Assembly (NCBI GenBank): GCA_015065585.1 | Contig: SVQC01000003.1 | Location: 1,363 to 65,362 of the forward strand | Length of the DNA stretch: 64,000 nucleotides | Reading direction: 5' to 3' | Origin: Oscillospiraceae bacterium | Lineage (GTDB): Bacteria; Bacillota; Clostridia; Oscillospirales; Acutalibacteraceae | In this document: in pieces, positions 1 through 64,000 of the stretch | How the letters are laid out: every line of letters starts with the position of its first letter | Position numbering within the stretch: position 1 is the stretch's first letter | Notes under the pieces: generated by a model | The model's database searches: none | Seen by the model: the letters and a program-made list of their open reading frames with translations, nothing else | Told to the model about the DNA's origin: nothing | Made by a program: the position numbers and the translations under genes

Positions 1-5593
<5,593 letters not shown>

Positions 5594-5751
5594 AGGTTTT
5601 CAATCACTCCTCTAATATTTTACGGCCTTTTAACCGCGAAGAAAAACCTTTACAATGAGGACTAAAGCTTATCATAAACACATACTTATAAACATAAATA
5701 TGTATAAGATAGCCATAATACCCCATCATTAGCGAATATTTATTATATTAT

Positions 5752-5780
5752 ACATTTCAACATTAGTCAAGAGTTTTTTT
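5752..5780 (-). promoter_or_regulatory. Putative sigma-A promoter for rpoBC (TTGACT-17 bp-TATAAT)
   Basis: Minus strand reads TTGACTaatgttgaaatgtataaTATAAT, about 160 nt upstream of the rpoB ATG and just downstream of the preceding gene's terminator. Confidence 0.5.
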
Positions 5781-5808
5781 ACATATTTTACAAAAAATAG
5801 AAAAATTT

Positions 5809-5835
5809 AAACCGCCTGAATAAATCAGACGGTTT
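5809..5835 (-). terminator. Intrinsic terminator after the lipoprotein PPIase gene
   Basis: The minus-strand hairpin AAACCGTCTGA-TTTAT-TCAGGCGGTTT is followed by a T-rich tail, immediately after the stop at 5843. Confidence 0.6.
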
Positions 5836-5842
5836 TATGTTC

Positions 5843-6850
5843 TTATTTTACTTTTGCAATTTCCAAAAGTTTATCATAAATGGTTTCATAAACCAAGATA
5901 TATTCTACGAAATTTTTACCGTAATGTTCTATAACCTCAGCTTCGGTAGCGCTATTATCCGTTGCCAAAGCATTTACCTTTTCATTGAAAGCTTCCTTAG
6001 TAACGGTAAGCTTTAAAGCATCAAAAACAGCATAGCTTATTATTTCATCTTTAAGAATTTCATTTTTAAACTGGTCCTCAGTCATGCCGTTTTCAGAAAG
6101 GAGGTCGGCAAATGTCATCGAATAGGAAGAGGCGTACTGTGTGTAATAGTCCTTATGGTAGCTGTAGCAGTTTCCTTCCTTATCAGGCGGAAGCTCTTTT
6201 ATAGTAGACTTGGTGATAAGTTCATTATAAACAAAAGCCTTAATAGTTCTTTCCTTTAAATCTTCCTTGTATTTTTCAGCATTCTCAAAGCCCGCCTTTT
6301 TCGCAAACTCATCATTTATTTCCTTAAATTTACGGGAAATATTATTTACCTTAACGGTAAACACAGCCTTTGCACCGCTAAGCGTAATGGTCTTTGTCTG
6401 AGTTTCAAGGTCGGTAGAGTCACCGTAATCCGAGGGAAAGGTGACATTAACGTCAACAGTTTTTCCAACCTCAACACCAATAAGCTGAGATTCAAAGCCC
6501 TCAATAAATGTACCAGAGCCGATTTCAAGGTCATAATTTTCTGCAGTACCGCCGCTAAAAGCAACACCGTCAACCTTACCGGCATAATTGATATTAGCAA
6601 TATCGCCATTTTCAATCTTACCGTCTTGTACTTCATAAGTATAAGAATTAAAATCGGAATTTAAAATATTAGTTTCCATTTCCTTATACTCTTCGCTCTG
6701 CGTGTCTACAACTATGTTTTCAAGGTCAACAAGGTCAACATACTTTTCAAGACCTTTAACGTAGTTTTCTCTGTCATACTTCTCACCACATCCACACAAC
6801 GCAGTAGTGATTAATAAAACTGTAAGCGCTATAGAAATTATCTTTTTCAT
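5843..6850 (-). CDS. Lipoprotein with trigger-factor-like FKBP-type peptidyl-prolyl isomerase domain
   Basis: The N-terminus MKKIISIALTVLLITTALCGCG is a signal peptide plus lipobox. The core GKVDGVAFSGGTAENYDLEIGSGTFIEGFESQLIGVEVGKTVDVNVTFPSDYG resembles the trigger factor PPIase domain. Confidence 0.75.
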   Translation of the reverse strand: MKKIISIALTVLLITTALCGCGEKYDRENYVKGLEKYVDLVDLENIVVDTQSEEYKEMETNILNSDFNSYTYEVQDGKIENGDIANINYAGKVDGVAFSGGTAENYDLEIGSGTFIEGFESQLIGVEVGKTVDVNVTFPSDYGDSTDLETQTKTITLSGAKAVFTVKVNNISRKFKEINDEFAKKAGFENAEKYKEDLKERTIKAFVYNELITKSTIKELPPDKEGNCYSYHKDYYTQYASSYSMTFADLLSENGMTEDQFKNEILKDEIISYAVFDALKLTVTKEAFNEKVNALATDNSATEAEVIEHYGKNFVEYILVYETIYDKLLEIAKVK

Positions 6851-6866
6851 TTTAATTTCCCTTTCA

Positions 6867-7991
6867 TTATTTATTATCAGAAAGCTGTCCCGTAGAAGCA
6901 GCCTTCAGGTAAGCATTAATAAATCCGTCAATATCACCGTCCATAACGGCGTTTATATTTGAATATTCAAAGCCGGTACGGTGGTCTTTGGCAAGAGTAT
7001 AGGGCATAAACACATAAGAACGTATCTGAGAGCCCCAGGCAATTTCCTTTTGAACACCTTTGATGTCCTCTATCTTATCAAGGTGCTCCCTTTCTTTTAT
7101 CTCAACCAATTTGGATTTTAACATACGAAGACATGTATCTTTATTCTGAAACTGACTTCTCTCGGTCTGACAGGCAACCACAATTCCCGTAGGCAAATGT
7201 GTTATACGTACAGCCGAGGAGGTTTTGTTAATATGCTGACCACCTGCACCGCTTGAACGGTAGGTATCAATCTTTAAATCTTCTTCCCTGATATTAATTT
7301 CCACATCATCGGTTATTTCGGGCATAACCTCAAGGGAAGCAAAGGATGTATGTCGGCGCCCCGAAGAATCAAAGGGTGAAACACGCACAAGCCTGTGAAC
7401 ACCGTGTTCGCTTTTCAAATACCCATAAGCGTTTAAACCTTCAATAGTGAGGGTAGCGCTTTTAAGGCCAGCTTCATCTCCATCAAGAAAATCAACAAGT
7501 GAAGTTTTAAAGCCGTGACGCTCAGCCCATCTTGTAAAAAGACGGACAAGCATCTGATTCCAGTCTTGCGCCTCAGTACCGCCAGCACCTGCATGGAAAG
7601 TAAGGATAGCGTTATTTTTATCATACTCGCCTATAAGCAAGGTTTCAAGCTTTTGAGATTCAAGATTTTTCTCATATAAGTCTATGTCAGAAACAATGTC
7701 CTCAAGCATAGACTCGTCTTCTTCCTCGTCAGCCATCTCGATAATCACTAATATATCATCATAGGCACTGACAAGCTTATCATAAGCTTCTACCTTATTT
7801 TTAAGAGCGCCAAGCTTTTGCAAAACCACCTGAGAGCTTTCAGGGTCGTCCCAAAAGGAATTCTCGGCTGTTTTATATTCAAGCTTATCTATTTCCAATT
7901 TAAGCGAATCGTAAGAAATAGCATCCTTAAGGTCAACCATTTCCCCATGGTGCGCCGTAATACGCTGCTTAAGTTCTTCGAAAACTAACAT
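6867..7991 (-). CDS. prfB: Peptide chain release factor 2 (encoded in one continuous frame)
   Basis: SPF motif (RVSPFDSSGRRHTSF) and GGQ motif (SGAGGQHINKTSSAVRITH). AAGGAG RBS sits inside the prmA 3' end. Confidence 0.95.
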   Translation of the reverse strand: MLVFEELKQRITAHHGEMVDLKDAISYDSLKLEIDKLEYKTAENSFWDDPESSQVVLQKLGALKNKVEAYDKLVSAYDDILVIIEMADEEEDESMLEDIVSDIDLYEKNLESQKLETLLIGEYDKNNAILTFHAGAGGTEAQDWNQMLVRLFTRWAERHGFKTSLVDFLDGDEAGLKSATLTIEGLNAYGYLKSEHGVHRLVRVSPFDSSGRRHTSFASLEVMPEITDDVEINIREEDLKIDTYRSSGAGGQHINKTSSAVRITHLPTGIVVACQTERSQFQNKDTCLRMLKSKLVEIKEREHLDKIEDIKGVQKEIAWGSQIRSYVFMPYTLAKDHRTGFEYSNINAVMDGDIDGFINAYLKAASTGQLSDNK

Positions 7992-7993
7992 AG

Positions 7994-8917
7994 TTACTCC
8001 TTTATTCCAATAGCAAAAGCATACCAGTTATCTCTGGTAATTTCTTCAATAATATAAAAACCGAAATCGTCAAAGGCTTTTTTTACTTCTGCTGCTCTTG
8101 TATCAATAATACCAGATGCAATAAGTACAGCGCCGTCTTGCATATAATCTGCTACATTTTCTAGCAGTCTTATAATAACGTCGGCAACGATATTAGCACA
8201 AACTATATTAAACTTACCGTTGACTTTTTCGGCAAGGTCCCCGTGAATAAACTGTGTCAAGGCATCAGCCTTGTTCATTACGGCGTTTTCCCTTGCAACC
8301 TTAACTGAGGCTTCATCAATATCGGCACCCACCGCTTCAGCCTCGCTTAAAAGAGCACCTGCTATTGCAAGTATACCACTACCGCAACCGATATCAAGAA
8401 TCTTATCTTCCCTTTTTATGTATTTTTCAAGAAGTTCAAGACAAAGAGAGGTTGTAGCGTGTGTGCCCGTTCCGAAAGCAGCGCCGGGATTAATCTTAAT
8501 AATACTTCTGTTGTCAAGGTTATCATATTCTTCCCAGGCAGGAACAACAGCAAGGCGCTGTCCGATTTCTTTTGTATGAAAAAACTTTTTCCAATATTCG
8601 TTCCAGTCAATATCTGCAACAGTATTAAAGGAAACCTCAAAGTTTATTTTCTCTGCCGTAAGGCATTCCTTTAAATATTCAAGATGCCCCGTAAAATCCT
8701 CATCCTTATTTGCATAAATATGAATAAGAGCAACATTTCTGTCTTTAGCAATAAGCTGCTCATCAATAAGGTCGATGTGGGCAATTTCAATTGCCTGACT
8801 TTCAAGGTCTGAATAATCCTCAATATATATACCGTAAGGTACGGTCATATTTGCTATAGCCGCCGCCGTTTCACATCGGTTTGTCGGAACTTTTACTGTA
8901 ATTTCAAGCCAATCCAT
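7994..8917 (-). CDS. prmA: Ribosomal protein L11 methyltransferase
   Basis: 307 aa with the typical PrmA N-terminus (MDWLEITVKV) and the SAM-binding motif ILDIGCGSGILAI. Confidence 0.92.
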   Translation of the reverse strand: MDWLEITVKVPTNRCETAAAIANMTVPYGIYIEDYSDLESQAIEIAHIDLIDEQLIAKDRNVALIHIYANKDEDFTGHLEYLKECLTAEKINFEVSFNTVADIDWNEYWKKFFHTKEIGQRLAVVPAWEEYDNLDNRSIIKINPGAAFGTGTHATTSLCLELLEKYIKREDKILDIGCGSGILAIAGALLSEAEAVGADIDEASVKVARENAVMNKADALTQFIHGDLAEKVNGKFNIVCANIVADVIIRLLENVADYMQDGAVLIASGIIDTRAAEVKKAFDDFGFYIIEEITRDNWYAFAIGIKE

Positions 8918-8984
8918 AACATTCTCCTAAACACATATGTACTATTGTAACACAAAGAGTGAGATTTGAAAAGAGTTTTTTATA

Positions 8985-9013
8985 TTGATTTATTTATTTT
9001 GTTATAGTATAAT
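8985..9013 (+). promoter_or_regulatory. Putative sigma-A promoter (TTGATT-17 bp-TATAAT) for the P-type ATPase
   Basis: TTGATTtatttattttgttatagTATAAT lies 28 nt upstream of the ATG at 9041. Confidence 0.5.
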
Positions 9014-9040
9014 TTAATAAATTATTCGTGGGGGTATATT

Positions 9041-11671
9041 ATGATTTACCATAGTAGCAAAACTGAGGATATTATTTCCTACTTTAATGTCGATGAAAAC
9101 AAAGGTCTTCCTGCCGGTGTAGCCGACCAACGCCTTGAAGAATACGGAAATAACATAATCAGTAATAGTAAGAAATTCTCTTTAAAGGAAGCTTTATTAG
9201 CTCAGCTTTCTAATCATATAAATATCATATTGCTGATAAGCGCCGTTTTGTCTCTTACAGTTAATATTGTATACAGCAGAAATTGGTACTCCCCTATTCT
9301 TATATTTTTAATGTTGATTATAAATATTTCAATAACGGTTATTTGCCGTAAAGAATCTTCTGAAATTGAAGAGTCCATTAAGACAATGAATTCGCCTAAA
9401 GTTAAGGTGTTGCGCGATTCTATTATTAAAACTATTGACGCTTCCCTTGTTGTTCCCGGCGATATATTAATTCTTGAAACAGGAGATTACATAGTTGCCG
9501 ATGCACGAATAATAACCGCGGTGGATTTCCGCTGTAACGAAGTATCTCTTACCGGTGAGGATATTGCCGCCGAGAAAAATGCTTCACTTATATTTGACGA
9601 CATTACCCCTATTAATGAGCGTGCAAATATGGTCTTTGCCGGAAGTTGTGTTGTTACGGGACATGCAAAAGCTATTGTTACCGAAACTGCTATGAACACC
9701 GAAATCGGTAAAACCGTTACTCTTCTTGAAGTAAATAACTCCAAAGAATCATCATTAACTGAAAAACTGACTGCCTTTGGCAAAGCCTTAAGCGGCATCT
9801 TCAGTATCTTATGTGCTATCACTTTTATACTTAGCGTTGTACTGAGCTTAGGTAGTGACGAAAAATTTGCCGTTACTCTTATAGACAGCCTGATTAACTG
9901 CGTAGTGCTTCTTATCAGTATACTCCCCGACGGTCTGCCTGTCACCGCCACCGTCGCCGTAGGATATGCTACAAGACGTCTAGTTAAAAAAGGTCTTATA
10001 ATAAAGGACTATAACGTTTTTGACGTTCTCCCCGAAGTTTCTGTTATATGCTCCGATAAAACCGGCACTTTAACTCAGGATAATATGCAGGTTGAAAAAA
10101 TTTTCAACGGCAAGGAAATTATTGACGAGAAGGATGCTTACAACGATACTCCGTCAGTAATGATTTTGCGCCTTGCCTCCCTTTGTACCTGTCAATCTAA
10201 GGATGATATTGATACTCCTATGTATAATGACGCTACCGAACTTGCTATTATTGATACCTATAGCAAAAGTGTCGGCTCTGACCAGCAGGACATATATAAT
10301 CACTATCCATGCCTTTGCAAAATTCCATTTGATGCCGAACGAAAGGTGACCCTTACCGTTAACCTTATCGATGGTGTTCCTTACGCTATTGCCAAAGGTG
10401 CTCCCGACTATCTTCTTGCTCAGTGCAAAAATGTCGATAGTGAACTTATAGGTAAAACAGTTGATGATTTTGCCGCACTCGGTATGCGTATAATTGCCGT
10501 CACCTACCGCCCCCTTGCCCAAATCCCGACTAATCCCGATTATTCTATAATTGAGGACGGTATGAGTTTTGCCGGTCTTATAGCCCTTAGTGACGCGCCT
10601 CAGGTGGAAAGCATTTCTCTCGTTGAAGAATGTGACAACGGTGGAATCCGTACCATTATGATAACAGGAGACCATGCCGTAACTGCAAGAGCCGTTGCTC
10701 GAAGGCTCGGCATACTCAAAAACGGCACCGACGTTATAACCGGAGAAGAACTTGCCGAAATGAGTGACCAAGAATTTTATTTGGCTATAGATAATTATTC
10801 TGTTTTCGCCCGCTTGCTTCCCGACCAGAAATTAAGAATTGTAGAAACCCTCAAAAGTAAAGGCCACACCGTCGCGATTACCGGTGACAGCGTAAATGAC
10901 GCCCCTGCCCTTAGCCTTGCCGACGTAGGCATTGCTATGGGTACTAAAGGCACCGACGTTGCACGAGGCAGCGCCGACATTATAATGAATAATAACCGCT
11001 TTGCCTCTATCATCAGCGCGGTTAACACCGCTATCGGCTTTTTCGGCTGTATCAGAAAATCTCTTACATATATACTCAGCAGTAATATCGGCGAATTTTT
11101 CTCGATTCTCATTTGCCTTTTTATTTCAGGCCGTTTCCCCCTAGCCGCCGCGCCCTTGCTTTTTATCAATCTTGTTACTGATATTTTCCCCGTGCTCTCG
11201 GTCATTTCTGACGGTATAAAAGAACACAAGCCGATGCATATTTTCACCACCGAAGACAAGGCTATGTTTACAACCCGTTCTAAGACTATACTTTCTGTTC
11301 AGTCGGCTATTATAGCTTTAGTTTCAGTTACTGCTTACTGTATTGGTCTGACCGTTAGCCAAACTGTTGCCACTACTATGCTCTTTGCCACATTAATATT
11401 TTCTCAGTTTATCAATATGATAACCGTAAAATTTGAAGACTTTTTCTTCAAGTTTAATCACTTCTCTAACCTCACGGTTTCGGTACTGCTCGGTTGCTTT
11501 GTTTTGCTTATTTGCCTGCTCACCTTAACTCCTGCCGGACAAATTTTCTCCCTTACCGCTATTTCCTTCGGTAATCTTATGACGGCAATACTCCTTTCTT
11601 CTGTTGTCTTTCTTTCTGGCGAACTGGTAAAACTCAGCTTTGCGCTATATACTCGCTTTAATAATAACTAA
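9041..11671 (+). CDS. Cation-transporting P-type ATPase (type II, Ca2+-ATPase-like)
   Basis: 876 aa with the phosphorylation motif CSDKTGTLTQ, MITGDH, the hinge TGDSVNDAPAL and multiple TM segments at both ends. Confidence 0.9.
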   Translation: MIYHSSKTEDIISYFNVDENKGLPAGVADQRLEEYGNNIISNSKKFSLKEALLAQLSNHINIILLISAVLSLTVNIVYSRNWYSPILIFLMLIINISITVICRKESSEIEESIKTMNSPKVKVLRDSIIKTIDASLVVPGDILILETGDYIVADARIITAVDFRCNEVSLTGEDIAAEKNASLIFDDITPINERANMVFAGSCVVTGHAKAIVTETAMNTEIGKTVTLLEVNNSKESSLTEKLTAFGKALSGIFSILCAITFILSVVLSLGSDEKFAVTLIDSLINCVVLLISILPDGLPVTATVAVGYATRRLVKKGLIIKDYNVFDVLPEVSVICSDKTGTLTQDNMQVEKIFNGKEIIDEKDAYNDTPSVMILRLASLCTCQSKDDIDTPMYNDATELAIIDTYSKSVGSDQQDIYNHYPCLCKIPFDAERKVTLTVNLIDGVPYAIAKGAPDYLLAQCKNVDSELIGKTVDDFAALGMRIIAVTYRPLAQIPTNPDYSIIEDGMSFAGLIALSDAPQVESISLVEECDNGGIRTIMITGDHAVTARAVARRLGILKNGTDVITGEELAEMSDQEFYLAIDNYSVFARLLPDQKLRIVETLKSKGHTVAITGDSVNDAPALSLADVGIAMGTKGTDVARGSADIIMNNNRFASIISAVNTAIGFFGCIRKSLTYILSSNIGEFFSILICLFISGRFPLAAAPLLFINLVTDIFPVLSVISDGIKEHKPMHIFTTEDKAMFTTRSKTILSVQSAIIALVSVTAYCIGLTVSQTVATTMLFATLIFSQFINMITVKFEDFFFKFNHFSNLTVSVLLGCFVLLICLLTLTPAGQIFSLTAISFGNLMTAILLSSVVFLSGELVKLSFALYTRFNNN

Positions 11672-11673
11672 AT

Positions 11674-11707
11674 AAAACAGGTTTTCATTTTTATGAAAAC
11701 CTGTTTT
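11674..11707. terminator. Bidirectional intrinsic terminator between the ATPase and uvrC
   Basis: Perfect 15-bp stem AAAACAGGTTTTCAT-tttt-ATGAAAACCTGTTTT with A/T runs on both sides. It overlaps the uvrC stop codon. Confidence 0.85.
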
Positions 11708-13523
11708 ATTTTCTGAAATAATTATATATATTTTCTGCGGTTTCTTTATTTATACCCCCTATGGTGCAAAGGTCATTAACCGTTGCTTTTTTTATCGCCT
11801 TTAACGACTTAAGGTTTCTATAAAGCTCAGCCGCCCTCTTTTCACCTACTCCGTCAATTTTCAAAAGTTCACTTTCCAGCATACTTTTGCTCTTTCTCTG
11901 CTTATGATACGTTATGGCAAAGCGATGGGTTTCATCCTGAATATTTGTAACAAGAGCATAAGCGCGTCTTGTAGCTTTTATTGAAATATCCTCCCCCGTT
12001 GTTGCTATAGCACGAGTCTTATGCTTTGAATCCTTAACCATACCAAAAACAGGAACTTTAATATTTCTTCTGGACAACACCGGCAATACTGCCGATATCT
12101 GACTGCTTCCTCCGTCAAGCAGTATTAGGTCAGGCATACGTGAAAAAGCGGTGTCTTCCTGCTTTTCGTATTCCTTCATACGACGGTCAATCACCTCTGA
12201 CATCGACCTATAATCGTCTTGTCCTATAAAGCTTTTTATCTTAAATTTTCTATAATTAGAGCGTAATGGTCTTCCGTCATAGAAAACTACCATAGAAGCG
12301 ACATTTTCATCTCCCGCCGTATTTGAAATATCGTAAGACTCAATGTATCTGGGCGGTTTTTCCATACCAAGCAAGCACCCGAGTTCACTGACAGCTGAGG
12401 TTTCTTTACCCGTTCTTTCTATTCTTTTAGAAAGGTTTTCCGCTGCGTTTCTGAGGCTCATATCTAAAAGTTCTTTTTGTTCTCCACGGCTTGGAACTAA
12501 GAAAGACACCTTACTCTGCCTCTTATCCGATAACCACTTTTCGATGGTCGCGCTGTCTTCCGGCAAAATATCCACGGTTATACTTGCGGGGATATCATTA
12601 CAGTCGAAATATAGACGCGGTATAAACTCGCCGTAAATTTCAGCAGTTTTTCTGTCATCCTCAAAAATAAAATTTTCTTGGTCAATAAGGTTAGAGTTTC
12701 TAAACTTCAATTTATTAATACAAATAAGTTCTCCTACTCTTGCCACCGCAAAAACATCCTGATTTTTATGAATTACCGAAACAACTCTTTGCTTTTCTGT
12801 AAGCTTTAAAAGAGCATCAATACGGTCTCGGAGCTTAGCTGCATATTCAAAGTTAAGCTCTTCAGCCGCATTATTCATTTTAGTCTTAAGCTCGTCAATA
12901 TCCTTATCCCCAAAGCCGCCCTTTTTAATAAAATTTACAGCGGCATTAACCGATTCAAGATATTCTTCATTACTCATTTTGCATCTGCATGGCGCAGCGC
13001 AAATCCCTATATGATAATTAAGGCAAGGTTTACTGGGTTTGTCAAAGGAACGGTTGCAGTTGGGAAGTTTAAAAACCTTAAGGGCTTCATCCACCGCTTT
13101 TTTTACGGCAGTTCCAGAATTATATGGTCCGATATATTTACCGTCCTTCGTTTTAAGCTTAACCGCCTCTATTTTAGGCCATTTGTCATCGCTGATTTTA
13201 ACGTAATGATAACCCTTATCATCCTTTAAGAGAATATTATATTTAGGCTGATGCTGTTTTATAAGCGAGTTTTCAAGAATTAAGGCTTCAAATTCAGTAT
13301 CACAAAGAATATACTCAAAATCTGCTACGTTCTCCACCATTTTACGAACCTTAGAGGTATGATTAAGGTTGGACCCGAAATACTGTGTCACTCTGTTTTT
13401 AAGTGCTTTGGCTTTACCCACATATATAACTGTGCCTTTTTTGTCTTTCATTATATACACACCTGGAGCAAGCGGTAATGAATTTGCTTTTTTCTTAAGT
13501 ACCGTTCTCGTATCCACAGTCAT
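11706..13523 (-). CDS. uvrC: Excinuclease ABC subunit C
   Basis: 605 aa with an N-terminal GIY-YIG domain (PGVYIMKDKKGTVIYVGKAKALKNRV), a UvrBC-interaction region and a C-terminal HhH. Confidence 0.95.
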   Translation of the reverse strand: MTVDTRTVLKKKANSLPLAPGVYIMKDKKGTVIYVGKAKALKNRVTQYFGSNLNHTSKVRKMVENVADFEYILCDTEFEALILENSLIKQHQPKYNILLKDDKGYHYVKISDDKWPKIEAVKLKTKDGKYIGPYNSGTAVKKAVDEALKVFKLPNCNRSFDKPSKPCLNYHIGICAAPCRCKMSNEEYLESVNAAVNFIKKGGFGDKDIDELKTKMNNAAEELNFEYAAKLRDRIDALLKLTEKQRVVSVIHKNQDVFAVARVGELICINKLKFRNSNLIDQENFIFEDDRKTAEIYGEFIPRLYFDCNDIPASITVDILPEDSATIEKWLSDKRQSKVSFLVPSRGEQKELLDMSLRNAAENLSKRIERTGKETSAVSELGCLLGMEKPPRYIESYDISNTAGDENVASMVVFYDGRPLRSNYRKFKIKSFIGQDDYRSMSEVIDRRMKEYEKQEDTAFSRMPDLILLDGGSSQISAVLPVLSRRNIKVPVFGMVKDSKHKTRAIATTGEDISIKATRRAYALVTNIQDETHRFAITYHKQRKSKSMLESELLKIDGVGEKRAAELYRNLKSLKAIKKATVNDLCTIGGINKETAENIYNYFRK

Positions 13524-13624
13524 ACCTCCTTTTGTTTTTTCTAATTATATTTTATACTTATCCTTTTTTATTTTCAAGAGTTGATTTTTTAAGTATTTAG
13601 TATTAAAATCTATATGGTGAGTTT

Positions 13625-13945
13625 ATGCATAAAATTATAAATATAATTTTCATACTGTTAATTTTTTGTGCCGGTTGCAAAAAAATCGAAGAATTTACCC
13701 CACCTGATTATCCCGTAATCGTAGCACCTGACGATAAAGCCGAAGCTACAGCCGACGGGTATAAGGAAATAACGGCGCAAGGTGACCAAAATATTGTATA
13801 CTATGTTAACAAAGAAAGTAAAAAAATTCATCTACCCGATTGCCGTTATGCCAAAATGATGAGCGAAGATAAGGTCTTACTTGAGAAAGATTACGAAAAT
13901 TTACTTATAAACGGTTATACTCCATGTGGAGTCTGCAAACCGTAA
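13625..13945 (+). CDS. Small lipoprotein with C-terminal Cys motif (C-x31-CGVC)
   Basis: MHKIINIIFILLIFCAGCKK is a signal peptide plus lipobox. The C-terminus reads HLPDCRYAK...YTPCGVCKP. I recognise no family beyond that. Confidence 0.55.
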   Translation: MHKIINIIFILLIFCAGCKKIEEFTPPDYPVIVAPDDKAEATADGYKEITAQGDQNIVYYVNKESKKIHLPDCRYAKMMSEDKVLLEKDYENLLINGYTPCGVCKP

Positions 13946-13961
13946 GAAGAGGTATTCTAAT

Positions 13962-14672
13962 ATGTCAATAATTAAGTGTACTAACTTATCCATTGGTTAT
14001 AACGATAGGATAATTCAGTCCAATCTAAACTTTGAAATAGGTGAAGGCGATTACCTTTTTATTATCGGTGAAAACGGAAGCGGCAAAAGTACGCTTATTA
14101 AAAGCTTACTAGGCTTGCAAAAGCATATTTCAGGTGAAATCAAATATTGTGATAATTTAAAGAGTAATCAGATAGGTTACCTTCCCCAAAGCAGTAATAT
14201 CAGTCCTGATTTTCCTGCAGGTGCTATGGAAATCGTTTTATCAGGTTGCATAAATAAGCTTGGACTAAAGCCCTTTTATTCTGCCAAAAATATCAGAAAA
14301 GCAAAGCACAATATGGAGCTTATGAAAATTGACCACTTAAAAAATGAAAGCTTTCAGAAACTTTCGGGCGGTCAACAGCAAAGAGTACTTCTTGCCCGCG
14401 CGTTAACCTCAGGCAGTAAAGCTTTAATACTGGACGAGCCTGTTACGGGGCTTGACCCCATTGCCACTTCTGATATGTACAGCCTTATTGAAACTATAAA
14501 CAAAGAATACCGCGTTGCCGTTATTACTGTTTCTCATGATATTAACGCCGCTTTTAAATACGCATCACATATTCTACATTTATCTGATAGCGGTGTATTT
14601 TTTGGAACAAAGAATGAATATAGAAATAGTAAGTTCCATAAAAAGTTTTACGGAGGTGGAATATATGACTGA
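13962..14672 (+). CDS. ABC transporter ATP-binding protein (ZnuC / metal-type)
   Basis: Walker A GENGSGKST, signature LSGGQQQR and Walker B LILDEP. I prefer the ATG at 13962 (MSIIKCTNL) with an upstream AAGAGG RBS over the 13926 ORF start. Confidence 0.88.
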   Translation: MSIIKCTNLSIGYNDRIIQSNLNFEIGEGDYLFIIGENGSGKSTLIKSLLGLQKHISGEIKYCDNLKSNQIGYLPQSSNISPDFPAGAMEIVLSGCINKLGLKPFYSAKNIRKAKHNMELMKIDHLKNESFQKLSGGQQQRVLLARALTSGSKALILDEPVTGLDPIATSDMYSLIETINKEYRVAVITVSHDINAAFKYASHILHLSDSGVFFGTKNEYRNSKFHKKFYGGGIYD

Positions 14673-15492
14673 TTTTTTTGAACTTTTCACCTATTCTTTT
14701 ATGCTCAGGGCTCTTGTAGTCGGCACTCTTATTTCCCTTTGTTCTGCACTTCTTGGTGTCAGCCTTGTACTAAAAAAATACTCCATGATAGGCGATGGAC
14801 TTTCCCATGTTGGTTTTGGTGCTTTGGCTATCTCCGCTGCGCTAAACCTTTCACCCCTTGCCGTATCAATACCTATTGTTATTATAGCCTCTATACTTCT
14901 TTTAAAGGTATCTTCAAACAAAAAATTAAAGGGCGACTCGGCTATTGCAGTAATATCTACATCTGCTCTTGCCATTGGCGTTATCATTGTTTCGGTAAGC
15001 GGCACTAATACCGACCTAAACAACTATATGTTTGGAAGTATACTTTCCTTGAGTTCTACCGATACAGTAATGGGTATAGCTGTTTCCGTTATAGTAACGT
15101 TAATGTTTATATTGTTTTACCACCGCATTTTTGCCGTTACCTTTGACGAAGAATTTGCCGTAGCTACCGGAACTAACGTAGGACTATTTAATATTTTAAT
15201 CGCAATCCTAACCTCAGTAACGGTAGTAATTGGTATGAGAATAATGGGAACGCTTCTGGTTTCAAGCCTTATCATCTTCCCACCGCTTAGTGCCATAAGA
15301 CTTTGCGATACCTTTAAAGTAGTAACAATAGCTTCCGCAATAATTTCGGTTATATCCTTTATATTAGGACTAACCCTTTCCTATATTTTATCTTTCCCCA
15401 CCGGCGCTACGGTAGTTGTAACCAACCTAACGGTTATGCTCTGTTGCTTTATCTTTAAAGTTTTTAAGGATAAAATAAAAAGAAAGAAATAA
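14665..15492 (+). CDS. ABC transporter permease (ZnuB / ABC-3 family)
   Basis: Polytopic membrane protein that resembles metal-type (ZnuB/MntB) ABC permeases by composition. I prefer the ATG at 14665 (MTDFFELFTYSF) after GGAGGTGG, overlapping the ATPase stop (ATGACTGA). Confidence 0.85.
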   Translation: MTDFFELFTYSFMLRALVVGTLISLCSALLGVSLVLKKYSMIGDGLSHVGFGALAISAALNLSPLAVSIPIVIIASILLLKVSSNKKLKGDSAIAVISTSALAIGVIIVSVSGTNTDLNNYMFGSILSLSSTDTVMGIAVSVIVTLMFILFYHRIFAVTFDEEFAVATGTNVGLFNILIAILTSVTVVIGMRIMGTLLVSSLIIFPPLSAIRLCDTFKVVTIASAIISVISFILGLTLSYILSFPTGATVVVTNLTVMLCCFIFKVFKDKIKRKK

Positions 15493-15503
15493 TTAAATAT
15501 ACT

Positions 15504-15534
15504 AAAAAATCCAAGTCAAAAGACTTGGATTTTT
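15504..15534. terminator. Bidirectional intrinsic terminator
   Basis: AAAAAATCCAAGTC-aaaa-GACTTGGATTTTT lies between the convergent permease and oxidoreductase genes. Confidence 0.8.
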
Positions 15535-15539
15535 AATGA

Positions 15540-16643
15540 CTATAAAACTCCCGTAGGTAGTAAAGGATTCATCGGTTCTTCACGTTTAAAATGTGTTGTC
15601 AATTCATAAACCTTACCCGTTTCAGCACTCTTCATGATACCCATCATTACCTCAAGCACATGATAGGTCTGTAAATACGAAGCTCTTGGAGTTCTGCCCT
15701 GTTCTATTGCAGCAGCAAGGTCAGCAAGACCGAGACATCTTGAATTTTCATTGTACCCAAACTCAAATTGCAAATCGGTTTTTTCTCTGCTTTCTCCATC
15801 AATAAAACTCATACCACACTGATTAGCAAAACAGTTAGGGTCAGGAACTATAAGATGTCCCTTTGTTCCGTAAAGCTGAATTGCAGGATGGTCAAAACTA
15901 TACAGGTCAAAACTTGCAAGAAAAGAAACGGTAGCTCCACTCGCAAAAGTTATAATCGACTCATAGTGTGTTGGCACATTCACTTTGATAACCGCACCAT
16001 CTTGTGGCTGAGAAGTAATACGTCTTTCTTTAAAGGTGGTTTCAGAAACGCCAAAAACACTTTTGACCTCGCCTAAAAGATTTATAAGAGCGGTTATGTA
16101 ATAAGGTCCCATATCAAGCAATGGCCCACCGCCAAACTGATAGAAAAAGTCAGGGTCAGGATGCCAACTTTCAACGCCATGATGTGCCATTATACAGCGG
16201 CCGCCTATTACATCACCTAGTTTACCGTCATCAATAAACTTTCGACATGTTTGGATACCTGCACCCATAAATGTGTCGGGTGCGCCGCCTATCCAAAGTC
16301 CTTTCTCCTGAGCCAACTTAACAAGTAATGTACCCTCTTCAAAATCAGCACCCAACGGTTTTTCACTGTATACGTGTTTGCCTGCAAGCAATGCAGCCTT
16401 TGACACTTCAAAATGCTGATACGGACGGGTCAAATTCAAAACAAAATCAATTTCATCATCAGCAAAAAGCTGCTCCATGGTATCGTAGATTTTAGGAATA
16501 TTATATTCTTTATACGCTTTCTCGGCGCGCTCTCTTATAAGGTCGCAAACTGCAACAAGCTCTACATTCTTAAAAACCTCCTTAAAGTTTTTAAGATAAA
16601 TACCGCTGATGTTGCCAACTCCAACCATTCCCACTTTTAACAT
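15540..16643 (-). CDS. Gfo/Idh/MocA family oxidoreductase
   Basis: N-terminal Rossmann motif MLKVGMVGVGNISGIY and the EKPL motif (VYSEKPLG). Confidence 0.88.
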   Translation of the reverse strand: MLKVGMVGVGNISGIYLKNFKEVFKNVELVAVCDLIRERAEKAYKEYNIPKIYDTMEQLFADDEIDFVLNLTRPYQHFEVSKAALLAGKHVYSEKPLGADFEEGTLLVKLAQEKGLWIGGAPDTFMGAGIQTCRKFIDDGKLGDVIGGRCIMAHHGVESWHPDPDFFYQFGGGPLLDMGPYYITALINLLGEVKSVFGVSETTFKERRITSQPQDGAVIKVNVPTHYESIITFASGATVSFLASFDLYSFDHPAIQLYGTKGHLIVPDPNCFANQCGMSFIDGESREKTDLQFEFGYNENSRCLGLADLAAAIEQGRTPRASYLQTYHVLEVMMGIMKSAETGKVYELTTHFKREEPMNPLLPTGVL

Positions 16644-16655
16644 ATGTTTATCCGC

Positions 16656-17312
16656 CTAATCCTTTGCAGCCCAAAGCATTCCCCTTTCCATCAAGAGAGC
16701 AGCCTCTGGGCATTTATCAAAGACATCATCGTGATGTCCTAACGAACAATAAAATATTTTTCCTTTTCCCCAATATTTTGTCCAGGCAACAGGCATATCA
16801 ACCGGCTTATTTGTAGCATGAGGATGGTCAATCAATGGGAATCTAGTAGTTGCAAGAACCTCAATAGCGGGGTCGATATGCATATAATAATGTTCTGAAA
16901 AAACCTTAAAGTCGTTTATTCCCTCTGTAATCGGACTTGAGCCACGAGAAACATTAACGGTATATTCTACCATTCCGCCCGGATGACTCACCCACTGACC
17001 TCCTGTTATAAATTGCCACTGAGTACAGGTTCTGAAAGCATCGCACATACCTCCATGACAGCCTGCCATTCCTACTCCGTTCACAAGAGCGTTGGAAACA
17101 CTTTCCAAATATTGCGTAGAAATTTCGCTCATAGTAATTATTGGGACAAGCAAGTTATATTCTAAAAGCTTCTCTTTATCTTTAATACATTCAATACCTT
17201 CGCAAATTTCTACCTCAAAACCATTTTTTTCAAGCATTTTCCCAAAACGGTTGGACACAAGCTGTGGCTCGTGACCATCCCAACCGCCCCAAAAAATTAG
17301 TGCTTTTTTCAT
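16656..17312 (-). CDS. ThuA domain-containing protein
   Basis: 218 aa starting MKKALIFWGGWDGHEP, typical of the ThuA-like class I glutamine amidotransferase-like fold. It is adjacent to a Gfo/Idh/MocA gene, as is usual. Confidence 0.8.
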   Translation of the reverse strand: MKKALIFWGGWDGHEPQLVSNRFGKMLEKNGFEVEICEGIECIKDKEKLLEYNLLVPIITMSEISTQYLESVSNALVNGVGMAGCHGGMCDAFRTCTQWQFITGGQWVSHPGGMVEYTVNVSRGSSPITEGINDFKVFSEHYYMHIDPAIEVLATTRFPLIDHPHATNKPVDMPVAWTKYWGKGKIFYCSLGHHDDVFDKCPEAALLMERGMLWAAKD

Positions 17313-17476
17313 ATTAACAACCTCCTTTTTCTATTATTATACATATTACTGTCAGCAAATAAATACTATTTTGAGTTTCAAACAAGACAAAATTAGTGCT
17401 AAATATATGTCGTAATTGACAAAATGTGCATTTTTATATTAAAATATAAGACGAAAATAGTTTTAAGGAGTCTGTT

Positions 17477-18248
17477 ATGGTATTCGAATCAGTTCATTCC
17501 TTTGATGATAATGAGTTCATACAACGAGAGGGTAAGAACTTAAATTGCAAGATGCATATACACCGTTCCTTTGAATTTTTTAAGTTGTTAAATGGTATAT
17601 CTGAAGTAGTCATTGACGATAAAATCTATACGCTACGCAGGGAGACTCAATACTGATTTTCCCATATCAAACTCATTCATACACCGCTAAATCCGAAGAC
17701 ACAACTTATGTTATATACATTTTCTCCCCAAACACAGTTCCAACCTTTTATAATAGTGTGAAAAACAAGCTCCCACTAGATAATAAATTCATCACGCGCA
17801 TACCAAAAAATATTATTTTAGAAAACGATTTTCATAAAAAATCTTTTGCTTATTTTTTGTGCGGAGAATTTTCCGTAAACACACAATATTACGAAAACCA
17901 TCAGAATTAAAAGATAATTATTTTGAAAAACTACTATTATATATTAATGAAAATTTTAATAATAATTGTACTTTAAAAGATGCGTCAAAACATATTGGCT
18001 ATGACTATTCGTATATTTCCAAGAAGTTTAAAAACAAAATGGGAATACCGTTTAAAGAATATGTGAACTATTTGCGAATTTCCGAAGCTAAGCATCTTTT
18101 AATTTCAATCTCCAGTAATCTTTATGAAATTAGTGATAAATGCGGTTTTATGTCCTATCGTTCCTTTAATAGAGAATTCTGCAAATGGACTTCTCTAACT
18201 CCCTCTGAATACAGAAAAGTAAATACTAATAAATATCCGCAAGATTAG
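17477..18248 (+). pseudogene. AraC-family regulator (cupin + HTH) interrupted by two frameshifts
   Basis: AAGGAG RBS plus ATG at 17477. Frame 1 stops at 17654-17656 (..IYTLRRETQY*). The cupin continues in another frame (GDSILIFPYQTHSY...) to a stop at 17908-17910. The AraC HTH (..LKDASKHIGYDYSYISKKFKNKMGIPFKEYVNYLRISEAKHLL..SYRSFNREFCKWTSLTPSEYRK) is in the third frame and runs to 18248. Confidence 0.8.
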
Positions 18249-18396
18249 TAGCGAAAAAATATAAATATACGTTAAAGGTTCCCCTATAACATTTGATACC
18301 TCGTTAAAGTGAAAAAACATACTGTCCTATTTTCTTATTTTTCTGTTGACATTTTTTAACAATACAAGTATTCACGTTGTTTTCGTGATACAATAC

Positions 18397-18432
18397 AAAA
18401 AAACGGGATATTCCTTTTCGGAATATCCCGTT
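18397..18432 (-). terminator. Intrinsic terminator after ftsZ
   Basis: The minus-strand hairpin AACGGGATATTCC-gaaaa-GGAATATCCCGTT is followed by seven T. Confidence 0.9.
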
Positions 18433-18445
18433 AAACATTATAAAA

Positions 18446-19510
18446 TTATTTATTGTTAAAAATGTCGATGAGGTCGGTATAGGTTTCGTCTTCTTCCTCA
18501 CTCTGTACCAAACCACCGTATTTAGCAGCAAGGTCGCCGTCTTTCTTAGCGTCATCATCGCCAAGACCTGTTGCAACAACGGTTACGCGGATAGCATCCT
18601 CCAAGGTATCATCGAACTTAGCACCCCAAATAATAGTTGCATCAGGATGAGCCATTTCTGCAATGATATTAGAAGCAAGTTCAACCTCTTCAAGACCGAT
18701 ATCTTCAGAACCGGTAATGCTGATGATAACACCCTTAGCATTATCCATAGAGGTTTCAATAAGAGGACTGCTGATAGCGGCTCTTGCAGCTTCTTCTGCC
18801 TTATCACGACCTGTAGCGTAACCAACGCCCATGTGAGCATAGCCAGCATCAGCCATAATAGCGGTAACGTCAGCAAAGTCAAGGTTAACAAGTGCAGTTT
18901 CATTAATAAGCTCAGTAATGCTTTGAACACCCTGACGAAGAACATCATCAGCAATATCAAAAGCATTCTTGAAAGTAATCTTCTGTTCAGAAACAAATTT
19001 AAGACGCTCGTTAGGAATAACGATAAGGCTGTCAACCTGTTCCTTTAAAGCAGCGATACCAGCTTCAGCCTGCTGCATACGTTTCTTGCCTTCAAAGCCG
19101 AAAGGCTTAGTAACGATACCAACAGTAAGTATACCAAGTTCTTTAGCAATACGTGCAACAATGGGAGCAGCACCGGTACCGGTACCACCGCCCATACCAG
19201 CGGTAATAAATATCATATCAGCAGAGCTGATAGCAGCAGTAATTTCATCTGCAGCTTCCTCTGCAGCTGCTTTACCCTTTTCAGGATTAGCGCCGGCGCC
19301 TTTACCACCGGTAGTTTTATCACCAATCTGAAGTTTTTGATTAGCTTTAGATAAGAATAAGGCTGCTTTATCGGTGTTGATGGCAACAAATTCTACGCCC
19401 TTAACACCGGCATCAACCATACGGTTAACAGCGTTACCGCCACCGCCGCCGACACCTACAACTTTAATCTGAACAACATCTTCAGCTTCATTTCCAATTC
19501 CGAAAGGCAT
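18446..19510 (-). CDS. ftsZ: Cell division protein FtsZ
   Basis: Tubulin signature [10 protein letters not shown] and [16 protein letters not shown] prefer the ATG at 19510 (MPFGIG), 8 nt after GGAGGAA. The ORF track extends to 19525. Confidence 0.96.
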
Positions 19511-19651
19511 TGTGAATTCCTCCATTTTTTAAATTTAAACAACATTTTGCATTAAACTATTAAAACACAAAATAATAATAACATAGATATTTTTAAATTT
19601 CAATAGGTTATTTACAAAAAATATTATTTTTCTCAAACTTTTTTGACATTT

Positions 19652-20419
19652 CTAGTTGTTTTTAAAATATGAACCCCTTGGATTATCGGGATTATACATA
19701 TCAAGCCTGAATACACCGCTGTCGTTTTCACTCTTTGTTTCCATCATCTCAAAGAGCAGAAGCAATTTTTCCTTAAAATAAACAGATTCTCCGAATTCCA
19801 CGGTAAATCGTGAATCTATACCCATTCTAATACCGTACATATCTGTAAGGTCAATATAGGAAGGCATAACCGAAAACTTGTAGGCATTAGCGCCAATTTC
19901 ATTAATAACTGACACTGCCTTTGGGTCGCTTAAAGAAATTTTATTTATATCTTTGTTTTCAAGAGTTGCCGTACACTCAACGTAAATCACACCGCTTGGA
20001 CAAGCAGAATATTCCTTTAATACCCTGCCATTTTTATCGGTTGAATAAAACGCTTCGTTAATTTTATAACAAAAAATTTCTTTCGCATCATTAACCGTAA
20101 TTTTTAACGTATCGGGAAGCTTGCGTTTAATTTCGATACTATCTACAAAGGCAAGCTCCTTTTGTATTTTATCAAATATTTTTTCTTCGCTGATTAAAAG
20201 CAAATTATCATTTTCGGATATACCGCTTGCCTTTAAAACAGTCTCGGAATCATAAAAGGTACTACCCAAAATAATGATATTTTTTACAGGAAAGAAAACC
20301 GTTACCGAAAGGCCGATAACAAGCGCTAAAGCCACCACCGAAAGCAATATAAGAAGTGCCGCTTTTCTCCGTTTTTTCTTGTTTTTTCTTTTAGCTTTTT
20401 CAACATCTGTACGACTCAT
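19652..20419 (-). CDS. ftsQ: Cell division protein FtsQ/DivIB (POTRA domain)
   Basis: Basic N-terminus, a single TM (ALLILLSVVALALVIGLSV), then a POTRA-like segment (VKNIIILGSTFYDSETVLKASGI). Position between murA and ftsZ in the dcw cluster fits. Confidence 0.8.
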   Translation of the reverse strand: MSRTDVEKAKRKNKKKRRKAALLILLSVVALALVIGLSVTVFFPVKNIIILGSTFYDSETVLKASGISENDNLLLISEEKIFDKIQKELAFVDSIEIKRKLPDTLKITVNDAKEIFCYKINEAFYSTDKNGRVLKEYSACPSGVIYVECTATLENKDINKISLSDPKAVSVINEIGANAYKFSVMPSYIDLTDMYGIRMGIDSRFTVEFGESVYFKEKLLLLFEMMETKSENDSGVFRLDMYNPDNPRGSYFKNN

Positions 20420-20420
20420 T

Positions 20421-21674
20421 TTATAACTCCTTTATATCTGCACCGAGCTCAGCAAAACAATTAACTATATTACAGTATCCTCGTTCAATATGATAGGTTT
20501 TGTAAATAACCGATTCGCCTTCAGCCATAAGGGCGGCAAGTATTAGTGCCGCACCGCCTCTGAGGTCGGTACACTCCACATTAGCACCAATTAATTCCTT
20601 AATGCCGTTACTAATTGCTGTGTTACCGTCAAGAGTAATATCAGCATTAAACTTATTTAACTGGTCAATATATCTGAATCTGTTTTTAAAAATCGTTTCG
20701 GTAATAGAGTTACTGCCATCTGATTTCAAAAATAAAGGTAGAGTAACCGGTCCTGCATCGGTGGGAAAGGCAGGATAAACACCCGTAGTTATATCAAGAC
20801 AAGCACTATATTTTTCTTTACCCTTAAGATAAATTTCTTTGCCGTTTGTCTTTATATTACAACCCATATCATCAAAAAAACGAATAATTGACAGCATATT
20901 GGCAGCGCCTGTATTTTTAAGGCATATTTCACCGTTTGTAACTGCGGCGGCAGATAAATATGTAGCCGCAACTATACGGTCGGGTAAAACTCTGTGTTCT
21001 ACAGAGTGCAGTTTATTTACCCCTTCGATTATCACAGTAGAGGAACCTGCGCCTTTGATTTTAGCACCTGCTTTATTTAAAAAGTCGCATAAATCACTTA
21101 TTTCAGGCTCTTTCGCAGCATTTTTTATAACGGTAGTTCCTTTTGATAGACAAGCCGCGATAATAATGTTTTCGGTAGCGCCAACGCTTGGGAACGTAAG
21201 AAAAATTTCTGCTCCCCTTATTCCGCCTGAGGCACTGCAAATAAGACGGTCATCCGCGTCATTAACGCTAACTCCCATTTTTTTAAGTGCCGATAAATGT
21301 AAATCAATGGGTCGGGGTCCGAGCTCACAGCCGCCGGGATAACTTATCACAGCTTTGCCCATTCTTGAAATCACAGCCCCTAAAAATACTACCGAGGAAC
21401 GCATTTCGCTCATTAATTCTTTACTGATTTCATAATTTGCCGCGTCGCTTGCATCCACGATGACCGTAGTTTCATCTCTTACACAAACGCAACCAAGCAT
21501 AATAAGAATTTTAAGTGCCGCATCAACATCAGTAAGGTCAGGACAGTTATGTATAACACTTCTGCCGTTAATAAGTAGGGTTGCCGCCAAAATTGGCAAA
21601 ACGCTGTTTTTGGCGCCCTGTACCTGCAAACAACCGCCCAGCCTCTTCTTACCTCTAACCTTTATAGTCTTCAT
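20421..21674 (-). CDS. murA: UDP-N-acetylglucosamine 1-carboxyvinyltransferase
   Basis: The active-site loop YPGGCELGPRPIDLH has the catalytic Cys. The likely start is MKTIKVRGKK at 21674. The ORF track extends to 21704. Confidence 0.92.
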   Translation of the reverse strand: MKTIKVRGKKRLGGCLQVQGAKNSVLPILAATLLINGRSVIHNCPDLTDVDAALKILIMLGCVCVRDETTVIVDASDAANYEISKELMSEMRSSVVFLGAVISRMGKAVISYPGGCELGPRPIDLHLSALKKMGVSVNDADDRLICSASGGIRGAEIFLTFPSVGATENIIIAACLSKGTTVIKNAAKEPEISDLCDFLNKAGAKIKGAGSSTVIIEGVNKLHSVEHRVLPDRIVAATYLSAAAVTNGEICLKNTGAANMLSIIRFFDDMGCNIKTNGKEIYLKGKEKYSACLDITTGVYPAFPTDAGPVTLPLFLKSDGSNSITETIFKNRFRYIDQLNKFNADITLDGNTAISNGIKELIGANVECTDLRGGAALILAALMAEGESVIYKTYHIERGYCNIVNCFAELGADIKEL

Positions 21675-21740
21675 AAAAGCACCCCGCATATTACAAAAGT
21701 TCATATTTTATAATATGCAGTCATAAAGGTTTTGACAAAA

Positions 21741-22847
21741 TTACTTCATAAGAGCAATTATTATATCGTAAATTCTGCGATTTGCATCGTCAATAGCCAT
21801 TTTACGAGCATTTTCACTCATAATATTAAGTCTGTTTTTATCTTTTAAAATATCATTTATAGTCTTAGTTAAAATTTTACCGTTCAAATCTTTTTCCTCT
21901 ATAACCTCTGCTGCCCCCGCATTTTTTAGAGTCATAGCATTGTGATACTGATGATTTTCAGCAACATAAGGAGACGGAATAAGTATTGACGGCTTCTTGC
22001 ATACCGTCAGTTCGCTAAGAGTTATTGCACCTGCGCGGCAAATTACTATATCTGCCGCCGCCATGCATATATCCATATCATTTATATATTCACGAATATG
22101 GGTGGTTTTATCAAGGGTGATATCAGCAAGTGAATCACACATAGCCGTATATCCAACTTTGCCAGTACCGTGAATATGATAAAATTCTTCTTTGCCGTTA
22201 TTACTTCTTATAAATTCGGCTACTGCCTCGTTAATTCTTCTTGCACCAAGACTTCCGCCAAAAGAAAGAATTACAGGTCGCTCGTCAAAACCAAGCTTTG
22301 CTTTTGCCTCTGACTTACTTATATTAAGAAGTTCGGTTCTTATAGGATTGCCTGTAATATCAGGTTTTTTGTTAAGTTTGAATCTACTTTCTGCCTCAGG
22401 CATAGCCAACATAACACGGTCGACCATATTCGACAGCATTTTATTTGTAACACCTGGAAAAGCATTCTGCTCGTGAATAGCAGTTTTAATTTTCAGCTTC
22501 GCCGCCGCCTTAAGCACAGGTCCGCTTACATAACCGCCCGTACCTACAACAACATCAGGCTTTAGTTCTTTAAGAAGCTTTTCTGCCTTTATTGATGCGA
22601 CCGCCGCATTATATACTGCCTTAACATTATGAACTATATTTTTAGGTGTTAGTTTCCGTTGAAAGCCTTGAACCTCAATGCTATAAAAATCATAGCCTTT
22701 TTCGGGAACAAGCTTTGCTTCAAGTTTAGTTTTTGTGCCGATATAACTGATTTTAGCATCGGGGTGTTTTTCTTTTATATATCCGGCAACAGCAAGGGCT
22801 GGATTAATATGACCTGCCGTACCGCCGCCTGCAAACAAAATATGCAT
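21741..22847 (-). CDS. murG: UDP-N-acetylglucosamine--N-acetylmuramyl-(pentapeptide) pyrophosphoryl-undecaprenol N-acetylglucosamine transferase
   Basis: MHILFAGGGTAGHINPALAV N-terminus and the GT28 C-terminal domain. dcw context fits. Confidence 0.95.
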   Translation of the reverse strand: MHILFAGGGTAGHINPALAVAGYIKEKHPDAKISYIGTKTKLEAKLVPEKGYDFYSIEVQGFQRKLTPKNIVHNVKAVYNAAVASIKAEKLLKELKPDVVVGTGGYVSGPVLKAAAKLKIKTAIHEQNAFPGVTNKMLSNMVDRVMLAMPEAESRFKLNKKPDITGNPIRTELLNISKSEAKAKLGFDERPVILSFGGSLGARRINEAVAEFIRSNNGKEEFYHIHGTGKVGYTAMCDSLADITLDKTTHIREYINDMDICMAAADIVICRAGAITLSELTVCKKPSILIPSPYVAENHQYHNAMTLKNAGAAEVIEEKDLNGKILTKTINDILKDKNRLNIMSENARKMAIDDANRRIYDIIIALMK

Positions 22848-22855
22848 ACTTTTAC

Positions 22856-24007
22856 CTACACTTTCTCAAGATTCGCGCTTCGGGAAATAGAAAGCACTAT
22901 TCCCATCTCAGCAAGCAAAATAAGTAAAGCAGTACCGCCGTAACTAAAAAACGGCAAGCTTATACCCGTATTAGGTATGGTATTGGTAACAACCATCATA
23001 TTAAGCGCCGCCTGTAAAGCCACCTGAAAGGTTAGACCCACAGCCATAAGCGAGCTGTATTTTGATGGCGAATGCATTGCTATATTAAAGCCGCGCCATA
23101 CAAGTAAACAGAACAGAATTATGATTGCAAGCGCACCTATAAGGCCAAGCTCTTCACAAACTATTGAAAAAATAAAATCATTATGTGGTTCAGGAAGCCA
23201 TGAGTATTTCTGTCTTGACTGACCTATTCCTCTTCCAAGTAAACCGCCCGAGCCTATTGCCAGTAAAGACTGAATTGTCTGATAACCCTTACCAGTAGCA
23301 TCAGCCCAAGGGTCAATCCAATACTGAAAACGGCTTGCAGCATAGTCAACAAGACCGGTTATTACTATAAGAGCAACACCTACAGCAGCAATAATACCAC
23401 CGCCGATAATGTATTTAACGGCCATACCGCCGACAATCATCAACACAATTCCAATAACAAGCATTAATACCGTTGCCGAAAGATGAGTTTCTACAACAAC
23501 AAGACCGCAAACCAAAGCTAAAAGTAATATCAAGAAGCCTATAAACCTTATGTCTCCCATTCTTTTATGATTTCTGGCAATAAGATGAGAAAACAAAAGT
23601 ATAATAGAAAATTTTGCGATTTCGGAGGGCTGGAAAGAAAAAGAGCCTATAACAAGCCATCTCTTATGCTCCATTCCTTCCTGCATAGGAGGGAGAGCAA
23701 GAACGAGAACAAGCATAATAACCGAAATTATATAAATAAAAGGGGAAAACTTACGAAGAATATTGCAGTCAATACGGGAAACAAAAAGCATTATAAGTAC
23801 TCCTGCAACTGCAAAAATCGCCTGTCTTACGATAAAGTGATAGCTGTCGCCGTACTGCGCATAGCAATAAGCATAACTTGCAGAAAAAAGCATAACAAGA
23901 CCCACAGAAAGCAATATAAGCACAAGAGATAAAAAGCCTATATCCATTTTACCTTCCTGATACATATTCAGTTTTTTCAGTACTCTTGCTAGCAGGTTAT
24001 CCTTCAT
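22856..24007 (-). CDS. ftsW: FtsW/RodA/SpoVE family peptidoglycan glycosyltransferase
   Basis: Ten-TM SEDS protein with QPSEIAKF and SYGGTALL motifs, located between mraY and murG. Confidence 0.9.
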   Translation of the reverse strand: MKDNLLARVLKKLNMYQEGKMDIGFLSLVLILLSVGLVMLFSASYAYCYAQYGDSYHFIVRQAIFAVAGVLIMLFVSRIDCNILRKFSPFIYIISVIMLVLVLALPPMQEGMEHKRWLVIGSFSFQPSEIAKFSIILLFSHLIARNHKRMGDIRFIGFLILLLALVCGLVVVETHLSATVLMLVIGIVLMIVGGMAVKYIIGGGIIAAVGVALIVITGLVDYAASRFQYWIDPWADATGKGYQTIQSLLAIGSGGLLGRGIGQSRQKYSWLPEPHNDFIFSIVCEELGLIGALAIIILFCLLVWRGFNIAMHSPSKYSSLMAVGLTFQVALQAALNMMVVTNTIPNTGISLPFFSYGGTALLILLAEMGIVLSISRSANLEKV

Positions 24008-24034
24008 CTGACCGCTGACCTCCGTAAATATTTT

Positions 24035-25057
24035 TTATGAGTATAAAACAAGTATTATTGCTATAATCGAGAAAATAAATGCTACTGCCGAAAAAATGAA
24101 AACAATTTTTTCTTCCGTCCAACCGCACATTTCAAAATGATGATGAATAGGGCTCATTTTAAAGATTCTTTTGCCCGTTAATTTATATGATGTTACTTGA
24201 AGAACAACAGATAGTGCTTCAAGCAGATAAACAATCCCAACTAAAAGTAGCAAAACAGGACGCTGTACTCCAAAGGAAAGTGCAACAACTGCACCGCCTA
24301 AAAACATAGAACCAGTATCCCCCATAAATACTTTAGCCGGATGCATATTCCATACCAAAAATCCTCCGCAAGCACCTGCTACAGCGGCGGCATAAACATT
24401 CATTCCAACTAACGAACCGCCGACAACTGCAATTATCATAAAAGCACAGCAGGAAACAAGTGTAACCGAAGAAGCTAGACCGTCAAGGCCGTCAGTAAGA
24501 TTAACGGCATTAACAAATCCATAAACGAAGAAAAAGGCGATGGGCCAAAAGAGTAGTCCCCAACCGCTTATAATTGAAACGTCACCAATAAAGGGAATCC
24601 AAGTTGTGTTCATACCTGCAAAAGCAAGTGCAACCAAGTAAAGCGCCGAAACAATGCCCTGAAGTACAGTTTTCTGCTTAGCAGTAAGACCTAAATTTCT
24701 TTTTTTCACTACCTTTATATAATCGTCAAGAAAACCTATAAATCCCATTGAAAAAGCAAGAATTACTCCAGCTATAAGCATAGAAATTCTTTTTGCATTA
24801 TCAAACTCCTTTATAAGCTCTCCTCTTATTATAACCGAATATAAAATTCCTATAAGCAACGAAAAAAGAACAGAAGCCATAAGCATAACACCGCCCATTG
24901 TAGGTGTTCCCTGCTTATTTTTATGCCACGAAGGACCAATATCAAGAATAGTCTGTCCGTATTTAAGCTTGTGAAGATAAGGAATAACCTTAAATCCAAG
25001 TACTGCGGTTATTCCAAATGAAATAATAACAACAATTAAAGATGTTAAATCCTTCAT
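24035..25057 (-). CDS. mraY: Phospho-N-acetylmuramoyl-pentapeptide transferase
   Basis: Motifs KQGTPTMGG, NAVNLTDGLDGLA and GDTGSMFLGG. It overlaps the murE stop (ATGA). Confidence 0.96.
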   Translation of the reverse strand: MKDLTSLIVVIISFGITAVLGFKVIPYLHKLKYGQTILDIGPSWHKNKQGTPTMGGVMLMASVLFSLLIGILYSVIIRGELIKEFDNAKRISMLIAGVILAFSMGFIGFLDDYIKVVKKRNLGLTAKQKTVLQGIVSALYLVALAFAGMNTTWIPFIGDVSIISGWGLLFWPIAFFFVYGFVNAVNLTDGLDGLASSVTLVSCCAFMIIAVVGGSLVGMNVYAAAVAGACGGFLVWNMHPAKVFMGDTGSMFLGGAVVALSFGVQRPVLLLLVGIVYLLEALSVVLQVTSYKLTGKRIFKMSPIHHHFEMCGWTEEKIVFIFSAVAFIFSIIAIILVLYS

Positions 25058-26496
25058 TTTTCTGCTTCCTTTCTTTTTTCAATAGCCTCAGCCACAATTT
25101 CACGCTCATCAAGATGTATGGTTCTGTCAGCTAAAATCTGATATGTTTCATGTCCTTTACCCGCTAGAACGATAATGTCGCCTTTCTTTGCATTTTCTAT
25201 AGCATAATTTATGGCTTCAATTCTATTTTCAATAGCAACATAGGGTGTATTTTTGTTTTTCACACCTGACAGTATATCTTCAATTATACTCTGGGGATTT
25301 TCGCTTCTGGGGTTATCGCTGGTAACAATAAGGAAATCCGCCTTTTCTGCGGCAATTTCGCCCATAATGGGACGTTTGGTTTTATCTCTGTCACCACCGC
25401 AACCAAAAAGAGCGATAAGCCTACCCTTTTTACACTCAGCAAAGGTATTAAGTATATTACTTAATCCATCGGGAGTGTGAGCATAGTCAATAATAATTGT
25501 AAAATCAAAGGGGTTTTTAACCACCTCTGCTCTGCCCTTTACACCGCTTTGCGCAGAAAGAGCCTCAGAAATTATTTCCTCGCTTACGCCTACAGTTAGA
25601 GTGCTTACAGCTGCAGACATAGCATTATAAACCGTAAATTTACCGCCTGTGTTCATATTAAGGGGAAGTTCTATACCATTAGAACAAAGGACAAACCCAA
25701 CACCATCAGCCTTATAATCAATATCTTTTGCATAATATGTTGCCTTATCATTTTCAGCAGAAAGTAATATTGCTTTGCAGTCAAGCCCCTCTGCAATACT
25801 CTCGGCGTATTTATCGTCGCTGTTAATTATAGCAGTTTTGCACATTGAAAACAGTCGTTTTTTCGCCAACATATAGTTTTCCATAGTAACATGATAATCA
25901 AGATGGTCTTGGGTAAGATTAGTAAATACGGCGGCTTCAAATTCCACACCGTAAACTCGTTTTTGGTCCAGAGCGTGTGAGGAAACCTCCATTACGACAT
26001 AAGTACAACCCTTTTGTACCATCAGAGCAAAAAGCTCATTCAGTTTATAGCAATCGGGGGTGGTGTGCTTGGTTTCTATAATTTCTTCGCCAATCATATT
26101 CTGAATAGTACCAATAAGACCTACCTTTTCCCCGTTTGCCTCAAGAATTTTTTTAATCATATAGGTTACGGAGGTTTTGCCGTTAGTACCCGTAACGCCT
26201 ATAAGCTTCAACTTATCTGCAGGACAGTCAAACCATTTAGCCGACATTGTAGCAAAAGCGGCGTGAGTATCATCAACTATAATGTCAATACCGGTACCCG
26301 TTTCTTTTTCAGCAATAATTACGGCGGCGCCCTTTTCCTTAGCGGACATGGCAAAATTATGGCCGTCATTTACCGTGCCTTTGATGCATATATAGGCAAA
26401 TCCTTCTTCTACCAAACGAGAATCTGTAGTAATGCCTTTTATTTCAATATCACTTAATTTGCTGTCAATATTGCCGATAAGTTCATAAAGCTTCAT
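25054..26496 (-). CDS. murE: UDP-N-acetylmuramoyl-L-alanyl-D-glutamate--2,6-diaminopimelate ligase
   Basis: P-loop GVTGTNGKTS and the DNPR motif (VTSDNPRSE) typical of DAP-adding MurE. The likely start is MKLYELIG at 26496 after AGAGG. The ORF track extends to 26526. Confidence 0.93.
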   Translation of the reverse strand: MKLYELIGNIDSKLSDIEIKGITTDSRLVEEGFAYICIKGTVNDGHNFAMSAKEKGAAVIIAEKETGTGIDIIVDDTHAAFATMSAKWFDCPADKLKLIGVTGTNGKTSVTYMIKKILEANGEKVGLIGTIQNMIGEEIIETKHTTPDCYKLNELFALMVQKGCTYVVMEVSSHALDQKRVYGVEFEAAVFTNLTQDHLDYHVTMENYMLAKKRLFSMCKTAIINSDDKYAESIAEGLDCKAILLSAENDKATYYAKDIDYKADGVGFVLCSNGIELPLNMNTGGKFTVYNAMSAAVSTLTVGVSEEIISEALSAQSGVKGRAEVVKNPFDFTIIIDYAHTPDGLSNILNTFAECKKGRLIALFGCGGDRDKTKRPIMGEIAAEKADFLIVTSDNPRSENPQSIIEDILSGVKNKNTPYVAIENRIEAINYAIENAKKGDIIVLAGKGHETYQILADRTIHLDEREIVAEAIEKRKEAEK

Positions 26497-26509
26497 ATAA
26501 AAACCTCTG

Positions 26510-28771
26510 TTATTCTTCCGGTACAAAATCCGTTACCGAACTGTCACGGAAATATACTGTAATACTTGTTCCTGTGCTTACCGTCTCCCCTGCTTTAATA
26601 CTTTGGCTGTAAGCTAAAGTATTGGCTGAAGAAAGAGTATTTCCTGAGAATTTAACATTCACGCCCGCGCTCTTGGCGGCAGCATTCACCTCCGTCACCG
26701 TCATACCGATAAAGGACGGAACCGAAGTGGTTTCTGACTGGGCAGATTGCTCATCCGTATAAATTATTACAAGACCGCCGGCATAAAGGGTATCATTAGA
26801 AGCAGGAAGCTGAGATATTACTGTATCTCCATTGCCTACAACCTTATAAATAAGATTAGAATTAGTAATTCTCGTTTTAGCCTCAGCCACACTCTTTCCT
26901 GCAACAGACGGAACGGCAATGGCTCGTTTTGCTAATTCTTCAGCGCTATACTGCGGTTCGAATCCCATATAAGGAAGAATTTCACTAAGTATTGCAGAAG
27001 CGACAGGGGCAGATATCGTACCGCCGTAAATGCTACCTGCAGTAGGCTCGTCAAGAAGTACTAAAATTGCTATTTCAGGGTCATCAATAGGTGCAAGACC
27101 TACGTAAGATGCTACGTAAAGACTACTTTTTTTGGTTTGATTAATCTTATCAATCTTCTGGCTGGTACCTGTTTTACCTCCGGTTTTATAACCTGCTACG
27201 TAAGCATTTTTGGCACCGCCGTTTACAACAGCCTCAAGGCACACACGAAGCTTATCAGAGGTCTCTTTAGATATGACCTGACGTCGATAACCAACCGATT
27301 TATTTTCCTTAACGTTTCCCTCGCTGTCAAGCACCTTGGAAACCACGTGAGGCTGAACAAGATATCCACCGTTAACCGCGGCAGCAGCAGCGCTTATAAG
27401 CTGAACAGGTGTAATTTTAAAGGTCTGACCGAAGGATGCTGAAGCAAGCTCTACGGGTCCCATTGTATCCTTTGAATAATAAATTGAGGTCGTTTCTCCT
27501 GGAATATCAATTCCTGTTTTAGAGGTAAATCCAAAAGCCTCGAAATACTTTGAAAAGGTGGATACACCCATCATCTGTCCTATAGTAATGAAAGCAGGGT
27601 TACAGGAATTACTCATTGAGGTTATAAGCGTCTGCAAACCGTGTCCGGCACGCTTATGACAGTGATAAGGCTGACCCGCAACCTGAGTGTGTCCCACACA
27701 GGAAAAAGAAGAATCTAAAGTAACTGCATTTTCCTCAAGAGCGGCGGCGGCTGTAAAGATTTTAAATACAGAACCGGGCTCATAAGCATCAGAAACAGCT
27801 TTGTTACGCCATTGACGATTACGAAGTTCACTAAGCTTTGCGGCACGCTCATCGCCCTCAAGTGCATCAACTATTTTTTGGTCAGAAGCCGACAAAGTAA
27901 AAGGCTCGTTAGGATTGAAGTCACCCGATACCGCCATAGCAAGTATTTCACCTGTTTTAACATTCATAACCATTGCAACGCCGCGTTCGTTACACTTATT
28001 ATCCTCAACAGCCTGCTTTAACTGTTTTTCGCAAACGTACTGAATATAGTTGTCAATGGTAAGAACAAGTGAATCTCCCTGAGTTGCCTCTTCAACCATT
28101 TCATAAGTGAAAGGCATATCAATACCTTGCGCAGTTTTTGCAGCGACCACACGACCTGGTTCACCCGTAAGTGTAGTATCATAATAACTTTCAATACCAG
28201 CAAGACCTTGGTCGTCGTCACCAACAAAGCCAAGAACTACCGAAGCAAGATTATTATTTGGATAATAACGCTTAGTAGACTCATCAAGACCAATATATTT
28301 TGTTAACTGATATTCTTTATTTGCTGTGATAAATTCACGGACCTTATCAGAAGTTTCTTTATCAACCTTTTTCTTAACGATAACATAGTAAGAGCGTTTG
28401 CCCGTATCCTCATAAACTTCTTCTCGGTCAACACCCAATATCTCTGATAAACCGTCAGCAATTATGTTTCTTACCTTTTCCTGCTTTGCGCTGTCAGAAA
28501 TATTGAAAATTCCGTTAGGAGTAATATAAACCGTCCAGGCAGTCGTACTTGTTGCAAGTACATTCATATTTTTATCGTAAATATTACCTCTTGGTGCGGT
28601 AATAAGACTATCGTATAGCTGTTGCTCCGAAGCCATTCCCTGATACTTCTCACCGCGTACCAGCATAAGCAGAGTAAGTCTGTAGCCAAGCACACTAATG
28701 GTAGTAATAACTACGCAAAGAAGGACAATAAACATTCTTTTAAGCATAATTTTATTAGGTTTACTTTTCAC
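26510..28771 (-). CDS. Class B penicillin-binding protein (PBP2B/SpoVD-like) with C-terminal PASTA domains
   Basis: Has an N-terminal TM, a dimerisation domain and a transpeptidase domain with SVFK (EPGSVFKIF), SCN (SNSCN) and KTGT (KTGTSQK) motifs. The two C-terminal repeats are PASTA-like. Confidence 0.92.
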   Translation of the reverse strand: MKSKPNKIMLKRMFIVLLCVVITTISVLGYRLTLLMLVRGEKYQGMASEQQLYDSLITAPRGNIYDKNMNVLATSTTAWTVYITPNGIFNISDSAKQEKVRNIIADGLSEILGVDREEVYEDTGKRSYYVIVKKKVDKETSDKVREFITANKEYQLTKYIGLDESTKRYYPNNNLASVVLGFVGDDDQGLAGIESYYDTTLTGEPGRVVAAKTAQGIDMPFTYEMVEEATQGDSLVLTIDNYIQYVCEKQLKQAVEDNKCNERGVAMVMNVKTGEILAMAVSGDFNPNEPFTLSASDQKIVDALEGDERAAKLSELRNRQWRNKAVSDAYEPGSVFKIFTAAAALEENAVTLDSSFSCVGHTQVAGQPYHCHKRAGHGLQTLITSMSNSCNPAFITIGQMMGVSTFSKYFEAFGFTSKTGIDIPGETTSIYYSKDTMGPVELASASFGQTFKITPVQLISAAAAAVNGGYLVQPHVVSKVLDSEGNVKENKSVGYRRQVISKETSDKLRVCLEAVVNGGAKNAYVAGYKTGGKTGTSQKIDKINQTKKSSLYVASYVGLAPIDDPEIAILVLLDEPTAGSIYGGTISAPVASAILSEILPYMGFEPQYSAEELAKRAIAVPSVAGKSVAEAKTRITNSNLIYKVVGNGDTVISQLPASNDTLYAGGLVIIYTDEQSAQSETTSVPSFIGMTVTEVNAAAKSAGVNVKFSGNTLSSANTLAYSQSIKAGETVSTGTSITVYFRDSSVTDFVPEE

Positions 28772-28882
28772 TTTACTGCCCTCTTTCTTTCACATTTAAA
28801 ATGCTTGAAAACGAGAGCCGAAAAATATTCAACTCCCGTATCCTTATTTATATTATAGTATTTACTCGGCTATTCCGCATAA

Positions 28883-29356
28883 CTACTCACTTGCCAAAAG
28901 AATTTTTCCGTCAGCGGTCTTAGCCATATTTTTGTCGTTTACACGAACATAAACAACCTGATTTTTATCAAGTTTTCTCATACCGAGTGCTGTCGCTTCA
29001 GCTTCAAGATTTACATAGGAAATACGGTTTTCGTACTCCATCTTCAAAGCAACGCTTTCGCTTTGCTTTGTAGCAAGCTCTGATTTTGCTTTGTTTATGT
29101 TGCTGTTTAATTCGTTTACCTGAATTCTTAAAAATATATTGGTACAAAGTGCTCCAACAATAACAATCGTAGTAAATGCCGAAAAAGCATTCGCTGAAAA
29201 GCGAAGGGCAACAGTCTTAGCCTTTGCCTTTGTCTTTTTCTGCTGACGAGGCATTTTTATAATATTATCATTTGGTGCACTTTGAGGCTTTTCTTTAGGC
29301 ATAAACATCTCAAAGTCGTATGCCAAAGAATTATTATAATACTTTAGATTATTCAT
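28883..29356 (-). CDS. ftsL: Cell division protein FtsL-like (single TM + coiled coil)
   Basis: Position between rsmH and pbp. It has one TM (FSAFTTIVIVGALCTNIFL) followed by a heptad-rich segment. Confidence 0.7.
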   Translation of the reverse strand: MNNLKYYNNSLAYDFEMFMPKEKPQSAPNDNIIKMPRQQKKTKAKAKTVALRFSANAFSAFTTIVIVGALCTNIFLRIQVNELNSNINKAKSELATKQSESVALKMEYENRISYVNLEAEATALGMRKLDKNQVVYVRVNDKNMAKTADGKILLASE

Positions 29357-29368
29357 CTTCCTCGTCCT

Positions 29369-30289
29369 TTACAGTTTTATTATGGTCCTGAGCTTTGCGC
29401 TTCTGCTCCTTTTATTTTCCTTAAGTTCCCTGTCTGACGGAACTACGCCTTTTCTGTTGATAAGCTTACCTCGGGGTTTTTTACCGCACACGCAAACCGG
29501 AAGGTCAGGCGGACAGGTACACCCCTGTGTAAATTCTTTGAATTTTCTCTTTACTATTCCGTCCTCTAAAGAATGAAAAGTAATTATTGCTAAAACTCCG
29601 TCCTTATTCAAAAGTTCAAAGGCGGTATCAAGTGTTTCTTTTAATACATCAAGTTCTCCGTTAACGGCAATTCTCAGCGCTTGAAAAACCTTTCGTGCAG
29701 GATGACCGTCACGCCTTGCCGCCGCAGGTACGCTTGAAGCAATTATTTCGGCAAGCTGAGTAGTAGTTGTTATTTTAGAAACTTCTCTTTGTTTTACAAT
29801 ATCTTTAGCAATTCTGAAAGCGAACTGTTCTTCGCCGTAATCCTTGAATATCCGAGAAAGTTCTTCTGCCGAAAGCTCATTCACCAAATCGGCAGCTGTT
29901 CTTCCCTCTTTGCTCATTCTCATATCAAGAGGCGCGTCTTTATGATAAGAAAAACCGCGACTGCCCTCATCAAGCTGATAGGAAGAAACCCCTAGGTCCA
30001 GCAATATGCCGTCTACCTTTTCTACGCCCTCAGTTCTTAATACTTCCTTTATGTTTTTAAAGTTACTTCTGATAACCTTAGCAGGAAGGTTTGAAAGACG
30101 TTGACTCGCCACCTCTACGGCATCAGGGTCTTGGTCTAAAGAATAAAGAAATCCTGATTTTAGTTTTGATGCAATTTCTTTAGAATGACCGGCGCCGCCT
30201 GCAGTACCATCAACATAAATTCCATTTTCTTTTATATTTAACGCTTCTATTGTTTCACTAAGTAAAACGGAATAATGATTAAATTCCAT
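29369..30289 (-). CDS. rsmH: 16S rRNA (cytosine1402-N4)-methyltransferase
   Basis: HYSVLLSETIEAL..YVDGTAGGAGHS and GILLDLGVSSYQLD motifs. Confidence 0.96.
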   Translation of the reverse strand: MEFNHYSVLLSETIEALNIKENGIYVDGTAGGAGHSKEIASKLKSGFLYSLDQDPDAVEVASQRLSNLPAKVIRSNFKNIKEVLRTEGVEKVDGILLDLGVSSYQLDEGSRGFSYHKDAPLDMRMSKEGRTAADLVNELSAEELSRIFKDYGEEQFAFRIAKDIVKQREVSKITTTTQLAEIIASSVPAAARRDGHPARKVFQALRIAVNGELDVLKETLDTAFELLNKDGVLAIITFHSLEDGIVKRKFKEFTQGCTCPPDLPVCVCGKKPRGKLINRKGVVPSDRELKENKRSRSAKLRTIIKL

Positions 30290-30299
30290 ACCCTACTCC

Positions 30300-30725
30300 T
30301 TAGAAATTCAGTTCTTCCATAATAGAAGCAACAGATTCGGGAGTATACTTTTCGTTTTCTTCTTGCCAGAGCTTTGTGTTCCAGATTTCAAGATTGGTAT
30401 CCATACCGATAATATGAGCCTCGCTGTCTAGACCCGCATATTCTCTTAGTACGGGCGGAATAAGAATTCTGCCCTGTGCATCACATTCTACATTAAAAGC
30501 GCCGTCATAAAGAAATCTTTTTACAACGCTTGATTTTGTGCTTGGAAGTGTGCCGATACTTTCAACCAATTTATTCCATTCATCCATAGAATAAACGCAA
30601 AGACAGCACTTGCCGTATATACCGCGGCAAATAATAAATTCGACGCCGAGTTCATCGCGAAGTTTAGACGGAATGAAAACTCTGCCTTTTTTGTCTATAT
30701 TATGTTGATATCCACCGTATAACAC
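30300..30725 (-). CDS. mraZ: Transcriptional regulator MraZ
   Basis: 141 aa with two SpoVT-AbrB-like repeats (IDKKGRVFIPSKLRDEL and DAQGRILIPPVLREYA). GTG start after AGAGGGG. Confidence 0.93.
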   Translation of the reverse strand: MLYGGYQHNIDKKGRVFIPSKLRDELGVEFIICRGIYGKCCLCVYSMDEWNKLVESIGTLPSTKSSVVKRFLYDGAFNVECDAQGRILIPPVLREYAGLDSEAHIIGMDTNLEIWNTKLWQEENEKYTPESVASIMEELNF

Positions 30726-30747
30726 AGGTTTTCACCCCTCTTTCGTA

Positions 30748-30831
30748 CCACTTTCAAACACTTTTATGTGTTTTTTATCCACTTTAAACCACTTTTACGA
30801 TCATTATAGAGCATTTTTATTCAAAATGCAA
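30748..30831 (-). promoter_or_regulatory. Pmra promoter (TTGCAT-17 bp-TATAAT) with three AAAGTGG(T/A) MraZ-box-like direct repeats
   Basis: Minus strand reads TTGCATtttgaataaaaatgctcTATAAT (-35 at 30826-30831, -10 at 30803-30808). It is followed by AAAGTGGT (30789-30795), AAAGTGGA (30779-30785; 10-nt phasing) and AAAGTGGT (30748-30754). Confidence 0.6.
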
Positions 30832-30860
30832 TAGTTTTTTTTTAAAAATTATAAAAAAAT

Positions 30861-30898
30861 AAAAAAGCTCAGCAGAACATTAATTCTACTGAGCTTTT
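30861..30898 (-). terminator. Intrinsic terminator ending the Leu-T-box operon
   Basis: The minus-strand hairpin AAAAGCTCAGTAGAA-ttaatg-TTCTGCTGAGCTTTT is followed by a TTTTATTTTTTT tail, right after the stop at 30902. Confidence 0.88.
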
Positions 30899-30901
30899 AA
30901 C

Positions 30902-31708
30902 TTAGATTTTAAATATTTTTTTTGCATTCAATCCTAACATTTTTTCCCGTTCTTCATGGGTAAACTCAAGAGATAAAAAGGTTTCCATTTCCCTTTTTGG
31001 AGACCACATAGGATAATCGGTACCAAAAAGAATTCTGTCCGCCCCGTATTTTTTCATAAGGGCATAAATCTCTTCCTTTTGTGTAAATCCGAAACAGGAA
31101 GAACAATCAACATAAAGATTTTTATATTCCGAAAGCTTTTCATAAGCTTCCTGCCACACCGACCAGCCTGCAAGATGAGCACCGATAAAGGTTAAATCCC
31201 TGAAAGTTTTAAGTATAGGTAAAATGCGATTTGGATTAGAATAATCGTAGCGGTAGTCACCGGTATGCATAAGCATTACAAGATTGTTTTCCTCACAAAG
31301 CGCGTATATCTCCATACATCTTTTATTATCGCACTCGAACTGCTGTATATCGGGATGAAGCTTTACACCCTTCAATCCTAGTTCTAAAAGATGTTTTACG
31401 TCGCCTTTTAAATCATCGCTATCAGGATGAAGCGTTCCAAGTCCCGTAAGCTTACCGTTATATTCGGTTACGGTCTTTGCAATAAACTCATTTATGCTTT
31501 TAACCTGATGAGGCGTTGTCGCCACCGATTGCACTATAAAATGGTCAACCCCTGCCTCGCTTCCCTGCGCTATTAAATCAGCCACCGTACCGCTACCCGC
31601 CGCAACTGTGTCATAAAATTTGTCAGTACCGGCAACAGCCTTTTGAGCGATTTTCTCAGGATAAATATGGCAATGAGAATCCACCGCATAAAATTTATTT
31701 TGTACCAT
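30902..31708 (-). CDS. Amidohydrolase_2-type metal-dependent hydrolase/decarboxylase family protein
   Basis: The DSHCHIYP N-terminal HxH motif and TIM-barrel-like pattern fit this family. The likely start is MVQNKFYAVDSHCH at 31708 after GGAGAA. The ORF track extends to 31750. Confidence 0.75.
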   Translation of the reverse strand: MVQNKFYAVDSHCHIYPEKIAQKAVAGTDKFYDTVAAGSGTVADLIAQGSEAGVDHFIVQSVATTPHQVKSINEFIAKTVTEYNGKLTGLGTLHPDSDDLKGDVKHLLELGLKGVKLHPDIQQFECDNKRCMEIYALCEENNLVMLMHTGDYRYDYSNPNRILPILKTFRDLTFIGAHLAGWSVWQEAYEKLSEYKNLYVDCSSCFGFTQKEEIYALMKKYGADRILFGTDYPMWSPKREMETFLSLEFTHEEREKMLGLNAKKIFKI

Positions 31709-31721
31709 TGTTTTCTCCGAA

Positions 31722-34223
31722 TTATTTAAGTCCCAATTTTTCGGCGGCATCTTCTCTCATTTTATATTTGAGAATTTTTCCTGCCGCATTCATAGGAAAT
31801 TTATCCATAAATTCTATATATCTCGGAACCTTATGACGTGCCATATTAGCTGAAATGTAGCCTTTAATTTCTTCCTCGGTCATAGTTTCGCCATCGTTAA
31901 GAATTATACAAGCCATAATTTCCTCGCCATATTGCTTATCAGGTACACCGATAACCTGAACGTCACTTACCTTAGGATTTGTGAATATAAATTCCTCTAT
32001 TTCCTTAGGATAAATATTTTCGCCACCTCTGATAATCATATCCTTAAGACGACCGGTAATGAGATAATTTCCGTCAGGTCTTCTGCAGGCAAGGTCCCCC
32101 GTATGAAGCCAGCCTTCTTTATCTATAGCCGCTTCAGTAGCCTTGGGCATTTTATAGTAGCCCTTCATAATATTATATCCACGGGCAACAAACTCGCCGT
32201 TGACACCATCAGGACAATCCTCTCCTGTTTCAGGGTCAACAATTTTACATTCTACGTTAGCAAAAGCGCTACCAACAGTTTCGGTTCGAACTTCTAAGGA
32301 ATCATACCAACTGCTCATAGTACATCCGGGAGAAGCTTCTGTCTGACCGTAAACAGATACAATTTCTTTCATATTCATAACTTCGGTTGCCTTTTTCATA
32401 AGGTCAGCAGGACAGTTAGAACCTGCCATTATGCCTACACGCATATATGAAAAATCGGTTTTATCAAAATCAGGATGCTGCATCATAGCAATAAACATAG
32501 TTGGTACACCGTTAAAGGCCGTAATATGCTCGTTATGAACACAAGCAAGAGAGGGCTTCGGTGAAAAATATGGCATAGGATACATTGTTGTACCGTGGGT
32601 CATAGATGCAGTCATAGACAGTACCATACCAAAGCAATGGAACATAGGCACCTGAATCATCATTCTGTCAGCGGTAGAAAGGTCCATATGGTCTCCGATA
32701 TACTTACCATTATTTACAACGTTATAATGTGTCAGCATAACACCCTTTGGAAATCCGGTAGTACCCGAAGTATACTGCATATTACAAACATCGTCTTTTT
32801 CAACAGCAGCCGCCAGTCTGTATACCTCTTCTACAGGGGTTTCAGCAGAACGTTCAACAGCCTCCTGCCATGTCATACAGCCTTTTTGTTTAAATCCCAC
32901 AGTAATAACATTACGAAGGAAAGGAAGTTTTTTGCTGTGCAAAGCCTTGCCCGATTTAATAGTTTCAAGTTCGGGGCAAAGTTTAGCAATTATTTCGCCG
33001 TAATCGGTATCCTTGCTTCCCTGAGTCATTATAAGGGTATGGGTATCCGATTGTTTAAGCAAATATTCTGCCTCGTGGATTTTATAAGCGGTGTTTACCG
33101 TAACGAGAACGGCACCGATTTTGGTAGTTGCCCAAAAAGCAATATACCACTGCGGTACATTAGAAGCCCATACGGCAACCTTAGAACCGGCTCTTACACC
33201 CATAGAAACAAGAGCTCTGGCAAAGGTATCCACGTCATCTCTGAACTGACTGTAGGTTCTTGTATAATCAAGCGTTGTATATTTAAAAGCATACTGGTCG
33301 GGAAATTCCTCAACCATTTTATCAAGCACCTGAGGAAAAGTAAGGTCGATAAGTAAATCCTTTTTCCACACAAATTTACCTGTATGACTTTTGTTATAAT
33401 AGAGGGTCGATTCTTTTTTAGAGGTGTCTCCGAACTGCTTCATAAAGTTTACAAACTGAGAGAAAATAATCTCCATATCATCAAGTTCCTCACACCATGA
33501 AGGGTCCCAAATAAGTGAGAAAAAGCCGTCGTAGTTAACACTTCTGAGGGCATTCATCATATCCTTAATAGGCAATTCACCCTCGCCTATGAGACAGTTC
33601 TCGTATGCACCGCCCACATTCTGAGCATCTCTGATATGTACGTGCTTAACATAAGCGCCAAGATTTTTAATAATCTGCTCAGCATCTTCTTTACCTACAA
33701 AAAAAGCTGAATACATATCAAGTGATGCCGCAAGACTATCGCTAGCAAAACGCTCAAGCATATCTCTTAAGAGTTCGGTATTTGAAAAAATACCCGAAGT
33801 TTCGAGAAGTAAGGTTACGTTTAATTCTTCAGCCTTATCAATTACCTTATCGATTATCGAGGCAACGTTCTTTACAGCTTCTTCTTTATCTTCAAAATCA
33901 CCTGCATGAAGACGAACAAAAGGTATTTTAAGCCTTTTAGCAATATCAGCACAAATATTAATTTCTTCTATACACTCATCAAAATCAGCCCTATCACCGA
34001 TATTACAGATAGTGTCTATACAAGGCAATGACAGTTTCTTTTCATAAAGCTTTCTTATGGTAGCGCCGGCTGTATGCTCGTGAAAAGCACCGTTTTTGTC
34101 GGTAAACAAAGGATTTTTTATATTATGAAGTTCAATTCCCTGAAACTTCAAATCTTTTGCAACATCACAAAACTCATCAAAGGATATATTGTGCCATCCT
34201 TTTGTGGAAAAGGAAAATTTCAT
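31722..34223 (-). CDS. Fusion protein: xylose-isomerase-like TIM barrel (AP_endonuc_2) domain + AMP-forming acyl-CoA ligase
   Basis: The N-terminal ~280 aa (GIELHN.., LLLETSG, HVHIRD) resemble sugar-phosphate isomerase/epimerase folds. The C-terminal ~550 aa carry YTSGTTGFPKGVMLTH, YGQTE, GWLHTGD and GRLKDMIIRGGENIYP. The ATG at 34223 lies 2 nt from the upstream stop and follows GAGGAGG. Confidence 0.85.
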   Translation of the reverse strand: MKFSFSTKGWHNISFDEFCDVAKDLKFQGIELHNIKNPLFTDKNGAFHEHTAGATIRKLYEKKLSLPCIDTICNIGDRADFDECIEEINICADIAKRLKIPFVRLHAGDFEDKEEAVKNVASIIDKVIDKAEELNVTLLLETSGIFSNTELLRDMLERFASDSLAASLDMYSAFFVGKEDAEQIIKNLGAYVKHVHIRDAQNVGGAYENCLIGEGELPIKDMMNALRSVNYDGFFSLIWDPSWCEELDDMEIIFSQFVNFMKQFGDTSKKESTLYYNKSHTGKFVWKKDLLIDLTFPQVLDKMVEEFPDQYAFKYTTLDYTRTYSQFRDDVDTFARALVSMGVRAGSKVAVWASNVPQWYIAFWATTKIGAVLVTVNTAYKIHEAEYLLKQSDTHTLIMTQGSKDTDYGEIIAKLCPELETIKSGKALHSKKLPFLRNVITVGFKQKGCMTWQEAVERSAETPVEEVYRLAAAVEKDDVCNMQYTSGTTGFPKGVMLTHYNVVNNGKYIGDHMDLSTADRMMIQVPMFHCFGMVLSMTASMTHGTTMYPMPYFSPKPSLACVHNEHITAFNGVPTMFIAMMQHPDFDKTDFSYMRVGIMAGSNCPADLMKKATEVMNMKEIVSVYGQTEASPGCTMSSWYDSLEVRTETVGSAFANVECKIVDPETGEDCPDGVNGEFVARGYNIMKGYYKMPKATEAAIDKEGWLHTGDLACRRPDGNYLITGRLKDMIIRGGENIYPKEIEEFIFTNPKVSDVQVIGVPDKQYGEEIMACIILNDGETMTEEEIKGYISANMARHKVPRYIEFMDKFPMNAAGKILKYKMREDAAEKLGLK

Positions 34224-34224
34224 A

Positions 34225-35604
34225 TTATGCCTCCTCGTAAACAATCTTGTTTACTGCACTAAGATAAGCGCGTATACTTGCGCCGATAATATCAGTAGAA
34301 ATACCGTTACCAGAATAAAGTTTACCGCCAAAACGAAGCTTAACAAGAGCGCTACCCATAGCCTCTTTACCCTCGGTAACCGATTGAATTTGGAAATCAT
34401 CAAGTTCGAAATGAGAACCGGTAACCTGCTCAATAGCAAGAAATGCCGCATCAATAGGACCGCTACCTATAGAAACACCCTGACAGATCTTTCCGTTCTT
34501 TTCCAGAGCGATTTGAGCGCTGGAAGAAATTATATTACCGGTGTTAACTACATAACTGATAAGTTTATATGTTTCAGGCACTTGTAAAGCAACGCTTGCA
34601 ATAATAGCATCCAGTTCCTTAGAGCCTACGTTCTTTTTCTCTGCAACACGCTTAAATTCATCATAAACCTTACTTTTATCTTCATCACTTAAATCATAGC
34701 CCAGTTTCAATACACTTGCCATAACGGTATTGATATCAGCGTCCTTATCAAGCTCAGCAACCTCTGTATTATCGGAAGCAGAAGCAGCAATTTTACCGAC
34801 TTTAGAGTTATCGCTAATCCATTTAATCTGCTTTATTATGCGATTAAGATTTGTATAATTAATGTTTGACTGAATAGCGAAAGAGTTGCCGCAATTTTTT
34901 ACCATTTCAACAAAAATCTCAAGAGGTACGGCACCGCTGTTCACATTAGTCTTCACTATCGAAACACCATTTCTTACAGCTAAAGTTGCAGAAGCTACAG
35001 CCATACCGTTTTTATTGTCACAAAAAACGCCGGTTTCACAAGGCACTTGCTGACAAATTTTCTTAGCAAAATCAGCAAATTCATCAGGCATCATAGTTTG
35101 GGCAGCGCTGTCATAAAGAGAAATTGCAGTAGCACCCGCTTTAACGGCAGTATTTAAAGCGCTGATAAGAAAATCTTCTTCTCCACGGGTAGCATCAATA
35201 GCGCAGAACTCAACATCTTCTACCTTTTCCTTCGCAAAAGAAATCATCTTTTCAATAAGCAAAAGCATTTTATCAGGCTTTTTATGACAAACATACTCCA
35301 TACCAACGGGAGAAACAGGAAGCTCAACTCTGATGCGCTTATTATTCGCATTAGAAAGAGCGAGAACGGCATTATTGATGCTTTCCTCACTCATACCTGC
35401 GCATACAGACAATATTCCCTTTTTAACAAAGGAAGAAATAGTCTTAACAAGCAGTATGTCGGTTCTTGCATTTTCAATAGTGCCGAGTTCAATAATGTCA
35501 ACGTTAAGATTTTCAAGCTGTCTTGCAATTTCAATTTTCTCCTTAAAACTGTAGTTTCCCTCAACGTGAGCCAGTGTAGTGTCGGCAATTTTGATTTTTC
35601 TCAT
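34225..35604 (-). CDS. 2-isopropylmalate synthase-like protein with degenerate catalytic motifs and intact LeuA-type C-terminal domain
   Basis: It has a DRE-TIM (HMGL-like) N-domain, but TTLAHVEGN stands in place of TTLRDGEQ, and VFCDNKNGMAVASATLAV in place of HxHNDxGxAxAN. The C-terminal segment (GSGPIDAAFLAIEQVTG..ALVKLRFGGKLYSGNGISTDIIGASIRAYLSAVNKI) matches the LeuA regulatory domain. Confidence 0.75.
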   Translation of the reverse strand: MRKIKIADTTLAHVEGNYSFKEKIEIARQLENLNVDIIELGTIENARTDILLVKTISSFVKKGILSVCAGMSEESINNAVLALSNANNKRIRVELPVSPVGMEYVCHKKPDKMLLLIEKMISFAKEKVEDVEFCAIDATRGEEDFLISALNTAVKAGATAISLYDSAAQTMMPDEFADFAKKICQQVPCETGVFCDNKNGMAVASATLAVRNGVSIVKTNVNSGAVPLEIFVEMVKNCGNSFAIQSNINYTNLNRIIKQIKWISDNSKVGKIAASASDNTEVAELDKDADINTVMASVLKLGYDLSDEDKSKVYDEFKRVAEKKNVGSKELDAIIASVALQVPETYKLISYVVNTGNIISSSAQIALEKNGKICQGVSIGSGPIDAAFLAIEQVTGSHFELDDFQIQSVTEGKEAMGSALVKLRFGGKLYSGNGISTDIIGASIRAYLSAVNKIVYEEA

Positions 35605-35637
35605 AAAAACGCTTCCTATTCTAAAAATTTCTTTTAT

Positions 35638-35905
35638 AAAAAAAGTCCCTGAAACAAAAGTTTCAGGGACGAAAATAAATTCGCGGTACCACCCTAATTA
35701 CCGTAATATACGGTCACTCGGTAAGACTCCAACAAGCCTTTAGCCATGGTAACGGGGCTAGCCGTAACCGCTTACTTTATATTTCGGCAGTTCTGCTCCG
35801 GAATGAGACTTACTTTATATCACCGTACCGACTCTCACCAACCGTCAGTTCTCTGAAAACAGCGCATATAAAGAATAATTCCTTCATCGCATTTAAAAAT
35901 TTTTA
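35638..35905 (-). promoter_or_regulatory. T-box riboswitch leader, specifier CUC (Leu)
   Basis: Minus strand shows the GA/K-turn GCGAUGAA..GGAGCA and the AG bulge AGAGA (35850-35854). The distal hairpin is ACUGAC-GGUUGGUGAGA-GUCGGU. The specifier loop ..GUAAGU-CUC-A-UUCC places the codon at 35805-35807. The T-box sequence AGGGUGGUACCGCG is at 35682-35695. The terminator GTCCCTGAAAC-ttttg-TTTCAGGGAC plus seven T is at 35638-35670. Confidence 0.88.
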
Positions 35906-35908
35906 TCC

Positions 35909-35937
35909 ATTATAACATTGACTTTTTGTTTTGTCAA
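35909..35937 (-). promoter_or_regulatory. Consensus sigma-A promoter (TTGACA-17 bp-TATAAT) of the Leu T-box operon
   Basis: Minus strand reads TTGACAaaacaaaaagtcaatgtTATAAT. The -35 box starts 15 nt after the ilvE stop. Confidence 0.75.
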
Positions 35938-35952
35938 CACTTATTTTGAAAA

Positions 35953-37017
35953 TTAATCAATAGGACAAGTCCAACCAAAAGTATCTTCAATATTACCCCA
36001 CTGTATACCGGTAAGAGTATCATAAAGATGCTGGGTAACCTCTCCGATTTTTCCGCCGCTAACCTGATGCTTTACACCCTTATAGCAAAGTTCGCCAATA
36101 GGAGAAACAACAGCGGCAGTTCCGCAACCCCAAGCTTCTTCAAGAGTGCCGTCATTCATAGCGGTCTCAAGCTCGTCAACGCTTAAAAGTCTTTCGCTAA
36201 CCTTAAAGCCTTCTTTTCTCAATACTTCAAGGCAGGATTTTCTTGTAATACCGGGAAGAATAGAGCCCGAAAGCATAGGAGTAACAATTTCCCCGTTAAT
36301 TTTGAACATTACGTTCATAGCGCCTACTTCTTCAATATACTTTCTTTCTACACCGTCAAGCCAAAGTACCTGTGAATAACCTTGCTTCTCTGCTCTTTCA
36401 CCTGCACGGTTACTGGCGGCATAGTTACCGCCGCACTTTGCATAACCTGTACCGCCACGAACAGCACGAACATCCTGGTCTTCTATCATAATTTTAACGG
36501 GGTTAATTCCCTCTTTATAATAACTGCCTACAGGAGAAGCTATTATAACAAAGGTGGCGTTATGTACGGCATGAACCCCTAAGGTTTCATCATTGCCGAA
36601 CATAAACGGGCGAAGATAAAGCGAAGTCCCGGGAGCACTTGGTGTCCAATCCTGCTCAAGTGCAACAAAGGTCTTAAGAGCCTCCATAGCATCTGCTTCA
36701 TCAAGCTGAGGAAGACAAAGTCTGTCAGCAGAGCTGTTCATACGGCGGATATTTTCAATAGGACGGAAAAGCTGAACCTTACCGTCTTTTCTTCTATAAG
36801 CCTTAAGGCCCTCAAAGATTTCACTGCCGTAATGAAGAACGGTTGAAGCGGGATGTAAAGAAATATTTTCAAAAGGAACTATTCTTGCGTTATACCAGCC
36901 CTTTTCTTTGGAATAGTCCATCATAAGCATATGGTCGGTAAAATATTTACCAAAGCCTAAAACACTGCTGTCAGGTTTTTCCTTAGGACAGGTTGTTTTT
37001 GTTATAGAAATATTCAT
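35953..37017 (-). CDS. ilvE: Branched-chain amino acid aminotransferase
   Basis: 354 aa, fold-type IV aminotransferase of the long Firmicutes type (..LHYGSEIFEGLKAYR.., GGTGYAKCGGNYAAS, GITR). Confidence 0.9.
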   Translation of the reverse strand: MNISITKTTCPKEKPDSSVLGFGKYFTDHMLMMDYSKEKGWYNARIVPFENISLHPASTVLHYGSEIFEGLKAYRRKDGKVQLFRPIENIRRMNSSADRLCLPQLDEADAMEALKTFVALEQDWTPSAPGTSLYLRPFMFGNDETLGVHAVHNATFVIIASPVGSYYKEGINPVKIMIEDQDVRAVRGGTGYAKCGGNYAASNRAGERAEKQGYSQVLWLDGVERKYIEEVGAMNVMFKINGEIVTPMLSGSILPGITRKSCLEVLRKEGFKVSERLLSVDELETAMNDGTLEEAWGCGTAAVVSPIGELCYKGVKHQVSGGKIGEVTQHLYDTLTGIQWGNIEDTFGWTCPID

Positions 37018-37035
37018 AATCTATTTCTCCTTATA

Positions 37036-37569
37036 TCAGTTTTCAGCACCAATCTGCATAGCCTTGCGGTTTATTTCAGCCATATCAGCACGTTTTGCCG
37101 ATATAACCTTTGCAAGAGCAGCATCAACGCTTTCCTTTTCATAGTCGTTAATTTTGCTGAGCACCTTACCTACAATAATCATATTGGCAAGCGTTGGCAT
37201 ATTATTATCACTTGCAAGCTTAGTTGCAGGGATATAGAACACCTTAACGTCATCTCTTAAAACTTTTCTTTCAATAAGAGTAGAATCAAGGAATATCATA
37301 CCACCGGGAGCAACGGTGGATTCATATTTATCAAGAGAAGGAAGATTCATTGCAATAAGCACATCAGGTTTTGAAACTATAGGAGAACCTACGGGCTCGT
37401 CACTAACGATAACGCTACAACTGGCTGTGCCGCCACGCATTTCAGGGCCGTAAGAAGGAAGCCAGCTTACCTGCTTATCGTCGATAAGACCTTTATAAGC
37501 CATAAATTTTCCGGCAAAAAGAATACCCTGACCGCCGAAACCCGAAAATAAGAACTGTGTAGTAGCCAT
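37036..37569 (-). CDS. 2-oxoacid:ferredoxin oxidoreductase, gamma subunit
   Basis: 177 aa starting [17 protein letters not shown], typical of POR/KOR/VOR gamma subunits. It is translationally coupled to the beta subunit. Confidence 0.88.
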
Positions 37570-38324
37570 TATTCTTCCCCCTTTTCTGCGCTTCTGTCTT
37601 TATAAACGCCAAGCGGATAGTAAGGAATCATTTTTTCGTCAATCCACTCTAAAGCCTTTTTCGGAGTCATGCCCCAGTTGGTAGGACAGGAAGAAATAAC
37701 CTCAACAAGCGAAAAACCTTTTCCCTCTATCTGATTTGTAAAGGCCTTCTTAATAGCCTTCTTGGCATTTTTAATATTTTTAACGTTATTAACGGTAACT
37801 CTTTCAAGGTACTCAGGACCGTCAAGCTTAGAAAGCATTTCGCAAACCTTGACGGGATAACCACAAAGATTAACGTCTCTGCCGTAAGGAGAGGTCTGAG
37901 TTACCTGACCGGGAAGTGATGTTGGAGCCATCTGACCGCCGGTCATACCGTAAATAGCATTATTAATAAAAATTACTGTGATGTTTTCATTACGGGCGGC
38001 GCTATGAACAGTTTCAGCCATACCGATAGAAGCAAGGTCGCCGTCGCCCTGATAAGTGAATACAATATGATTTTCGGGGTCGGCTCTCTTAACACCGGTT
38101 GCAACAGCAGGAGCGCGTCCGTGAGCAGCCTCAATCATATCACAGTTAAAATAATTATAAGCCATAACAGAACAGCCTACTGGGGCAACACCAATAGTTT
38201 TGCCTTCAATACCAAGCTCGTCAATAACCTCGGCAACAAGACGGTGAACTATACCGTGTGTGCAACCGGGACAATAATGCATAGGCACATCTGTAAGTGC
38301 ATGAGGTTTATCAAAAACTATCAT
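37569..38324 (-). CDS. 2-oxoacid:ferredoxin oxidoreductase, beta (TPP-binding) subunit
   Basis: CPGCTHG cluster ligands, the TPP motif YQGDGDLASIG..NNAIYGMTGGQ. Confidence 0.9.
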   Translation of the reverse strand: MIVFDKPHALTDVPMHYCPGCTHGIVHRLVAEVIDELGIEGKTIGVAPVGCSVMAYNYFNCDMIEAAHGRAPAVATGVKRADPENHIVFTYQGDGDLASIGMAETVHSAARNENITVIFINNAIYGMTGGQMAPTSLPGQVTQTSPYGRDVNLCGYPVKVCEMLSKLDGPEYLERVTVNNVKNIKNAKKAIKKAFTNQIEGKGFSLVEVISSCPTNWGMTPKKALEWIDEKMIPYYPLGVYKDRSAEKGEE

Positions 38325-39397
38325 TATTTTGCGCCTCCTTTTGCAGCTTCTTTAATAGCGTCAAGCACCTGCTCAGGTGAAGGAATCATACCGCCAGCAC
38401 GGTTGCAAAGGGTTACGGGAACCTTGCAAGAGGTAGCAAGACGCACGTCCTCTATCATCTGACCCATTGAAAGTTCAACAGATATTATACTGCTAACCTT
38501 GTCAACAGCCTTGCTGAAAACTTCTGTGGGGAAAGGCCAAAGGGTAATAGGTCTAATAAGGCCAACCTTTATACCTTGCTTTCTTGCTTCGTTAATTGCG
38601 TTTTTAGAAACACGGGCAGCAATACCGAATGCAGCAATACAAATTTCAGCATCGTCCATAAGATACTCTTCCCACATAGCTTCATTTTCTTCTATGTATT
38701 TATATCTCTCAAAACGTTCAAAATTAGACTTTTCAAGCTCATCGGGAACAAGGAAAAGAGAATTTACAATATTATGTTCGCGTTCCATCTTTGTACCGGT
38801 AGTTGCCCACGGCTTTGCTACAGGTTCGCTCGTTGCAAAATCAAGAGAAACAGGCTCCATCATCTGACCCATAGTACCGTCAGCCAAAATCATAGATGTC
38901 ATACGGTATTTATCGGCAAGGTCGAAGCCCTTAACGGTGAGGTCTGCCATTTCCTGAACAGAAGCAGGGGCAAGAACTATCATTTTAAAGTCGCCGTGGC
39001 CACCGGCTTTTGTGGCTTGGAAATAGTCAGACTGAGAAGGCTGTATACCTCCAAGACCGGGACCACCACGTTGTACATTGACAACAAGAGAAGGAAGGTC
39101 GGCACCTGCAAGATAAGAAAGACCTTCACCTTTTAAAGAAATTCCGGGACTTGAAGAAGAAGTCATAACACGTTTGCCGGTTGAAGCAACGCCGTAAACC
39201 ATATTTATAGCGGCAATTTCACTTTCAGCCTGAAGGAAAGTTCCACCAATTTTAGGCATACGCTTTGCCATATAAGCGGCAATTTCGGTCTGAGGAGTTA
39301 TAGGATAACCAAAGTAATGACGGCAACCCGCAACAATAGCTGCTTCGGCAATAGCCTCATTACCTTTCATTAATACTTTATCTGCCACTTTACTCAC
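38324..39397 (-). CDS. 2-oxoacid:ferredoxin oxidoreductase, alpha subunit
   Basis: 357 aa. MKGNEAIAEAAIVAGCRHYFGYPITPQTEI is the typical alpha-subunit N-terminus. Confidence 0.9.
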   Translation of the reverse strand: MSKVADKVLMKGNEAIAEAAIVAGCRHYFGYPITPQTEIAAYMAKRMPKIGGTFLQAESEIAAINMVYGVASTGKRVMTSSSSPGISLKGEGLSYLAGADLPSLVVNVQRGGPGLGGIQPSQSDYFQATKAGGHGDFKMIVLAPASVQEMADLTVKGFDLADKYRMTSMILADGTMGQMMEPVSLDFATSEPVAKPWATTGTKMEREHNIVNSLFLVPDELEKSNFERFERYKYIEENEAMWEEYLMDDAEICIAAFGIAARVSKNAINEARKQGIKVGLIRPITLWPFPTEVFSKAVDKVSSIISVELSMGQMIEDVRLATSCKVPVTLCNRAGGMIPSPEQVLDAIKEAAKGGAK

Positions 39398-39612
39398 TAC
39401 CTTTCTACCTTAATAATACAGTCAGGACACATTGTAGCGCAGAAAGCGCAACCGATGCAAGCGTCAATATTAGCCGCTTCTACGGGATGATGCCCCTTTT
39501 TGTTGATTTTGTCAGCTGCGAGAATTAAAACCTGTTTGGGACAGGCGTCAACACAAAGACCGCAGCCTTTACAACTATCAGTTTTAAAAGTTAACTTTGC
39601 CAAATTAAACAC
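39397..39612 (-). CDS. 2-oxoacid:ferredoxin oxidoreductase, delta subunit (2x[4Fe-4S] ferredoxin-like)
   Basis: 71 aa with two CxxCxxCxxxCP motifs (CKGCGLCVDACP, CIGCAFCATMCP). It overlaps the alpha start. Confidence 0.88.
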   Translation of the reverse strand: MFNLAKLTFKTDSCKGCGLCVDACPKQVLILAADKINKKGHHPVEAANIDACIGCAFCATMCPDCIIKVER

Positions 39613-39659
39613 TCCTTAGCAAATTTATATATTCGAAAGCACAAATTATTTTGTGTAAT

Positions 39660-40331
39660 CTATAAAATTTTGTCCTGCAATTTTAAGCAGAAAAGATTAT
39701 CAATTTTTCCTTGTAATTCACTGAACAATTCTTCCTTAACTGAAGTAAAAACAACGGGAAGATTAGTTACTTTGCTTATGCTATTTGCATATTCTACCGA
39801 ATACATTACGTCGTTTGCCGTAGTTTCCTCACCTAAATTCGAATTATTAACAATGCCCGTAAACTTCATTCTTGCCGCCGCTTCAATTTCACACATTACT
39901 TCTATTAATGAATCGACATCACGGGTCAAAGGGCGGAAGGAATTAACAACCATAAGCATTTCGTAATTGTTTTCCTCTTTAATTTTGTCGGAAATCCTGC
40001 CCAGTACCAAAGCGCCGCGGTCATCTCCGCCTATATCAAGAATACATTTTAAACTTTTATCATCAGTCACCGCGTACATATCCTGCGGAAGCGCGGGTAT
40101 ATCTACATTTGAATTAGCGTAATCAGAACATATAAGCCTTATGCCCTTCTGATTTAAAAGCTGACTGCTGTCCTTAGTTCTGAAATAAGGATTAACAATA
40201 TCAAGGTCGGCAAGGGCGACATTATCATAGGTTTCTTTGATTTTTACAGCCGCGTTAACTGCTATATTGGTTTTACCGCTACCGTAGTGTCCACAGAAAA
40301 GTATAAGCCGTTTATCAAACATAAATGTCAC
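39660..40331 (-). CDS. P-loop NTPase (SIMIBI class, MinD/ParA/CooC-like), function unknown
   Basis: Walker A-like motif GHYGSGKTNIAVN, then DLDIVNPYFR and DIGGDDRG. It sits inside the operon between the synthetase and the oxidoreductase genes, with gaps of 15 and 47 nt. Confidence 0.7.
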   Translation of the reverse strand: MTFMFDKRLILFCGHYGSGKTNIAVNAAVKIKETYDNVALADLDIVNPYFRTKDSSQLLNQKGIRLICSDYANSNVDIPALPQDMYAVTDDKSLKCILDIGGDDRGALVLGRISDKIKEENNYEMLMVVNSFRPLTRDVDSLIEVMCEIEAAARMKFTGIVNNSNLGEETTANDVMYSVEYANSISKVTNLPVVFTSVKEELFSELQGKIDNLFCLKLQDKIL

Positions 40332-40346
40332 CTGCCTTTGCCTTAA

Positions 40347-42635
40347 TTATAACTTATTACGCTGAATTTTTCCGCTGGTAGTTTTAGGAAGACTTTCCTT
40401 GAAAACTACGATACGGGGATATTTATACGGAGCAGTTCTGTCCTTAACGTATTTTTGAATTTCCTTTTTAAGTTCTTCTGTAGGTTCAGTTCCCGAAACA
40501 AGCACGATACTTGCCTTAACGACCTGTCCTCTGACTTCATCGGGAGCAGCAGAAACACCGCACTCAAGAACATAAGGAAGTTCCATAATAACGCTTTCTA
40601 TTTCAAAAGGTCCGATACGGTATCCTGAGGACTTGATAACGTCATCAACTCTGCCCACATACCAATAGAAACCATCTTCATCGCGCCAAGCGGTATCACC
40701 GGTATGATAATAACCGTCACGCCACGTATCCTTTGTTTTTTCCTCATCACCAAAGTAACAGGAAGCAAGACCGCAAGGCAAACCATTATTTATATTAATA
40801 ACGATTTCGCCCGTCTCACCGACAGGAACATCATTACCGTCTGCATCTATAATATGAACGTCATAAATAGGAGCAGGTTTACCCATTGAACCGATTTTGT
40901 GAGGCGCACCAGTCATATTACCTATTATCATGGTACTCTCGGTCTGACCGAAGCCTTCCAGAATCTGAAGTCCAGTAATCTTTTCAAACTGACGGTAAAC
41001 CTCGGGATTAAGCGCCTCACCCGCAGTAGTCATATGCTTAACCGAAGATAAATCATACTGAGAAATATCCTGCTTTATAAGCATTCTGAGCATAGTAGGA
41101 GGTGCACAGAAAGTGGTAATGTTATGCTTAGCAAACATAGGCAGTATCTCTGCCGCATCAAAACGGTCAAAGTCATATACAAATATGCCTGCCTCACAAA
41201 GCCATTGTCCGTAAATTTTACCCCAAGTAGCCTTAGCCCAACCCGTATCGGAAATGGTAAAATGAAGACCGTCAGGATCCACACAATGCCAATACTTAGC
41301 TGTATGAAAATGTCCTAGAGGATACTTATAATTATGAGCTGCAATTTTAGGATAACCCGAAGTACCCGACGTAAAATACATAAGCATAAGGTCTTCGCCG
41401 CAAGCCGTATCTTCAGTCCGGTTATAGTGAGTACTGTAAAGGGTGTATTCCTCATCGAAGGTACGCCAGCCATCTTTAGTACCGTTAACGATTAATTTAT
41501 TAACAAGCTGTGGATTGTTTTTTGCCGCAATATCAACCTGATTAGCAGTGTCGCCGTCAGCAGTACAGATAATTGTAGTTACTCCCGCTGATTTAAAACG
41601 GTAGTCAAAATCGTGTTCAAGCAACTGATTAGTTGCAGGAATTGCAATAGCGCCAAGCTTATTAAGGGCGATAATAGAAAACCAGAACTGATAATGCCTT
41701 TTAAGCACCAGCATAACGCGGTCGCCTTTTTTTATACCTATGGATTTAAAATAGTTAGCGCACTGATTAGAAGCTTTCATTATATCCTTAAAGGTAAAAC
41801 TGCGTTCTGCACCGTCCCTTGAAATATGAAGCATCGCTCGCTTATCAGGGGTTTTTTTAGCTATGGCATCAACTACATCGAAGCCGAAATTAAATTTATC
41901 GGTATTTTTAAACTGTACAGAAATTGGTGTACCGTTTTCATTCTCGGTAACGTCAACGTATTTATGGTAAACGCGCTCTTTGGTATCCTTAACTCTTACC
42001 TTAGGCTCTAAAACAGCCTTTGCGGGAATGAGTTCTGGAATAGGCTCGCCTGTAGGATTAAGAACTATAGCGTAGAAAAGACAGTCTTTTCCGCCGATTG
42101 CTATCATACCGTGAGCAACGTCACTATCGTAATAAATACTGTCCCCAGGGCCTAATATTTCCTTATGTTCACCTACCTGAACCATAAGCTGACCCTCAAT
42201 AATTATATCAAGTTCCTGACCCGCATGAGTGGTAAGCTCAATATCCTTACCCTGAGCTTCCTCGCTATAAATATTGCGAACGTAAAGAGGCTCGGCAATA
42301 CGATTCTGGAAAGCATAAGCAAGGTTATAATATGTCATACCGTGAGCCTGAGCAATTTTTTGACCCGAGCCTGCACGGGTAACGGTATAGGATTTAAGGG
42401 TAGGACTGTAACCCTCAATAATATCGGTTACATTAACATTAAGGGCTAAAGCGCAACGATAAATAAAGGCAAAATTTAAATCGCTGTTACCGTTTTCACA
42501 CTCTATATATTCACTTGTAGTTACAGCGGTTTTTTGTGCCATTTCCTCAACAGTAAGACCTTCGATTTCGCGAAGTTCTCTGATACGCCCCGCCATTTCT
42601 TTGATTTTAAAGTCTAATCCTGTAATCTGTTCCAT
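40347..42635 (-). CDS. Fusion protein: XRE-type HTH + cupin (PuuR-like) + ACSM/MACS-type medium/short-chain acyl-CoA synthetase (paralog A)
   Basis: The first ~70 aa are an HTH_3 domain (IRELREIEGLTVEEMAQKTAVTTSEYIECENG). Residues ~110-190 form a cupin (ELDIIIEGQLMVQVGEHKEILGPGDSIYYDSDVAHGM). The rest is AMP-forming synthetase: FTSGTSGYPK, ISDTGW, GFGQTE, YHTGDTAWRDEDGFYWYVGRVDDVIKSSGYRIGPFEIES, TAPYKYPRIVVFKESLPKTTSGKIQR. Confidence 0.88.
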   Translation of the reverse strand: MEQITGLDFKIKEMAGRIRELREIEGLTVEEMAQKTAVTTSEYIECENGNSDLNFAFIYRCALALNVNVTDIIEGYSPTLKSYTVTRAGSGQKIAQAHGMTYYNLAYAFQNRIAEPLYVRNIYSEEAQGKDIELTTHAGQELDIIIEGQLMVQVGEHKEILGPGDSIYYDSDVAHGMIAIGGKDCLFYAIVLNPTGEPIPELIPAKAVLEPKVRVKDTKERVYHKYVDVTENENGTPISVQFKNTDKFNFGFDVVDAIAKKTPDKRAMLHISRDGAERSFTFKDIMKASNQCANYFKSIGIKKGDRVMLVLKRHYQFWFSIIALNKLGAIAIPATNQLLEHDFDYRFKSAGVTTIICTADGDTANQVDIAAKNNPQLVNKLIVNGTKDGWRTFDEEYTLYSTHYNRTEDTACGEDLMLMYFTSGTSGYPKIAAHNYKYPLGHFHTAKYWHCVDPDGLHFTISDTGWAKATWGKIYGQWLCEAGIFVYDFDRFDAAEILPMFAKHNITTFCAPPTMLRMLIKQDISQYDLSSVKHMTTAGEALNPEVYRQFEKITGLQILEGFGQTESTMIIGNMTGAPHKIGSMGKPAPIYDVHIIDADGNDVPVGETGEIVININNGLPCGLASCYFGDEEKTKDTWRDGYYHTGDTAWRDEDGFYWYVGRVDDVIKSSGYRIGPFEIESVIMELPYVLECGVSAAPDEVRGQVVKASIVLVSGTEPTEELKKEIQKYVKDRTAPYKYPRIVVFKESLPKTTSGKIQRNKL

Positions 42636-42662
42636 AAATATATCTCCGTTTTTATGTGGGCG

Positions 42663-42945
42663 AATAAAAACACCCGCCCCAAAGTAATGCCTTTGAGACG
42701 AGTGGTAAATTAGATTTCACACCCGCGGTACCACTCAAATTGCGGAAATCCGCCACTCTTGGAATCTAACAATTCCTATGCATTAACGCAGCAATCACGG
42801 AGGGGTTCTACTCATATAAAATACTTTCTTCCCCTCAGCTCAGAAGCTACAAACACGAAATCCTATCCTGACGGTTTTCACCTGCCACCGTCTCTCTGAA
42901 AGAAGGTTTTTCACGTCCTCTTCGTCAAAGCCTTTACTGACTGCT
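42663..42945 (-). promoter_or_regulatory. T-box riboswitch leader, specifier read as GUA (Val)
   Basis: Minus strand shows GA motif GACGAAG..CUUCUGAGC, AG bulge AGAGAG (42892-42897) and distal hairpin ACGGU-GGCAGGUGAAA-ACCGU. The specifier loop ends ..UUU-GUA-G-CUUC, with the codon at 42848-42850. The T-box sequence UUUGAGUGGUACCGCG is at 42724-42739. The terminator ACUCGUCUCAAAG-gcauua-CUUUGGGGCGGGU plus a U-run is at 42663-42703. Confidence 0.82.
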
Positions 42946-42947
42946 AT

Positions 42948-42976
42948 ATTTTATCACAAAATTCAGACATTGTCAA
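42948..42976 (-). promoter_or_regulatory. Sigma-A promoter (TTGACA-17 bp-TAAAAT, TG-extended) of the Val-T-box operon
   Basis: Minus strand reads TTGACAatgtctgaattttgtgaTAAAAT. The -35 box begins 30 nt after the stop of the upstream paralog. Confidence 0.7.
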
Positions 42977-43006
42977 TATTTCTTTTATAAAGGCGAAAAT
43001 TATGTT

Positions 43007-45274
43007 TTAAAGTTTGTTTCGTTGTATTTTTCCACTGATAGTTTTTGGCAATTCATCCTTAAATACAACAATTCTGGGATATTTATAAGGTGCGGTATGT
43101 TCCTTAACATATACCTGTATTTCTTTCTTAAGTTCTTCGGTAGGTTCTGTACCCGGAAGAAGCACGATACTAGCCTTAACGACCTGTCCTCTTACTTCAT
43201 CGGGAGCAGCAGAAACACCGCACTCAAGAACATAAGGAAGCTCCATAATAACGCTTTCTATTTCAAAAGGTCCGATACGGTATCCTGAGGACTTGATAAC
43301 GTCATCAATACGGCTGACATACCAGAAATATCCATCCTCATCGCGCCAAGCTGTGTCACCTGTATGATACATACCGTCATACCAAGCTTCATTTGTCTTT
43401 TCGTCATCAAGATAGTACTCCTTGAAAAGACCACAAGGAATACCTTCCTTGGTGCGAACAACAATTTCGCCAACCTCACCGTCAGCAACGCTGTTACCAT
43501 AAAGGTCAACTATATCAATATCATACTGAGGTGATGCTTTACCCATAGCGCCGATTTTGGGTGTAGTACCACTTAAGTTAGCAATAGTAAGGGTAGTTTC
43601 GGTCTGACCGAAGCCTTCCATAATCTGAAGTCCCGTAGCTTCCTCAAACTGACGGAAAACCTCAGGATTAAGAGCTTCACCTGCAGTTGTCATATGATGA
43701 ATTGAAGAAAGGTCATACTTTGAAAGGTCACTCTTTACAAGCATTCTGAGCATTGTAGGCGGAGCGCAGAAGGTAGTAATATTGTATTTGGCAAACATAG
43801 GCAAAATTTCATCTGCGTCAAAACGGTCAAAATCATAAACGAAAACCGCGCCTTCACACAGCCATTGTCCGTAAAGCTTACCCCATAGGGATTTACCCCA
43901 ACCCGTATCAGAAATAGTAAGATGTAAACCGTCTCTTTCACAACAATGCCAATATTTTGCAGTAACATAGTGACCTAAGGCGTAGGTATGCTTATGAGCC
44001 GCCATTTTTGGATTACCGGTTGTTCCTGAAGTAAAGAACATAAGAGCAATGTCCTCACCGCAAGAAGCATTTTCTTCTCTTTCGTATTTACCGGTATAAA
44101 GCTTATATTCACCGTCAAAATCGTGCCAACCGTCACGCTTTCCGCCAACCAAAATAAGATTTTTAACGCTTTCACAGTTTTTTGCGGCGCGCTGAGCAAT
44201 TTCTGCAGTATCACCGTCAGCGGTACAAACAAGAGCATTTACCCCTGCTGCATTAAAGCGGTATTCAAAATCGTGTTCCTTAAGCTGATTTGTAGCCGGA
44301 ATAGCCACAGCACCGATTTTGTGCAGTGCTACCATACAGAACCAAAACTGATAATGCCTTTTAAGAACAAGCATTACTTTATCGCCTTTTTTAATTCCTA
44401 AAGAAGTAAAATAGTTAGCGCACTGGTTAGAAGCTCTTTTTATATCCTTAAAGGTAAAACGGCGTTCGTTTTTATTCTTATCAATATGTAGCATTGCTAG
44501 TTTGTCAGGATATTTATCGGCAATTTCATCAACAATGTCAAAGCCGAAATTGAAAATATCTGTATTTTTAAAGTTTATATCAAGAAGCTCTCCGTTTTCG
44601 TTTTCGGTAGTATTAATAAACTTTTCACAAACAAGCTTTTCAGACTTTTTAGCAGAAGCAATACTCTTTCTAACAGTTTCTTCCTTAGTATTATCACCAG
44701 ATAGTACCACAGCACAGAAAACACAGTCTTCCCCACCGATAGCTATCATTCCGTGAGGTGTAGAGCTGTTATAGTAAATGCTGTCACCCTCGTTCAAAAT
44801 TTCGGTATGAGCGCCAATCTGTACCTTTAAGGAACCGCTTAAAACAATATCGAACTCCTGACCCGAGTGGGTAGTAAGCTGAATAGGTTTGTTCTGCTGA
44901 GCAGCGGAATATTCATATCTTACCCAGTAAGGCTCGGCAATTTTATCTCTGAATTTAGGAGCAAGATTTTTAATATCGATACCGTCTTCTTTAGCGGTAG
45001 ACTGACCCATTCCCTTTCTTGTCACAGTATAGCTAGAGAGACGGGCGGAATGGCCCTCTAAAAGCTCGGTTAACTCTACGTCAAAAGCAAGTGCGCACTT
45101 GTGAATAAAGGAGAACGGAATATCGGCATTAGCAGTTTCGTAAGAAATATATTTATCAGCACCAACTTCGGTTTTTTCAGCCATTTCCTCTATAGACCAA
45201 CCCATAATTTCGCGCATTTCCTTTATACGCGCGGCGATTTCCAGTAATTGTTCTTTTGCTGTGTTGGTTTTCAT
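43007..45274 (-). CDS. Fusion protein: XRE-type HTH + cupin + ACSM/MACS-type acyl-CoA synthetase (paralog B)
   Basis: Same three-domain layout as 40347-42635. By eye it is roughly two-thirds identical overall, the C-terminal ~110 aa are nearly identical and the HTH-cupin part is more diverged. Motifs: FTSGTTGNPK, ISDTGW, GFGQTE, GDTAWRDEDGYFWYVSRIDDVIKSSGYRIGPFEIES. Confidence 0.88.
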   Translation of the reverse strand: MKTNTAKEQLLEIAARIKEMREIMGWSIEEMAEKTEVGADKYISYETANADIPFSFIHKCALAFDVELTELLEGHSARLSSYTVTRKGMGQSTAKEDGIDIKNLAPKFRDKIAEPYWVRYEYSAAQQNKPIQLTTHSGQEFDIVLSGSLKVQIGAHTEILNEGDSIYYNSSTPHGMIAIGGEDCVFCAVVLSGDNTKEETVRKSIASAKKSEKLVCEKFINTTENENGELLDINFKNTDIFNFGFDIVDEIADKYPDKLAMLHIDKNKNERRFTFKDIKRASNQCANYFTSLGIKKGDKVMLVLKRHYQFWFCMVALHKIGAVAIPATNQLKEHDFEYRFNAAGVNALVCTADGDTAEIAQRAAKNCESVKNLILVGGKRDGWHDFDGEYKLYTGKYEREENASCGEDIALMFFTSGTTGNPKMAAHKHTYALGHYVTAKYWHCCERDGLHLTISDTGWGKSLWGKLYGQWLCEGAVFVYDFDRFDADEILPMFAKYNITTFCAPPTMLRMLVKSDLSKYDLSSIHHMTTAGEALNPEVFRQFEEATGLQIMEGFGQTETTLTIANLSGTTPKIGAMGKASPQYDIDIVDLYGNSVADGEVGEIVVRTKEGIPCGLFKEYYLDDEKTNEAWYDGMYHTGDTAWRDEDGYFWYVSRIDDVIKSSGYRIGPFEIESVIMELPYVLECGVSAAPDEVRGQVVKASIVLLPGTEPTEELKKEIQVYVKEHTAPYKYPRIVVFKDELPKTISGKIQRNKL

Positions 45275-45292
45275 AATAATCTCCCTTTCATT

Positions 45293-45575
45293 TTAAAAAA
45301 TAAAACCCGTCTCAAAGAATTACTTTGAGACGGGTGTAACAACATACACTCGCGGTACCACTCAAATTGCGGGAATCCGCCACTCTTGGAATCTAACAAT
45401 TCCTATGCCTTTACGCAGCAATCACGGGAAACGTCTACTCGGTATACTTTCGGGCTTCCGGCTCAGAAGGGATGGGTCTTGTAAGAATTCGTATTACCGG
45501 TTTTCAGCAACCACCGGCTCTCTGAAAATACAAAAACTTGACCGTCTTCGTCATAGCTTTTAAAAATTTATGTAA
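45293..45575 (-). promoter_or_regulatory. T-box riboswitch leader, specifier read as AUC (Ile)
   Basis: Minus strand shows GA motif GACGAAG..CUUCUGAGC, AG bulge AGAGAG (45518-45523) and distal hairpin CCGGU-GGUUGCUGAAA-ACCGG. The specifier loop ends ..CCC-AUC-C-CUUC, with the codon at 45471-45473. The T-box sequence UUUGAGUGGUACCGCG is at 45351-45366. The perfect 13-bp terminator ACCCGUCUCAAAG-uaauu-CUUUGAGACGGGU plus UUUUAUUUUUU is at 45293-45335. Confidence 0.82.
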
Positions 45576-45577
45576 AA

Positions 45578-45606
45578 AGTATAACACCACTTTTTACACT
45601 TGTCAA
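45578..45606 (-). promoter_or_regulatory. Sigma-A promoter (TTGACA-17 bp-TATACT) of the Ile-T-box unit
   Basis: Minus strand reads TTGACAagtgtaaaaagtggtgtTATACT. The -35 box begins 7 nt after the GH2 stop codon. Confidence 0.7.
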
Positions 45607-45613
45607 GAGTTTT

Positions 45614-48028
45614 TTATTTTACATCGTAGATACTGCGAAGTCTTATTGTTTTAGGCTCACCTGAAAGTACCTTAACTGTTTTACTTCCGGCGTTCATATC
45701 GAAATAGTTATCGCTGAGAATGAAGTCGCTGTCAGGTGAATCTATTTCAACATATTTAGTGAAACAATCAGCATAAACAGTTATCTCATCACCGTTTATT
45801 TCATATCTAAGTTTCGGGTCACCAAAATTATAATGTTTATGAGCAGTAAAGAGCGCATTACCTCCTGAAACCACCTCACCGTTTACAGTAAAGGAATAGC
45901 TTATATAATTTTCGGTAACGTCGGTCTTATTAAAGTCAATATTATCAAGCCAATAGGAAGAAAGACTAGGAACGGTAATTTCTTTGCTACCCTCTTTAAT
46001 TATATCGCATTTTGAATTTCTAAGTTGCCAGTTTACAGTACCAGTCACATCGTTAAGAGTTTCGTTTGTAACGTTAAGTCTTGCCTCAGTCGTATAGTCA
46101 TAAACTTCGGGTTGCATAACAACGCAGGTTCTTGTATCGGTTTCGCCAATTTCGTGGCAAGAAATCATAATAGGAGCGTAAAATCGCTTTGTACCGTACT
46201 GAAGCGCTTTATATCTGCCAAAATAGTCAATACTCGACCAAGAAACGCCCGGCCATATATCGTTAAGCTGCCAGTATAGCGCGCCCATGCAACGACCTCT
46301 GTTACGGCGAAGATGTTCTATCTCATAACCCATAGCATATAGCTGCATAAGCTGTGTAGCGTAAATAAATGTAGAAAAATCAGAGGGATATTTGAAATGG
46401 TCAGCCATATAGCTTATGAGTGCCTTGTTAGCTCCCGGTCGCCTTTGATGCATTTCCATAGTTCTGCTGAAAGGATTTTTCTCCTCGGGCAGTAAAAACG
46501 TATCTATGGTTTTTTCGCTGGGATACGACTGGAAAGAAAATTCGCTTAAATATCTGAAATAGTGCTTACGGTACTCATTAACGGGTTTAGCATTGCCCCA
46601 AACCTCGTAATAATGACAATCACCCATATCCTCGCTCTTAGTATCTATAAAAGAACCCTGAGAACTAGGAGATGCAAAAATGTACGGAACGTAAGGACAT
46701 ACCTCTTTAGCAACATCGGGTAAAATATGCTCAAATATTTTAATGTAAGAACTTTTGCGCTTGTTTTTGCCCTCGTCGTTCCACCAGAATTCTATTGCTT
46801 CCTCTAATTCATTGTTGCCCGAAATAACGGCAAGGGACGCGTGATGACGGATTCGCGTAAGGTTCTGTCTTACTTCCTCGCAAATATTATTTATCATATC
46901 CTCGTTATCGGGAACGTTCATACATGCAAACATTAAATCATGGAAAATTAACAGACCCAGCTCGTCACACAAATCATAAAAATAATCGTCAGGAAAATAG
47001 CCGCCGCCCCAAACTCTTATGGTATTGAAATTACAATCCGCACAAGCCTTTAAAAGTTTTTCGGTACGCTCTTTGTTTATTCGTGAGTAAATATTATCTT
47101 CAGGAATATAGTTAGAACCCATTGCAAAAATGCGCTTACCGTTTACTTCGTGACAAAAGCTTATTCCGTACTCATCCTTCTCTCGTACAAGCTTCATTTC
47201 TCTAAGACCGATACGGAGTTTACGGCTGTCACTAATATTTTCATTTTCTATAAGACTTACGGTAAAATCGTAGAGATTTTGCTTGCCGTAGCCTCTGGGC
47301 CACCAAAGCATAGGCGACTCTATTTCATTTTCTTTGTTAGGAGTAAGTTCAAAATGTTGTCCGACAGGTGAAGTAACACTAACCTTTATTTCTCCCGCAG
47401 AAAGCTGTGATTTAACTCTTGGGTTAATAAAAACCTTGCCATCACGATGATACTGTAAAATTTCAACCTCACTAAGCCTGTCCGAATCAACGGTTAATAG
47501 AGAAATCTCTCTCCAAATACCTGCATCAGGAAGCGCAGGGCCCCAATCCCAACCCATCATACTGTGAGCTTTTCTTAAATGAGGGAAGCCGCGCATACAG
47601 TTACTTACACCTAAAACAGGGTCTTCTATATCTTTTCTTTTTATGTACTTGGTAGGAGAAGCAAAAGAAGCAGAAATACTGTTTTTTCCGTCTTTTAGCA
47701 CATCGGTAACATCAAATTCATAGGTTTTATGCATATTATCGGTATTTCCAATAACTTTGCCGTTAAGGGTAAGGCAACAAAGAGTGTCAAGGCCCTCGCA
47801 TCGTAAAATTAGTTTACTGTCCCCTATTTTAGAAAAATCAAATTCTCTGCTAAAAGAAAAATCATTTTCCATAATTTTAACAGCTTCAAGCTCGTTATCT
47901 CTGTAAAATGGGTCGGGTATTAAAGCGTTGCCAAGCAAAAAAGAATAAACGGAGCCTGGAACTTTGCCATAACAACTGTAACCGCCGCCCTCCATTTTCC
48001 ATTGACCGCACAGTGAAAAGGTTTTCAT
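45614..48028 (-). CDS. Beta-mannosidase (glycoside hydrolase family 2)
   Basis: ~800 aa. The N-terminus (LCGQWKM..VPGSVYSFLLGNALIPDPFYRDNE) and GH2 catalytic region (WGGGYFPDDYFYDLCDELGLLIFHD, ISGNNE) are typical of bacterial GH2 beta-mannosidases. The likely start is the ATG at 48028. The ORF track extends to a GTG at 48037. Confidence 0.88.
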   Translation of the reverse strand: MKTFSLCGQWKMEGGGYSCYGKVPGSVYSFLLGNALIPDPFYRDNELEAVKIMENDFSFSREFDFSKIGDSKLILRCEGLDTLCCLTLNGKVIGNTDNMHKTYEFDVTDVLKDGKNSISASFASPTKYIKRKDIEDPVLGVSNCMRGFPHLRKAHSMMGWDWGPALPDAGIWREISLLTVDSDRLSEVEILQYHRDGKVFINPRVKSQLSAGEIKVSVTSPVGQHFELTPNKENEIESPMLWWPRGYGKQNLYDFTVSLIENENISDSRKLRIGLREMKLVREKDEYGISFCHEVNGKRIFAMGSNYIPEDNIYSRINKERTEKLLKACADCNFNTIRVWGGGYFPDDYFYDLCDELGLLIFHDLMFACMNVPDNEDMINNICEEVRQNLTRIRHHASLAVISGNNELEEAIEFWWNDEGKNKRKSSYIKIFEHILPDVAKEVCPYVPYIFASPSSQGSFIDTKSEDMGDCHYYEVWGNAKPVNEYRKHYFRYLSEFSFQSYPSEKTIDTFLLPEEKNPFSRTMEMHQRRPGANKALISYMADHFKYPSDFSTFIYATQLMQLYAMGYEIEHLRRNRGRCMGALYWQLNDIWPGVSWSSIDYFGRYKALQYGTKRFYAPIMISCHEIGETDTRTCVVMQPEVYDYTTEARLNVTNETLNDVTGTVNWQLRNSKCDIIKEGSKEITVPSLSSYWLDNIDFNKTDVTENYISYSFTVNGEVVSGGNALFTAHKHYNFGDPKLRYEINGDEITVYADCFTKYVEIDSPDSDFILSDNYFDMNAGSKTVKVLSGEPKTIRLRSIYDVK

Positions 48029-48141
48029 AAATATCACTCTTTCTAAAAGTATTTACATTTACAGTATATTATGATATTATTGTAAAAACAATGTAATATC
48101 CGACGATTTATTTATACTATATTACGATTTTGGTGATTTTT

Positions 48142-48915
48142 ATGAACATAAAAACCTTAGGTTACGATTTTCCTCATAAAAAGGGAGAATTCTGTAAGAA
48201 GAGAATCTGCGATTTTTATTCCGTATGCTGTTTTTCTACACCGTTTCTATATTTAAAGGACGGAGAACTAATAAAAGGAAAAGCCGGTGATATTCTTATA
48301 AACCCACCGGGCGTTATGGTATACCATGGACCAGAGGATAATGCCGAAAAAGGCTTTGTTAACGATTGGTTTCAAATTATAGGTGAAGATTTTAAAGAAC
48401 TTCTTGAAAAATTCCCATTGCCCTTAAATATTGCTTTTAGTGTCAGTAAAAAAGATTTTTTAAGAAAATACGCCGTTAAAATCACCCGTGAATTAAGTTA
48501 TGATTTTGAAGGTAAAGAGCAACTTATTACCTGTTATATTACCGAAATGATAATTGATATTTACCGAAACCTTAAAAATCAAAGAAAAGAAACAGAAAAA
48601 ATAAGCAATATAATCAACGTACATAACGAGATAGTCTTAAACCCTGCAAGAAACTGGACGCTAAAAGAAATGACATCGTTAAGTGGTTATTCCGTAAGTC
48701 GATTTTGTGAACTTTACAAAAAGACCTATGGTATCTCTCCTGTTAACGCCGTTATATACGAAAGAATTGAAATGGCAAAAAAATTGCTTATTTCCGGTCA
48801 GGCTTCGGTGTTGGTTGTTTCAGAAGCCTGTGGTTTTTCTACCGTTAACTACTTTTCAAAGTGTTTTAAAAATCTTACAGGCTATACTCCATCCTCCTAT
48901 CGAAACAGAAAATAA
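48142..48915 (+). CDS. AraC family transcriptional regulator
   Basis: Cupin-like N-domain plus C-terminal AraC HTH (WTLKEMTSLSGYSVSRFCELYKKTYGISPVNAVIYERIEMAKKLL..FSTVNYFSKCFKNLTGYTPSSYR). It is divergent from the GH2 gene. I prefer the ATG at 48142. Confidence 0.88.
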   Translation: MNIKTLGYDFPHKKGEFCKKRICDFYSVCCFSTPFLYLKDGELIKGKAGDILINPPGVMVYHGPEDNAEKGFVNDWFQIIGEDFKELLEKFPLPLNIAFSVSKKDFLRKYAVKITRELSYDFEGKEQLITCYITEMIIDIYRNLKNQRKETEKISNIINVHNEIVLNPARNWTLKEMTSLSGYSVSRFCELYKKTYGISPVNAVIYERIEMAKKLLISGQASVLVVSEACGFSTVNYFSKCFKNLTGYTPSSYRNRK

Positions 48916-48982
48916 ATTTACACTTTTATACACCTCAAGGCATATTTAATAGCAATACTATTCCATTTGGATTGGACAAATG

Positions 48983-49015
48983 AAAAAACGACTTGTGTCA
49001 AACAAGTCGTTTTTT
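48983..49015. terminator. Bidirectional intrinsic terminator (AraC gene / tRNA-Lys)
   Basis: AAAAAACGACTTGT-gtcaa-ACAAGTCGTTTTTT abuts the 3' CCA of the tRNA. Confidence 0.85.
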
Positions 49016-49090
49016 GGTGACCCATCGGAGAATCGAACTCCGGACACCATGATTAAAAGTCATGTGCTCTACCGGCTGAGCTAATGGATC
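49015..49090 (-). tRNA. tRNA-Lys (anticodon UUU), CCA encoded
   Basis: Minus strand reads GATCCATTAGCTCAGCCGGTAGAGCACATGACTTTTAATCATGGTGTCCGGAGTTCGATTCTCCGATGGGTCACCA. It folds as a cloverleaf with a 7-bp acceptor stem (one G-U), D arm, anticodon stem CATGA/TCATG with loop CUUUUAA, and T arm CGGAG-TTCGATT-CTCCG. Confidence 0.93.
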
Positions 49091-49115
49091 GTCCTTAAGT
49101 TTTGCAACATTAATG

Positions 49116-49144
49116 ATTATATCAAAGCAATGCCCTTTTGTCAA
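49116..49144 (-). promoter_or_regulatory. Consensus sigma-A promoter (TTGACA-17 bp-TATAAT) for tRNA-Lys
   Basis: Minus strand reads TTGACAaaagggcattgctttgaTATAAT. The -10 box ends about 25 nt upstream of the mature tRNA 5' end. Confidence 0.7.
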
Positions 49145-49159
49145 GCACTTTCTTAAATT

Positions 49160-49189
49160 TTTTCGTGGGGCAAAACTGCCCCACGAAAA
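49160..49189 (-). other. GC-rich hairpin just after leuS (possible atypical terminator)
   Basis: TTTTCGTGGGGCA-gttt-TGCCCCACGAAAA. No clean U-tail follows on the minus strand (AAAAAATTT), so terminator function is uncertain. Confidence 0.4.
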
Positions 49190-49193
49190 CACA

Positions 49194-51602
49194 TTATCTT
49201 ACTACTATATTTACAAGCTTCTTGGGAACATAAAGTTCTTTGACAATAGTCTTTCCTTCAAGCTGTCCTGATATACCATCCTGCTCTTTAGCAGCCTTAA
49301 TAGCGTCTTCAGCGCTTATATCAGCAGGTATATCCATTCTGCCTCTGAGCTTACCGTTAACCTGTATACCAATCTCAACGGTAGACTCTATACATTTAGC
49401 TTCGTCATACTCGGGCCACTTAGCCTGATTAAGCCTGCCTTCAAATCCAAGTTCCTCCCAAATTTCTTCGGTAATATGAGGTGCAAAGGGATTTAAAAGG
49501 AGAAGAAGTGTTTTATATTCAGCGCGGTTGATTTCATTACCAACGGTATTGATAAATGCCATCATTGAAGCAATAGCGGTGTTCATCTTAAGGCTTTCAA
49601 TATCGTCGGTCACCTTGCGAATCATCTTGTGAATTTCACTCTCGTAATCTTTTCTGTAGCTATCACCGTCAATAACGTTTTCCTTAAGCGCCCAAACTCT
49701 GTCAAGAAAACGCTTACAACCCTTAATTGAAGAAGTACTCCAAGGAGCAGCCTTTTCAAAGTCGCCGATAAACATTTCGTAAAGTCGCATAGTATCTGCG
49801 CCGTACTCATTGATAATATCATCGGGATTAATTACGTTGCCTCTTGATTTAGACATCTTTTCTCCGTTTTCACCGAGAATCATACCGTGGCTTGTACGCT
49901 TAGCATAAGGTTCCGGATTAGGAACAACACCGATATCATAAAGGAATTTATGCCAGAAACGGCTGTAAAGAAGATGAAGGGTTGTATGCTCCATACCGCC
50001 GTTATACCAGTCAACAGGGCCCCAATATTCAAGAGCCTCCTTGCTTGCAAGTTCTTTATCATTGTGAGGGTCACAATAACGAAGGAAATACCATGAAGAA
50101 CCTGCCCACTGAGGCATAGTATCGGTTTCTCTTACTGCCTTGCCGCCGCACTTGGGACAGGTAGTATTAATCCACTCGGCAATATTAGCAAGAGGTGACT
50201 CACCGTTGACGGTAGGCTCATAAGACTCAACCTCAGGCAAAAGCAGAGGAAGTTCACTTTCATTTAGGGGAACATATCCGCAACAGTCACAGTAAACCAT
50301 AGGAATTGGTTCGCCCCAATAACGCTGACGGGAGAAGACCCAGTCACGAAGCTTATAGTTGGTTTTTCTCTCGCCTATTCCCTTTTCGGTAAGGAAGTTC
50401 TGTATAGCAACCTTTGCTTCTTCAACGCTCATACCGTCAAGAAAACCCGAATTAACCATTACACCGGTAGCACAATCGGTAAAGGCTTCTTCCTCAACGT
50501 TTCCACCCTTTACAACCTCGATAATAGGAAGATTAAACTTTTTAGCAAATTCCCAGTCACGAGTATCGTGAGCAGGTACAGCCATAATAGCGCCTGTGCC
50601 ATAGGAAATCAAAACATAATCAGAAATAAAAATCGGAATTTCAGTATTGTTAACTGGATTTATAGCCTTAACGCCTTTAAGCATAACACCGGTTTTATCC
50701 TTAGCAAGCTCAGTTCTTTCAAAATCAGATTTCTTAGCCGCTTCGTTTTTATATGCAATAACTTCATCAATATTAGAAATTTTATCTGCCCATTTATCAA
50801 TTAAAGGATGCTCAGGTGAAAGTACCATATAGGTAGCACCGAAAAGAGTATCCGCACGGGTAGTATAAATTTCAAAAACATCACCTGTCGTTGCGGTAAA
50901 TTTTACCTGAGTACCATAAGAACGACCAATCCAGTTTTCCTGCTGAATTTTTACTCTTTCGATAAAATCAACGGTTGCAAGGTCATCAACAAGCTTCCCT
51001 GCATACTCAGTGATTTTCAGCATCCACTGGCTCTTTTCCTTATGTACTACTTCGCTTCCGCAACGCTCGCATACGCCGTTTACAACCTCTTCATTAGCAA
51101 GAACACACTTACAGGAGGTGCACCAGTTTACAGCCATTTTCTTTTTATATGCAAGACCTTTTTCAAAAAGCTTAAGGAAAATCCACTGTGTCCACTTATA
51201 ATAAGCAGGGTCGGTGGTATTGATTTCTCTGTTCCAGTCAAAAGAAAAACCTAAAGATTTAAGCTGACGCTTAAAGTTTTCCACGTTATTCTTAGTAACT
51301 ATTTCGGGGTGGATATGATTTTTAATAGCGAAGTTTTCGGTAGGAAGGCCGAAAGCATCCCAACCCATCGGATAAAGCACATTGTAGCCCTGAAGACGTT
51401 TTTTACGTGCAACAATGTCAATAGCGGTATAGGAACGGGGATGACCTACGTGAAGTCCCTGACCTGAAGGATACGGAAATTCAACAAGACCGTAAAACTT
51501 GGGTAAGGTATAATCGTTTTTAGCTGCAAAAGGCTGTTCCTTATCCCAAATATCCTGCCATTTCTTTTCAATTTCACTAAAATTATATCTATCCTGCTTC
51601 AT
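49194..51602 (-). CDS. leuS: Leucine--tRNA ligase
   Basis: 802 aa with HIGH ([14 protein letters not shown]), KMSKS ([10 protein letters not shown]) and a CP1 editing domain. Confidence 0.97.
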
Positions 51603-51618
51603 AATATCTACCTCTTTC

Positions 51619-51969
51619 TTATGCCAGGAATTTATTTATATCAATCTGTTCGCCGTCTGCCCAAGTTCTGTCAAGTCCGTAATATTCACGTGCTTCTCTA
51701 TGGAAAACGTGAATGATTACACTACCGTAGTCAAGCAAAATCCAACTTGAGCCTCTTCCCTCAATATGATGAACGGGATTATTTTTAAGGTCGAGCTGAT
51801 ACTCTACCTCCTCGGCTAAAGCACGAACCTGAGTGCTTGAATTAGCGGTTGCCATAACAAAATAATCAGCTATGACAGTAAGAGAATCAATTTTAACAGC
51901 ATTTATTTCATGCCCTTTTTTAGAGTCAAGAGCTTTAACCGCAACTTCTACAATTTCTAATGGTTCCAT
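51619..51969 (-). CDS. rsfS: Ribosome silencing factor
   Basis: 116 aa matching the RsfS/YbeB/iojap pattern ([34 protein letters not shown]). Confidence 0.92.
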
Positions 51970-51971
51970 TT

Positions 51972-52544
51972 TTACTTACCTTTACAAATTATTTGATTAT
52001 ACGCCGCCAATGTATCGGGGTGTATAGCCATAGTTTTTTGTGACAGAGTCACTATCGTGTGCCTTAAAGCGTACAAAAGAGCGTCGTCAAGATTAGAGAG
52101 CGTCTTTTTACGCAGTATATCAACATCGGGATACGTTCTGTCCTCTGAAGTAAAATCAGCAAGATAAACAATTTTTTCCAGAAGACTCATATCTACCCTG
52201 CCTGTAGTATGATAACGAACAGCGTTTATTATATCATTATCGGTTATACCGAGATTTATCTTTATATAATGAGCAGCGCTTATTGAATGCCATACTTTAG
52301 GCGAAACTTTTTCATAGTCTTTGAGCATTATAGCAGAACTGTCAAAAAATTTCAACTGCCATGCATCATCTTCATTTTTAGTAATATCGTGTAAAAGCCC
52401 TGCAACATAAGCTTTTTCTATATCTTCCGAATAAAGCTTTGCAAGTTCTACTGCTTTTTTCGCCACAGCAAGACTGTGATTAAAACGGTAATCGTCAAGC
52501 TGCTGCCTTATAGCCGAAATATATTCATTGTATTTTTTATCCAT
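51972..52544 (-). CDS. yqeK: HD-domain bis(5'-nucleosyl)-tetraphosphatase YqeK
   Basis: RFNHSLAVA..GLLHDITK HD motif. Position between nadD and rsfS is conserved in Firmicutes. I prefer the in-frame Met 15 codons into the track ORF (MDKKYNEY). Confidence 0.85.
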   Translation of the reverse strand: MDKKYNEYISAIRQQLDDYRFNHSLAVAKKAVELAKLYSEDIEKAYVAGLLHDITKNEDDAWQLKFFDSSAIMLKDYEKVSPKVWHSISAAHYIKINLGITDNDIINAVRYHTTGRVDMSLLEKIVYLADFTSEDRTYPDVDILRKKTLSNLDDALLYALRHTIVTLSQKTMAIHPDTLAAYNQIICKGK

Positions 52545-53127
52545 TTGTATATAAACCTTTTTCTTTAATATAATGAAGTACTTCAACCGGGACTTCTGTT
52601 AAATCCTGCTCATTCCTGACCTTTGTGGATGAAACATCAAGGGTTTCGCATAAAACTTCGGTTATATCGGCACCGCCGTTTCTTAGTGAGTCAAGATACG
52701 CTTTTAATTTATTTTTATCCGTACCTGGACGGTTTATAACGAGAAATGAACACGTTTTTTTAAGTTCTTCATAATTAAACCATGTATTAAGGGTTATTGC
52801 CATATCTCCGCCGCAAACAATAAAAAGCTTATCATTTTTATACTTTTCCTTTAAAGCCTTAACGGTATAAAAAGTATAGCTTTTTTCCTGCCTTTTGATT
52901 TCGAAATCGGAAACTGTCACATTTTTTATCTCACGAGTAGCAATAGAACACATATTGTATCTGTCGATTCCGTCAGCTAAAAAGGTAGTGCTTTTATGAG
53001 GTGGAATATTAGTTGGCATCACTATTACACTATCAATAAATTCAAGTTGGCTGATACACTTTATCATCTTGATATGTTGGCTGTGTATAGGATTAAAAGT
53101 GCCGCCGAAAACAGCAATATTAGCCAT
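52537..53127 (-). CDS. nadD: Nicotinate-nucleotide adenylyltransferase
   Basis: The GGTFNPIHSQH (T/H)xGH-type motif and SSTKVR (ISST-type) motif are present. Confidence 0.93.
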   Translation of the reverse strand: MANIAVFGGTFNPIHSQHIKMIKCISQLEFIDSVIVMPTNIPPHKSTTFLADGIDRYNMCSIATREIKNVTVSDFEIKRQEKSYTFYTVKALKEKYKNDKLFIVCGGDMAITLNTWFNYEELKKTCSFLVINRPGTDKNKLKAYLDSLRNGGADITEVLCETLDVSSTKVRNEQDLTEVPVEVLHYIKEKGLYTNG

Positions 53128-53128
53128 A

Positions 53129-53428
53129 TTATTTTACCAGCTTAATAGGTGTAATATCTTTATTGTCACTGTGTTTATAAAGAATTATTTTTGAACCTAT
53201 TATATGCACTATTTCCGACTCTGTCTGTTCTGCAAGCGAAGCGGCTATATCCTTTATACTTTCCGGCGCGGTAGGATGCACCTTGATTTTTATAAGTTCT
53301 CTTACGTACAACGCCTCGTTAACGGTAGTAACAAGAGCAGGAGAAATACCGCCCTTGCCTACCTGAATTATAGTTTCATAATCATTTGCCATTCCGCGTA
53401 GAAATGCGCGTTGTCTGCTATTTAACAT
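53129..53428 (-). CDS. yhbY: YhbY/CRM-domain RNA-binding protein
   Basis: 99 aa: LNSRQRAFLRGMANDYETIIQVGKGGISPALV..IKIKV. Confidence 0.88.
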   Translation of the reverse strand: MLNSRQRAFLRGMANDYETIIQVGKGGISPALVTTVNEALYVRELIKIKVHPTAPESIKDIAASLAEQTESEIVHIIGSKIILYKHSDNKDITPIKLVK

Positions 53429-54015
53429 AAATATTCCTCTTTCAGTTTCTTAACAAGTTCTTTTAACGCTTTGCCTCTGTGACTTATACTATCCTTGGCT
53501 TCATCACTTATTTCACCGAAGCAACCAAGTTCACTAATAAACAATGGGTCGTAACCAAAACCGTTTATACCGCTTAATTTTTCAGCGATTTTCCCCTCAC
53601 ATTCGCCTCTGACGGTAAATTCTCTTCCATCAGGAAAAACACATGCGACAACACTTACAAATCTTGCGGTACGCTTACTTTCTTCGACACCCTCAAGATT
53701 TTTAAGGAGCTTTTCATTATTTTTAGCATTGTCGGTAGGCGCACCGGCATATCTGGCGGTATAAACCCCCGGCTCTCCGTTCAAAGCATCAACACAAAGG
53801 CCCGAATCATCGGCAACGGTAGGATAACCGGTAGCTTTGCACCCTGCCCTTGCTTTTATAAGAGCATTTTCCTCAAAGGTATCTCCCGTTTCATCGACGT
53901 CATTTAATGGAAAATCAAGTTGTTCTTCACTAATAACCGATATGGAAAGAGGAGAAAGAATTCTTTCAAGTTCCTTTTTCTTGCCCTTATTTTTAGTGGC
54001 TATAAAAAATATCAT
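53422..54015 (-). CDS. rdgB: XTP/dITP diphosphatase (non-canonical purine NTP pyrophosphatase)
   Basis: [47 protein letters not shown]-like and FGYDPLF motifs. Confidence 0.92.
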   Translation of the reverse strand: [197 protein letters not shown]

Positions 54016-54017
54016 AA

Positions 54018-54932
54018 CTACTCCTCTGTATCTATTATTCCTGTGGCAAATTCCACGCTGTCAAAGGGCATAAGGTCATCAACGCTCTCGCCTACACCAA
54101 CAAACTTAACGGGAATATCAAGTTCGTTTTTAATAGCAAGAACTACTCCGCCCCTTGCTGTACCGTCAAGCTTGGTTAGAACTATACCCGTAATATCAGC
54201 GGTATTTTTAAATTCCTTGGCCTGATTAACTGCATTTTGTCCCGTTGTGGCATCAAGAACAAGTAACGTTTCCTTAGCGGCATCGGGCAATTCGCGGTTT
54301 ATAATACGGTAAATCTTATTTAATTCATCCATAAGATTTTTCTTATTGTGAAGGCGTCCCGCAGTATCACAGATAATAACATCTGCGTCTTTTGCCTTAG
54401 CGTGAGCAATAGTATCAAATACTACAGAAGCTGGGTCGGTTCCCTCTTTACCCTTAACTATAGAAACACCTGCGCGCTCAGCCCATATTTCAAGTTGTTC
54501 TATAGCGGCAGCACGGAAGGTATCTGCGGCGCCAAGGACAACCATTTTGCCCTCGCTTTTAAGTTTGGCAGCAATTTTTCCTATTGAAGTGGTTTTGCCA
54601 ACTCCGTTAACACCGATAACAAGTATAATTGACGGCTTGGTATTAAGTTTTAAAGAGGTATCCCCTGCCATTTTTTCACTTATTATTGCTTTTAGCATTT
54701 TTTTTATTTGAGCAGGGTCTTTGACTCCGTCCTTCTTAATTTGACCGCGAAGTTCCTGACAGATTTGCTCTGACGTCACACATCCGATATCCGAAAGGAC
54801 AAGTATTTCCTCAAGTTGTTCGAACAGTTCTTCGTCAATTTTTGTAAAACTGTTAATTACAGAATTAATATTATCCGCAAGTTGTGACCTTGTTTTTGCA
54901 AGGCCGGCTTTAATTTTTCCAAAAAAGCCCAT
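54018..54932 (-). CDS. ftsY: Signal recognition particle receptor FtsY
   Basis: NG domain with GVNGVGKTT, DTAGR and TKLDG motifs. Confidence 0.96.
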   Translation of the reverse strand: MGFFGKIKAGLAKTRSQLADNINSVINSFTKIDEELFEQLEEILVLSDIGCVTSEQICQELRGQIKKDGVKDPAQIKKMLKAIISEKMAGDTSLKLNTKPSIILVIGVNGVGKTTSIGKIAAKLKSEGKMVVLGAADTFRAAAIEQLEIWAERAGVSIVKGKEGTDPASVVFDTIAHAKAKDADVIICDTAGRLHNKKNLMDELNKIYRIINRELPDAAKETLLVLDATTGQNAVNQAKEFKNTADITGIVLTKLDGTARGGVVLAIKNELDIPVKFVGVGESVDDLMPFDSVEFATGIIDTEE

Positions 54933-57900
54933 TATTTATCACCGTTTTCAAGCATTAATCTCTTCTCAAGCTCGTTAACATTAAGCTCAAGAAGTTTTGT
55001 TACGCCCTTTTCCTGCATTGTTACACCGTAAAGCATATCAGCCGCTTCCATAGTGCCTCTTCTATGGGTAACACAGATAAACTGTGTTGTAAAGTCAGGG
55101 CGTTTCATATAATCTGCAACCCTCTCAACATTAATTTCGTCAAGAGCAGTATCAACTTCATCAAGGAAGCAGAAAGGAGGCGCATTTACACGCATAATAG
55201 CAAAGTAAATTGCTAGAGCGATAAGAGCCTTTTCGCCACCCGAAAGACCGTCAAGGCTGGGTACGTTTTTGCCGGGAAGCTTTACTAAAATATCAATTCC
55301 GCTTTCAAGAACGTTATCGGGGTCACTAAGGGCAAGAGCAGCACTACCGCCACCAAAAAGCTCGGTAAAAGTAACAGCAAAATTCTGGCTGATTTTTTCA
55401 AAACCTGCCACAAACAGTTCCTTCATCTGAGCTGTAAGCTGATTAATTAATTTATAAAGTTCGCTTCTGGATTTTTCTACATCATCTATCTGAGCACTCA
55501 TAAAGGTATATCTTTCGTATACCTCTTTATACTCCTCAATAGCCGACACATTAACGTTACCTAAAGCACGTATACCCGACTTAACCTCAGCAAGACTCTT
55601 TTTAGCCTCAACGGGATTTTCAACTGTTATGCCCATATTTTCGGCTTCGGTACGTGTTAGCTGATACTCATCATAAAGCTGACGAATAACGTTGTCATAT
55701 TCCTTGAGCATAACCTCTTTGCGCTCGGTAAGACGAGCAAGCTCGCCACCAATTTTTTCTCGCTCCAAGGTGCGCTCTTTTTCGCTCGAACGGATTTCAG
55801 CGCCCATCTTTTCAATATTTTCACGCTCAGAGGTAAGTCGTACAATTTCGGCTTCGCTATCAGCAATACCGTTTTTATAAGCTTCAATTTGCTCTTTTAT
55901 GGATTCAAGCTTTTTATTAAGGTCAGCTTTAATAAGGTCAATACCACTAAGCTCACCCGTAATAGCCTCCATACGCCTTGAACGATTACCCATTGTGCCG
56001 GCAATAGCGTTTGCGCTGGAGAGAAGATTTTCAATATCCTTGCGTCTATTAAGAATTTCCATCTTAATATCGGTCATAGAATTACCGATTTCCTCACGTT
56101 TTCCCGTAAGGTTTTCTCTGCCGCCGCTGTGGGTATCAATTTCAGCCTGAATAGCCTGTTTTTCGCCGTCCAGCACAGCCATTTCCTTAGCCGCAGCACT
56201 AGCAGTTTCCTTCAAGGCGGCAATCTTTTCATCAGCTGTGGTTTTCTCATTTTTAAGTTCGCTTACAGACTGAGCTACAGAGTTTCTTATGTCGTCAACT
56301 CTCTTAAGCTCACCGAGCACTCTGATTTTATCTTCATTAGCAGTTGCAAGGGTGGCTTTTGCAGCAATAATATCAGCCTCTGCTTTAACAACCTCGCTCA
56401 TAAGACTTTCAAGCTCAGCCTCTTTTATTTTAAGCTTAGCCCCAAGCTTTTCGGTTTCATCACTTAATCTTCTTATATCACTTGCGCGGCTTAAAATACC
56501 GGCATTCTTAATAAGAGAACCACCGGTAAGCGAACCGCCGGAATTTACGACCTGACCGTCAAGAGAAACGGTTTTAAAGCGGTAAGAGAATTTCTTTGAA
56601 ATGGCAACAGCGCTGTCAAGGTCTTCGCACACGACAGTATTGCCGAGTAAATATTTTATTATTTCTCTATATTTACCGTCACATTCTATAAGTTCCGGAG
56701 CAAGACCTACGTAGCCATACATATCCTCATATCCGCTCTCTTTAAATTCTCTTGATTTAATAGAGCTTATAGGTAAGAAGGTTGCCCTGCCCAAGCCGTT
56801 TGATTTAAGCATTTCAATAGCGCGTTTTGCGTCGTTTTCACTGTCACAAACAATCTGCTGAATAGTAGCACCAAGGGCAGTTTCTATAGCAACAGAAAAC
56901 TCTTTATCAACCTTTATAATGGAAGAAACCGGTCCGTGAATTCCACGGATAGTACCGGTTTTAGAAGCATTCATAACCTCTTTTACGGAATTTTGGAAGC
57001 CTTCAAGGTTTTTCTCAAGTTCACCTAAAATCTGTACTCGTCTGAGCTTTGCCTCTTTGTCAAGACGAAGCTTCTCGCATTCTTCTTTGCAAACCTCATA
57101 CTTTTCTTTTCTTGAATTGTATTTAAGCTCGTATCCGCCCAGAGCATTGGTACACTCAGTAACGGTTTCTTCGGTCTTTTTAAGAAATTCTTCATTATCG
57201 GAAAACTCCTTATCAAGACCACTTAGCTGAGCTTCTTTTTCCTTTAAAACGTCATCGATATTTGCAGTTCTCGTTTCAATTTCTGCAATACTGCTTTCAG
57301 CGGTCATCATAGAAATCCTTAAATCACCGCTTTTAACCGATACGCCGTTAAGCTTTTTAACAAGCTCTTCTATGTTTCGAGAAATGCTTTCGCTCATCTC
57401 AAGCATATCGCTGAGTTCTTTCTCCAGAGCAGAAAGTTTTTCTTCAAATTCCTTTATTTCAGTTTCGGTTTCGGCAACAATCTTCTTTTTATTTTCAATT
57501 TCGTCCATAGCCGAAAGGTCACTTATTTTTAGTTCCTCACGCTCAGCCACAAGTCTTGCGATGGTTTGGTCATTATGTTCTATATCACGCATTACTACCG
57601 AAATTTCACCGTTAGCCATGGCTATTTCTTCGTTTTTGGTGGCAATTTCGTTTCTAAGCTGTTCAAGAGCTGTGGTAAGTAAGGCAAAATCACGGGTGTT
57701 TTTTTCGTTTTCGGCATCGAAACTCTGCAGTTTTTCGTCAATTTCCTTATACTGCATCGTGGCTATGGCTATTTTATTTTCCTGCTCACGTAAAGCCTGT
57801 TTTGAATTACCAAGGGTATGAAGCCACAATCCAATTTCAAGATTCTTCTTTTCTTCGGCAAGAGCTAAGAATTTTTCTGCCTTTTTGCTCTGCTGTTCAA

Positions 57901-58513
57901 GGGGACCGACACGGCTTTCAAGCTCGTTCATTATGTCCTTTAATCGAAGAAGATTTTCCTCGGCAGCAGTTAATTTTCTTTCAGCCTCAATCTTTCTGTA
58001 GCGGTATTTAGAAATACCCGAGGCTTCTTCAAAAATATCACGTCTTTCTCCCGATTTTGAACTAATAATAGTGTCAATTTTACCCTGACCTATCATAGAG
58101 TAACCGTCTCTGCCCAGACCGGTATCCATAAACAGCTCGTTAACGTCTTTCAGGCGCACCGAAACATTGTTTATGAGGTACTCGCTTTCGTGAGAACGGT
58201 AATAACGGCGGGTAATTGAAACGCTGTCATTATCAAAATTAAGGGTTCTGTCACTATTATCTATATTAAGGGTAACCTCGCAAAAACCGTGGGGACGTCG
58301 GGAAGCAGTACCTGAAAATATAACATCTTCCATAGACTGTCCGCGCAGACTCTTGGTTGACTGTTCACCAAGAACCCAACGTACAGCATCGGATATGTTA
58401 CTTTTACCGCTACCATTTGGCCCTACAACAGCAGTAATACCCGTCCCGAATTTCAGAACGGTTTTGTCTGCAAAAGATTTAAAGCCCTGCACCACTATTG
58501 AACGAAGCAACAT
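54932..58513 (-). CDS. smc: Chromosome segregation protein SMC
   Basis: 1193 aa with N-terminal Walker A GPNGSGKSN, long coiled coils, a hinge, and C-terminal LSGGEKAL plus Walker B FCFLDEVD. Confidence 0.97.
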   Translation of the reverse strand: MLLRSIVVQGFKSFADKTVLKFGTGITAVVGPNGSGKSNISDAVRWVLGEQSTKSLRGQSMEDVIFSGTASRRPHGFCEVTLNIDNSDRTLNFDNDSVSITRRYYRSHESEYLINNVSVRLKDVNELFMDTGLGRDGYSMIGQGKIDTIISSKSGERRDIFEEASGISKYRYRKIEAERKLTAAEENLLRLKDIMNELESRVGPLEQQSKKAEKFLALAEEKKNLEIGLWLHTLGNSKQALREQENKIAIATMQYKEIDEKLQSFDAENEKNTRDFALLTTALEQLRNEIATKNEEIAMANGEISVVMRDIEHNDQTIARLVAEREELKISDLSAMDEIENKKKIVAETETEIKEFEEKLSALEKELSDMLEMSESISRNIEELVKKLNGVSVKSGDLRISMMTAESSIAEIETRTANIDDVLKEKEAQLSGLDKEFSDNEEFLKKTEETVTECTNALGGYELKYNSRKEKYEVCKEECEKLRLDKEAKLRRVQILGELEKNLEGFQNSVKEVMNASKTGTIRGIHGPVSSIIKVDKEFSVAIETALGATIQQIVCDSENDAKRAIEMLKSNGLGRATFLPISSIKSREFKESGYEDMYGYVGLAPELIECDGKYREIIKYLLGNTVVCEDLDSAVAISKKFSYRFKTVSLDGQVVNSGGSLTGGSLIKNAGILSRASDIRRLSDETEKLGAKLKIKEAELESLMSEVVKAEADIIAAKATLATANEDKIRVLGELKRVDDIRNSVAQSVSELKNEKTTADEKIAALKETASAAAKEMAVLDGEKQAIQAEIDTHSGGRENLTGKREEIGNSMTDIKMEILNRRKDIENLLSSANAIAGTMGNRSRRMEAITGELSGIDLIKADLNKKLESIKEQIEAYKNGIADSEAEIVRLTSERENIEKMGAEIRSSEKERTLEREKIGGELARLTERKEVMLKEYDNVIRQLYDEYQLTRTEAENMGITVENPVEAKKSLAEVKSGIRALGNVNVSAIEEYKEVYERYTFMSAQIDDVEKSRSELYKLINQLTAQMKELFVAGFEKISQNFAVTFTELFGGGSAALALSDPDNVLESGIDILVKLPGKNVPSLDGLSGGEKALIALAIYFAIMRVNAPPFCFLDEVDTALDEINVERVADYMKRPDFTTQFICVTHRRGTMEAADMLYGVTMQEKGVTKLLELNVNELEKRLMLENGDK

Positions 58514-58515
58514 AC

Positions 58516-59517
58516 TTATTTCACATCCCTTTCTAAAATAAATTTACCGACAGGAATATTCTCCTCTCCGATAAATTTAAGGATATATCCCATATTTTTA
58601 AAATTTATAACATTAATTTTTTTCTGTCCCACAAAGGTGGAAATTTCTGATTTATTGACCTTTACGGTATATTTTCCTGTATTTAAACAAGATAATTTTT
58701 CTTTTAATTTTTCAGCATATATAGACGATAAACAAAGCTGACTGAAAGCAGGATGCCAAGGGCCTGCAACGTAATCGTCCTTATCAATCTGATGAAGACC
58801 GAGTCTTATTACCTTTATGCCGTTTTTTGTAAATTCGTTATAATACCGGCAACAAGTCTCAACACTCTCATTAACACTTTGCGGATTATATTTGCCCTGC
58901 TTATAAAGAAAAGCAAGATAAGTATTTTTAAGTACAACGGTAGGATAAATCCGCACGGTATCAGGAGTAAGCTCAATAAACTTTTTAACGGTTTCCATAT
59001 CACTCTGTATTGTGGCTTTATATAGCCCTGTCATCATCTGTAGACCGAGAGAAAAACCGTGTTCTTTTATAAGCAAAGAGGCATTTTCAATATCACTTAA
59101 GCTGTGTCCTCGATTATTGGCGTCAAGCACCATTTCGTCGGTACTTTGAGCACCCAATTCTATGGAGGTTACACCGTATTTTTTTAGTATAAGAAGCACA
59201 TCTTTATCAATAGCATCAGGGCGGGTTGAAATTCTTATTCCCTTTACGGTTTTATTCTTAACATAAGGATATGCAAAGGACAAAAGTTCTTCCATAACGC
59301 TTCTGTCAATGGCCGTAAAGCTACCGCCAAAAAAAGCTATTTCGGTATTTTTCGCATCATATCTAGCACTTTGTGTAGCAATTTTCACAGCCGAGACAAT
59401 ATCCTCTTTTGTGGGAATCCCCACACTCCCAGTTATCGAGTTTTGATTACAAAAACTACAACGATTTTTACAGCCCAAATGAGGCACAAAAAAGGAAATA
59501 TTAGAATGCGCACCCAT
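58516..59517 (-). CDS. Radical SAM protein (ELP3/HemN-like family), function unknown
   Basis: CKNRCSFC is a CxxxCxxC cluster motif near the N-terminus, with a TIM-like radical SAM core. It is packed tightly between rnc and smc. Confidence 0.8.
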   Translation of the reverse strand: MGAHSNISFFVPHLGCKNRCSFCNQNSITGSVGIPTKEDIVSAVKIATQSARYDAKNTEIAFFGGSFTAIDRSVMEELLSFAYPYVKNKTVKGIRISTRPDAIDKDVLLILKKYGVTSIELGAQSTDEMVLDANNRGHSLSDIENASLLIKEHGFSLGLQMMTGLYKATIQSDMETVKKFIELTPDTVRIYPTVVLKNTYLAFLYKQGKYNPQSVNESVETCCRYYNEFTKNGIKVIRLGLHQIDKDDYVAGPWHPAFSQLCLSSIYAEKLKEKLSCLNTGKYTVKVNKSEISTFVGQKKINVINFKNMGYILKFIGEENIPVGKFILERDVK

Positions 59518-60197
59518 TACTGTTCAATTCCCATAAGCTTTAGCGCATCCTTTGCCGCCATTTGCTCAGCGCTTTTTTTGGTTTTACCAGTACCGCTGCC
59601 TATAACATTAGAATTAAGCATAACATCTACGGTAAAGGATTTATTATGGTCGGGACCGCTTTCCCCTGTTAAAACATAGGAAAGGCGCTCCTCGGGATTA
59701 CGCTGTATTACTTCCTGAAGAGTAGTTTTGTAGTCATGAAAAGCCTCGTCCTCTGTATGAGATAATTCTTCAGTAATAAAACGAAGAACATGTTGTCTGG
59801 CTATTTCCATTCCGTCGTCAAGATAGATTGCCGCCAGAACCGCCTCAAAAGCGTCAGCTAAAATAGAGTTTCTTTCCCTGCCCCCGTTTTGTTCTTCCCC
59901 TTTGCCGAGTAAGAGAAATTCTCCTATTTCAAGCTGTCTGGAGAATTGACAAAGTGATTTTTCACAAACGAGAGAGGCTCTAAGCTTAGTAAGCTCTCCC
60001 TCAGGCTTATCCGAAAAATATTTATAAAGATAATCTGCAACAATTATAGACAAAACAGCGTCGCCTAAAAATTCAAGTCTTTCATTTGAACCGTATTTTA
60101 AGTGCTTTTCATTTGCATAAGAAGAATGACTCAAAGCATTTAAAAGAAGCTGCTTGTCCTTAAAAGTATATTTCAGATTGTTTTCTAATCTTTTCAT
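59517..60197 (-). CDS. rnc: Ribonuclease III
   Basis: Signature NERLEFLGDAV and a C-terminal dsRBD. I prefer the ATG at 60197 after GAGGAG. The ORF track extends to 60218, inside plsX. Confidence 0.94.
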   Translation of the reverse strand: MKRLENNLKYTFKDKQLLLNALSHSSYANEKHLKYGSNERLEFLGDAVLSIIVADYLYKYFSDKPEGELTKLRASLVCEKSLCQFSRQLEIGEFLLLGKGEEQNGGRERNSILADAFEAVLAAIYLDDGMEIARQHVLRFITEELSHTEDEAFHDYKTTLQEVIQRNPEERLSYVLTGESGPDHNKSFTVDVMLNSNVIGSGTGKTKKSAEQMAAKDALKLMGIEQ

Positions 60198-60198
60198 T

Positions 60199-61194
60199 TT
60201 ACTCCTCGATTGCTTCAAGGCCCTGACTTATACTGTCAATAACCTTTCCATCGTAAAAATATTTTGCCTGCCTTATGGCATTTTTAATTGCCTTAGCATC
60301 AGAGTTGCCATGAGCTTTAATTACCGGCTGTTTAACTCCGAGTAAGAGAGCTCCTCCTACCTCTGAACTGTCCATCATACTCTTCAAGGAATATAAATCC
60401 TTTTTAAGAACAAGAGCGGCAAGTATATTAATAATATTCTTATAAAGTACACCCTTAACCATCTTAAAGAAAGTCGTAGCAGTACCTTCAATAAGCTTTA
60501 AAGCGATATTACCCGTAAAACCGTCGGTAATTACAGCATCAACCACGCCTTTTGGCATTTCTCTGGATTCAATATTACCCACGAAATTAATTGGAGCCTT
60601 AGCCATAAGCTTATATGCCTCTTGCTGAAGCTCACCGCCTTTGGAATCCTCGCTACCGATATTAAGCAAGGCTATTTTAGGATTGCTTATACCTTCAACA
60701 CGCTTTAAATATGAATTTGCCATAACAGCAAACTGCTGAAGCATTTCGGGTCGGCACTCGGCATTAGCACCCATATCCATAAGCATATAAGGTGAATTGG
60801 GGGACGGAATCATAGAGGCAAGAGCAGGTCTTTTAATACCTTTTATGCGCTTAACTATTAAAGTACCACCAACAACTATAGCGCCCGTACTTCCCGCAGA
60901 TACAAATGCATCAGCCTCGCCCTCAGCAAGCTTTCTAAAGGCAACTGCCATAGAAGATTCTTTGTGTGTTTTCAAAAGAGTGGTAGGTTCATCGTGCATA
61001 GAAATAACATCATCGGTATGCACGATTTCAAGGTCTGAAAATTCAACATTGTGCTCTTTGATATAATTGCGGATAATTTCCTCATTCCCCGTCAGCATTA
61101 TACTAACGCCTAATTCCTTTTGAGCAAGAGCCGCGCCCTCTATCGGTGCGGCAGGCGCGAAATCTCCGCCGAAAGCATCAATTACAACTTTCAT
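60199..61194 (-). CDS. plsX: Phosphate acyltransferase PlsX
   Basis: MKVVIDAFGGDFAP and KAHGNSDAKAI motifs. Confidence 0.95.
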   Translation of the reverse strand: MKVVIDAFGGDFAPAAPIEGAALAQKELGVSIMLTGNEEIIRNYIKEHNVEFSDLEIVHTDDVISMHDEPTTLLKTHKESSMAVAFRKLAEGEADAFVSAGSTGAIVVGGTLIVKRIKGIKRPALASMIPSPNSPYMLMDMGANAECRPEMLQQFAVMANSYLKRVEGISNPKIALLNIGSEDSKGGELQQEAYKLMAKAPINFVGNIESREMPKGVVDAVITDGFTGNIALKLIEGTATTFFKMVKGVLYKNIINILAALVLKKDLYSLKSMMDSSEVGGALLLGVKQPVIKAHGNSDAKAIKNAIRQAKYFYDGKVIDSISQGLEAIEE

Positions 61195-61196
61195 TT

Positions 61197-62498
61197 TTAT
61201 CTCTCCTTACAGAACCAATTAAGGCTTCTTTGTGCAAGGGCGGCATACCGCTCTCTTTTGTCCCTTATATGTTCATCAAGGGACGGCAATACGCCGAAAT
61301 TTGCCCCCATAGGCTGTAAATTAACAACCGTTTCATCCGTAATATAATTAATAAGTGCCCCTGTCATTGTAAAATCAGGCAAAATAAATTCCGTTTTCCC
61401 TTCAATTCTGGAAATAACATTTTTACCTGCAACAATACCGCTTGCCGCAGATTCCATATACCCCTCTACACCCGTAATCTGTCCCGCAAAAAATAAATTT
61501 CTATTTTTTCTAAGACTCATATCTTTATTAAGGAGTTTAGCGGAATTAATAAAGGTATTTCTATGCATAACGCCATATCTTATAAACTCGGCATTTTGGA
61601 GTCCTGGAATTAGTGAAAATACTCTTTTTTGTTCGCCAAATTTTAGATTAGTCTGAAAACCAACGATGTTATAAAGCGAACCCTCGGCATTTTCTTTTCG
61701 AAGTTGCACAACTGCCCACGGTCTTCTGTCTGTAGCCGGGTCTTTAAGTCCTACAGGCTTCATAGGACCAAAGCGTATAGAATCAACTCCTCTTTTAGCA
61801 AGTACCTCTATTGGCATACAGCCCTCATAAACAGTCAGCGGTTTATCAAATTCCTTTAAAGGTGCGCTTTCGGCATTTATAAGCTCGTTATAAAACAACT
61901 CATATTCTTCTTTATTAAGCGGACAATTGATATAATCGTCTCCGCCTTTGCCGTACCGCGCGGCAAAGAAGGCTTTTGACATATCTATACTTTCTTTTGT
62001 CACTATAGGTGCGGCAGCGTCATAGAAGCTTAAATTTTCCTGATTGCAATAATCGCCAATTGCCTCTGCCAATTTTTCATCGGTAAGAGGTCCGGTTGCA
62101 ATTACACTCAAACCGTCTTCATCTATATTGTCAATCTTTTCGCAAACCACTTCTATATTTTCATAATTCTTGATTTTCTCAGTTATATAAGACGAAAACC
62201 TATCTCTGTCTACAGCTAACGCGCCGCCTGCGGCAACAGAAGAAGCATCCGCTGCCATAAGTGAGATTGAACCCATTCTTCGCATTTCTTCCTTTAGAAG
62301 ACCTGCGGCAGAATCAATACGGGCAGCTTTAAGTGAATTTGAGCAAACAAGTTCGGCAAACATATCGCTTTTATGAGCAGGACTTTTAAAAAGAGGTTTC
62401 ATTTCATAAAGTTTTACTTTATATCCTGCATTAGCAATCTGCCAAGCCGCTTCACAGCCTGCAAGACCTGCGCCGATAACCTTAATACTATTTTTCAT
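61197..62498 (-). CDS. trmFO: Methylenetetrahydrofolate--tRNA-(uracil54-C5)-methyltransferase TrmFO
   Basis: FAD motif [14 protein letters not shown] and the GID family core. I prefer the ATG at 62498 (MKNSIKV), which overlaps the topA stop. Confidence 0.93.
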
Positions 62499-64000
62499 TT
62501 TTTTCTTTACTCTTTGCTCTGGTAGGACAAGCGGCATTCATACAATAATTTCTTCCTCGTAACCCTACAAGGATAAAGGAACCGCATTCCTTACAGGTTT
62601 CACCTGAGGGAAGACCAGGTGCTGCAAAATCGCACTCAGGATATTTTGAACAGCCATAGAACTTCTTACCCGTTTTCTTGGAAACGCGTTTAACAAGCTC
62701 TGCTCCACATTTAGGACAAGGCTGAGTAATTTTTTCTTCCGGCAATGGTTTGGTATTTTTACAGGTAGGATAAGCAGGACAAGCAAGAAATTTTCCGAAT
62801 CTTCCCGATTTAACCACCATATTTTTACCGCAAAGCTCACAGACAATTTCGGTTTCCTCATCAGGCACCTTTACCTTAACGCCATTCATAGACTCCTCTG
62901 CCTTTTTAAGAGTTACAGCAAAATCCTTATAGAAACGGTCAACGGTTTCGGTAAAACCGAGTTTGCCCTCATCTATTTTATCAAGACTCTGCTCCATACC
63001 GGCCGTGAATTTAATGTCAACGATTTTCTTAAAATACTCGGCAATAAGGTCGGTAACTATCATACCCAGCTTAGTAGGTTTAAAGGCTTTTTTATCCTTT
63101 TCAATATAATCTCTCTGCACAATATTAGAAATAATAGGCGCATAGGTTGAAGGACGACCGATTCCGTTTTCTTCAAGAGCCTTTGTAAGAGTAGATTCAT
63201 TGTATCTTGCGGGAGGCTGAGTAAAGTGCTGTAAAGGCGTAATTCCCTTAAATTTCAGCACATCGCCTTCATTAAGTGCAGGAAATGTAATTTCACTTTC
63301 CTCGTTATTTTCCTTTACCTCATCATATAAAACGGTAAAACCGTCAAACTTAACTGTATAACCGCTGGCTTTATATAAATGCTGTCCTGCAATAATATCT
63401 ACATTAACGGTATCCTGCAGACAGTTTTCCATCTGACTTGCCATAAAGCGTTCCCAAATTAACTTATAAAGCTTATATTGTTCTGGAGTAAGTGAAGCCT
63501 TTGCTATTTCGGGAGTAAGTTCAATAATGGTAGGTCTTATTGCTTCGTGGGCATCCTGAGCGCTGTTTTTTGACTTAAATACGCGGGGCTTTTTAGGTGC
63601 ATATTTTTCACCGTAAACCACGGTAATATATTTCTTTGCAGCAATACCTGCTTCGGCTGAAACGCGCAAAGAGTCGGTTCTCATATAGGTAATAAGACCA
63701 GTACTTCCAAAGCCTGCAACATCAACGCCTTCATAGAGTTGCTGAGCAATACGCATTGTACGAAGACCCGTAAAGTTAAGTCTTCTGGCGGCTTCTTGCT
63801 GAAGCGTAGATGTAATAAATGGAGGCATAGGTTGTTTTTTACGTAAACCCTTTTTGATAGAGGAAACTACAAAGTTTTCCTTCTCATCCGCGGTAGCTAT
63901 AGCTGTAGCCTCTGCCTCGCTGGTCACATTAATCTTTTCGCCGTCCGCAGTACCGTAGAATTTAGCAATTATATTTTTCTGCTTTGAAAGCTTTGCTTCA
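62488..64000 (-). CDS. topA: DNA topoisomerase I (C-terminal part; gene continues past the right edge)
   Basis: The frame is open to the window edge. It has the type IA core ([10 protein letters not shown] with the catalytic Tyr) and three C-terminal Cys4 Zn-ribbon motifs ([36 protein letters not shown]..). Confidence 0.95.

Follow-up and report, generated by a model that had tools for sequence, protein, structure and literature searches.

Organization of the locus

The window, i.e., the whole 64,000-nucleotide stretch of DNA analysed here, derives from an uncultured rumen/gut Clostridia bacterium, and its coordinates are used throughout. A gene cluster on the minus strand, to which all features described below belong, spans 30863–45606 and is organized as three transcription units in series. 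Unit 1 encodes an HTH-cupin::acyl-CoA synthetase; unit 2 encodes a paralogous synthetase followed by a P-loop protein, the delta, alpha, beta and gamma subunits of a 2-oxoacid:ferredoxin oxidoreductase, and the aminotransferase IlvE; and unit 3 encodes a LeuA-like protein, a TIM::acyl-CoA ligase and an amidohydrolase. This gene content, as first read from the DNA, agrees with domain and family profile matches, and sequence scans and Rfam searches assign to each unit a consensus promoter, a T-box leader and a terminator of its own. Indeed, every point of the first-pass annotation that was tested computationally came out as proposed. An intrinsic terminator (30863–30898; hairpin 30898–30863, 16 pairs, T-rich tail) closes the cluster.

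In a scan for promoter-like sites and terminator-like hairpins, the best three promoter-like sites in the region 30500–45800 are exactly those starting at 45606, 42976 and 35937, in agreement with the TTGACA-17 bp promoter proposed ahead of each unit. Spacing is 17 nt in all three, and each −10 element is TG-extended: P1 (45578–45606, TTGACA-17-TATACT) and P2 (42948–42976, TTGACA-17-TAAAAT) match the consensus at 11/12 positions, and P3 (35909–35937, TTGACA-17-TATAAT) at 12/12. The UP-like A/T tract, −35 and extended −10 elements of P1 are kept across 45 orthologous leaders. The strongest three terminator-like hairpins (45335–45305, 42704–42671 and 35670–35645) belong to the T-box terminators of units 1 (45295–45335; 13-bp stem and U-tract), 2 (42661–42704; 14 pairs, TTTTTATT tail) and 3 (35635–35670). 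In all three leaders, the 5′ arm of the terminator overlaps the 3′ arm of the antiterminator as aligned by the covariance model, and the two structures are therefore mutually exclusive, as had been suggested.

T-box leaders and their specifiers

T-box leaders switch on the genes behind them when an amino acid is short, the uncharged tRNA stabilizing the antiterminator. Searches with cmscan against Rfam RF00230 (gathering score 93 bits) place leader 3 at 35662–35896 (132.3 bits, E = 3.7e-29) and leader 2 at 42691–42937 (95.6 bits, E = 1e-19); these two exceed the gathering score. Leader 1 (45323–45563) scores below it at 81.7 bits, but a local search matched the whole model (1–219) with E = 3.1e-18. 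The covariance alignments, named in advance as a test of the specifier reading, give branched-chain amino acid codons as the specifiers: AUC (Ile) in leader 1, GUA (Val) in leader 2 and CUC (Leu) in leader 3, followed by C, G and A, respectively. The C after the Ile specifier departs from the usual purine. The antiterminator bulge reads UGGU in all three leaders, as proposed.

Acyl-CoA synthetases of units 1 and 2

The synthetases of unit 1 (43007–45274, 755 aa) and unit 2 (40347–42635, 762 aa) are 65% identical, and both combine HTH_19, Cupin_2 and AMP-binding domains. The closest solved structure is MacsMa from Methanosarcina acetivorans (PDB code 3ETC; E = 4.5e-178), the catalytic domain of which is very similar; a Gly in place of Trp414/416 of Acs and an alternate Trp are common to MacsMa and the window enzymes. 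The best NCBIfam model for both is MbcS, known from Staphylococcus aureus, with a score (440.6 bits for the Ile-gated enzyme) far under the equivalog cut-off of 850. In contrast with MacsMa and MbcS, the window synthetases carry an additional N-terminal HTH_19/Cupin_2 module of ~230 aa and occur as two paralogues with one T-box specifier each. Fusion of an N-terminal helix-turn-helix to an adenylate-forming enzyme is reminiscent of the biotin-protein ligase/repressor BirA; the likeness is one of architecture between unrelated families, and DNA binding and co-repression by the window synthetases are putative. No operator was found in the orthologous synthetase leaders.

Both reference enzymes favour α-branched acids and handle isovalerate poorly (PMC10455477, PMC10026030, PMC13584741). 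MacsMa prefers 2-methylbutyrate (PMC10455477), and MbcS has Km values of 5–10 μM for 2-methylbutyrate and isobutyrate and uses isovalerate only above 500 μM (PMC10026030, PMC13584741). The sole clade-specific residue of the catalytic domain, Gly460 in the Ile clade (as in MacsMa) and Ala467 in the Val clade, aligns with the pocket position Val310 of E. coli Acs, which pairs the larger acid, on the Ile side, with the smaller residue. Family profiles, the 3ETC comparison and tree position suggest the unit 1 enzyme as a candidate 2-methylbutyrate-CoA ligase and its unit 2 paralogue as a candidate isobutyrate-CoA ligase.

P-loop protein, oxidoreductase and IlvE

Downstream of the unit 2 synthetase lies a SIMIBI-class P-loop NTPase (39660–40331, 223 aa), assigned by family and structure comparison and encoded, in the window and relatives, always immediately 5′ of the delta subunit gene. 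Its predicted structure (pLDDT 86.6) resembles the SRP54/FtsY/HypB folds with TM scores of about 0.5–0.58. Family profiles assign the four oxidoreductase subunits: delta (39397–39612, 71 aa; ferredoxin-like, 2×[4Fe-4S]), alpha (38324–39397; POR_N and PFOR_II), TPP-binding beta (37569–38324; TPP_enzyme_C) and gamma (37036–37569; POR). The alpha subunit exceeds the cut-off of the NCBIfam 'VorB' subfamily (NF005507, 543.8 bits; cut-off 399); among solved structures, those of 2-oxoglutarate/'2-keto acid' enzymes are nearest to it by sequence. No NCBIfam equivalog cut-off is reached by the beta, gamma or delta subunit, and the substrate range of the enzyme is for these reasons unreadable from sequence. 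IlvE (35953–37017) is a branched-chain amino acid aminotransferase above equivalog cut-off (NF009897, 479 bits, cut-off 307; TIGR01123, 398.5 bits, cut-off 250).

Unit 3

The first gene of unit 3 (34225–35604), under the Leu T-box, encodes a protein with the HMGL-like barrel and LeuA_dimer domain of LeuA; it falls ~55 aa short of the length of bacterial LeuA. Conservation is good in the regulatory domain (mean identity among orthologues 68%, GxGP loop retained), and the DRE-TIM barrel is degenerate, as first noted: LRDGEQ is replaced by LAHVEG, HxH by FxD and E by I, and the catalytic residues are lost in 27/27 orthologues, where these positions are variable. Identity as LeuA (2-isopropylmalate synthase) was rejected because the metal ligands HxH and Glu and the Arg-Asp of LRDGEQ are absent and the protein falls below all NCBIfam LeuA cut-offs; it is instead a LeuA-derived pseudoenzyme and a candidate leucine sensor.

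The next gene (31722–34244; start codon uncertain), which overlaps the stop of the LeuA-like gene, fuses a xylose-isomerase-like TIM domain to an ACSF2/FACL-type acyl-CoA ligase (AP_endonuc_2::AMP-binding). It scores 653 bits against PRK12583 (cut-off 832), and no characterized close relative was found in family-model and homology comparisons. Mean identity among orthologues is 77% in the AMP-binding part and 45% in the TIM domain, which is weakly similar to sugar 3-epimerases. Recruitment of a different ligase family for Leu fits the poor use of isovalerate by MbcS and MacsMa, which calls for a separate ligase, and the enzyme is a candidate isovalerate-CoA ligase. The last gene (30902–31750) encodes an Amidohydrolase_2 protein (Amidohydro_2) with an intact metal site, its residues D24, H26, H28, H132, H162, H192 and D245 being near-invariant. 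At two related loci (L033 and L040) the amidohydrolase gene lies 3′ of the gamma subunit gene instead of the ligase gene, and it is therefore not restricted to Leu.

Conservation among relatives

The locus was compared across 80 species-level representative genomes of rumen/gut Oscillospirales, the relatives being metagenome-assembled genomes from rumen, caecum, rectum and faeces. Specifier and enzyme remain paired across this set. A midpoint-rooted NJ tree parts the synthetases into an Ile-gated clade of 50 (ACS_I; 46 with ATC) and a Val-gated clade of 80 (ACS_V; 70 with GTN). Among readable leaders, ATC is the specifier in 46/47 of the Ile clade and GTN in 69/74 of the Val clade; CTC or CTG was parsed in 20/23 Leu-module leaders and, after checking against the Rfam alignment, is present in at least 21/23, one of the remaining three having been misparsed as 'GGC' where the alignment has CUC. 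The bulge is TGGT in 147/147 leaders.

Within the 400 nt ahead of each gene, a T-box is present at 47/49 ACS_I, 74/76 ACS_V and 23/26 LeuA-like genes, and at none of the 44 IlvE, 59 P-loop or 55 delta subunit (VorD) genes. In the window and all relatives, the Val T-box is the only one ahead of the oxidoreductase and IlvE. The order ACS_I-ACS_V-P-loop-VorDABG-IlvE recurs among the fetched loci. The LeuA-like/TIM::ligase pair is present in 27/80 loci, where it lies before, after or inverted, and every one of these loci keeps it linked to the oxidoreductase/IlvE cluster.

A proposed route from branched-chain acids to amino acids

The genes and switches together are best read as a salvage pathway, and the locus is probably a branched-chain amino acid salvage/biosynthesis cluster that proceeds from acid to acyl-CoA, 2-oxoacid and amino acid. 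Each unit would be transcribed from a strong sigma-70-type promoter into a transcription-attenuating T-box leader, where uncharged tRNA-Ile, -Val or -Leu would pair with the AUC, GUA or CUC specifier and its free 3′ end with the UGGU bulge, stabilizing the antiterminator and allowing RNA polymerase to enter the genes. The MACS/MbcS-type synthetase of unit 1 would activate 2-methylbutyrate, its unit 2 paralogue isobutyrate, and the unit 3 ligase of another family isovalerate. With reduced ferredoxin and CO2, the δαβγ oxidoreductase supplied by unit 2, presumably working reductively, would carboxylate the acyl-CoAs to 2-oxo-3-methylvalerate, 2-oxoisovalerate and 2-oxoisocaproate, which IlvE from the same unit would transaminate to Ile, Val and Leu. 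Sensor-like modules, i.e., the HTH-cupin parts of two synthetases and the LeuA regulatory domain beside the third ligase, may additionally place the ATP-consuming step under end-product feedback. The simple route assigns no part to the P-loop protein, TIM domain, amidohydrolase or HTH-cupin modules, and the cluster alone leaves unexplained how starvation for Ile or Leu only would raise the Val-gated oxidoreductase and IlvE.

Such oxidoreductases can work in either direction and are best known in the oxidative one, in amino-acid fermenters, and an adjacent IlvE would also suit breakdown of branched-chain amino acids to acyl-CoAs for energy, with the synthetases unrelated or recycling. We consider such a catabolic role very improbable: T-boxes raise expression when the amino acid is lacking, which fits synthesis and not degradation, AMP-forming synthetases cost two ATP equivalents and conserve no energy, and family profiles reveal among the cluster genes neither a phosphotransacylase/kinase nor an ADP-forming synthetase for ATP gain. 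The primers of branched-chain fatty acids usually come from amino acids via IlvE and a keto-acid-oxidizing enzyme. The synthetases could mainly supply such acyl-CoA primers for membrane lipids when amino acids are scarce, with amino-acid synthesis secondary or absent; this is the documented role of MbcS, their best family match, under Ile, Leu and Val limitation (PMC10026030, PMC13584741). Of the 47 loci where sequence extends 6 kb or more downstream of the Val-gated synthetase, 14 indeed lack a nearby oxidoreductase. In the other 33, mostly with IlvE, and in the window, however, the oxidoreductase follows directly 3′ of this synthetase; if IlvE and the oxidoreductase ran in the oxidative direction while Val is scarce, they would break down the very amino acid in shortage, and lipid demand hardly accounts for three separate switches, each specific to one amino acid. 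A primarily lipid role is accordingly unlikely, in distinction to MbcS, but the two uses are compatible, as one acyl-CoA pool could feed both.

Somewhat less doubtful is a different role for unit 3, namely that it processes another leucine precursor (a conjugated, lactone or hydroxy form, or an HMG/3-methylglutaconate-type acid) or frees leucine from a derivative, rather than plainly activating isovalerate. Three of its four domains are unnecessary for isovalerate activation, the metal site of the amidohydrolase is complete, and the weak epimerase likeness of the TIM domain and the lack of a characterized close relative of the ligase would suit such a role. Against this, the fusion is conserved chiefly in its AMP-binding part, the LeuA-like barrel has lost its catalytic residues throughout, the module is consistently linked to the oxidoreductase/IlvE cluster, the amidohydrolase is not restricted to Leu, and the weakness of MbcS-type enzymes with isovalerate itself calls for a dedicated ligase.

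Relation to known systems

T-boxes already known to control branched-chain amino acid supply include the one for Leu in the Bacillus subtilis ilv-leu operon and those that gate ileS, valS, leuS and branched-chain amino acid transporters. As there, RF00230-class leaders make uncharged tRNA the signal that turns on genes supplying its amino acid; however, the known targets are acetolactate/isopropylmalate pathway genes, tRNA synthetases or transporters, whereas here a ferredoxin oxidoreductase and IlvE are gated along with acyl-CoA ligases, by three serial leaders with three specifiers and a different ligase each within one cluster. Annotating a downstream gene from the specifier codon is established practice, according to the main text of a T-box regulon survey, which makes no mention of oxidoreductase, CoA, ferredoxin, ilvE or aminotransferase (PMC2494555). 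A literature search found no published description of the three-T-box ligase/oxidoreductase/IlvE wiring.

Rumen bacteria reportedly carboxylate isobutyrate, 2-methylbutyrate and isovalerate reductively to Val, Ile and Leu (Allison, Bryant and co-workers, 1960s–1980s), and methanogens have anabolic 2-oxoisovalerate:ferredoxin oxidoreductases. The proposed route shares overall chemistry and habitat with the rumen process; that work was physiological and enzymological, and no gene cluster or regulation tied to it was found in the literature search. In Prevotella, the reverse reaction was described in 2020 as 'not proven yet' at the enzyme level (PMC7709123). If the proposed salvage route is correct, the cluster would provide a genetic basis for the branched-acid-to-amino-acid pathway known physiologically since the 1960s.

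T-box leaders, promoters and terminators

Each unit of the cluster opens with a T-box leader on the minus strand. The leader of unit 3 (35662–35896) scores 132.3 bits against Rfam RF00230 and carries the specifier CUC followed by A (Leu); that of unit 2 (42691–42937) scores 95.6 bits and carries GUA followed by G (Val); and that of unit 1 (45323–45563), detected in a local RF00230 search with 81.7 bits (E 3.1e-18), carries AUC followed by C (Ile). The curated gathering score of RF00230, 93 bits, is exceeded by the first two and missed by the third, although the whole model aligned. The first-pass annotation had proposed this model as a check on the three leaders; it recovers all of them, the unit 1 leader only below the threshold, and the codons AUC, GUA and CUC, which the annotation had read from the sequence, are the same in the covariance alignments. 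The K-turn, the codon-bearing specifier loop, the AG bulge and the distal loop of Stem I are aligned at high posterior probability in all three leaders. All of them contain the T-box sequence (A/G)GUGGUACCGCG, and the UGGU antiterminator bulge claimed earlier is likewise present in each. In every leader the 3' arm of the antiterminator is also the 5' arm of the terminator, so that the two structures compete, in agreement with the mutually exclusive folds first proposed. Read-through of each leader is predicted to depend on the uncharged cognate tRNA.

The earlier assignment of promoters with 17-bp spacing ahead of each unit also holds: the three best promoter-like sites of 30500–45800 are located at 35937, 42976 and 45606, conform to the type TTGACA-17-TATAAT with a TG extension, and lie about 40 nt upstream of one T-box leader each. 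The T-box terminators are the three strongest terminator-like hairpins of the same interval, and a fourth hairpin (30898–30863) closes the cluster. Within the cluster, no terminator separates the end of a unit from the promoter of the next.

Two local features of unit 1 deserve mention. A perfect 10-bp inverted repeat, TGTAAAAAGT and ACTTTTTACA separated by 8 nt, covers the -10 element of the unit 1 promoter P1 (45571–45598, minus strand); it is not kept as a sequence among relatives, several of which have inverted repeats in the promoter spacer. The base after a T-box specifier is usually a purine; here it is C, both in the window (45472–45475) and in 25 of 47 orthologues, with A in 21. The T-box-like 12-mer GGTGGTACCGGT at about 19189, within ftsZ (18446–19525), was dismissed as a chance match, being coding sequence with no Stem I.

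The window is chromosomal, includes the dcw cluster as well as rpoB, leuS and smc, and derives from the MAG of an uncultured member of the Ruminococcaceae/Oscillospiraceae, whose proteins include MBE6728822–MBE6728832. Among its Pfam-scanned open reading frames, ilvE is the only ilv/leu gene. A distance of 3.6 kb separates the cluster from the leucyl-tRNA synthetase gene leuS (49194–51602, minus strand) upstream of it; at the Rfam gathering score leuS has no T-box, and it is followed by a tRNA gene with anticodon UUU (Lys; 49018–49090, minus strand). Between these and the cluster are an AraC-type regulator gene (48130–48915, plus strand) and a GH2 beta-mannosidase-like gene (45614–48037, minus strand) that ends 8 nt before the -35 element of P1.

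Pairing of specifier and enzyme among relatives

A scan of one genome per species with the unit 2 synthetase as query returned at least 600 matches, of which the best 80 were taken for comparison. These 80 all belong to uncultured Oscillospirales or Christensenellales from rumen, hindgut or faeces; the wider spread of the candidate is indicated by the full set of at least 600 matches in these species-representative genomes and by more than 8000 protein clusters. The first-pass annotation had suggested a test for co-occurrence of the locus; the fetched loci share a recurring gene order of Ile-clade synthetase, Val-clade synthetase, P-loop protein, oxidoreductase delta, alpha, beta and gamma subunits, and IlvE. 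Of the 47 loci in which 6 kb or more of sequence follows the Val-clade synthetase, 33 contain the oxidoreductase and the other 14 have none nearby. The pair of LeuA-like protein and TIM::ligase (the TIM-barrel acyl-CoA ligase of unit 3) occurs in 27 loci, after, before or inverted relative to the other genes, usually with the amidohydrolase next.

In the 400 nt ahead of the respective gene, a T-box is present for 47 of 49 Ile-clade, 74 of 76 Val-clade and 23 of 26 LeuA-like genes, and for none of 44 IlvE, 59 P-loop, 55 delta subunit, 27 TIM::ligase and 18 amidohydrolase genes. T-box-like matches in the VorG genes of two loci (L014 and L018) are coding sequence and were rejected as leaders. Rfam at its gathering score is unusable for counting, as many of the orthologous leaders for Ile and Val escape it, and a MAFFT alignment of the three window leaders misaligned the specifier loop; it was replaced by Rfam covariance-model alignments and a parse anchored on the K-turn helix, which matches the Rfam reading in the three window leaders and was used for the orthologous specifiers. 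The strict form of the parse left 29 leaders unread, and the relaxed form leaves a few misreads.

ATC is read in 46 of the 47 readable Ile-clade leaders, a valine codon (GTA, GTC, GTT or GTG) in 69 of 74 Val-clade leaders, and CTC or CTG in 20 of 23 leaders of the Leu module by parse; one of the three exceptions among the last, that of L015, is a misparse as "GGC" where the Rfam alignment shows CUC. The bulge is TGGT in all 147 orthologous leaders. In a midpoint-rooted neighbor-joining tree, 130 synthetases split cleanly into Ile and Val clades. The specifier–enzyme pairing, conserved across relatives, is therefore old and kept by selection, and no coincidence of this genome.

Several loci deviate individually. 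The Leu-module leader of L029 (1250–1494) has CCC, a Pro codon, at the specifier in the Rfam alignment, and a similar leader in L041 has CTC; the former may reflect a single-base change or an assembly error. L033 and L040 are arranged as LeuA-like protein, TIM::ligase and Ile-clade synthetase, the last two 47–63 nt apart with no T-box between; some of their internal leaders are lacking in part, and the amidohydrolase gene comes after that of the gamma subunit, not after the TIM::ligase. In these two loci and in L047, a carbon-nitrogen hydrolase gene (PF00795, nitrilase/omega-amidase superfamily; L033 7857–8639, L040 11129–11914, L047 12289–13077) separates the Val-gated synthetase from an IlvE that is more divergent; speculatively, such a hydrolase could pull transamination forward. 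A Val-clade synthetase with its Val T-box occurs by itself in L009, L034, L039, L045, L050, L053, L058, L060, L062–L064, L066 and L068, where the fetched flanks contain neither oxidoreductase nor IlvE.

The two HTH-cupin synthetases

The unit 1 protein (755 residues) comprises HTH_19, Cupin_2, AMP-binding and AMP-binding_C domains, and the unit 2 synthetase is a paralogue of 762 residues with 65% identity to it. For both, the best NCBIfam model is MbcS, the branched short-chain acyl-CoA synthetase of S. aureus, with 440.6 and 429.8 bits; these scores are about half of the equivalog cut-off of 850, and neither protein is therefore an MbcS equivalog. Their catalytic part is very close to MacsMa from Methanosarcina acetivorans (PDB code 3ETC, E 4.5e-178), which prefers 2-methylbutyrate and for which the roles of pocket residues have been described (PMC10455477). 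MbcS accepts 2-methylbutyrate and isobutyrate at micromolar Km, and isovalerate only above 500 uM (PMC10026030, PMC13584741).

Like MacsMa, the synthetases have Gly in place of Acs Trp414/416, the residue by which Acs closes its acetate pocket, and their EGFGQTE motif aligns with DTWWQTE of E. coli Acs. The alternate pocket tryptophan (Trp259 in MacsMa) is kept, within a TAKYW motif common to MacsMa. Fixed differences between the Ile and Val clades amount to 12 positions, only one of which falls in the 510-residue catalytic part: Gly460 in the Ile clade, which is Gly also in MacsMa, versus Ala467 in the Val clade. Its counterpart in E. coli Acs is Val310, which we take to be one of the four acetate-pocket residues, so that the larger acid would get the smaller side chain. 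Homology, the T-box specifiers and the Gly/Ala difference together suggest that the Ile-clade and Val-clade enzymes probably activate 2-methylbutyrate and isobutyrate, respectively.

The other 11 clade-specific residues are located within the HTH/cupin region (residues 10–117; window 44690–45274 and 42021–42635), which suggests that divergence between the paralogues has mainly affected a module for sensing or DNA binding. A search for an HTH operator upstream of 45, 68 and 23 leaders revealed conservation only of a UP-like tract, the -35 element and the extended -10 element.

The oxidoreductase, IlvE and the P-loop protein

The oxidoreductase subunits are encoded together as delta (71 residues, two [4Fe-4S] clusters), alpha (POR_N and PFOR_II), beta (TPP-binding) and gamma (POR), an order kept in relatives. 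The alpha subunit scores above the cut-off of the NCBIfam 'VorB' model NF005507 (543.8 versus 399), and beta, gamma and delta fall below all equivalog cut-offs. The nearest solved alpha subunits are those of a '2-keto acid' enzyme and of 2-oxoglutarate enzymes, and substrate specificity cannot be read from the sequence. IlvE passes its equivalog cut-offs (NF009897, 479 versus 307; TIGR01123, 398.5 versus 250).

The P-loop protein (223 residues) is always encoded directly before the delta subunit in the fetched loci. Sequence searches with it returned nothing, and the fold search, based on a confident predicted fold (pLDDT 86.6), yielded only the generic class of SIMIBI NTPases, to which the model assigns it; the nearest folds are SRP54/FtsY and HypB of the ATPase type, with TM scores of about 0.5–0.58. 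A role as an Fe-S carrier or as a NifH-like electron injector was considered and is unlikely, because the protein has a single conserved Cys.

The unit 3 proteins

The LeuA-like protein (459 residues) consists of HMGL-like and LeuA_dimer domains and scores below every LeuA cut-off. Its description as degenerate in the first-pass annotation is substantiated by the loss of catalytic residues: LRDGEQ is changed to LAHVEG, ED to ID and HCH to FCD, so that the Arg-Asp pair, the xED glutamate and the metal-binding HxH residues are lost, and these positions vary among 27 orthologues. The regulatory LeuA_dimer domain (PF08502, E 1.5e-31, positions 4–130 of 131) is the best conserved part, with 68% mean pairwise identity versus 44% for the barrel, and keeps the GxGP loop. 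The stop codon either overlaps the start of the downstream TIM::ligase gene or lies directly next to it. We hypothesize that the protein is a LeuA-derived pseudoenzyme that may act as a leucine sensor for the TIM::ligase.

The TIM::ligase (840 residues) is a xylose-isomerase-like TIM barrel fused to an acyl-CoA ligase. The ligase part is PRK12583/ACSF2-like (653 bits versus a cut-off of 832) and thus from a different family than the two synthetases; no characterised close relative was found. The poor performance of the synthetase family on isovalerate would be a simple reason for a ligase of another family in the Leu unit. The TIM domain is weakly conserved (45%) and shows a faint likeness to sugar 3-epimerases. 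The Amidohydro_2 protein keeps the full HxH/His/His/Asp metal site; among solved structures, the one closest to it is that of an uncharacterised protein.

Discussion

The cluster brings candidate genes for acid activation, acyl-CoA carboxylation and transamination together under common regulation, and the set recurs in relatives. The chemistry that leads from branched acids to amino acids is classical in rumen bacteria and methanogens. In the proposed route, uncharged tRNA-Ile, -Val or -Leu would permit read-through of the matching leader, and the ligases would form 2-methylbutyryl-, isobutyryl- and isovaleryl-CoA; the oxidoreductase would then carboxylate these acyl-CoAs reductively with reduced ferredoxin, and IlvE would yield the amino acids. 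We infer the reductive direction from the logic of T-box control: expression that rises when the amino acid is short fits synthesis and would be harmful for degradation. Synthesis is further favoured by the AMP-forming ligases, which spend rather than conserve ATP.

The simple model has weak points. Here as in all relatives, it is only the Val leader that precedes the oxidoreductase and IlvE, and P1 transcripts run into the Val terminator. A shortage limited to Ile or to Leu would thus be expected to leave the levels of the shared enzymes unchanged, unless some transcripts escape termination, the genes exist in a second copy, or all three amino acids tend to run short at once. Other weak points are the 14 loci that have a Val-gated synthetase and no nearby oxidoreductase, the deviating layout of L033 and L040, and the lack of a specificity signal in the oxidoreductase sequence.

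A tentative and rather doubtful extension is two-tiered control, in which the T-box reads tRNA charging and every ATP-spending ligase has in addition a small-molecule sensor of its own. The HTH-cupin modules and the LeuA pseudoenzyme would then exert end-product feedback on the ligases, and the LeuA-like protein, translationally coupled to the third ligase, would be an enzyme recycled as an allosteric subunit devoted to another enzyme to which it is unrelated. Alternatively, the HTH fusions could provide BirA-like control of transcription by the enzyme itself.

It has long been established that rumen and gut Clostridia, cellulolytic ones among them, require isobutyrate, 2-methylbutyrate and isovalerate or profit from them, and the feeding of such "isoacids" to cattle is a practical matter; no assignment of the genes that turn these acids into Val, Ile and Leu was found in the searched literature. 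Each component has been described before: T-box control of branched-chain amino acid supply, enzymes of the MACS/MbcS type, ferredoxin oxidoreductases that work reversibly, and the pathway at the level of physiology. Their combination, i.e., three serial leaders with their specifiers, three acid-activating enzymes, a linked oxidoreductase and IlvE, the HTH-cupin::synthetase fusion and the LeuA pseudoenzyme, was not found in the open full-text literature searched, so that an earlier description is possible. The main text of a T-box regulon survey does not mention an oxidoreductase, CoA, ferredoxin, ilvE or an aminotransferase (PMC2494555), and a 2020 study describes the reverse route from branched acids to branched-chain amino acids as "not proven yet" and as possible in theory only, through EC 1.2.7.7 (PMC7709123).

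In the public annotation the synthetases are named "cupin domain-containing protein", the LeuA-like and P-loop proteins "hypothetical", and "amidohydrolase" also appears. The leaders bring an annotation of their own, as the specifier codon in front of each ligase identifies the amino acid which that enzyme would serve. For engineering, the cluster would supply natural Ile-, Val- and Leu-specific T-box parts and a Gly/Ala pocket switch; for uncultured Oscillospirales, it would improve metabolic models and auxotrophy predictions. As a concrete and widespread candidate, it links a physiological observation of some sixty years' standing to a set of genes that can be tested, and the old question can be addressed directly through three enzymes, a single oxidoreductase and the three RNA leaders.

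Follow-up and report, generated by a model that had tools for sequence, protein, structure and literature searches.

The ilv-leu operon of Bacillus subtilis is controlled by a T-box and includes a LeuA that is inhibited by leucine. LeuA (2-isopropylmalate synthase, IPMS; EC 2.3.3.13; structures 3EWB, 3RMJ, 1SR9 and 3FIG) is built from a DRE-TIM barrel, the helices of accessory subdomain II and a regulatory domain in which a beta-beta-beta-alpha unit occurs twice, with GxGPxDA and GxGxSTD loops. The same type of regulatory domain, with a dimeric effector site, is found in CimA of Leptospira interrogans (3F6G/3F6H), which is catalytically active, has kept its DRE-TIM site intact and responds to isoleucine as effector. 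The plant MAM/IPMS-derived synthases, including BjuMAM1.1 (6E1J), are LeuA descendants reshaped by domain loss, which keep catalysis and drop the regulatory domain. In histidine biosynthesis, HisZ is a catalytically dead paralogue of HisRS that serves as the histidine-sensing regulatory subunit of the short-form ATP-phosphoribosyltransferase HisG.

The locus described here lies in a 64,000-nt window of an Oscillospiraceae genome (GCA_015065585.1, contig SVQC01000003.1, positions 1,363 to 65,362 of the forward strand), and all positions below refer to this window (Table 1). It encodes a LeuA-like protein that shares the fold, the subdomain II helices and the regulatory domain with both loops of LeuA, but scores about half the equivalog cut-offs, has lost the catalytic motifs, shows an inverted pattern of constraint and is partnered by an acyl-CoA ligase gene instead of leuBCD. 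The LeuA-like family thereby does the opposite of the plant MAM enzymes. With the ilv-leu operon of B. subtilis the locus shares a proposed two-tier control by a Leu T-box and a LeuA-type leucine site, whereas none of the controlled genes here codes for a canonical leucine enzyme and the putative leucine site is located on a separate non-catalytic protein. The likeness to HisZ is that a paralogue of an enzyme from the same system has lost catalysis, kept its ligand part and is proposed to exert end-product feedback on a first committed enzyme. The two are, however, unrelated in fold and family, the enzyme proposed as the target of the LeuA-like protein is an adenylate-forming ligase, and experiments have established both complex and allostery for HisZ, whereas for the LeuA-like protein we infer them.

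Table 1. Positions of the features of the Leu unit, in the order in which they are transcribed.
Feature	Position	Strand	Evidence or remark
Promoter-like site TTGACA-17-TATAAT with TG extension, heading the Leu unit	35909..35937	-	12/12 consensus match
T-box leader	35662..35896	-	RF00230, 132.3 bits against a gathering score of 93, E 8.7e-30
T-box specifier CUC (Leu), followed by A	35807-35805	-	Sits at specifier position
Intrinsic terminator of the T-box, 11-bp stem then T run	35645..35670	-	Sequence read
LeuA-like gene, 459 aa	34225..35604	-	ORF check of the window
Catalytically degenerate DRE-TIM (HMGL-like) barrel, LeuA-like residues 1-255	34840..35604	-	PF00682, AF2 superposition, motif losses
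Shortened linker, LeuA-like residues 256-340	34585..34839	-	Accessory subdomain I deleted, subdomain II helices retained (alignment with 22 true LeuAs)
C-terminal LeuA_dimer region of the LeuA-like gene	34228..34584	-	PF08502, profile match to 3F6G
Gene junction ...GAG GAG GCA TAA t ATG	34225..34244	-	1-nt gap; ligase Shine-Dalgarno inside the last LeuA-like codons
Xylose-isomerase-like TIM::acyl-CoA ligase fusion, 833 aa	31722..34223	-	PF01261, PF00501, PF13193
Amidohydrolase_2 (COG2159-type), 282 aa, last gene of the unit	30902..31750	-	PF04909, E 2.7e-32
Terminator ending the three-gene Leu unit	30863..30898	-	16-bp stem then T run

Judged from its sequence, the product of the LeuA-like gene is a paralogue of 2-isopropylmalate synthase that has become catalytically dead. 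In Pfam, HMGL-like PF00682 spans residues 5-257 (E 4.4e-35; 121.8 bits against a cut-off of 29) and LeuA_dimer PF08502 residues 328-454 (E 1.5e-31; 109.5 bits against a cut-off of 24.9), whereas the scores against the LeuA equivalog models NF002086 (275.4 bits; cut-off 532) and TIGR00973 (249.9 bits; cut-off 598.7) fall far below their cut-offs. The AF2 model, in which confidence is low at residues 268-280, was superposed by Foldseek on the IPMS barrels of 3EWB, 3RMJ and 3EEG at 2.1-2.3 Å rmsd over 272-274 columns. Its top match is 6E1J (BjuMAM1.1), and the full-length leucine-bound LeuA of Mycobacterium tuberculosis (3FIG) is matched as well. The TIM-barrel fold, accessory subdomain II and the C-terminal regulatory domain are retained in the LeuA-like protein.

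The initial annotation had claimed, from an alignment made by hand, that the Arg, the Asp and both metal-binding His residues of the active site are replaced. HMMER alignments to the solved IPMS structures 3EWB, 3RMJ and 6E1J bear this out and show that the hand alignment was not shifted: DTTLAHVE-G is aligned with DTTLRDGEQ (Arg to Ala and Asp to His), and vFCDNKNGMA with sHCHddlGMA (the first His of HxH to Phe and the second to Asp). The loss is wider than first noted, as the His of ATSxxH, the GERAGN loop and accessory subdomain I (about 45 aa, with the HESGIHQxG motif) are also missing. When the protein is aligned with 22 true LeuAs of Clostridia, the PNKAIVGxNAFAHESGIHQHG...TPE block is seen to be deleted. 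Of the positions with 90% or higher conservation in true LeuAs, 112 have been lost, nearly all of them in the barrel or accessory region. In IPMS of M. tuberculosis, either R80A or E218A abolishes activity (PMC10464499), and IPMS catalysis requires the accessory domain (PMC9860122). Every element that LeuA needs for the Claisen condensation has been lost from the deduced LeuA-like protein, and the former catalytic positions are variable over more than 100 clusters of the family, which together strongly support the earlier proposal of a pseudo-enzyme. Two candidates for a substitute site were rejected. His12 and Asp196, a candidate metal site, vary even in relatives with 63-77% identity. The cysteines C106, C134, C195 and C238 might have formed an Fe-S or Zn site and do not vary among close relatives, but none of them reaches 85% conservation family-wide.

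The regulatory domain shows the reverse picture. Mean pairwise identity within the LeuA-like family is 58% in the regulatory domain and 33% in the barrel, while true LeuAs display the opposite pattern (50% and 66%, respectively). The consensus of the loops G380-x-G382-P383-x-D385-A386 and G432-x-G434-x-S436-T437-D438 is the same as in true LeuAs, in line with the earlier claim that the LeuA_dimer domain is kept. The regulatory-domain profile aligns to the GNGPLAA segment of M. tuberculosis LeuA, and its best match in the PDB is the CimA regulatory domain 3F6G (E 1.1e-5). In the barrel, F20, P96, E103 and K109 are invariant and specific to the family, and D8, T10, S98, D137, R140 and D165 at the barrel mouth are common to LeuA and the LeuA-like proteins. 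Each of the three parts of the gene has a dN/dS ratio of about 0.06-0.15, although these values are rough since dS is saturated. The LeuA-like gene has lost its catalytic residues while staying under purifying selection.

In a tree rooted on true LeuAs, the LeuA-like family is monophyletic with a support of 1.0 and descends from LeuA within the LeuA tree; the midpoint root fell inside the fast-evolving dead clade and was uninformative. The earliest-branching LeuA-like lineage still carries a true LeuA beside the dead copy, which indicates a paralogous origin of the dead copy rather than decay once the pathway had been lost. These data also bear on whether the gene is a decaying, functionless leuA relic that is retained only for the ribosome-binding site of the ligase. 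The ligase Shine-Dalgarno sequence does sit in the last LeuA-like codons and the canonical pathway has been lost in dead-copy genomes, as such a relic would have it; yet hundreds of species, belonging to more than 100 clusters at 50% identity, preserve an uninterrupted full-length frame, dN/dS is well under 1, the regulatory domain exceeds that of true LeuAs in conservation, and the coexistence of both copies in the earliest branch also speaks against decay. This explanation is strongly disfavoured and hardly credible.

The same constraint on the barrel (dN/dS about 0.1, with dS saturated) could reflect an enzyme with a new, metal-independent chemistry that acts with the ligase and the amidohydrolase toward a leucine precursor. 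The conservation of the polar residues E103, K109, D137, R140 and D165 and the intact active site of the operon amidohydrolase would agree with such a role. Nevertheless, residues vary where strands 1, 7 and 8 end, the barrel is far less conserved than the adjacent ligase domain (70-93% identical over the partnered family), the accessory subdomain I that caps the active site is deleted, and no replacement metal or cysteine site is conserved family-wide among the more than 100 clusters. A new activity of the barrel, a different chemistry having been the alternative offered by the initial annotation, is therefore considered very unlikely.

The initial annotation had placed the gene under Leu T-box control, and the RF00230 leader, CUC specifier, terminator and promoter-like site upstream of it confirm this assignment. 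T-boxes in the distant loci were sought by Rfam scans, and their specifiers were read directly. A T-box with a CUC or CUG specifier lies upstream of 68 of the 75 close LeuA-like loci and of 6 of the 16 distant ones, and the Rfam scan found no over-threshold T-box directly upstream of the other 10 distant loci. The specifier itself is CUC or CUG in 65/68 aligned related leaders and in the 6 distant leaders. The unit ends with the amidohydrolase gene, which adjoins the module in 66 of the 80 class-1 (partnered) loci with enough downstream sequence. This protein keeps an intact HxH/K/H/H/D set, and its closest solved relative is the uncharacterised BB4693 (3IRS).

The second gene of the unit encodes a fusion of a xylose-isomerase-like TIM domain (residues about 1-283) and an AMP-forming acyl-CoA ligase (about 291-833), which scores 653 bits against NF009233, below the cut-off of that model. 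The closest solved relatives of the ligase are of the feruloyl-, malonyl-, FadD13- and 4CL-types and not short-chain ligases. The TIM domain has a degenerate metal tetrad, which reads E-D-H-I in this protein and differs among family members, and its rate of evolution is higher in the partnered class. The amidohydrolase was considered as a replacement for the lost TIM function and rejected, as its presence is not associated with the state of the tetrad (26/29 vs 40/51). The functional link to the downstream ligase that had been proposed earlier is supported by the genomic context. Wherever a locus extends beyond the LeuA-like stop (96 cases), the ligase fusion follows directly, down to 36% identity; the distance from the LeuA-like stop to the ligase start is -4 to +6 nt in 89/95 loci, and the ligase Shine-Dalgarno sequence lies within the last LeuA-like codons in 93/95. 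The two genes, which lie out of frame with each other, are co-transcribed and translationally coupled, usually behind a Leu-specific T-box. A search of about 100 loci and of the 120 best fusion homologues yielded no natural LeuA-like::ligase fusion.

The partnered ligases form one clade in the trees of both the TIM domain (support 0.989) and the ligase domain (0.995). The ligase fusion is also found without a LeuA-like partner (class 2) in 62 of the 300 sampled genomes, with a Leu T-box ahead of it where one was detected, indicating that the partner is accessory and not needed for ligase catalysis. The LeuA-like partner was recruited once, as an accessory. Tight translational coupling would also agree with a non-regulatory structural subunit, which would scaffold or stabilise the ligase or bridge it to the oxidoreductase and keep its regulatory domain for dimerisation. 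The faster evolution and degenerate tetrad of the partnered TIM domain would suit this role, and the invariant F20, P96, E103 and K109 could form the interface. A purely structural role is nonetheless improbable, as the most constrained parts of the protein are the two glycine-rich ligand loops, the same as in leucine-inhibited LeuAs, which dimerisation alone would not need, and as the class-2 ligases occur with no such partner. Partner-less ligases fit a LeuA-like regulator better than an obligatory scaffold.

A 2-oxoacid:ferredoxin oxidoreductase, an aminotransferase and two further ligases adjoin the module, within 10 kb, in about half of the loci. The frequency of the oxidoreductase and the aminotransferase as neighbours raises the question of whether the LeuA-like protein senses leucine on behalf of one of these enzymes or of another protein, or is a sensor of a different ligand, such as 2-oxoisocaproate, another branched-chain amino acid or an acyl-CoA. 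Other effectors are known for related regulatory domains, isoleucine in the case of CimA (3F6G), and the surviving D8, T10, S98, D137, R140 and D165 make a residual pocket in the barrel possible. On the other hand, the invariant neighbour is the ligase, since the oxidoreductase and the aminotransferase are missing within 10 kb in about half of the loci, the detected leaders read Leu codons, and the Arg that binds the 2-oxoacid is gone together with the metal ligands. Another ligand or another target is accordingly regarded as unlikely.

The reading that we prefer is of a HisZ-like pseudoenzyme that would give leucine feedback to an isovalerate-activating ligase, and we judge it about as probable as all other readings taken together. 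The LeuA-like protein would dimerise via its regulatory domains and, considering the conservation of the motifs, bind L-leucine there as LeuA does. Its barrel and the surface of subdomain II would contact the ligase, probably at the degenerate TIM domain of the latter, and plentiful leucine would cause the LeuA-like protein to lower ligase activity. The ligase is predicted to activate isovalerate to isovaleryl-CoA, which the neighbouring 2-oxoacid:ferredoxin oxidoreductase may carboxylate reductively to 2-oxoisocaproate, and a branched-chain aminotransferase would convert this product to leucine. Control would then be two-tiered, slow at transcription through the T-box and rapid through feedback by the pseudoenzyme on the first committed step. 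A more specific proposal, to which we give a little less than even likelihood, is that the LeuA-derived pseudoenzyme transplants leucine allostery in trans onto the adenylate-forming ligase with the ligase TIM domain as adaptor, the pair constituting the feedback-controlled first committed step of a path from isovalerate via isovaleryl-CoA and 2-oxoisocaproate to leucine. Counting against feedback is the observation that the 62 genomes with a partner-less ligase fusion manage without LeuA-type feedback. The preferred reading is also weakened by the kinship of the ligase to solved enzymes other than short-chain ligases, by the absence of a natural fusion from the loci and homologues searched, and by the 10 distant loci with no over-threshold T-box directly upstream.

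A route from isovalerate to leucine has been known physiologically in rumen bacteria since the 1960s, and ruminococci require branched-chain volatile fatty acids, as Allison, Bryant and Doetsch reportedly described in 1962. No gene assignment for this route was found in the literature searched, and a search of titles and abstracts returned no publication on the LeuA-like family. Isovalerate is poorly used by MbcS-type ligases (PMC10026030), which leaves room for a separate isovalerate enzyme. If the preferred reading is true, the module would supply candidate genes and a control logic for the ruminococcal requirement, and would represent a clear bacterial case of an allosteric module reused on a different enzyme. 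It would also correct automatic metabolic reconstructions, in which the LeuA-like protein could be miscounted as LeuA or left hypothetical, and would bear on the prediction of amino-acid cross-feeding in gut and rumen communities.

The dead copy is present in 60 of the 300 sampled Clostridia genomes. A true LeuA is kept in only 2 of these 60 genomes vs 108 of the 240 others (Fisher p 4e-11, no phylogenetic correction), and true leuA, leuB, leuCD and ilvD were not found in the source genome. The scarcity of true LeuA in dead-copy genomes might reflect dominant-negative heterodimers with active LeuA. About a fifth of the sampled Clostridia genomes would, if the preferred reading holds, have swapped the textbook leucine pathway for isovalerate salvage, with the leucine sensor of the old pathway kept as a detachable regulatory protein. 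Many of the carriers of the dead copy are Acutalibacteraceae, Ruminococcaceae and Oscillospiraceae of the gut and rumen.

The LeuA-like protein combines a dead catalytic site with conserved effector loops. Two Pfam domains are recognised, an HMGL-like DRE-TIM barrel (residues 5-257, E 4.4e-35) followed by a LeuA_dimer regulatory domain (residues 328-454, E 1.5e-31), whereas scores against the NCBIfam LeuA equivalogs NF002086 (275 vs 532 bits) and TIGR00973 (250 vs 598.7 bits) reach only about half of the cut-offs. With the motif register set by HMMER alignment to solved IPMS structures, DTTLAHVE-G lies opposite DTTLRDGEQ and vFCDNKNGMA opposite sHCHddlGMA. This confirms the initial annotation that the DRE motif has lost its Arg and Asp and that HxH has lost its two metal-binding His, all four being replaced, and the Pfam match bears out its retained C-terminal domain. 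An AlphaFold model (AF2, pLDDT 77) has the IPMS barrel fold, superposing on IPMS barrels at 2.1-2.3 A, and also fits full-length M. tuberculosis LeuA, regulatory domain included.

The loss goes beyond the residues originally listed and is common to the homologues of this protein (the dead family), as shown by an alignment of 105 representatives (34-58% identity to the query) with 22 true LeuAs from Clostridia genomes. Across the dead family, the sequence varies in the RDGEQ loop and at the HxH positions, Gly or Gln replaces the ATSxxH His, and both the GERAGN loop and accessory subdomain I (~45 residues, PNKAIVGxNAFAHESGIHQHG...TPE) are deleted; 112 positions conserved at ≥90% in true LeuAs are lost, almost all before residue 330. 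In M. tuberculosis IPMS, R80A and E218A each destroy activity (PMC10464499), and the IPMS accessory domain is essential to catalysis (PMC9860122). Together with the motif and subdomain losses, these reports make it very unlikely, judging from sequence, that the dead family is capable of Claisen condensation.

Features of the Leu unit and its upstream neighbourhood in the window
Feature	Position	Strand	Remarks
Second T-box leader	42691-42937	-	95.6 bits; precedes HTH-cupin::acyl-CoA ligase at 40347-42635
P-loop protein gene	39660-40331	-	223 aa
Promoter	35937-35909	-	12/12 match
T-box leader	35662-35896	-	132 bits; CUC specifier
T-box terminator	35670-35645	-	
LeuA-like gene	34225..35604	-	459-aa ORF
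TIM::ligase fusion gene	31722-34223	-	833 aa; xylose-isomerase-like TIM + AMP-forming acyl-CoA ligase
Amidohydro_2 gene	30902-31750	-	third gene of unit
Closing terminator	30898-30863	-	

The leader of the unit, with CUC at the specifier position, upholds the Leu T-box previously assigned to the LeuA-like gene, and leucine-dependent transcriptional control of the LeuA-like/ligase unit is thus predicted. One nucleotide separates the LeuA-like stop from the ligase start, and the ligase Shine-Dalgarno, GAGGAGG, is made of the final LeuA-like codons (Tyr-Glu-Glu-Ala; window 34225-34244), an overlap that may partly explain the near-invariance of the C-terminal VYEEA. Directly upstream of the unit are genes for a branched-chain aminotransferase, a three-subunit 2-oxoacid:ferredoxin oxidoreductase, a P-loop protein and an HTH-cupin::acyl-CoA ligase. 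The specifier of the second T-box appears to be GUA (Val) in the cmscan alignment. The P-loop gene, between the HTH-cupin ligase and oxidoreductase genes, is kept at that place in most related loci (57-77% identity), and the neighbouring ligases of the module resemble MbcS-type ligases.

The arrangement recurs elsewhere. We examined 80 GTDB loci at 55-77% identity and 16 distant loci at 36-52%; four others end too early. In 96/96 loci reaching past the LeuA-like stop, the gene for the TIM::ligase fusion follows directly, with a stop-to-start spacing of -4 to +6 nt in 89 of 95 and the ligase Shine-Dalgarno within the LeuA-like C-terminal codons in 93 of 95, a gene order from which obligate, coupled co-expression is predicted. 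Across loci, the ligase domain is 70-93% identical, and identity falls to 36% in the LeuA-like protein and 29% in the TIM domain. A T-box core precedes the LeuA-like gene in 68 of 75 close loci (specifier CUC in 65, CUG in one), and the other seven LeuA-like genes stand directly behind aminotransferase or oxidoreductase genes; among the distant loci, 6/16 have a T-box above the Rfam threshold, all six with CUC or CUG. The oxidoreductase and aminotransferase adjoin the module in about half of the loci, and the amidohydrolase in 66 of the 80 partnered loci with sufficient downstream sequence.

The fusion also occurs without its partner, in 62 of 300 evenly sampled Clostridia genomes (~845 aa; ligase 64-77% identical). 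True LeuA is present in 30 of these 62 genomes and absent from 32, so the two are not associated (p 0.56). In 12 such loci inspected (L156-L167; genomes G115, G098, G152, G004, G277, G125, G011, G096, G208, G226, G037, G256), no LeuA-like gene was found upstream of the fusion, the canonical E-D-H-E metal tetrad of the TIM domain is intact (motifs WDxHHPYRF, SLEW), and six have an above-threshold T-box before the gene, every one detected being CUC Leu. Only 32 of 92 partnered fusions retain the complete tetrad, and that of the window reads E-D-H-I. The TIM-domain (0.989) and ligase-domain (0.995) trees both group the partnered ligases in a single clade, which indicates one recruitment of the partner. 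Within the Leu T-box regulon, the ligase is thus the ancestral member and self-sufficient, with the dead LeuA as an accessory.

At the genome level, the dead LeuA stands in place of true LeuA. In the same survey, 60 of 300 genomes have dead LeuA, only two of them with true LeuA alongside, and true LeuA occurs in 108 of the 240 others (odds ratio 0.04, Fisher p 4e-11, a statistic that ignores phylogeny). In the two genomes with both (G075, G106), the dead copies fall within the lineage that split off first in the dead clade. The dead copy therefore originated as a paralogue alongside an existing true LeuA, and true LeuA was lost afterwards. These genomes offer natural material for possible interference between the two proteins. 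The window's genome (1.52 Mb, 95% complete) has three HMGL-like genes only, including the LeuA-like gene. One of the others (contig C58), adjoining a GntR regulator and aconitase, encodes a 458-aa homocitrate/Re-citrate-synthase-like protein with DTSLRDGQQ and HGHND intact; the other (contig C6) encodes an oxaloacetate-decarboxylase alpha subunit beside its membrane beta subunit. At this completeness, IlvD was not found, nor a second Iso_dh or aconitase-family gene beyond the single copy of each. The genome therefore has no canonical valine and leucine pathway, and the organism appears to lack the entire canonical branched-chain amino-acid pathway.

The LeuA-like gene is a maintained gene, not a relic. 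The dead family is a single clade (support 1.0, tree rooted on true LeuAs) spanning more than 100 clusters at 50% identity and at least several hundred GTDB species (at least 553 confirmed stretches). Its constraint runs opposite to that of true LeuAs: mean pairwise identity is 33% in the barrel, 31% in the linker and 58% in the regulatory domain, against 66%, 66% and 50%. Both groups share one consensus for the effector loops G380-x-G-P-x-D-A and G432-x-G-x-S-T-D, which align with the Mt LeuA GNGPLAA loop and the CimA regulatory domain 3F6G. In each of the three parts of the gene dN/dS lies at 0.06-0.15 (rough values, dS being saturated), indicating that the barrel is maintained as a fold; its family-specific invariant residues are few (F20, P96, E103, K109). 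A LeuA-like protein, P0254 (497 aa; DTTLRDGA, HCHN, GERSG), branches in the tree as sister to the entire dead clade and may represent an intermediate that is still nearly intact.

We give about an even chance to the LeuA-like protein being a leucine-feedback subunit, with HisZ acting with HisG as the closest functional analogy. It would dimerise, bind leucine in the manner of LeuA, contact the ligase, probably via the degenerate TIM domain, and damp ligase activity when leucine is plentiful. Nearly all the remaining probability is shared by three alternatives: a scaffold that senses nothing, a sensor that binds a different ligand or acts on a different target, and residual novel catalysis. In the feedback reading, the putative ligase substrate is isovalerate, whose activated form would undergo reductive carboxylation by the oxidoreductase and transamination to leucine. 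Conversion of isovalerate to leucine in ruminococci is classical physiology, the incorporation reportedly having been described by Allison, Bryant and Doetsch in 1962 (cited in PMC5911377). MbcS-type ligases use isovalerate poorly (PMC10026030). Both points support the isovalerate route. The closest solved relatives of the ligase are feruloyl-, malonyl-, FadD13- and 4CL-type ligases. Our literature search found no paper on the dead family, whose members are publicly named 'hypothetical protein' or 'alpha-isopropylmalate synthase regulatory domain-containing protein'.

Presence of the Amidohydro_2 protein shows no association with the condition of the TIM-domain tetrad. With HxH / Lys130 / His162 / His192 / Asp245 fully conserved, it looks like an active hydrolase or decarboxylase; among solved proteins, the uncharacterised BB4693 (3IRS) is the nearest to it.

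Follow-up and report, generated by a model that had tools for sequence, protein, structure and literature searches.

Two neighbouring genes in the window, the 64,000-nucleotide stretch of Oscillospiraceae DNA analysed here, each encode one long polypeptide in which an XRE-type HTH domain and a cupin domain are followed by a complete AMP-forming acyl-CoA synthetase. This HTH–cupin–synthetase fusion is a real, widespread and unstudied design, no description of the architecture having been found in the literature searched, and in it a conserved pair of genes appears joined into one, a split/fused relationship that is new here. The sequence evidence leans towards an N-terminal module that resembles a sensor acting on the enzyme more than it does a classical DNA-binding repressor.

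Two fused genes

Both genes are on the reverse strand and their products, ACS1 (762 aa; coordinates 40347–42635) and ACS2 (755 aa; 43007–45274), are 65 % identical over their full length. The preliminary description of this DNA had reported two ORFs of about 760 aa that join HTH, cupin and complete synthetase, and this is borne out by four Pfam domains in each: in ACS1, HTH_19 (1.6e-9, residues 17–77), Cupin_2 (2.2e-11, residues 128–190), AMP-binding (2.4e-60) and AMP-binding_C (2.9e-20), and in ACS2 the same four, with 4.2e-67 and 2.6e-20 for the last two. The HTH_19 scores of 38.0 bits (ACS1) and 31.8 bits (ACS2) are both above the Pfam cutoff of 30.2, and the Cupin_2 scores of 43.7 and 46.1 bits in the two paralogues compare with a cutoff of 27.2. 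In ACS2 the HTH lies at approximately 45047–45244, the cupin at 44693–45031 and the synthetase at 43010–44560. The label 'PuuR-like' holds for the architecture, which is all that the N-terminal module and PuuR have in common; as a family assignment it was rejected, the match to Escherichia coli PuuR amounting to 21 % identity over 53 residues (E-value 0.005).

In other organisms the two genes occur separately, as might be expected if an assembly or frameshift artefact had fused two genes here, but the probability of such an artefact is negligible and we regard it as ruled out by the conservation of the frame across independent assemblies. The frame is uninterrupted in at least 68 ACS1 and at least 52 ACS2 orthologues, each matched over its full length in a single HSP, the four-domain architecture is present in all 120 of the 120 top database homologues, and two paralogues with this design occur within the one window. 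A homologue search with the N-terminal domain alone recovered mainly pieces of these fused genes that are cut off at contig ends.

The synthetase half

Residues 246–762 of ACS1 with the stop codon (40347–41900, reverse strand) constitute a complete AMP-forming synthetase of the short/medium-chain acyl-CoA type, as judged from Pfam, from the matches to PDB 3etc and ACSM2A, and from motifs. The motifs quoted in the preliminary description are found in the translations, and the core set (FTSGTSGYPK, GFGQTE, YHTGD, GRVDDVIKSSGYRIGPFEIE and PKTTSGKIQR) includes the phosphate-binding loop, the YxTGD motif, the hinge region and the catalytic lysine of the last motif. The best solved relatives are 3etc, a 580-residue AMP-binding protein of M. 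acetivorans (2e-178), 4-hydroxybutyrate-CoA ligase (3e-103) and human ACSM2A (6e-100), and the closest structures thus fall in the MACS/ACSM group. The top NCBIfam model is MbcS (NF047394, an equivalog), with 429.8 and 440.6 bits for the two paralogues, both of which miss its curated cutoff of 850 bits. A Macs enzyme of this synthetase group is reported to use 2-methylbutyrate, and MbcS to direct branched carboxylic acids to branched-chain fatty-acid synthesis (PMC10455477, PMC10026030). The sequence data support the identification of the enzyme half as a complete synthetase of the MACS/ACSM type, whose surroundings point to branched-chain metabolism.

Expression signals and neighbouring genes

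Each gene is preceded by its own promoter and T-box leader, all on the reverse strand. The ACS1 promoter (42948–42976; TTGACA-17-TAAAAT with a TG extension) is kept in 79 orthologous upstream regions and is followed by a T-box leader (42691–42937; RF00230, 95.6 bits; terminator 42671–42704) with a specifier read as GUA (Val), the GTTTGTAGCTTC sequence being kept in orthologues. The ACS2 promoter (45578–45606) has TTGACA-17-TATACT, also with a TG extension, and its −35 and extended −10 are kept in 56 orthologous upstream regions; the leader (45323–45563; terminator 45305–45335) has a specifier read as AUC (Ile), within a CCCATC-A sequence that is kept in orthologues, and scores 81.7 bits with Rfam RF00230, which is under the gathering score of 93 (E-value 6e-17).

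Downstream of ACS1, on the same strand, is a gene for a 223-aa P-loop protein (39660–40331) with only sub-threshold matches to CbiA/ParA and no match in a PDB search; homologues that are 40–43 % identical occupy the same position in archaeal-type loci, and the protein appears as a conserved companion of the oxidoreductase encoded next to it. The latter is a four-subunit 2-oxoacid:ferredoxin oxidoreductase (37036–39612, reverse strand), with genes for the delta (ferredoxin; 39397–39612), alpha (38324–39397), beta (37569–38324) and gamma (37036–37569) subunits, and a class IV (branched-chain) aminotransferase gene follows on the same strand (35953–37017; Pfam Aminotran_4, 2e-31). The valine and isoleucine T-boxes, the oxidoreductase and the aminotransferase together point to a pathway from branched fatty acids to branched-chain amino acids. 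Rumen and gut anaerobes are well known for building valine, leucine and isoleucine from branched short-chain fatty acids ('isoacids'), and the recent literature includes studies of isoacid feed supplementation in ruminants. The locus would represent a compact gene set for the isoacid route, with synthetase, P-loop protein, four-subunit oxidoreductase, aminotransferase and amino-acid-specific T-boxes. Homology, the T-box specifiers and the neighbouring genes suggest activity on C4–C5 branched acids, and it is probable that both enzymes activate short-chain fatty acids of the branched type as precursors of valine and isoleucine.

Split and fused forms

The closest relatives of the N-terminal module are stand-alone proteins of about 190 aa (184–202 aa) that align with it end to end at 37–47 % identity. 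Among 45 informative loci from bacteria and archaea there are 38 at which the module gene is directly followed by a synthetase of the same clade (42–61 % identical to the one described here), the match to which starts 62–203 nt past the module stop codon, the distance expected if the synthetase gene begins at the end of the module gene; at the five loci where genes were called, the two overlap by up to 8 nt or lie up to 8 nt apart. Since the synthetase starts at the end of the module gene at these 38 loci, the window contains the fused version of what is conserved elsewhere as a two-gene module, and an additional 19 loci carry the fused form. Such tight coupling, in split and fused form alike, is a pattern that would be expected of interacting subunits. 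Stand-alone relatives at seven of the 45 loci have no synthetase within 3–5 kb and are presumed to function independently.

The module accompanies the synthetase in hundreds of species of bacteria and archaea. Further Clostridia, and archaea of the Methanomassiliicoccaceae, have the split form, and its cultured carriers include Ligaoa zhengdingensis, Acetanaerobacterium elongatum and Anaerotruncus, in which a 196-aa module protein is paired with a 551-aa synthetase. In archaeal-type loci the module–synthetase pair adjoins the P-loop protein and four oxidoreductase subunits, and in bacterial split operons there is often a T-box upstream of the module gene, so that scarcity of the amino acid induces module and enzyme together. 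The paradigm of a local repressor would accommodate the split arrangement as well.

The N-terminal module

The HTH of ACS1 occupies residues 12–77 (42405–42602, reverse strand; Pfam HTH_19) and is predicted by AF2 with a pLDDT of about 90 to consist of five helices (residues 6–25, 29–35, 40–47, 55–65 and 69–74). Structure prediction, which had been proposed as a check on this domain, gives a confident canonical XRE fold. The cupin barrel spans residues 83–195 (42051–42389, reverse strand), as defined by Pfam Cupin_2, the AF2 model and invariant columns that include H137, E141, H175 and R87, all common to the fused and split forms. The linker that follows (residues 196–245; 41901–42050, reverse strand) corresponds to the gene junction of the split versions and is poorly conserved, with an identity of 0.57 and 0.43 inside the two orthologue groups and 0.30 between the paralogues, and a low pLDDT. 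A full-length AF2 model made from a shallow alignment (pLDDT 67.7, pTM 0.57) is too poor to show whether the module docks on the enzyme.

Identity between the paralogues is 45 % in the HTH, 47 % in residues 78–120, 59 % in the cupin, 70 % in the N-terminal and 88 % in the C-terminal part of the synthetase. The claim that the N-terminal part is the most diverged is correct in substance, the HTH and cupin both being below the N-terminal part of the synthetase, although the 50-aa linker is lower still at 30 %. Within orthologues the module is under strong purifying selection (73–79 % identity), and 17 of the 22 paralogue-specific positions fall within it, concentrated in residues 78–133. This distribution fits the earlier suggestion that the paralogues respond to different ligands.

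A module that senses nothing, and serves only for dimerization or as a scaffold or is a remnant of evolution, would be compatible with the poorly conserved and probably flexible linker, and cupins and XRE domains do commonly mediate dimerization. We consider this improbable, given the strong purifying selection, the concentration of paralogue-specific positions and the invariance of the four putative ligand-site residues in fused and split forms.

Does the module bind DNA?

The preliminary description proposed that these proteins are bifunctional, activating a branched-chain acid and also binding DNA in a ligand-dependent way. As a repressor, the HTH would dimerize and bind an operator, and a branched acid or acyl-CoA sensed by the cupin would release the DNA, adding to the sensing of tRNA by the T-box. 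The XRE-cupin proteins characterized so far are all local repressors of adjacent metabolic genes, released by a pathway precursor (PMC7901475), and the above-threshold HTH_19/HTH_3 match, the confident fold and the existence of family members without a paired synthetase are in keeping with such a role. The best PDB match to the module by both sequence and fold is likewise a protein annotated as an HTH_3-family regulator, 1y9q.

When the genes' own promoters were footprinted with MAFFT, however, in 79 upstream regions for ACS1 and 56 for ACS2, no conserved operator was evident, only the −35, −10 and T-box elements being conserved. Neither was there an excess of inverted repeats in 49–54 orthologous promoters, whose longest inverted repeats compare with those of shuffled controls as 5.61 to 5.56 and 5.80 to 5.32, even though the N-terminal modules of these orthologues are 74–92 % identical to those of the window. 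A perfect 10-bp inverted repeat, TGTAAAAAGT-N8-ACTTTTTACA (45571–45598), does overlie the −10 of the ACS2 promoter and counts in favour of a repressor, but it occurs only once in the window and is not conserved in 49 orthologous promoters; it is thus a candidate operator in this genome only. No shared palindrome was found upstream of the 38 split loci or in five divergent intergenic regions between the module–synthetase pair and the oxidoreductase, where the sole features seen were T-box terminators and a CTTTTTAT motif that recurs and is taken to be a TATA box.

The HTH sequence, judged by alignment, also leans against DNA binding. In 69 orthologues aligned to the 434 repressor, the positions inferred to correspond to base or phosphate contacts are variable or acidic: position 29 is P in 31, V in 18 and T in seven, position 40 is V in 23, E in 17 and T in 12, position 41 is E in 49, position 45 is A in 19, R in 13 and E in 11, and D52 is invariant. 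The canonical E-R-G after helix 3 has become E-N/S/A-G in this family. R22 and E47 are invariant, and we take these to be the structural R10–E35 pair of 434. The net charge of the HTH, which is a heuristic measure, is −6 in ACS1 and averages −7.4 (range −11 to −1) among 45 family members, and the same calculation gives +4 for 434, +1 for PuuR, +3 for 1y9q and −2 for DdrO. Expression of the module is itself under T-box control, a further point against a repressor.

After 1y9q, the Foldseek matches are HppE, Psf4, HEPD and MPnS (E-values of about 4e-14 to 1e-9, TM 0.5–0.6), and the profile of the family aligns with the whole of HppE (8–183 to 10–194; 2.6e-6), a better match than those to SinR (1.4e-4) and the 434 repressor (8.5e-4). 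By these comparisons of sequence and fold, the non-DNA-binding enzyme HppE is about as good a match to the module as are true repressors. The bifunctional proposal thus stands as regards the fusion, the complete enzyme and the paralogue-specific module, but the lack of a conserved operator in the genes' own promoters, the acidic HTH, the HppE match and the coupling to the synthetase lean against its DNA-binding part; the comparisons made here gave no positive evidence for ligand-dependent DNA binding, and we judge a repressor to be rather unlikely.

The same matches raise the question of whether the cupin is a metalloenzyme like HppE, HEPD or MPnS that performs an extra step on the acid, acyl-adenylate or acyl-CoA. 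The fold and profile matches extend over the whole module, the invariant His-Glu-His triad aligns with the HppE metal site and the coupling to the synthetase is tight. Against this, identity to HppE is only 17–20 %, the reconstructed pathway is complete without a further step, and the triad is no sign of catalysis, since PuuR, a plain repressor, retains the same His/Glu/His positions. Chemistry of the HppE type also needs oxidants, which a strict anaerobe is unlikely to supply, and a catalytic cupin therefore seems to us a poor prospect.

A possible role for the module

We suggest that ACS1 and ACS2 are catalytically complete AMP-forming synthetases for short branched carboxylic acids, ACS1 perhaps using isobutyrate and ACS2 2-methylbutyrate, and that the acyl-CoAs would feed ferredoxin-dependent reductive carboxylation and then transamination to yield valine and isoleucine, with the Val and Ile T-boxes gating transcription. 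The N-terminal module is the covalent form of the ~190-aa protein that is elsewhere encoded by an abutting or overlapping separate gene. Its cupin His-Glu-His site and invariant arginine may bind a pathway metabolite, whether the amino-acid end product, a 2-oxoacid or the acid substrate, and the acidic helical domain may serve in packing or oligomerization, as the equivalent domain does in HppE. The result would be post-translational control of the first ATP-consuming step, added to the T-box, with an output on enzyme activity and not on transcription. For a ligand-sensing partner that acts on the synthetase itself we would put the chances at a little short of even. Counting against it are the above-threshold HTH_19 match, the canonical XRE fold, the unpaired relatives and the precedent of XRE-cupin repressors. 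The broader idea, that this synthetase clade of gut Clostridia and Methanomassiliicoccaceae has recruited a transcription-factor-type XRE/cupin module as an allosteric partner of its own, we offer more tentatively. The control of ANL enzymes that is known to us is by lysine acetylation, and we have met no description of control by a module of this type.

If the module controls the enzyme, it would represent a regulatory principle for acyl-CoA synthetases that we have not found described, with a repressor fold reused for control of a protein; if it binds DNA, it would be a new enzyme–repressor fusion in which substrate sensing and tRNA sensing are combined. With the split version present in cultured organisms, either possibility is open to direct test.

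Comparison with known systems

The module shares with the XRE-cupin factors PuuR, PauR, ErfA and PsdR its domain order, a size of about 185–195 aa, the cupin His/Glu/His residues and the adjacency of a metabolic enzyme gene. It differs in being fused or tightly coupled to the enzyme, the stand-alone form being absent from the window, where a 520-aa enzyme is attached, and in its acidic HTH, variable contact positions and the lack of a palindromic operator in the genes' own promoters. With HppE, Psf4, HEPD and MPnS it shares an HTH-like alpha-domain and a cupin, matched over the full length of the fold with the 2-His-1-Glu triad aligned, and the third helix of HppE is similarly acidic, ending in E-N-G-E in both. 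The helical domain of the HppE group is structural and is not known to bind DNA. These are, however, oxidative phosphonate enzymes, none is attached to a synthetase, and such chemistry is not expected here.

BirA, PutA and NadR likewise join a DNA-binding-type domain to an enzyme in a single chain, but the likeness to the module–synthetase fusion goes no further than architecture. DNA binding by those proteins follows the ligand state of the enzyme itself and takes place at a defined operator, whereas here there is a separate sensor domain, and no operator was found in the genes' own promoters. A transcriptional role responsive to fatty-acid ligands has been claimed for an ANL enzyme, Pseudomonas aeruginosa FadD1, and this reported precedent of a DNA-binding acyl-CoA ligase favours a repressor; FadD1, however, has neither HTH nor cupin, its DNA binding being ascribed to a leucine-zipper-like stretch in the AMP-binding domain (PMC12754631).

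Among the synthetases themselves, the likeness to 3etc, Staphylococcus aureus MbcS and ACSM2A lies in the C-terminal 520 residues, which make up an entire ANL enzyme in which no core motif is missing. The synthetase match starts at residue 52 of 3etc, which therefore has no room for an HTH–cupin module, and a 2026 paper on MbcS makes no mention of an HTH or cupin domain in that enzyme (PMC13584741). MbcS serves membrane lipid synthesis, whereas the enzymes described here would serve amino-acid synthesis under T-box control.

The fused synthetases

ACS1 (40347–42635, minus strand, 762 aa) and ACS2 (43007–45274, minus strand, 755 aa) share 65 % identity along their whole length, and in both Pfam finds HTH_19/HTH_3 (residues 17–77, ACS1 numbering here and below), Cupin_2 (128–190), AMP-binding and AMP-binding_C domains, which bears out the positions and architecture given in the preliminary description. 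The synthetase half is complete, with every core motif present in the translations, and its closest solved relatives are an M. acetivorans protein (PDB 3etc, 2e-178) and human ACSM2A (6e-100), in keeping with the ACSM-type affiliation proposed earlier; the top NCBIfam model for both proteins is MbcS, at about half of its cutoff score. A survey of the architecture's spread, as had been suggested, found the four-domain order in all 120 of the best database homologues, and at least 595 matches came from a genome scan in which each species was represented by one genome. The best 80 of these are metagenome-assembled Acutalibacteraceae, Oscillospiraceae, Ruminococcaceae and other Clostridia, mostly from ruminant or human gut; their loci contain 68 ACS1 and 52 ACS2 orthologues, each in one unbroken reading frame, and in most loci the two types are direct neighbours, with the ACS2-type gene upstream. 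Since four-domain order and continuous frame are so widely kept, the fusion is genuine, and an assembly or frameshift artefact joining two genes is ruled out. No description of this architecture was found in the literature searched, and the database label is merely 'AMP-binding protein'.

Other synthetases lie close by. In six related loci (L036, L058, L069, L070, L072 and L075) a third, unfused one, 23–27 % identical, is just upstream of the tandem pair (about 1300–3200). The window itself encodes an 840 aa synthetase with another N-terminal fusion (31722–34244, minus strand), in which a xylose-isomerase-like TIM barrel (AP_endonuc_2, residues 27–244) is followed by AMP-binding and AMP-binding_C.

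Split and fused forms of the module

The main new result is that a conserved two-gene module is present in the window in its fused form. An exhaustive homologue search with residues 1–205 returned 2,796 cluster representatives (501 at E≤1e-10), and matches to the N-terminal HTH–cupin part, here the N-module, include fused proteins and many stand-alone proteins of 184–195 aa, which align with it end to end (residues 10–192 covered, 32–45 % identity). R17, R22, Y43, E47, H137, G139, E141, D165 and H175 are among the residues invariant in the N-module and these relatives. In Anaerotruncus, Ligaoa, Acetanaerobacterium, Anaerofustis and one Methanomassiliicoccaceae archaeon, the gene next after the stand-alone one encodes an AMP-binding protein of 547–555 aa, with spacings from an 8 nt overlap to an 8 nt gap. 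Among 86 loci there are 38 split pairs, 19 fused genes and seven unpaired modules; in 20 more the module ORF runs past the sequence end and is probably fused, and two have too little downstream sequence to judge. The two-gene interpretation follows from the pairing of 38 of the 45 informative stand-alone genes with a synthetase 42–61 % identical to those of the window, and from the archaeal-type loci, where the split pair has as neighbours the P-loop protein and oxidoreductase genes that are also found in the window. Split operons of bacteria have a T-box ahead of the module gene. One metagenome contig with archaeal gene order (L144, 1709–6204) has two tandem split pairs by the P-loop and oxidoreductase genes, mirroring the tandem fused paralogues of the window.

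The unpaired modules (L090, L111, L113, L118, L122, L123 and L136) presumably work alone, since no synthetase lies within 3–5 kb. Judged from sequence, their next genes encode two Wzy_C-type membrane proteins (Pfam-confirmed only in L090), two large glycosidase-like proteins, a DNA cytosine methyltransferase and two ABC exporters.

Genomic context

Each of three strong promoters in the window has a TG extension, agrees with the consensus at 11–12 of 12 positions and precedes a T-box with a terminator. The ACS1 specifier reads as GUA (Val) and that of ACS2 as AUC (Ile), and both are kept in orthologous leaders. The ACS2 T-box (45323–45563, minus strand) scores 81.7 bits in Rfam, below the gathering score of 93; its specifier is followed by C, where a purine is usual and the orthologous leader consensus is A. 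The third T-box has a specifier read as CUC (Leu); behind it lie, in order, a LeuA-like gene (34225–35604), the 840 aa synthetase gene and an Amidohydro_2 gene (30902–31750).

Downstream of ACS1 are genes for a 223 aa P-loop protein (39660–40331, minus strand), a four-subunit 2-oxoacid:ferredoxin oxidoreductase (delta, alpha, beta, gamma) and a class IV aminotransferase. The P-loop protein is without a Pfam match above threshold, NCBIfam model or PDB relative, and is conserved between synthetase and oxidoreductase genes in bacteria and archaeal-type contigs (40–43 % identity). Rumen anaerobes convert acids via acyl-CoA and reductive carboxylation to 2-oxoacids and so to branched-chain amino acids, and the gene set is that expected for this route, with putative substrates. 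Upstream of the cluster (45614–51602) are an 807 aa minus-strand ORF, a divergent 261 aa ORF and an 802 aa ORF, which from their translations we take to be a glycoside hydrolase, an AraC-type regulator and a leucyl-tRNA synthetase, and a tRNA-Lys(UUU) (49015–49090).

Divergence of the N-module

Within orthologues the N-module is conserved much like the enzyme (identity 0.73 for the HTH, 0.79 for residues 78–120 and 0.77 for the cupin; 0.80 for ACS-N, one part of the synthetase region). Between paralogues the same segments fall to 0.45, 0.47 and 0.59, against 0.70 and 0.88 for the enzyme, as the preliminary description had noted, and 17 of the 22 positions fixed differently between the paralogue groups lie in residues 1–195, most densely in 78–133. 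This pattern indicates that the module is functional and bears specificity; it agrees with the earlier suggestion of different ligands and would fit sensors specialized for the Val branch in one paralogue and for the Ile branch in the other. Five such positions fall in the synthetase domain, and at two of them (A467G, A482G) ACS1 has Ala where ACS2 has Gly; a larger C5 substrate of the Ile-controlled ACS2 would be in line with this.

By itself the divergence of the module does not separate a DNA-binding output from control of the enzyme. We tentatively rank first the reading in which the module binds a ligand and acts on the synthetase as its partner, which would add post-translational control of the first ATP-consuming step to that of the T-box; the full-length AF2 model is too poor to judge docking. 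A catalytic cupin and a purely structural role share third place, each improbable.

The HTH domain and the search for operators

The second-ranked reading, that of the preliminary description, is a bifunctional enzyme that also binds DNA in a ligand-dependent way. Its HTH is predicted not to be degenerate, a possibility raised earlier, since AF2, run on an alignment of 45 sequences, confidently models a five-helix XRE fold and cupin barrel (pLDDT 86). The Pfam HTH matches above threshold and the family members that lack a synthetase nearby favour this reading. Four tests nonetheless point away from a classical repressor that binds an operator and leave it rather unlikely, with the reservation, in its favour, that operators were sought only at the genes' own promoters. 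Footprinting of 79 and 56 orthologous upstream regions found only the −35, extended −10 and T-box elements conserved; in the spacer and beyond the −10, conservation is 30–50 %. The longest perfect inverted repeats do not exceed in length those of shuffled sequences of matched composition (5.61 against 5.56 for 54 promoter regions, 5.80 against 5.32 for 49). In the ACS2 promoter the −10 is overlain by a perfect 10 bp inverted repeat, TGTAAAAAGT-N8-ACTTTTTACA (45571–45598); this repeat has no second copy in the window and is not conserved in 49 orthologous promoters, being missing from most. By eye, the two nearest relatives (L001 and L002) have shorter, related repeats around the −10.

Where 434 repressor contacts bases and phosphates, the equivalent positions in 69 orthologues are the least conserved or are acidic (29 P/V/T, 40 V/E/T, 41 E/D, 45 A/R/E, D52 invariant), and E-N/S/A-G replaces the usual E-R-G; E42, Y43, C46, E47 and residues 52–62 are nearly invariant. 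The invariance of R22 and E47 is uninformative on DNA binding, since they match the structural salt bridge of 434 repressor. Finally, the HTH (residues 12–77) has a mean net charge of −7.4 over 45 family members, against +4 for 434, +1 for PuuR, +3 for 1y9q (a PDB entry annotated as an HTH_3-family regulator) and −2 for DdrO.

Comparison with known systems

The XRE–cupin proteins characterized so far all act as local repressors on neighbouring metabolic genes and are released by a metabolite of the pathway (PMC7901475), which argues for the enzyme-repressor; PuuR itself has only remote similarity to the N-module. After 1y9q, the top Foldseek matches are the enzymes HppE, Psf4, HEPD and MPnS. 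The profile of the module family gives an end-to-end match to HppE (2.6e-6), a stronger one than to SinR or 434 repressor, and HppE has a similarly acidic third helix. HppE-type proteins are a structural precedent for a version of the HTH–cupin architecture that is not known to bind DNA, and count against the enzyme-repressor. The HTH–cupin synthetases are a new, widespread variant in which a known enzyme family is joined to a known sensor fold, and their mechanism is easily testable.

Follow-up and report, generated by a model that had tools for sequence, protein, structure and literature searches.

This locus raises the question of why two neighbouring T-box leaders, each ahead of its own gene, have nearly identical 3' halves and a diverged decoding half, and what the genes under these switches do for the cell. 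The window, a stretch of 64,000 nt from an uncultured gut bacterium of the Oscillospiraceae, carries both leaders on the minus strand, as are all features described below: leader A at 42937..42691 and leader B at 45563..45323, arranged in series and each with a strong promoter and a terminator of its own. The explanation at which we arrive, in which paired Ile and Val T-boxes would direct the salvage of branched-chain volatile fatty acids (VFA) to Val and Ile and owe their present form to duplication and gene conversion, is taken as a whole one that we consider likely.

Leaders A and B are T-box elements, both matching the Rfam T-box model RF00230 over its full length. Leader A (42691..42937) scores 95.6 bits and passes the gathering score of 93 bits; leader B (45323..45563) reaches 81.7 bits (E 3e-18), under the gathering score on its own, and its orthologues in four related loci (L001, L002, L023 and L052) all pass at 95.6-102.1 bits. 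For comparison we used 80 related loci, mostly from ruminant-gut Clostridia and nearly all from metagenome-assembled genomes, with an aligned set of 111 leaders (60 B-type and 51 A-type). Both leaders carry the Stem I base GACGAAG / CUUCUGAGC. It hardly varies among the 111, and neither do UGA...GAAG / CUUC.GAGC, AGAGA and GGUG, which correspond to the GA-motif base, the AG bulge and the distal loop. In leader A, Stem I occupies 42836..42933, with a base helix between GAAG 42923..42920 and CUUC 42846..42843; in leader B it occupies 45459..45559, with GAAG 45549..45546 pairing with CUUC 45469..45466, and contains the AGAGA bulge and the distal loop. Pairing in the base and distal helices of Stem I reaches 98.8% across the 111 leaders, with two-sided changes in each of the 11 pairs. 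The distal helix, ACGGU/ACCGU in one leader of the window and CCGGU/ACCGG in the other, represents a true compensatory change, with two-sided changes in 5/5 pairs of the larger set, while overall identity between the two Stem I regions is 55%.

The 3' half of leader B (45351..45427) contains Stem IIA/B with the F-box, an extra hairpin, Stem III and the T-box sequence, AAUUUGAGUGGUACCGCG, which both leaders carry. UGGU (42733..42730 in A, 45360..45357 in B) was found in 128/128 leaders and matches A73, the discriminator base of tRNA-Ile and tRNA-Val. The antiterminator pairs of both leaders align to the RF00230 model, and the terminator hairpins, of 14 bp followed by a U-run in A (42671..42704) and 13 bp followed by UUUAUUUUUU in B (45305..45335), share the strand CGUCUCAAAG in an arrangement that competes with the antiterminator; folds of the leaders are dominated by the terminator hairpins. 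Compared to class I T-boxes such as those of Bacillus subtilis tyrS and glyQS, the leaders have the same Stem I parts (GA/K-turn base, specifier loop, AGAGA bulge and distal loop), the same F-box with Stem IIA/B, Stem III and T-box sequence with UGGN, and the same mutually exclusive antiterminator and terminator. They differ in a small specifier loop (AC / YAUCN in B) without the GAA S-turn element, in a post-codon base that is not a conserved purine in Ile-type leaders, and in the extra hairpin between F-box and Stem III (42776..42761 in A). Their targets are also different, being acyl-CoA ligases, an oxidoreductase and an aminotransferase instead of the usual aminoacyl-tRNA synthetases, classical biosynthesis genes and transporters.

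Each leader opens a separate module. The promoter of module B (45578..45606; TTGACA, 17-nt spacer, TATACT, with TG before the -10 box and 11/12 matches) precedes leader B and ligB (43007..45274, 755 aa), and about 30 nt past the ligB stop codon the promoter of module A begins (42948..42976; TTGACA, 17-nt spacer, TAAAAT, again with TG before the -10 box), followed by leader A and ligA (40347..42635, 762 aa). Behind ligA lie a gene for a P-loop NTPase-like protein without a curated family (39660..40331, 223 aa), oxidoreductase genes (37036..39612) and a branched-chain amino acid aminotransferase gene (35953..37017). A third T-box (35662..35896) with its own promoter (35937..35909) and the specifier CUC-A (Leu) adjoins a leuA-like gene; its 3' half is not paralogous to those of the A/B pair. 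Within 35500..45700, the three T-boxes account for precisely the three top promoter-like and the three top terminator-like sites. The order T-ligB-T-ligA-Ploop-vor-ilvE-T-leuA recurs in about 45 of the 80 loci, mostly in ruminant-gut Clostridia, and the P-loop protein gene keeps its position between ligA and the oxidoreductase genes.

The two leaders align over their whole length and their two ligases are 65% identical, which supports the view that the two promoter-leader-gene modules are paralogous; leader identity in a 60-nt window peaks at 0.95. A sequence-only reading of this DNA had counted about 4 differences in about 76 nt between the 3' halves, essentially as we find it: the near-identical stretch, from CCGUGAUUGC to ACCGCG, covers 77 nt with 3 mismatches (42800..42724 against 45427..45351). 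The common Stem I base, the divergence of the remainder of Stem I with compensation in the distal helix, and the equal register of the two codons, all pointed out in that reading, are borne out by the alignments. The leader resemblance, the specifier register and the distal compensation are not the product of chance.

The same reading held that the 3' half had stayed nearly identical, and here our results depart from it. Among 24 genomes, identity between the A and B 3' halves was 0.874 within a genome and 0.770 between genomes (permutation p < 1e-4), while comparisons between genomes carried no orthology signal (A-A 0.772, B-B 0.775, A-B 0.770). Stem I, which served as an internal control, showed no such excess (A-B 0.532 within and 0.530 between genomes; p 0.34), with A-A and B-B identities between genomes of 0.606 and 0.651. 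A similar pattern was seen in the genes, where a tract of 149 nt (40500..40648 in ligA, 43160..43308 in ligB) differs at 3 positions, all of them third codon positions. This tract is 98% identical inside the window and 82-89% identical to orthologues, and its third-position identity is 94% compared to 49% and 42% elsewhere in the gene. The within-genome excess in the 3' half but not in Stem I, together with the homogenised coding tract, shows that gene conversion has been at work and that the decoding domain is protected from it.

Near-identical 3' halves could also arise by purifying selection alone, acting on an expression platform that both copies share, and this account draws on the extreme conservation of the region across species (leader A matches its L002 counterpart at 100% identity, with proteins that are 86% identical) and on the fact that the tract consists mostly of functional T-box elements. 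Selection alone, however, predicts equal A-B identity within and between genomes, contrary to the values above; the 3' half carries nothing that marks it as A or as B, both copies of a genome have variable Stem III sequences in common (the window, L009 and L013), Stem I lacks the within-genome excess, and the coding tract repeats the pattern at synonymous sites. Selection without gene conversion thus appears unlikely. The 3' half is instead under strong family-wide constraint and, in addition, subject to within-genome gene conversion that spares the decoding Stem I. According to this reading, promoter, leader and gene would have been duplicated in tandem long ago to give both modules; since then Stem I has evolved apart in each paralogue, while the 3' half, from Stem IIA/B through the T-box sequence, and the 149-nt tract near the gene 3' end have been repeatedly homogenised. 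The earlier proposal of a tandem duplication followed by a specifier change stands as regards the paralogous modules and their Val GUA and Ile AUC codons; the duplication itself is old, being common to dozens of species.

The products of ligA and ligB were labelled synthetases in the sequence-only reading. We rejected their assignment as aminoacyl-tRNA synthetases: both proteins, which are 65% identical, combine HTH_19, Cupin_2, AMP-binding and AMP-binding_C domains, which makes them AMP-forming acyl-CoA synthetases preceded by an HTH-cupin part at the N-terminus. The closest solved relative of LigA is PDB 3ETC (E 4.5e-178 over residues 227-760, the ligase domain end to end), the medium-chain acyl-CoA synthetase MacsMa of Methanosarcina acetivorans, for which 2-methylbutyrate is the preferred substrate (PMC10455477). 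The best NCBIfam model for both ligases is the equivalog MbcS, NF047394, at 429.8 and 440.6 bits, far under its 850-bit cut-off, so that by their scores they are relatives and not equivalogs of MbcS, the Staphylococcus aureus methylbutyryl-CoA synthetase that activates 2-methylbutyrate and isobutyrate and, poorly, isovalerate (PMC10026030). With scores under this cut-off and, judged by eye from the alignment, about half of their residues identical to MacsMa, the ligases are probably paralogous short branched-chain acyl-CoA synthetases whose substrates have to be predicted. The W of KATWGK aligns with that of KCVWGK, Trp259 in the alternate acyl pocket of MacsMa, after a chain offset of 23 that was verified on Gly459-Tyr460-Lys461 and Arg490 (PMC10455477). 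Four residues before this tryptophan lies the sole ligase-domain position at which every A-type protein differs from every B-type protein, Ala versus Gly, with Gly in MacsMa; 10 of the 11 residues that distinguish the paralogues fall in the HTH-cupin domain. Based on the T-box specificities and on this one Ala/Gly position, we tentatively allot isobutyrate to LigA and 2-methylbutyrate to LigB. Both known enzymes activate small branched acids (PMC10455477, PMC10026030), and the Trp259-equivalent tryptophan of MacsMa is kept. Unlike MacsMa and MbcS, however, LigA and LigB carry an N-terminal fusion of about 225 residues (XRE-type HTH plus cupin) and occur as two paralogues under different T-boxes.

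The downstream genes suggest the use to which the acyl-CoA products are put. The four-subunit 2-oxoacid:ferredoxin oxidoreductase, of the 2-oxoisovalerate (VOR) type, comprises a 2x[4Fe-4S] ferredoxin (39612..39397), a POR_N/PFOR_II subunit (39397..38324), a TPP subunit (38324..37569) and a gamma subunit (37569..37036). The VorB model NF005507 is passed at 543.8 bits (cut-off 399), with the ferredoxin, TPP and gamma subunits adjacent, and the other VOR subunit models score under their cut-offs. The aminotransferase, of IlvE type, reaches 479 bits with NF009897 (cut-off 307) and 398.5 bits with TIGR01123 (cut-off 250). An alternative role for the ligases would lie in lipid synthesis, where they would provide the branched-chain acyl-CoA that primes membrane fatty acids, the part played by MbcS in Staphylococcus aureus; MbcS is their best NCBIfam model, and its documented role is to start branched-chain fatty-acid synthesis (PMC10026030, PMC11167679). 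Against this, the leaders predict control of the ligases by uncharged tRNA-Ile and tRNA-Val, and in nearly all loci the ligases are co-transcribed with the VOR-type oxidoreductase and the branched-chain aminotransferase, which represent the two steps still needed to reach amino acids. A purely lipid role is therefore improbable, and the likely function here, unlike that of MbcS, is amino-acid rather than lipid synthesis; the acyl-CoA products may be used for both.

The assignment to Ile and Val depends on the specifiers. GUA-G in leader A (42850..42847) and AUC-C in leader B (45473..45470) share one register, each abutting the 5' end of the CUUC strand, and in the covariance model of Rfam GUA (42850..42848, then G 42847) and AUC (45473..45471, then C 45470) fall in the specifier position. 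All 60 aligned B-type leaders read AUC, the next base being A (29), C (23) or G (8) and never U; A-type leaders read GUA in 43 of 51 and GUC, a synonymous switch, in the other 8, followed by G (45) or A (6). The C that follows AUC in the window, where a purine is usual, had been raised as a caveat to codons called by hand, and these orthologues settle it. The specifier loop of B is small (2 x 5) and has no GAA S-turn element. The 4-bp helix beside the codon was 100% paired, with compensatory changes in 4/4 pairs, compared to 24-54% paired in slid registers; the leaders counted were chosen by a pattern that required this pairing, which inflates the paired percentage but not the compensatory changes. 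In folds constrained to form the base helix, codon and following base stayed unpaired in 56/60 B-type and 41/51 A-type leaders. Because A-type leaders in related loci always read GUA or GUC and B-type leaders always AUC, both hand-called codons are confirmed as the predicted specifiers for Val in A and Ile in B.

A shift of one base 3' in leader B would give a Ser codon, UCN, and turn the variable base into a synonymous third position, since UCA, UCC and UCG all encode Ser and no U occurs there; a pyrimidine after the codon, as the AUC register requires, is unusual for T-boxes. The paralogous A leaders, however, fix the register by placing GUA or GUC plus a purine directly before the same helix, where the equivalent shift yields UAG or UAA. 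The Ser register would also make the first C of the helix its post-codon base, a position that pairs in every leader (100%), and AUC is invariant across B-type leaders. UGGU, from what is generally known of tRNAs, fits the A73 discriminator and not the G73 of tRNA-Ser. All genes of the operon are related to branched-chain amino acids, and in five loci the AUC leader is the sole T-box ahead of both ligases, with oxidoreductase genes following where the contig is long enough. A Ser specifier is thus very unlikely, and the Ile assignment of leader B is retained.

Together, these results point to a gene set that probably salvages isobutyrate and 2-methylbutyrate under T-box control and turns them, by way of reductive carboxylation, into Val and Ile. 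The scheme that we infer, including the tRNA response, the ligase substrates, the direction of the oxidoreductase and the physiological role, is as follows. The anticodon of uncharged tRNA-Ile would pair with AUC in leader B and let RNA polymerase read into ligB, and uncharged tRNA-Val would pair with GUA in leader A, leading to expression of ligA, the P-loop protein, the oxidoreductase and the aminotransferase. LigA and LigB would activate isobutyrate and 2-methylbutyrate to their CoA thioesters, the oxidoreductase would carboxylate these reductively to 2-oxo acids, and the aminotransferase would convert the 2-oxo acids to Val and Ile. With a separate cognate T-box for each ligase, shortage of either amino acid would induce the ligase for its own precursor. 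The oxidoreductase and aminotransferase genes sit behind the Val T-box only, so that Ile shortage alone would induce ligB and not the remaining steps unless basal read-through suffices. That the cluster is catabolic, degrading Val and Ile through aminotransferase and oxidoreductase to acyl-CoA and then acids, as the oxidative VOR-type enzymes of amino-acid fermenters might suggest, is scarcely credible, given T-boxes that turn genes on at uncharged tRNA, when the amino acid is scarce, AMP-forming ligases, which to our knowledge are not used to free acids from CoA esters, and the neighbouring Leu T-box with its leuA-like gene.

The proposed salvage agrees with classical work on rumen bacteria, which use reductive carboxylation to form Val from isobutyrate, Ile from 2-methylbutyrate and Leu from isovalerate, the last by carboxylation and then amination (PMC7356843); the relatives of the window, too, come mostly from ruminant guts. 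The gene set corresponds to exactly the three steps needed: activation of the acid, reductive carboxylation through a ferredoxin-dependent 2-oxoacid oxidoreductase, and a final transamination. The earlier work was biochemical. Our literature search retrieved no paper assigning these genes or their T-box control to the rumen VFA pathway.

As an example of riboswitch neofunctionalisation, which the sequence-only reading had seen in it, the pair does combine duplication with a change of specificity, a mode of T-box evolution already described. Duplication with specificity change, of the T-box alone or with its regulated gene, was reported by Wels et al. 2008 (PMC2494555, modes ii and iv), and T-box duplication with changed specificity is ascribed to Vitreschak et al. 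2008 as cited in PMC3766115. There as here, leader and gene were duplicated together, the specifier changed and the enzyme diverged. Unlike in those cases, the copies in our locus are still adjacent, the change is confined to Stem I, and the other half of the leader is kept alike by gene conversion within each genome (24 genomes tested). No description of this mosaic pattern, with Stem I diverged and the 3' half homogenised, was found in the literature searched. The pair also differs from tandem T-boxes within one leader, such as those of Bacillus thrZ and the trp operons of some Firmicutes, which are repeats of the same specificity ahead of one gene; both place more than one T-box along a transcription path, but here promoter, gene and specificity all differ from one T-box to the next. 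The retuning of a duplicated T-box is therefore a known pattern, and what is new is the genes controlled and the way in which half of the switch is kept alike.

A broader reading goes beyond this, and we put it forward as a whole as a tentative possibility. The Ile, Val and Leu T-boxes would each induce a CoA ligase for the matching fatty acid, making up a three-branch, tRNA-gated VFA salvage regulon. The Ile and Val switches would be modular, their expression platform a shared unit made uniform by gene conversion, with selection separating only the decoding Stem I. Finally, the HTH-cupin part of the ligases could sense supply, of either the fatty acid or the amino acid, so that a single gene would respond both to demand, read as tRNA charging, and to supply.

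Pairwise alignment of the T-box leaders preceding the paralogous genes ligA (leader A) and ligB (leader B) bore out the sequence-only reading that their 3' halves, from Stem IIA/B through the T-box sequence, are nearly identical, with 3 mismatches over the 77 nt running from CCGUGAUUGC to ACCGCG (42800..42724 vs 45427..45351). In a sliding 60-nt window, identity peaked at 0.95 in this stretch compared to 0.45-0.65 across Stem I, the decoding half with the specifier codon, which is 55% identical between the 2 leaders. The Stem I base common to both (GACGAAG / CUUCUGAGC) and the compensatory change in the distal helix (ACGGU/ACCGU vs CCGGU/ACCGG) are real. The original observation is thereby confirmed, and its interpretation, a tandem duplication followed by respecification of the tRNA sensor, is supported in part.

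Leader A (42937..42691, minus strand) matched RF00230 with 95.6 bits, above the gathering score of 93, and leader B (45563..45323, minus strand) with 81.7 bits (E 3e-18 with the region searched alone; gathering score 93). The gathering score was passed by the B-type leaders, those of ligB orthologues, of the related loci L001, L002, L023, and L052. Each leader has a near-consensus promoter with an extended -10 box (42976..42948 for A and 45606..45578 for B, both minus strand) and a terminator hairpin in the range of 13-14 bp followed by a U-run (42704..42671 and 45335..45305, respectively, both minus strand). The top three promoter-like and top three terminator-like sites in a scan of 35500..45700 were those of leader A, leader B, and a third T-box at 35896..35662. 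Both leaders contain AGUGG, which the pattern GGTGG... does not fit, and UGGU was present in the T-box bulge of 128/128 leaders, matching the A73 discriminator of tRNA-Ile and tRNA-Val. The complete antiterminator was absent from minimum-energy folds of the truncated leaders, as expected for T-boxes without tRNA; antiterminator pairs were taken from the covariance-model alignment and not from these folds. The RNA mechanism of both leaders is canonical. Between the F-box and Stem III, both leaders carry an additional hairpin, GGAAU-UGUUAG-AUUCC (42761..42776 and 45388..45403, minus strand); treated by Rfam as an insertion, it is retained in many related leaders, and its arms covary (e.g., GGAGC...GCUCC, GGCUU...GAGCC).

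Behind leader B lies ligB (45274..43007, minus strand; 755 aa ORF) and behind leader A lies ligA (42635..40347, minus strand; 762 aa ORF). Their products are 65% identical and consist of XRE-type HTH, cupin, AMP-binding, and AMP-binding_C domains, the HTH and cupin being fused N-terminally to both ligases (residues 1-225) in all relatives. The "synthetase" of the proposed module proved to be an acyl-CoA synthetase by its domains (AMP-binding, AMP-binding_C) and by its closest solved structure, 3ETC (E 4.5e-178, residues 227-760 aligned); a ValRS/IleRS pair was ruled out by the Pfam and PDB searches. 3ETC is MacsMa of Methanosarcina acetivorans, for which 2-methylbutyrate is the preferred substrate (PMC10455477). 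The best NCBIfam model for the ligases was MbcS, at 430 and 441 bits and far under the cut-off of 850; MbcS of Staphylococcus aureus activates 2-methylbutyrate and isobutyrate, and isovalerate poorly (PMC10026030). In public records the proteins carry general names ("AMP-binding protein", "cupin domain-containing protein", "acetyl-CoA synthetase").

Only 11 alignment positions cleanly split all A-type from all B-type proteins, the orthologous groups of ligA and ligB. The sole such position in the ligase part, Ala in A (100%) and Gly in B (100%), is Gly in MacsMa and lies four residues before a tryptophan aligned with the MacsMa pocket residue Trp259; the bulkier Ala in the Val-linked enzyme would fit a smaller substrate. 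Since the other 10 positions are in the HTH-cupin part, the main difference between ligA and ligB may be in sensing or DNA binding and not in catalysis. These 10 positions fall within ligA residues 46-133.

The genes behind ligA are on the same strand, with no terminator in between, through to a branched-chain aminotransferase (model passed, 479 vs 307 bits). They include a 2-oxoacid:ferredoxin oxidoreductase made up of a 71 aa ferredoxin subunit (2x[4Fe-4S]) and three further subunits (VorB model passed, 543.8 vs 399 bits). Between ligA and the oxidoreductase genes, in the window (39660..40331, minus strand) as in almost every related locus, is a P-loop NTPase-like protein of 223 aa with no curated family; it had no NCBIfam family, no Pfam match in public gene calls, and weak CbiA/ParA/SRP54 matches only, and it may act in the maturation of the oxidoreductase or as an accessory to it. 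On the other side of the cluster, leuS is directly upstream in the closest relatives. In the window, a beta-mannosidase-like GH2-family glycoside hydrolase (45614..48037, minus strand), a divergent AraC-type regulator gene (48130..48915, plus strand), and a tRNA with anticodon UUU (Lys; 49090..49018) stand between the cluster and leuS (49194..51602, minus strand), before which no T-box was found at or above the Rfam gathering score.

A consensus promoter of its own precedes the third T-box (35896..35662, minus strand; 132 bits), whose specifier is CUC (Leu) followed by A; CUC was found in 27/28 parsed cases of this leader. Together with its three genes it spans 30902..35937 (minus strand). These genes encode a divergent leuA-like protein (459 aa, under all LeuA cut-offs), an 840 aa protein in which a TIM barrel resembling xylose isomerase is fused to a fatty-acid CoA ligase, and an amidohydrolase (Amidohydro_2), and they stay together in more than 30 loci. 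The third T-box and its genes could make up the isovalerate/Leu arm of the putative salvage system.

We assembled a comparative set of 80 loci from a scan of one genome per species, almost all of them metagenome-assembled Clostridia genomes from the guts of sheep, goat, yak, deer, buffalo, and similar hosts; the window is itself part of a metagenome contig, and its exact ligA protein occurs on at least 24 contigs. The ligases form two orthologous groups, and the order T-ligB-T-ligA-Ploop-vor-ilvE (T, T-box; vor, 2-oxoisovalerate:ferredoxin oxidoreductase, VOR; ilvE, branched-chain aminotransferase) is found in about 45 loci, often then followed by T-leuA-fusion-amidohydrolase. A single (AUC) T-box precedes ligB-ligA, with no second leader, in five loci (L017, L020, L021, L050, and L069). 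Loci with one ligase also exist, the ligase being of A-type under a Val T-box or of B-type under an Ile T-box, and in a B-type-only variant the ligase is followed directly by the oxidoreductase genes. Besides the five single-AUC loci, the variants form two further groups, one of L015, L018, L019, L036, L042-L044, L062, and L063, and the other of L072-L080. Such arrangements offer natural controls for the logic of regulation.

To check the codon calls, we used the Rfam covariance-model alignment, which puts GUA (42850..42848, then G) at the specifier position of leader A and AUC (45473..45471, then C) at that of leader B, both directly 5' of the CUUC strand. Specifiers were counted column by column in an alignment of 111 distinct Stem I sequences (51 A-type and 60 B-type). 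A-type codons had G-U at positions 1-2 in 51/51 leaders, with A (43) or C (8) at position 3 and G (45) or A (6) as the next base; GUA and GUC are synonymous Val codons. The B-type codon was AUC in 60/60, followed by A in 29, C in 23, and G in 8. The automatic parser missed or misread 11 A-type leaders and the B leader of L026, which by eye fit GUAG or AUCG, and it gave a wrong paralogue label to the second gene of L054 (66% identity to both paralogue groups). The Val and Ile calls are confirmed by GUA/GUC in all A-type and AUC in all B-type leaders. The earlier worry over the C after AUC is removed, since the B-type group conserves no purine there; the purine usually conserved after the specifier is replaceable by C within an orthologous group.

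The 4-bp helix abutting the codon was paired in 100% of cells, a percentage inflated by gathering the leaders with a pattern that demands this pairing; the pattern does not inflate the compensatory changes, found at 4/4 pairs (e.g., GGAG/CUCC, GGGG/CCCC). Sliding the partner by 1-3 columns reduced pairing to 24-54%. In minimum-energy folds with this helix enforced, the codon and next base were unpaired in 56/60 B-type and 41/51 A-type leaders, and most B-type leaders formed a small 2 x 5 internal loop AC / YAUCN. RNAalifold on a MAFFT alignment of the 111 sequences recovered the distal hairpin only, because the middle of Stem I was misaligned, and the named structure was therefore tested instead. 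The A/C/G variation after AUC formally suggests that leader B reads UCN (Ser) instead of AUC; this register is excluded, as the paralogous A leaders fix it otherwise, the C after the would-be UCN codon is paired, and the gene content speaks against Ser.

The 3' half is very strongly conserved across the whole family, the tract in leader A of the window being 100% identical to that in leader A of L002, where the proteins are 86% identical. Among the 24 genomes with both leaders and a standard-length tract, A-B identity in the 3' half was 0.874 within genomes, compared to 0.770 (A-B), 0.772 (A-A), and 0.775 (B-B) between genomes, and the within-genome value was attained by 0/10,000 permutations. 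The 3' half is without any paralogue-specific signal, yet its copies resemble each other more within a genome than between genomes; in the window, L009, and L013, both leaders visibly share their variable Stem III sequences. Stem I, an internal control for composition, behaved in the opposite way (39 genomes): A-B identity was 0.532 within vs 0.530 between genomes (p = 0.34), with 0.606 for A-A and 0.651 for B-B. A 149-nt coding tract (ligA 40648..40500 vs ligB 43308..43160, minus strand) has 3 mismatches, all at third codon positions, and third-position identity is 94% inside it, 49% upstream, and 42% downstream. The ligA tract of the window is 98% identical to its own ligB and only 82-89% to orthologues, with no orthology signal, and the excess of within- over between-genome identity peaks at this tract (+0.10 to +0.11; 58 genomes). 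These patterns are best read as gene conversion that recurs between the tandem modules, selection removing the conversions that extend into Stem I. Accordingly, the proposed duplicated module with a diverged decoding half and a 3' half that stayed alike stands as a pattern in both halves, but concerted evolution (0.874 within vs 0.770) also keeps the 3' half alike. In about 45 replicate genomes, one riboswitch half is overwritable by the paralogue and the other is not, which places the determinants of specificity in Stem I.

The -10 box of promoter B lies between the arms of a perfect inverted repeat of 10 bp, TGTAAAAAGT-N8-ACTTTTTACA (about 45570..45597, minus strand; p = 0.005 vs shuffles); at the corresponding site the closest relatives carry a 6-bp repeat, AAGAGT-N5-ACTCTT, whose sequence differs. 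The repeat could be an operator or a DNA/RNA hairpin. As an operator for the fused HTH domain it is not general, with p ≤ 0.05 in 13% of B promoters and 6% of A promoters, and it is absent from more distant loci.

Together, these analyses show two complete T-boxes of the transcription-attenuation type, one with a Val and one with an Ile specifier, each predicted to gate one ligase paralogue, the Val T-box also gating the oxidoreductase and the aminotransferase. Under Val or Ile shortage, the cognate tRNA would be uncharged and would stabilise the antiterminator, so that the ligase for the matching branched-chain fatty acid would be made. This ligase would convert isobutyrate or 2-methylbutyrate to the acyl-CoA, VOR would form the 2-oxo acid by reductive carboxylation, and the aminotransferase would yield Val or Ile. 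In rumen physiology, Val is derived from isobutyrate, Ile from 2-methylbutyrate, and Leu from isovalerate by carboxylation then amination (PMC7356843). Only the Val T-box has the oxidoreductase and aminotransferase behind it; a shortage of Ile alone would raise ligB and leave the later steps dependent on basal read-through. Some loci have an Ile T-box alone before both ligases, with oxidoreductase genes where the contig is long enough, and the later enzymes would therefore serve both branches.

Work from 2008 already describes T-boxes that were duplicated and changed specificity, either by themselves or along with the gene under their control (PMC2494555; Vitreschak et al., as cited in PMC3766115). 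In the literature searched we found neither half-and-half concerted evolution in a riboswitch pair nor T-box control of branched-chain acyl-CoA ligases with VOR, and no genes or regulation assigned in these bacteria to the rumen pathway from branched acids to Val, Ile, and Leu. Substrate partition, salvage flux, or a sensing role of the HTH-cupin part, if shown, would add to the interest of the finding. The T-box specifiers are built-in labels predicting which ligase paralogue takes which acid, which bears on the "isoacid" feeding of ruminants, and the cluster offers a concrete candidate regulated gene set for a rumen pathway known for sixty years, by which Val, Ile, and probably Leu are made from branched-chain acids.
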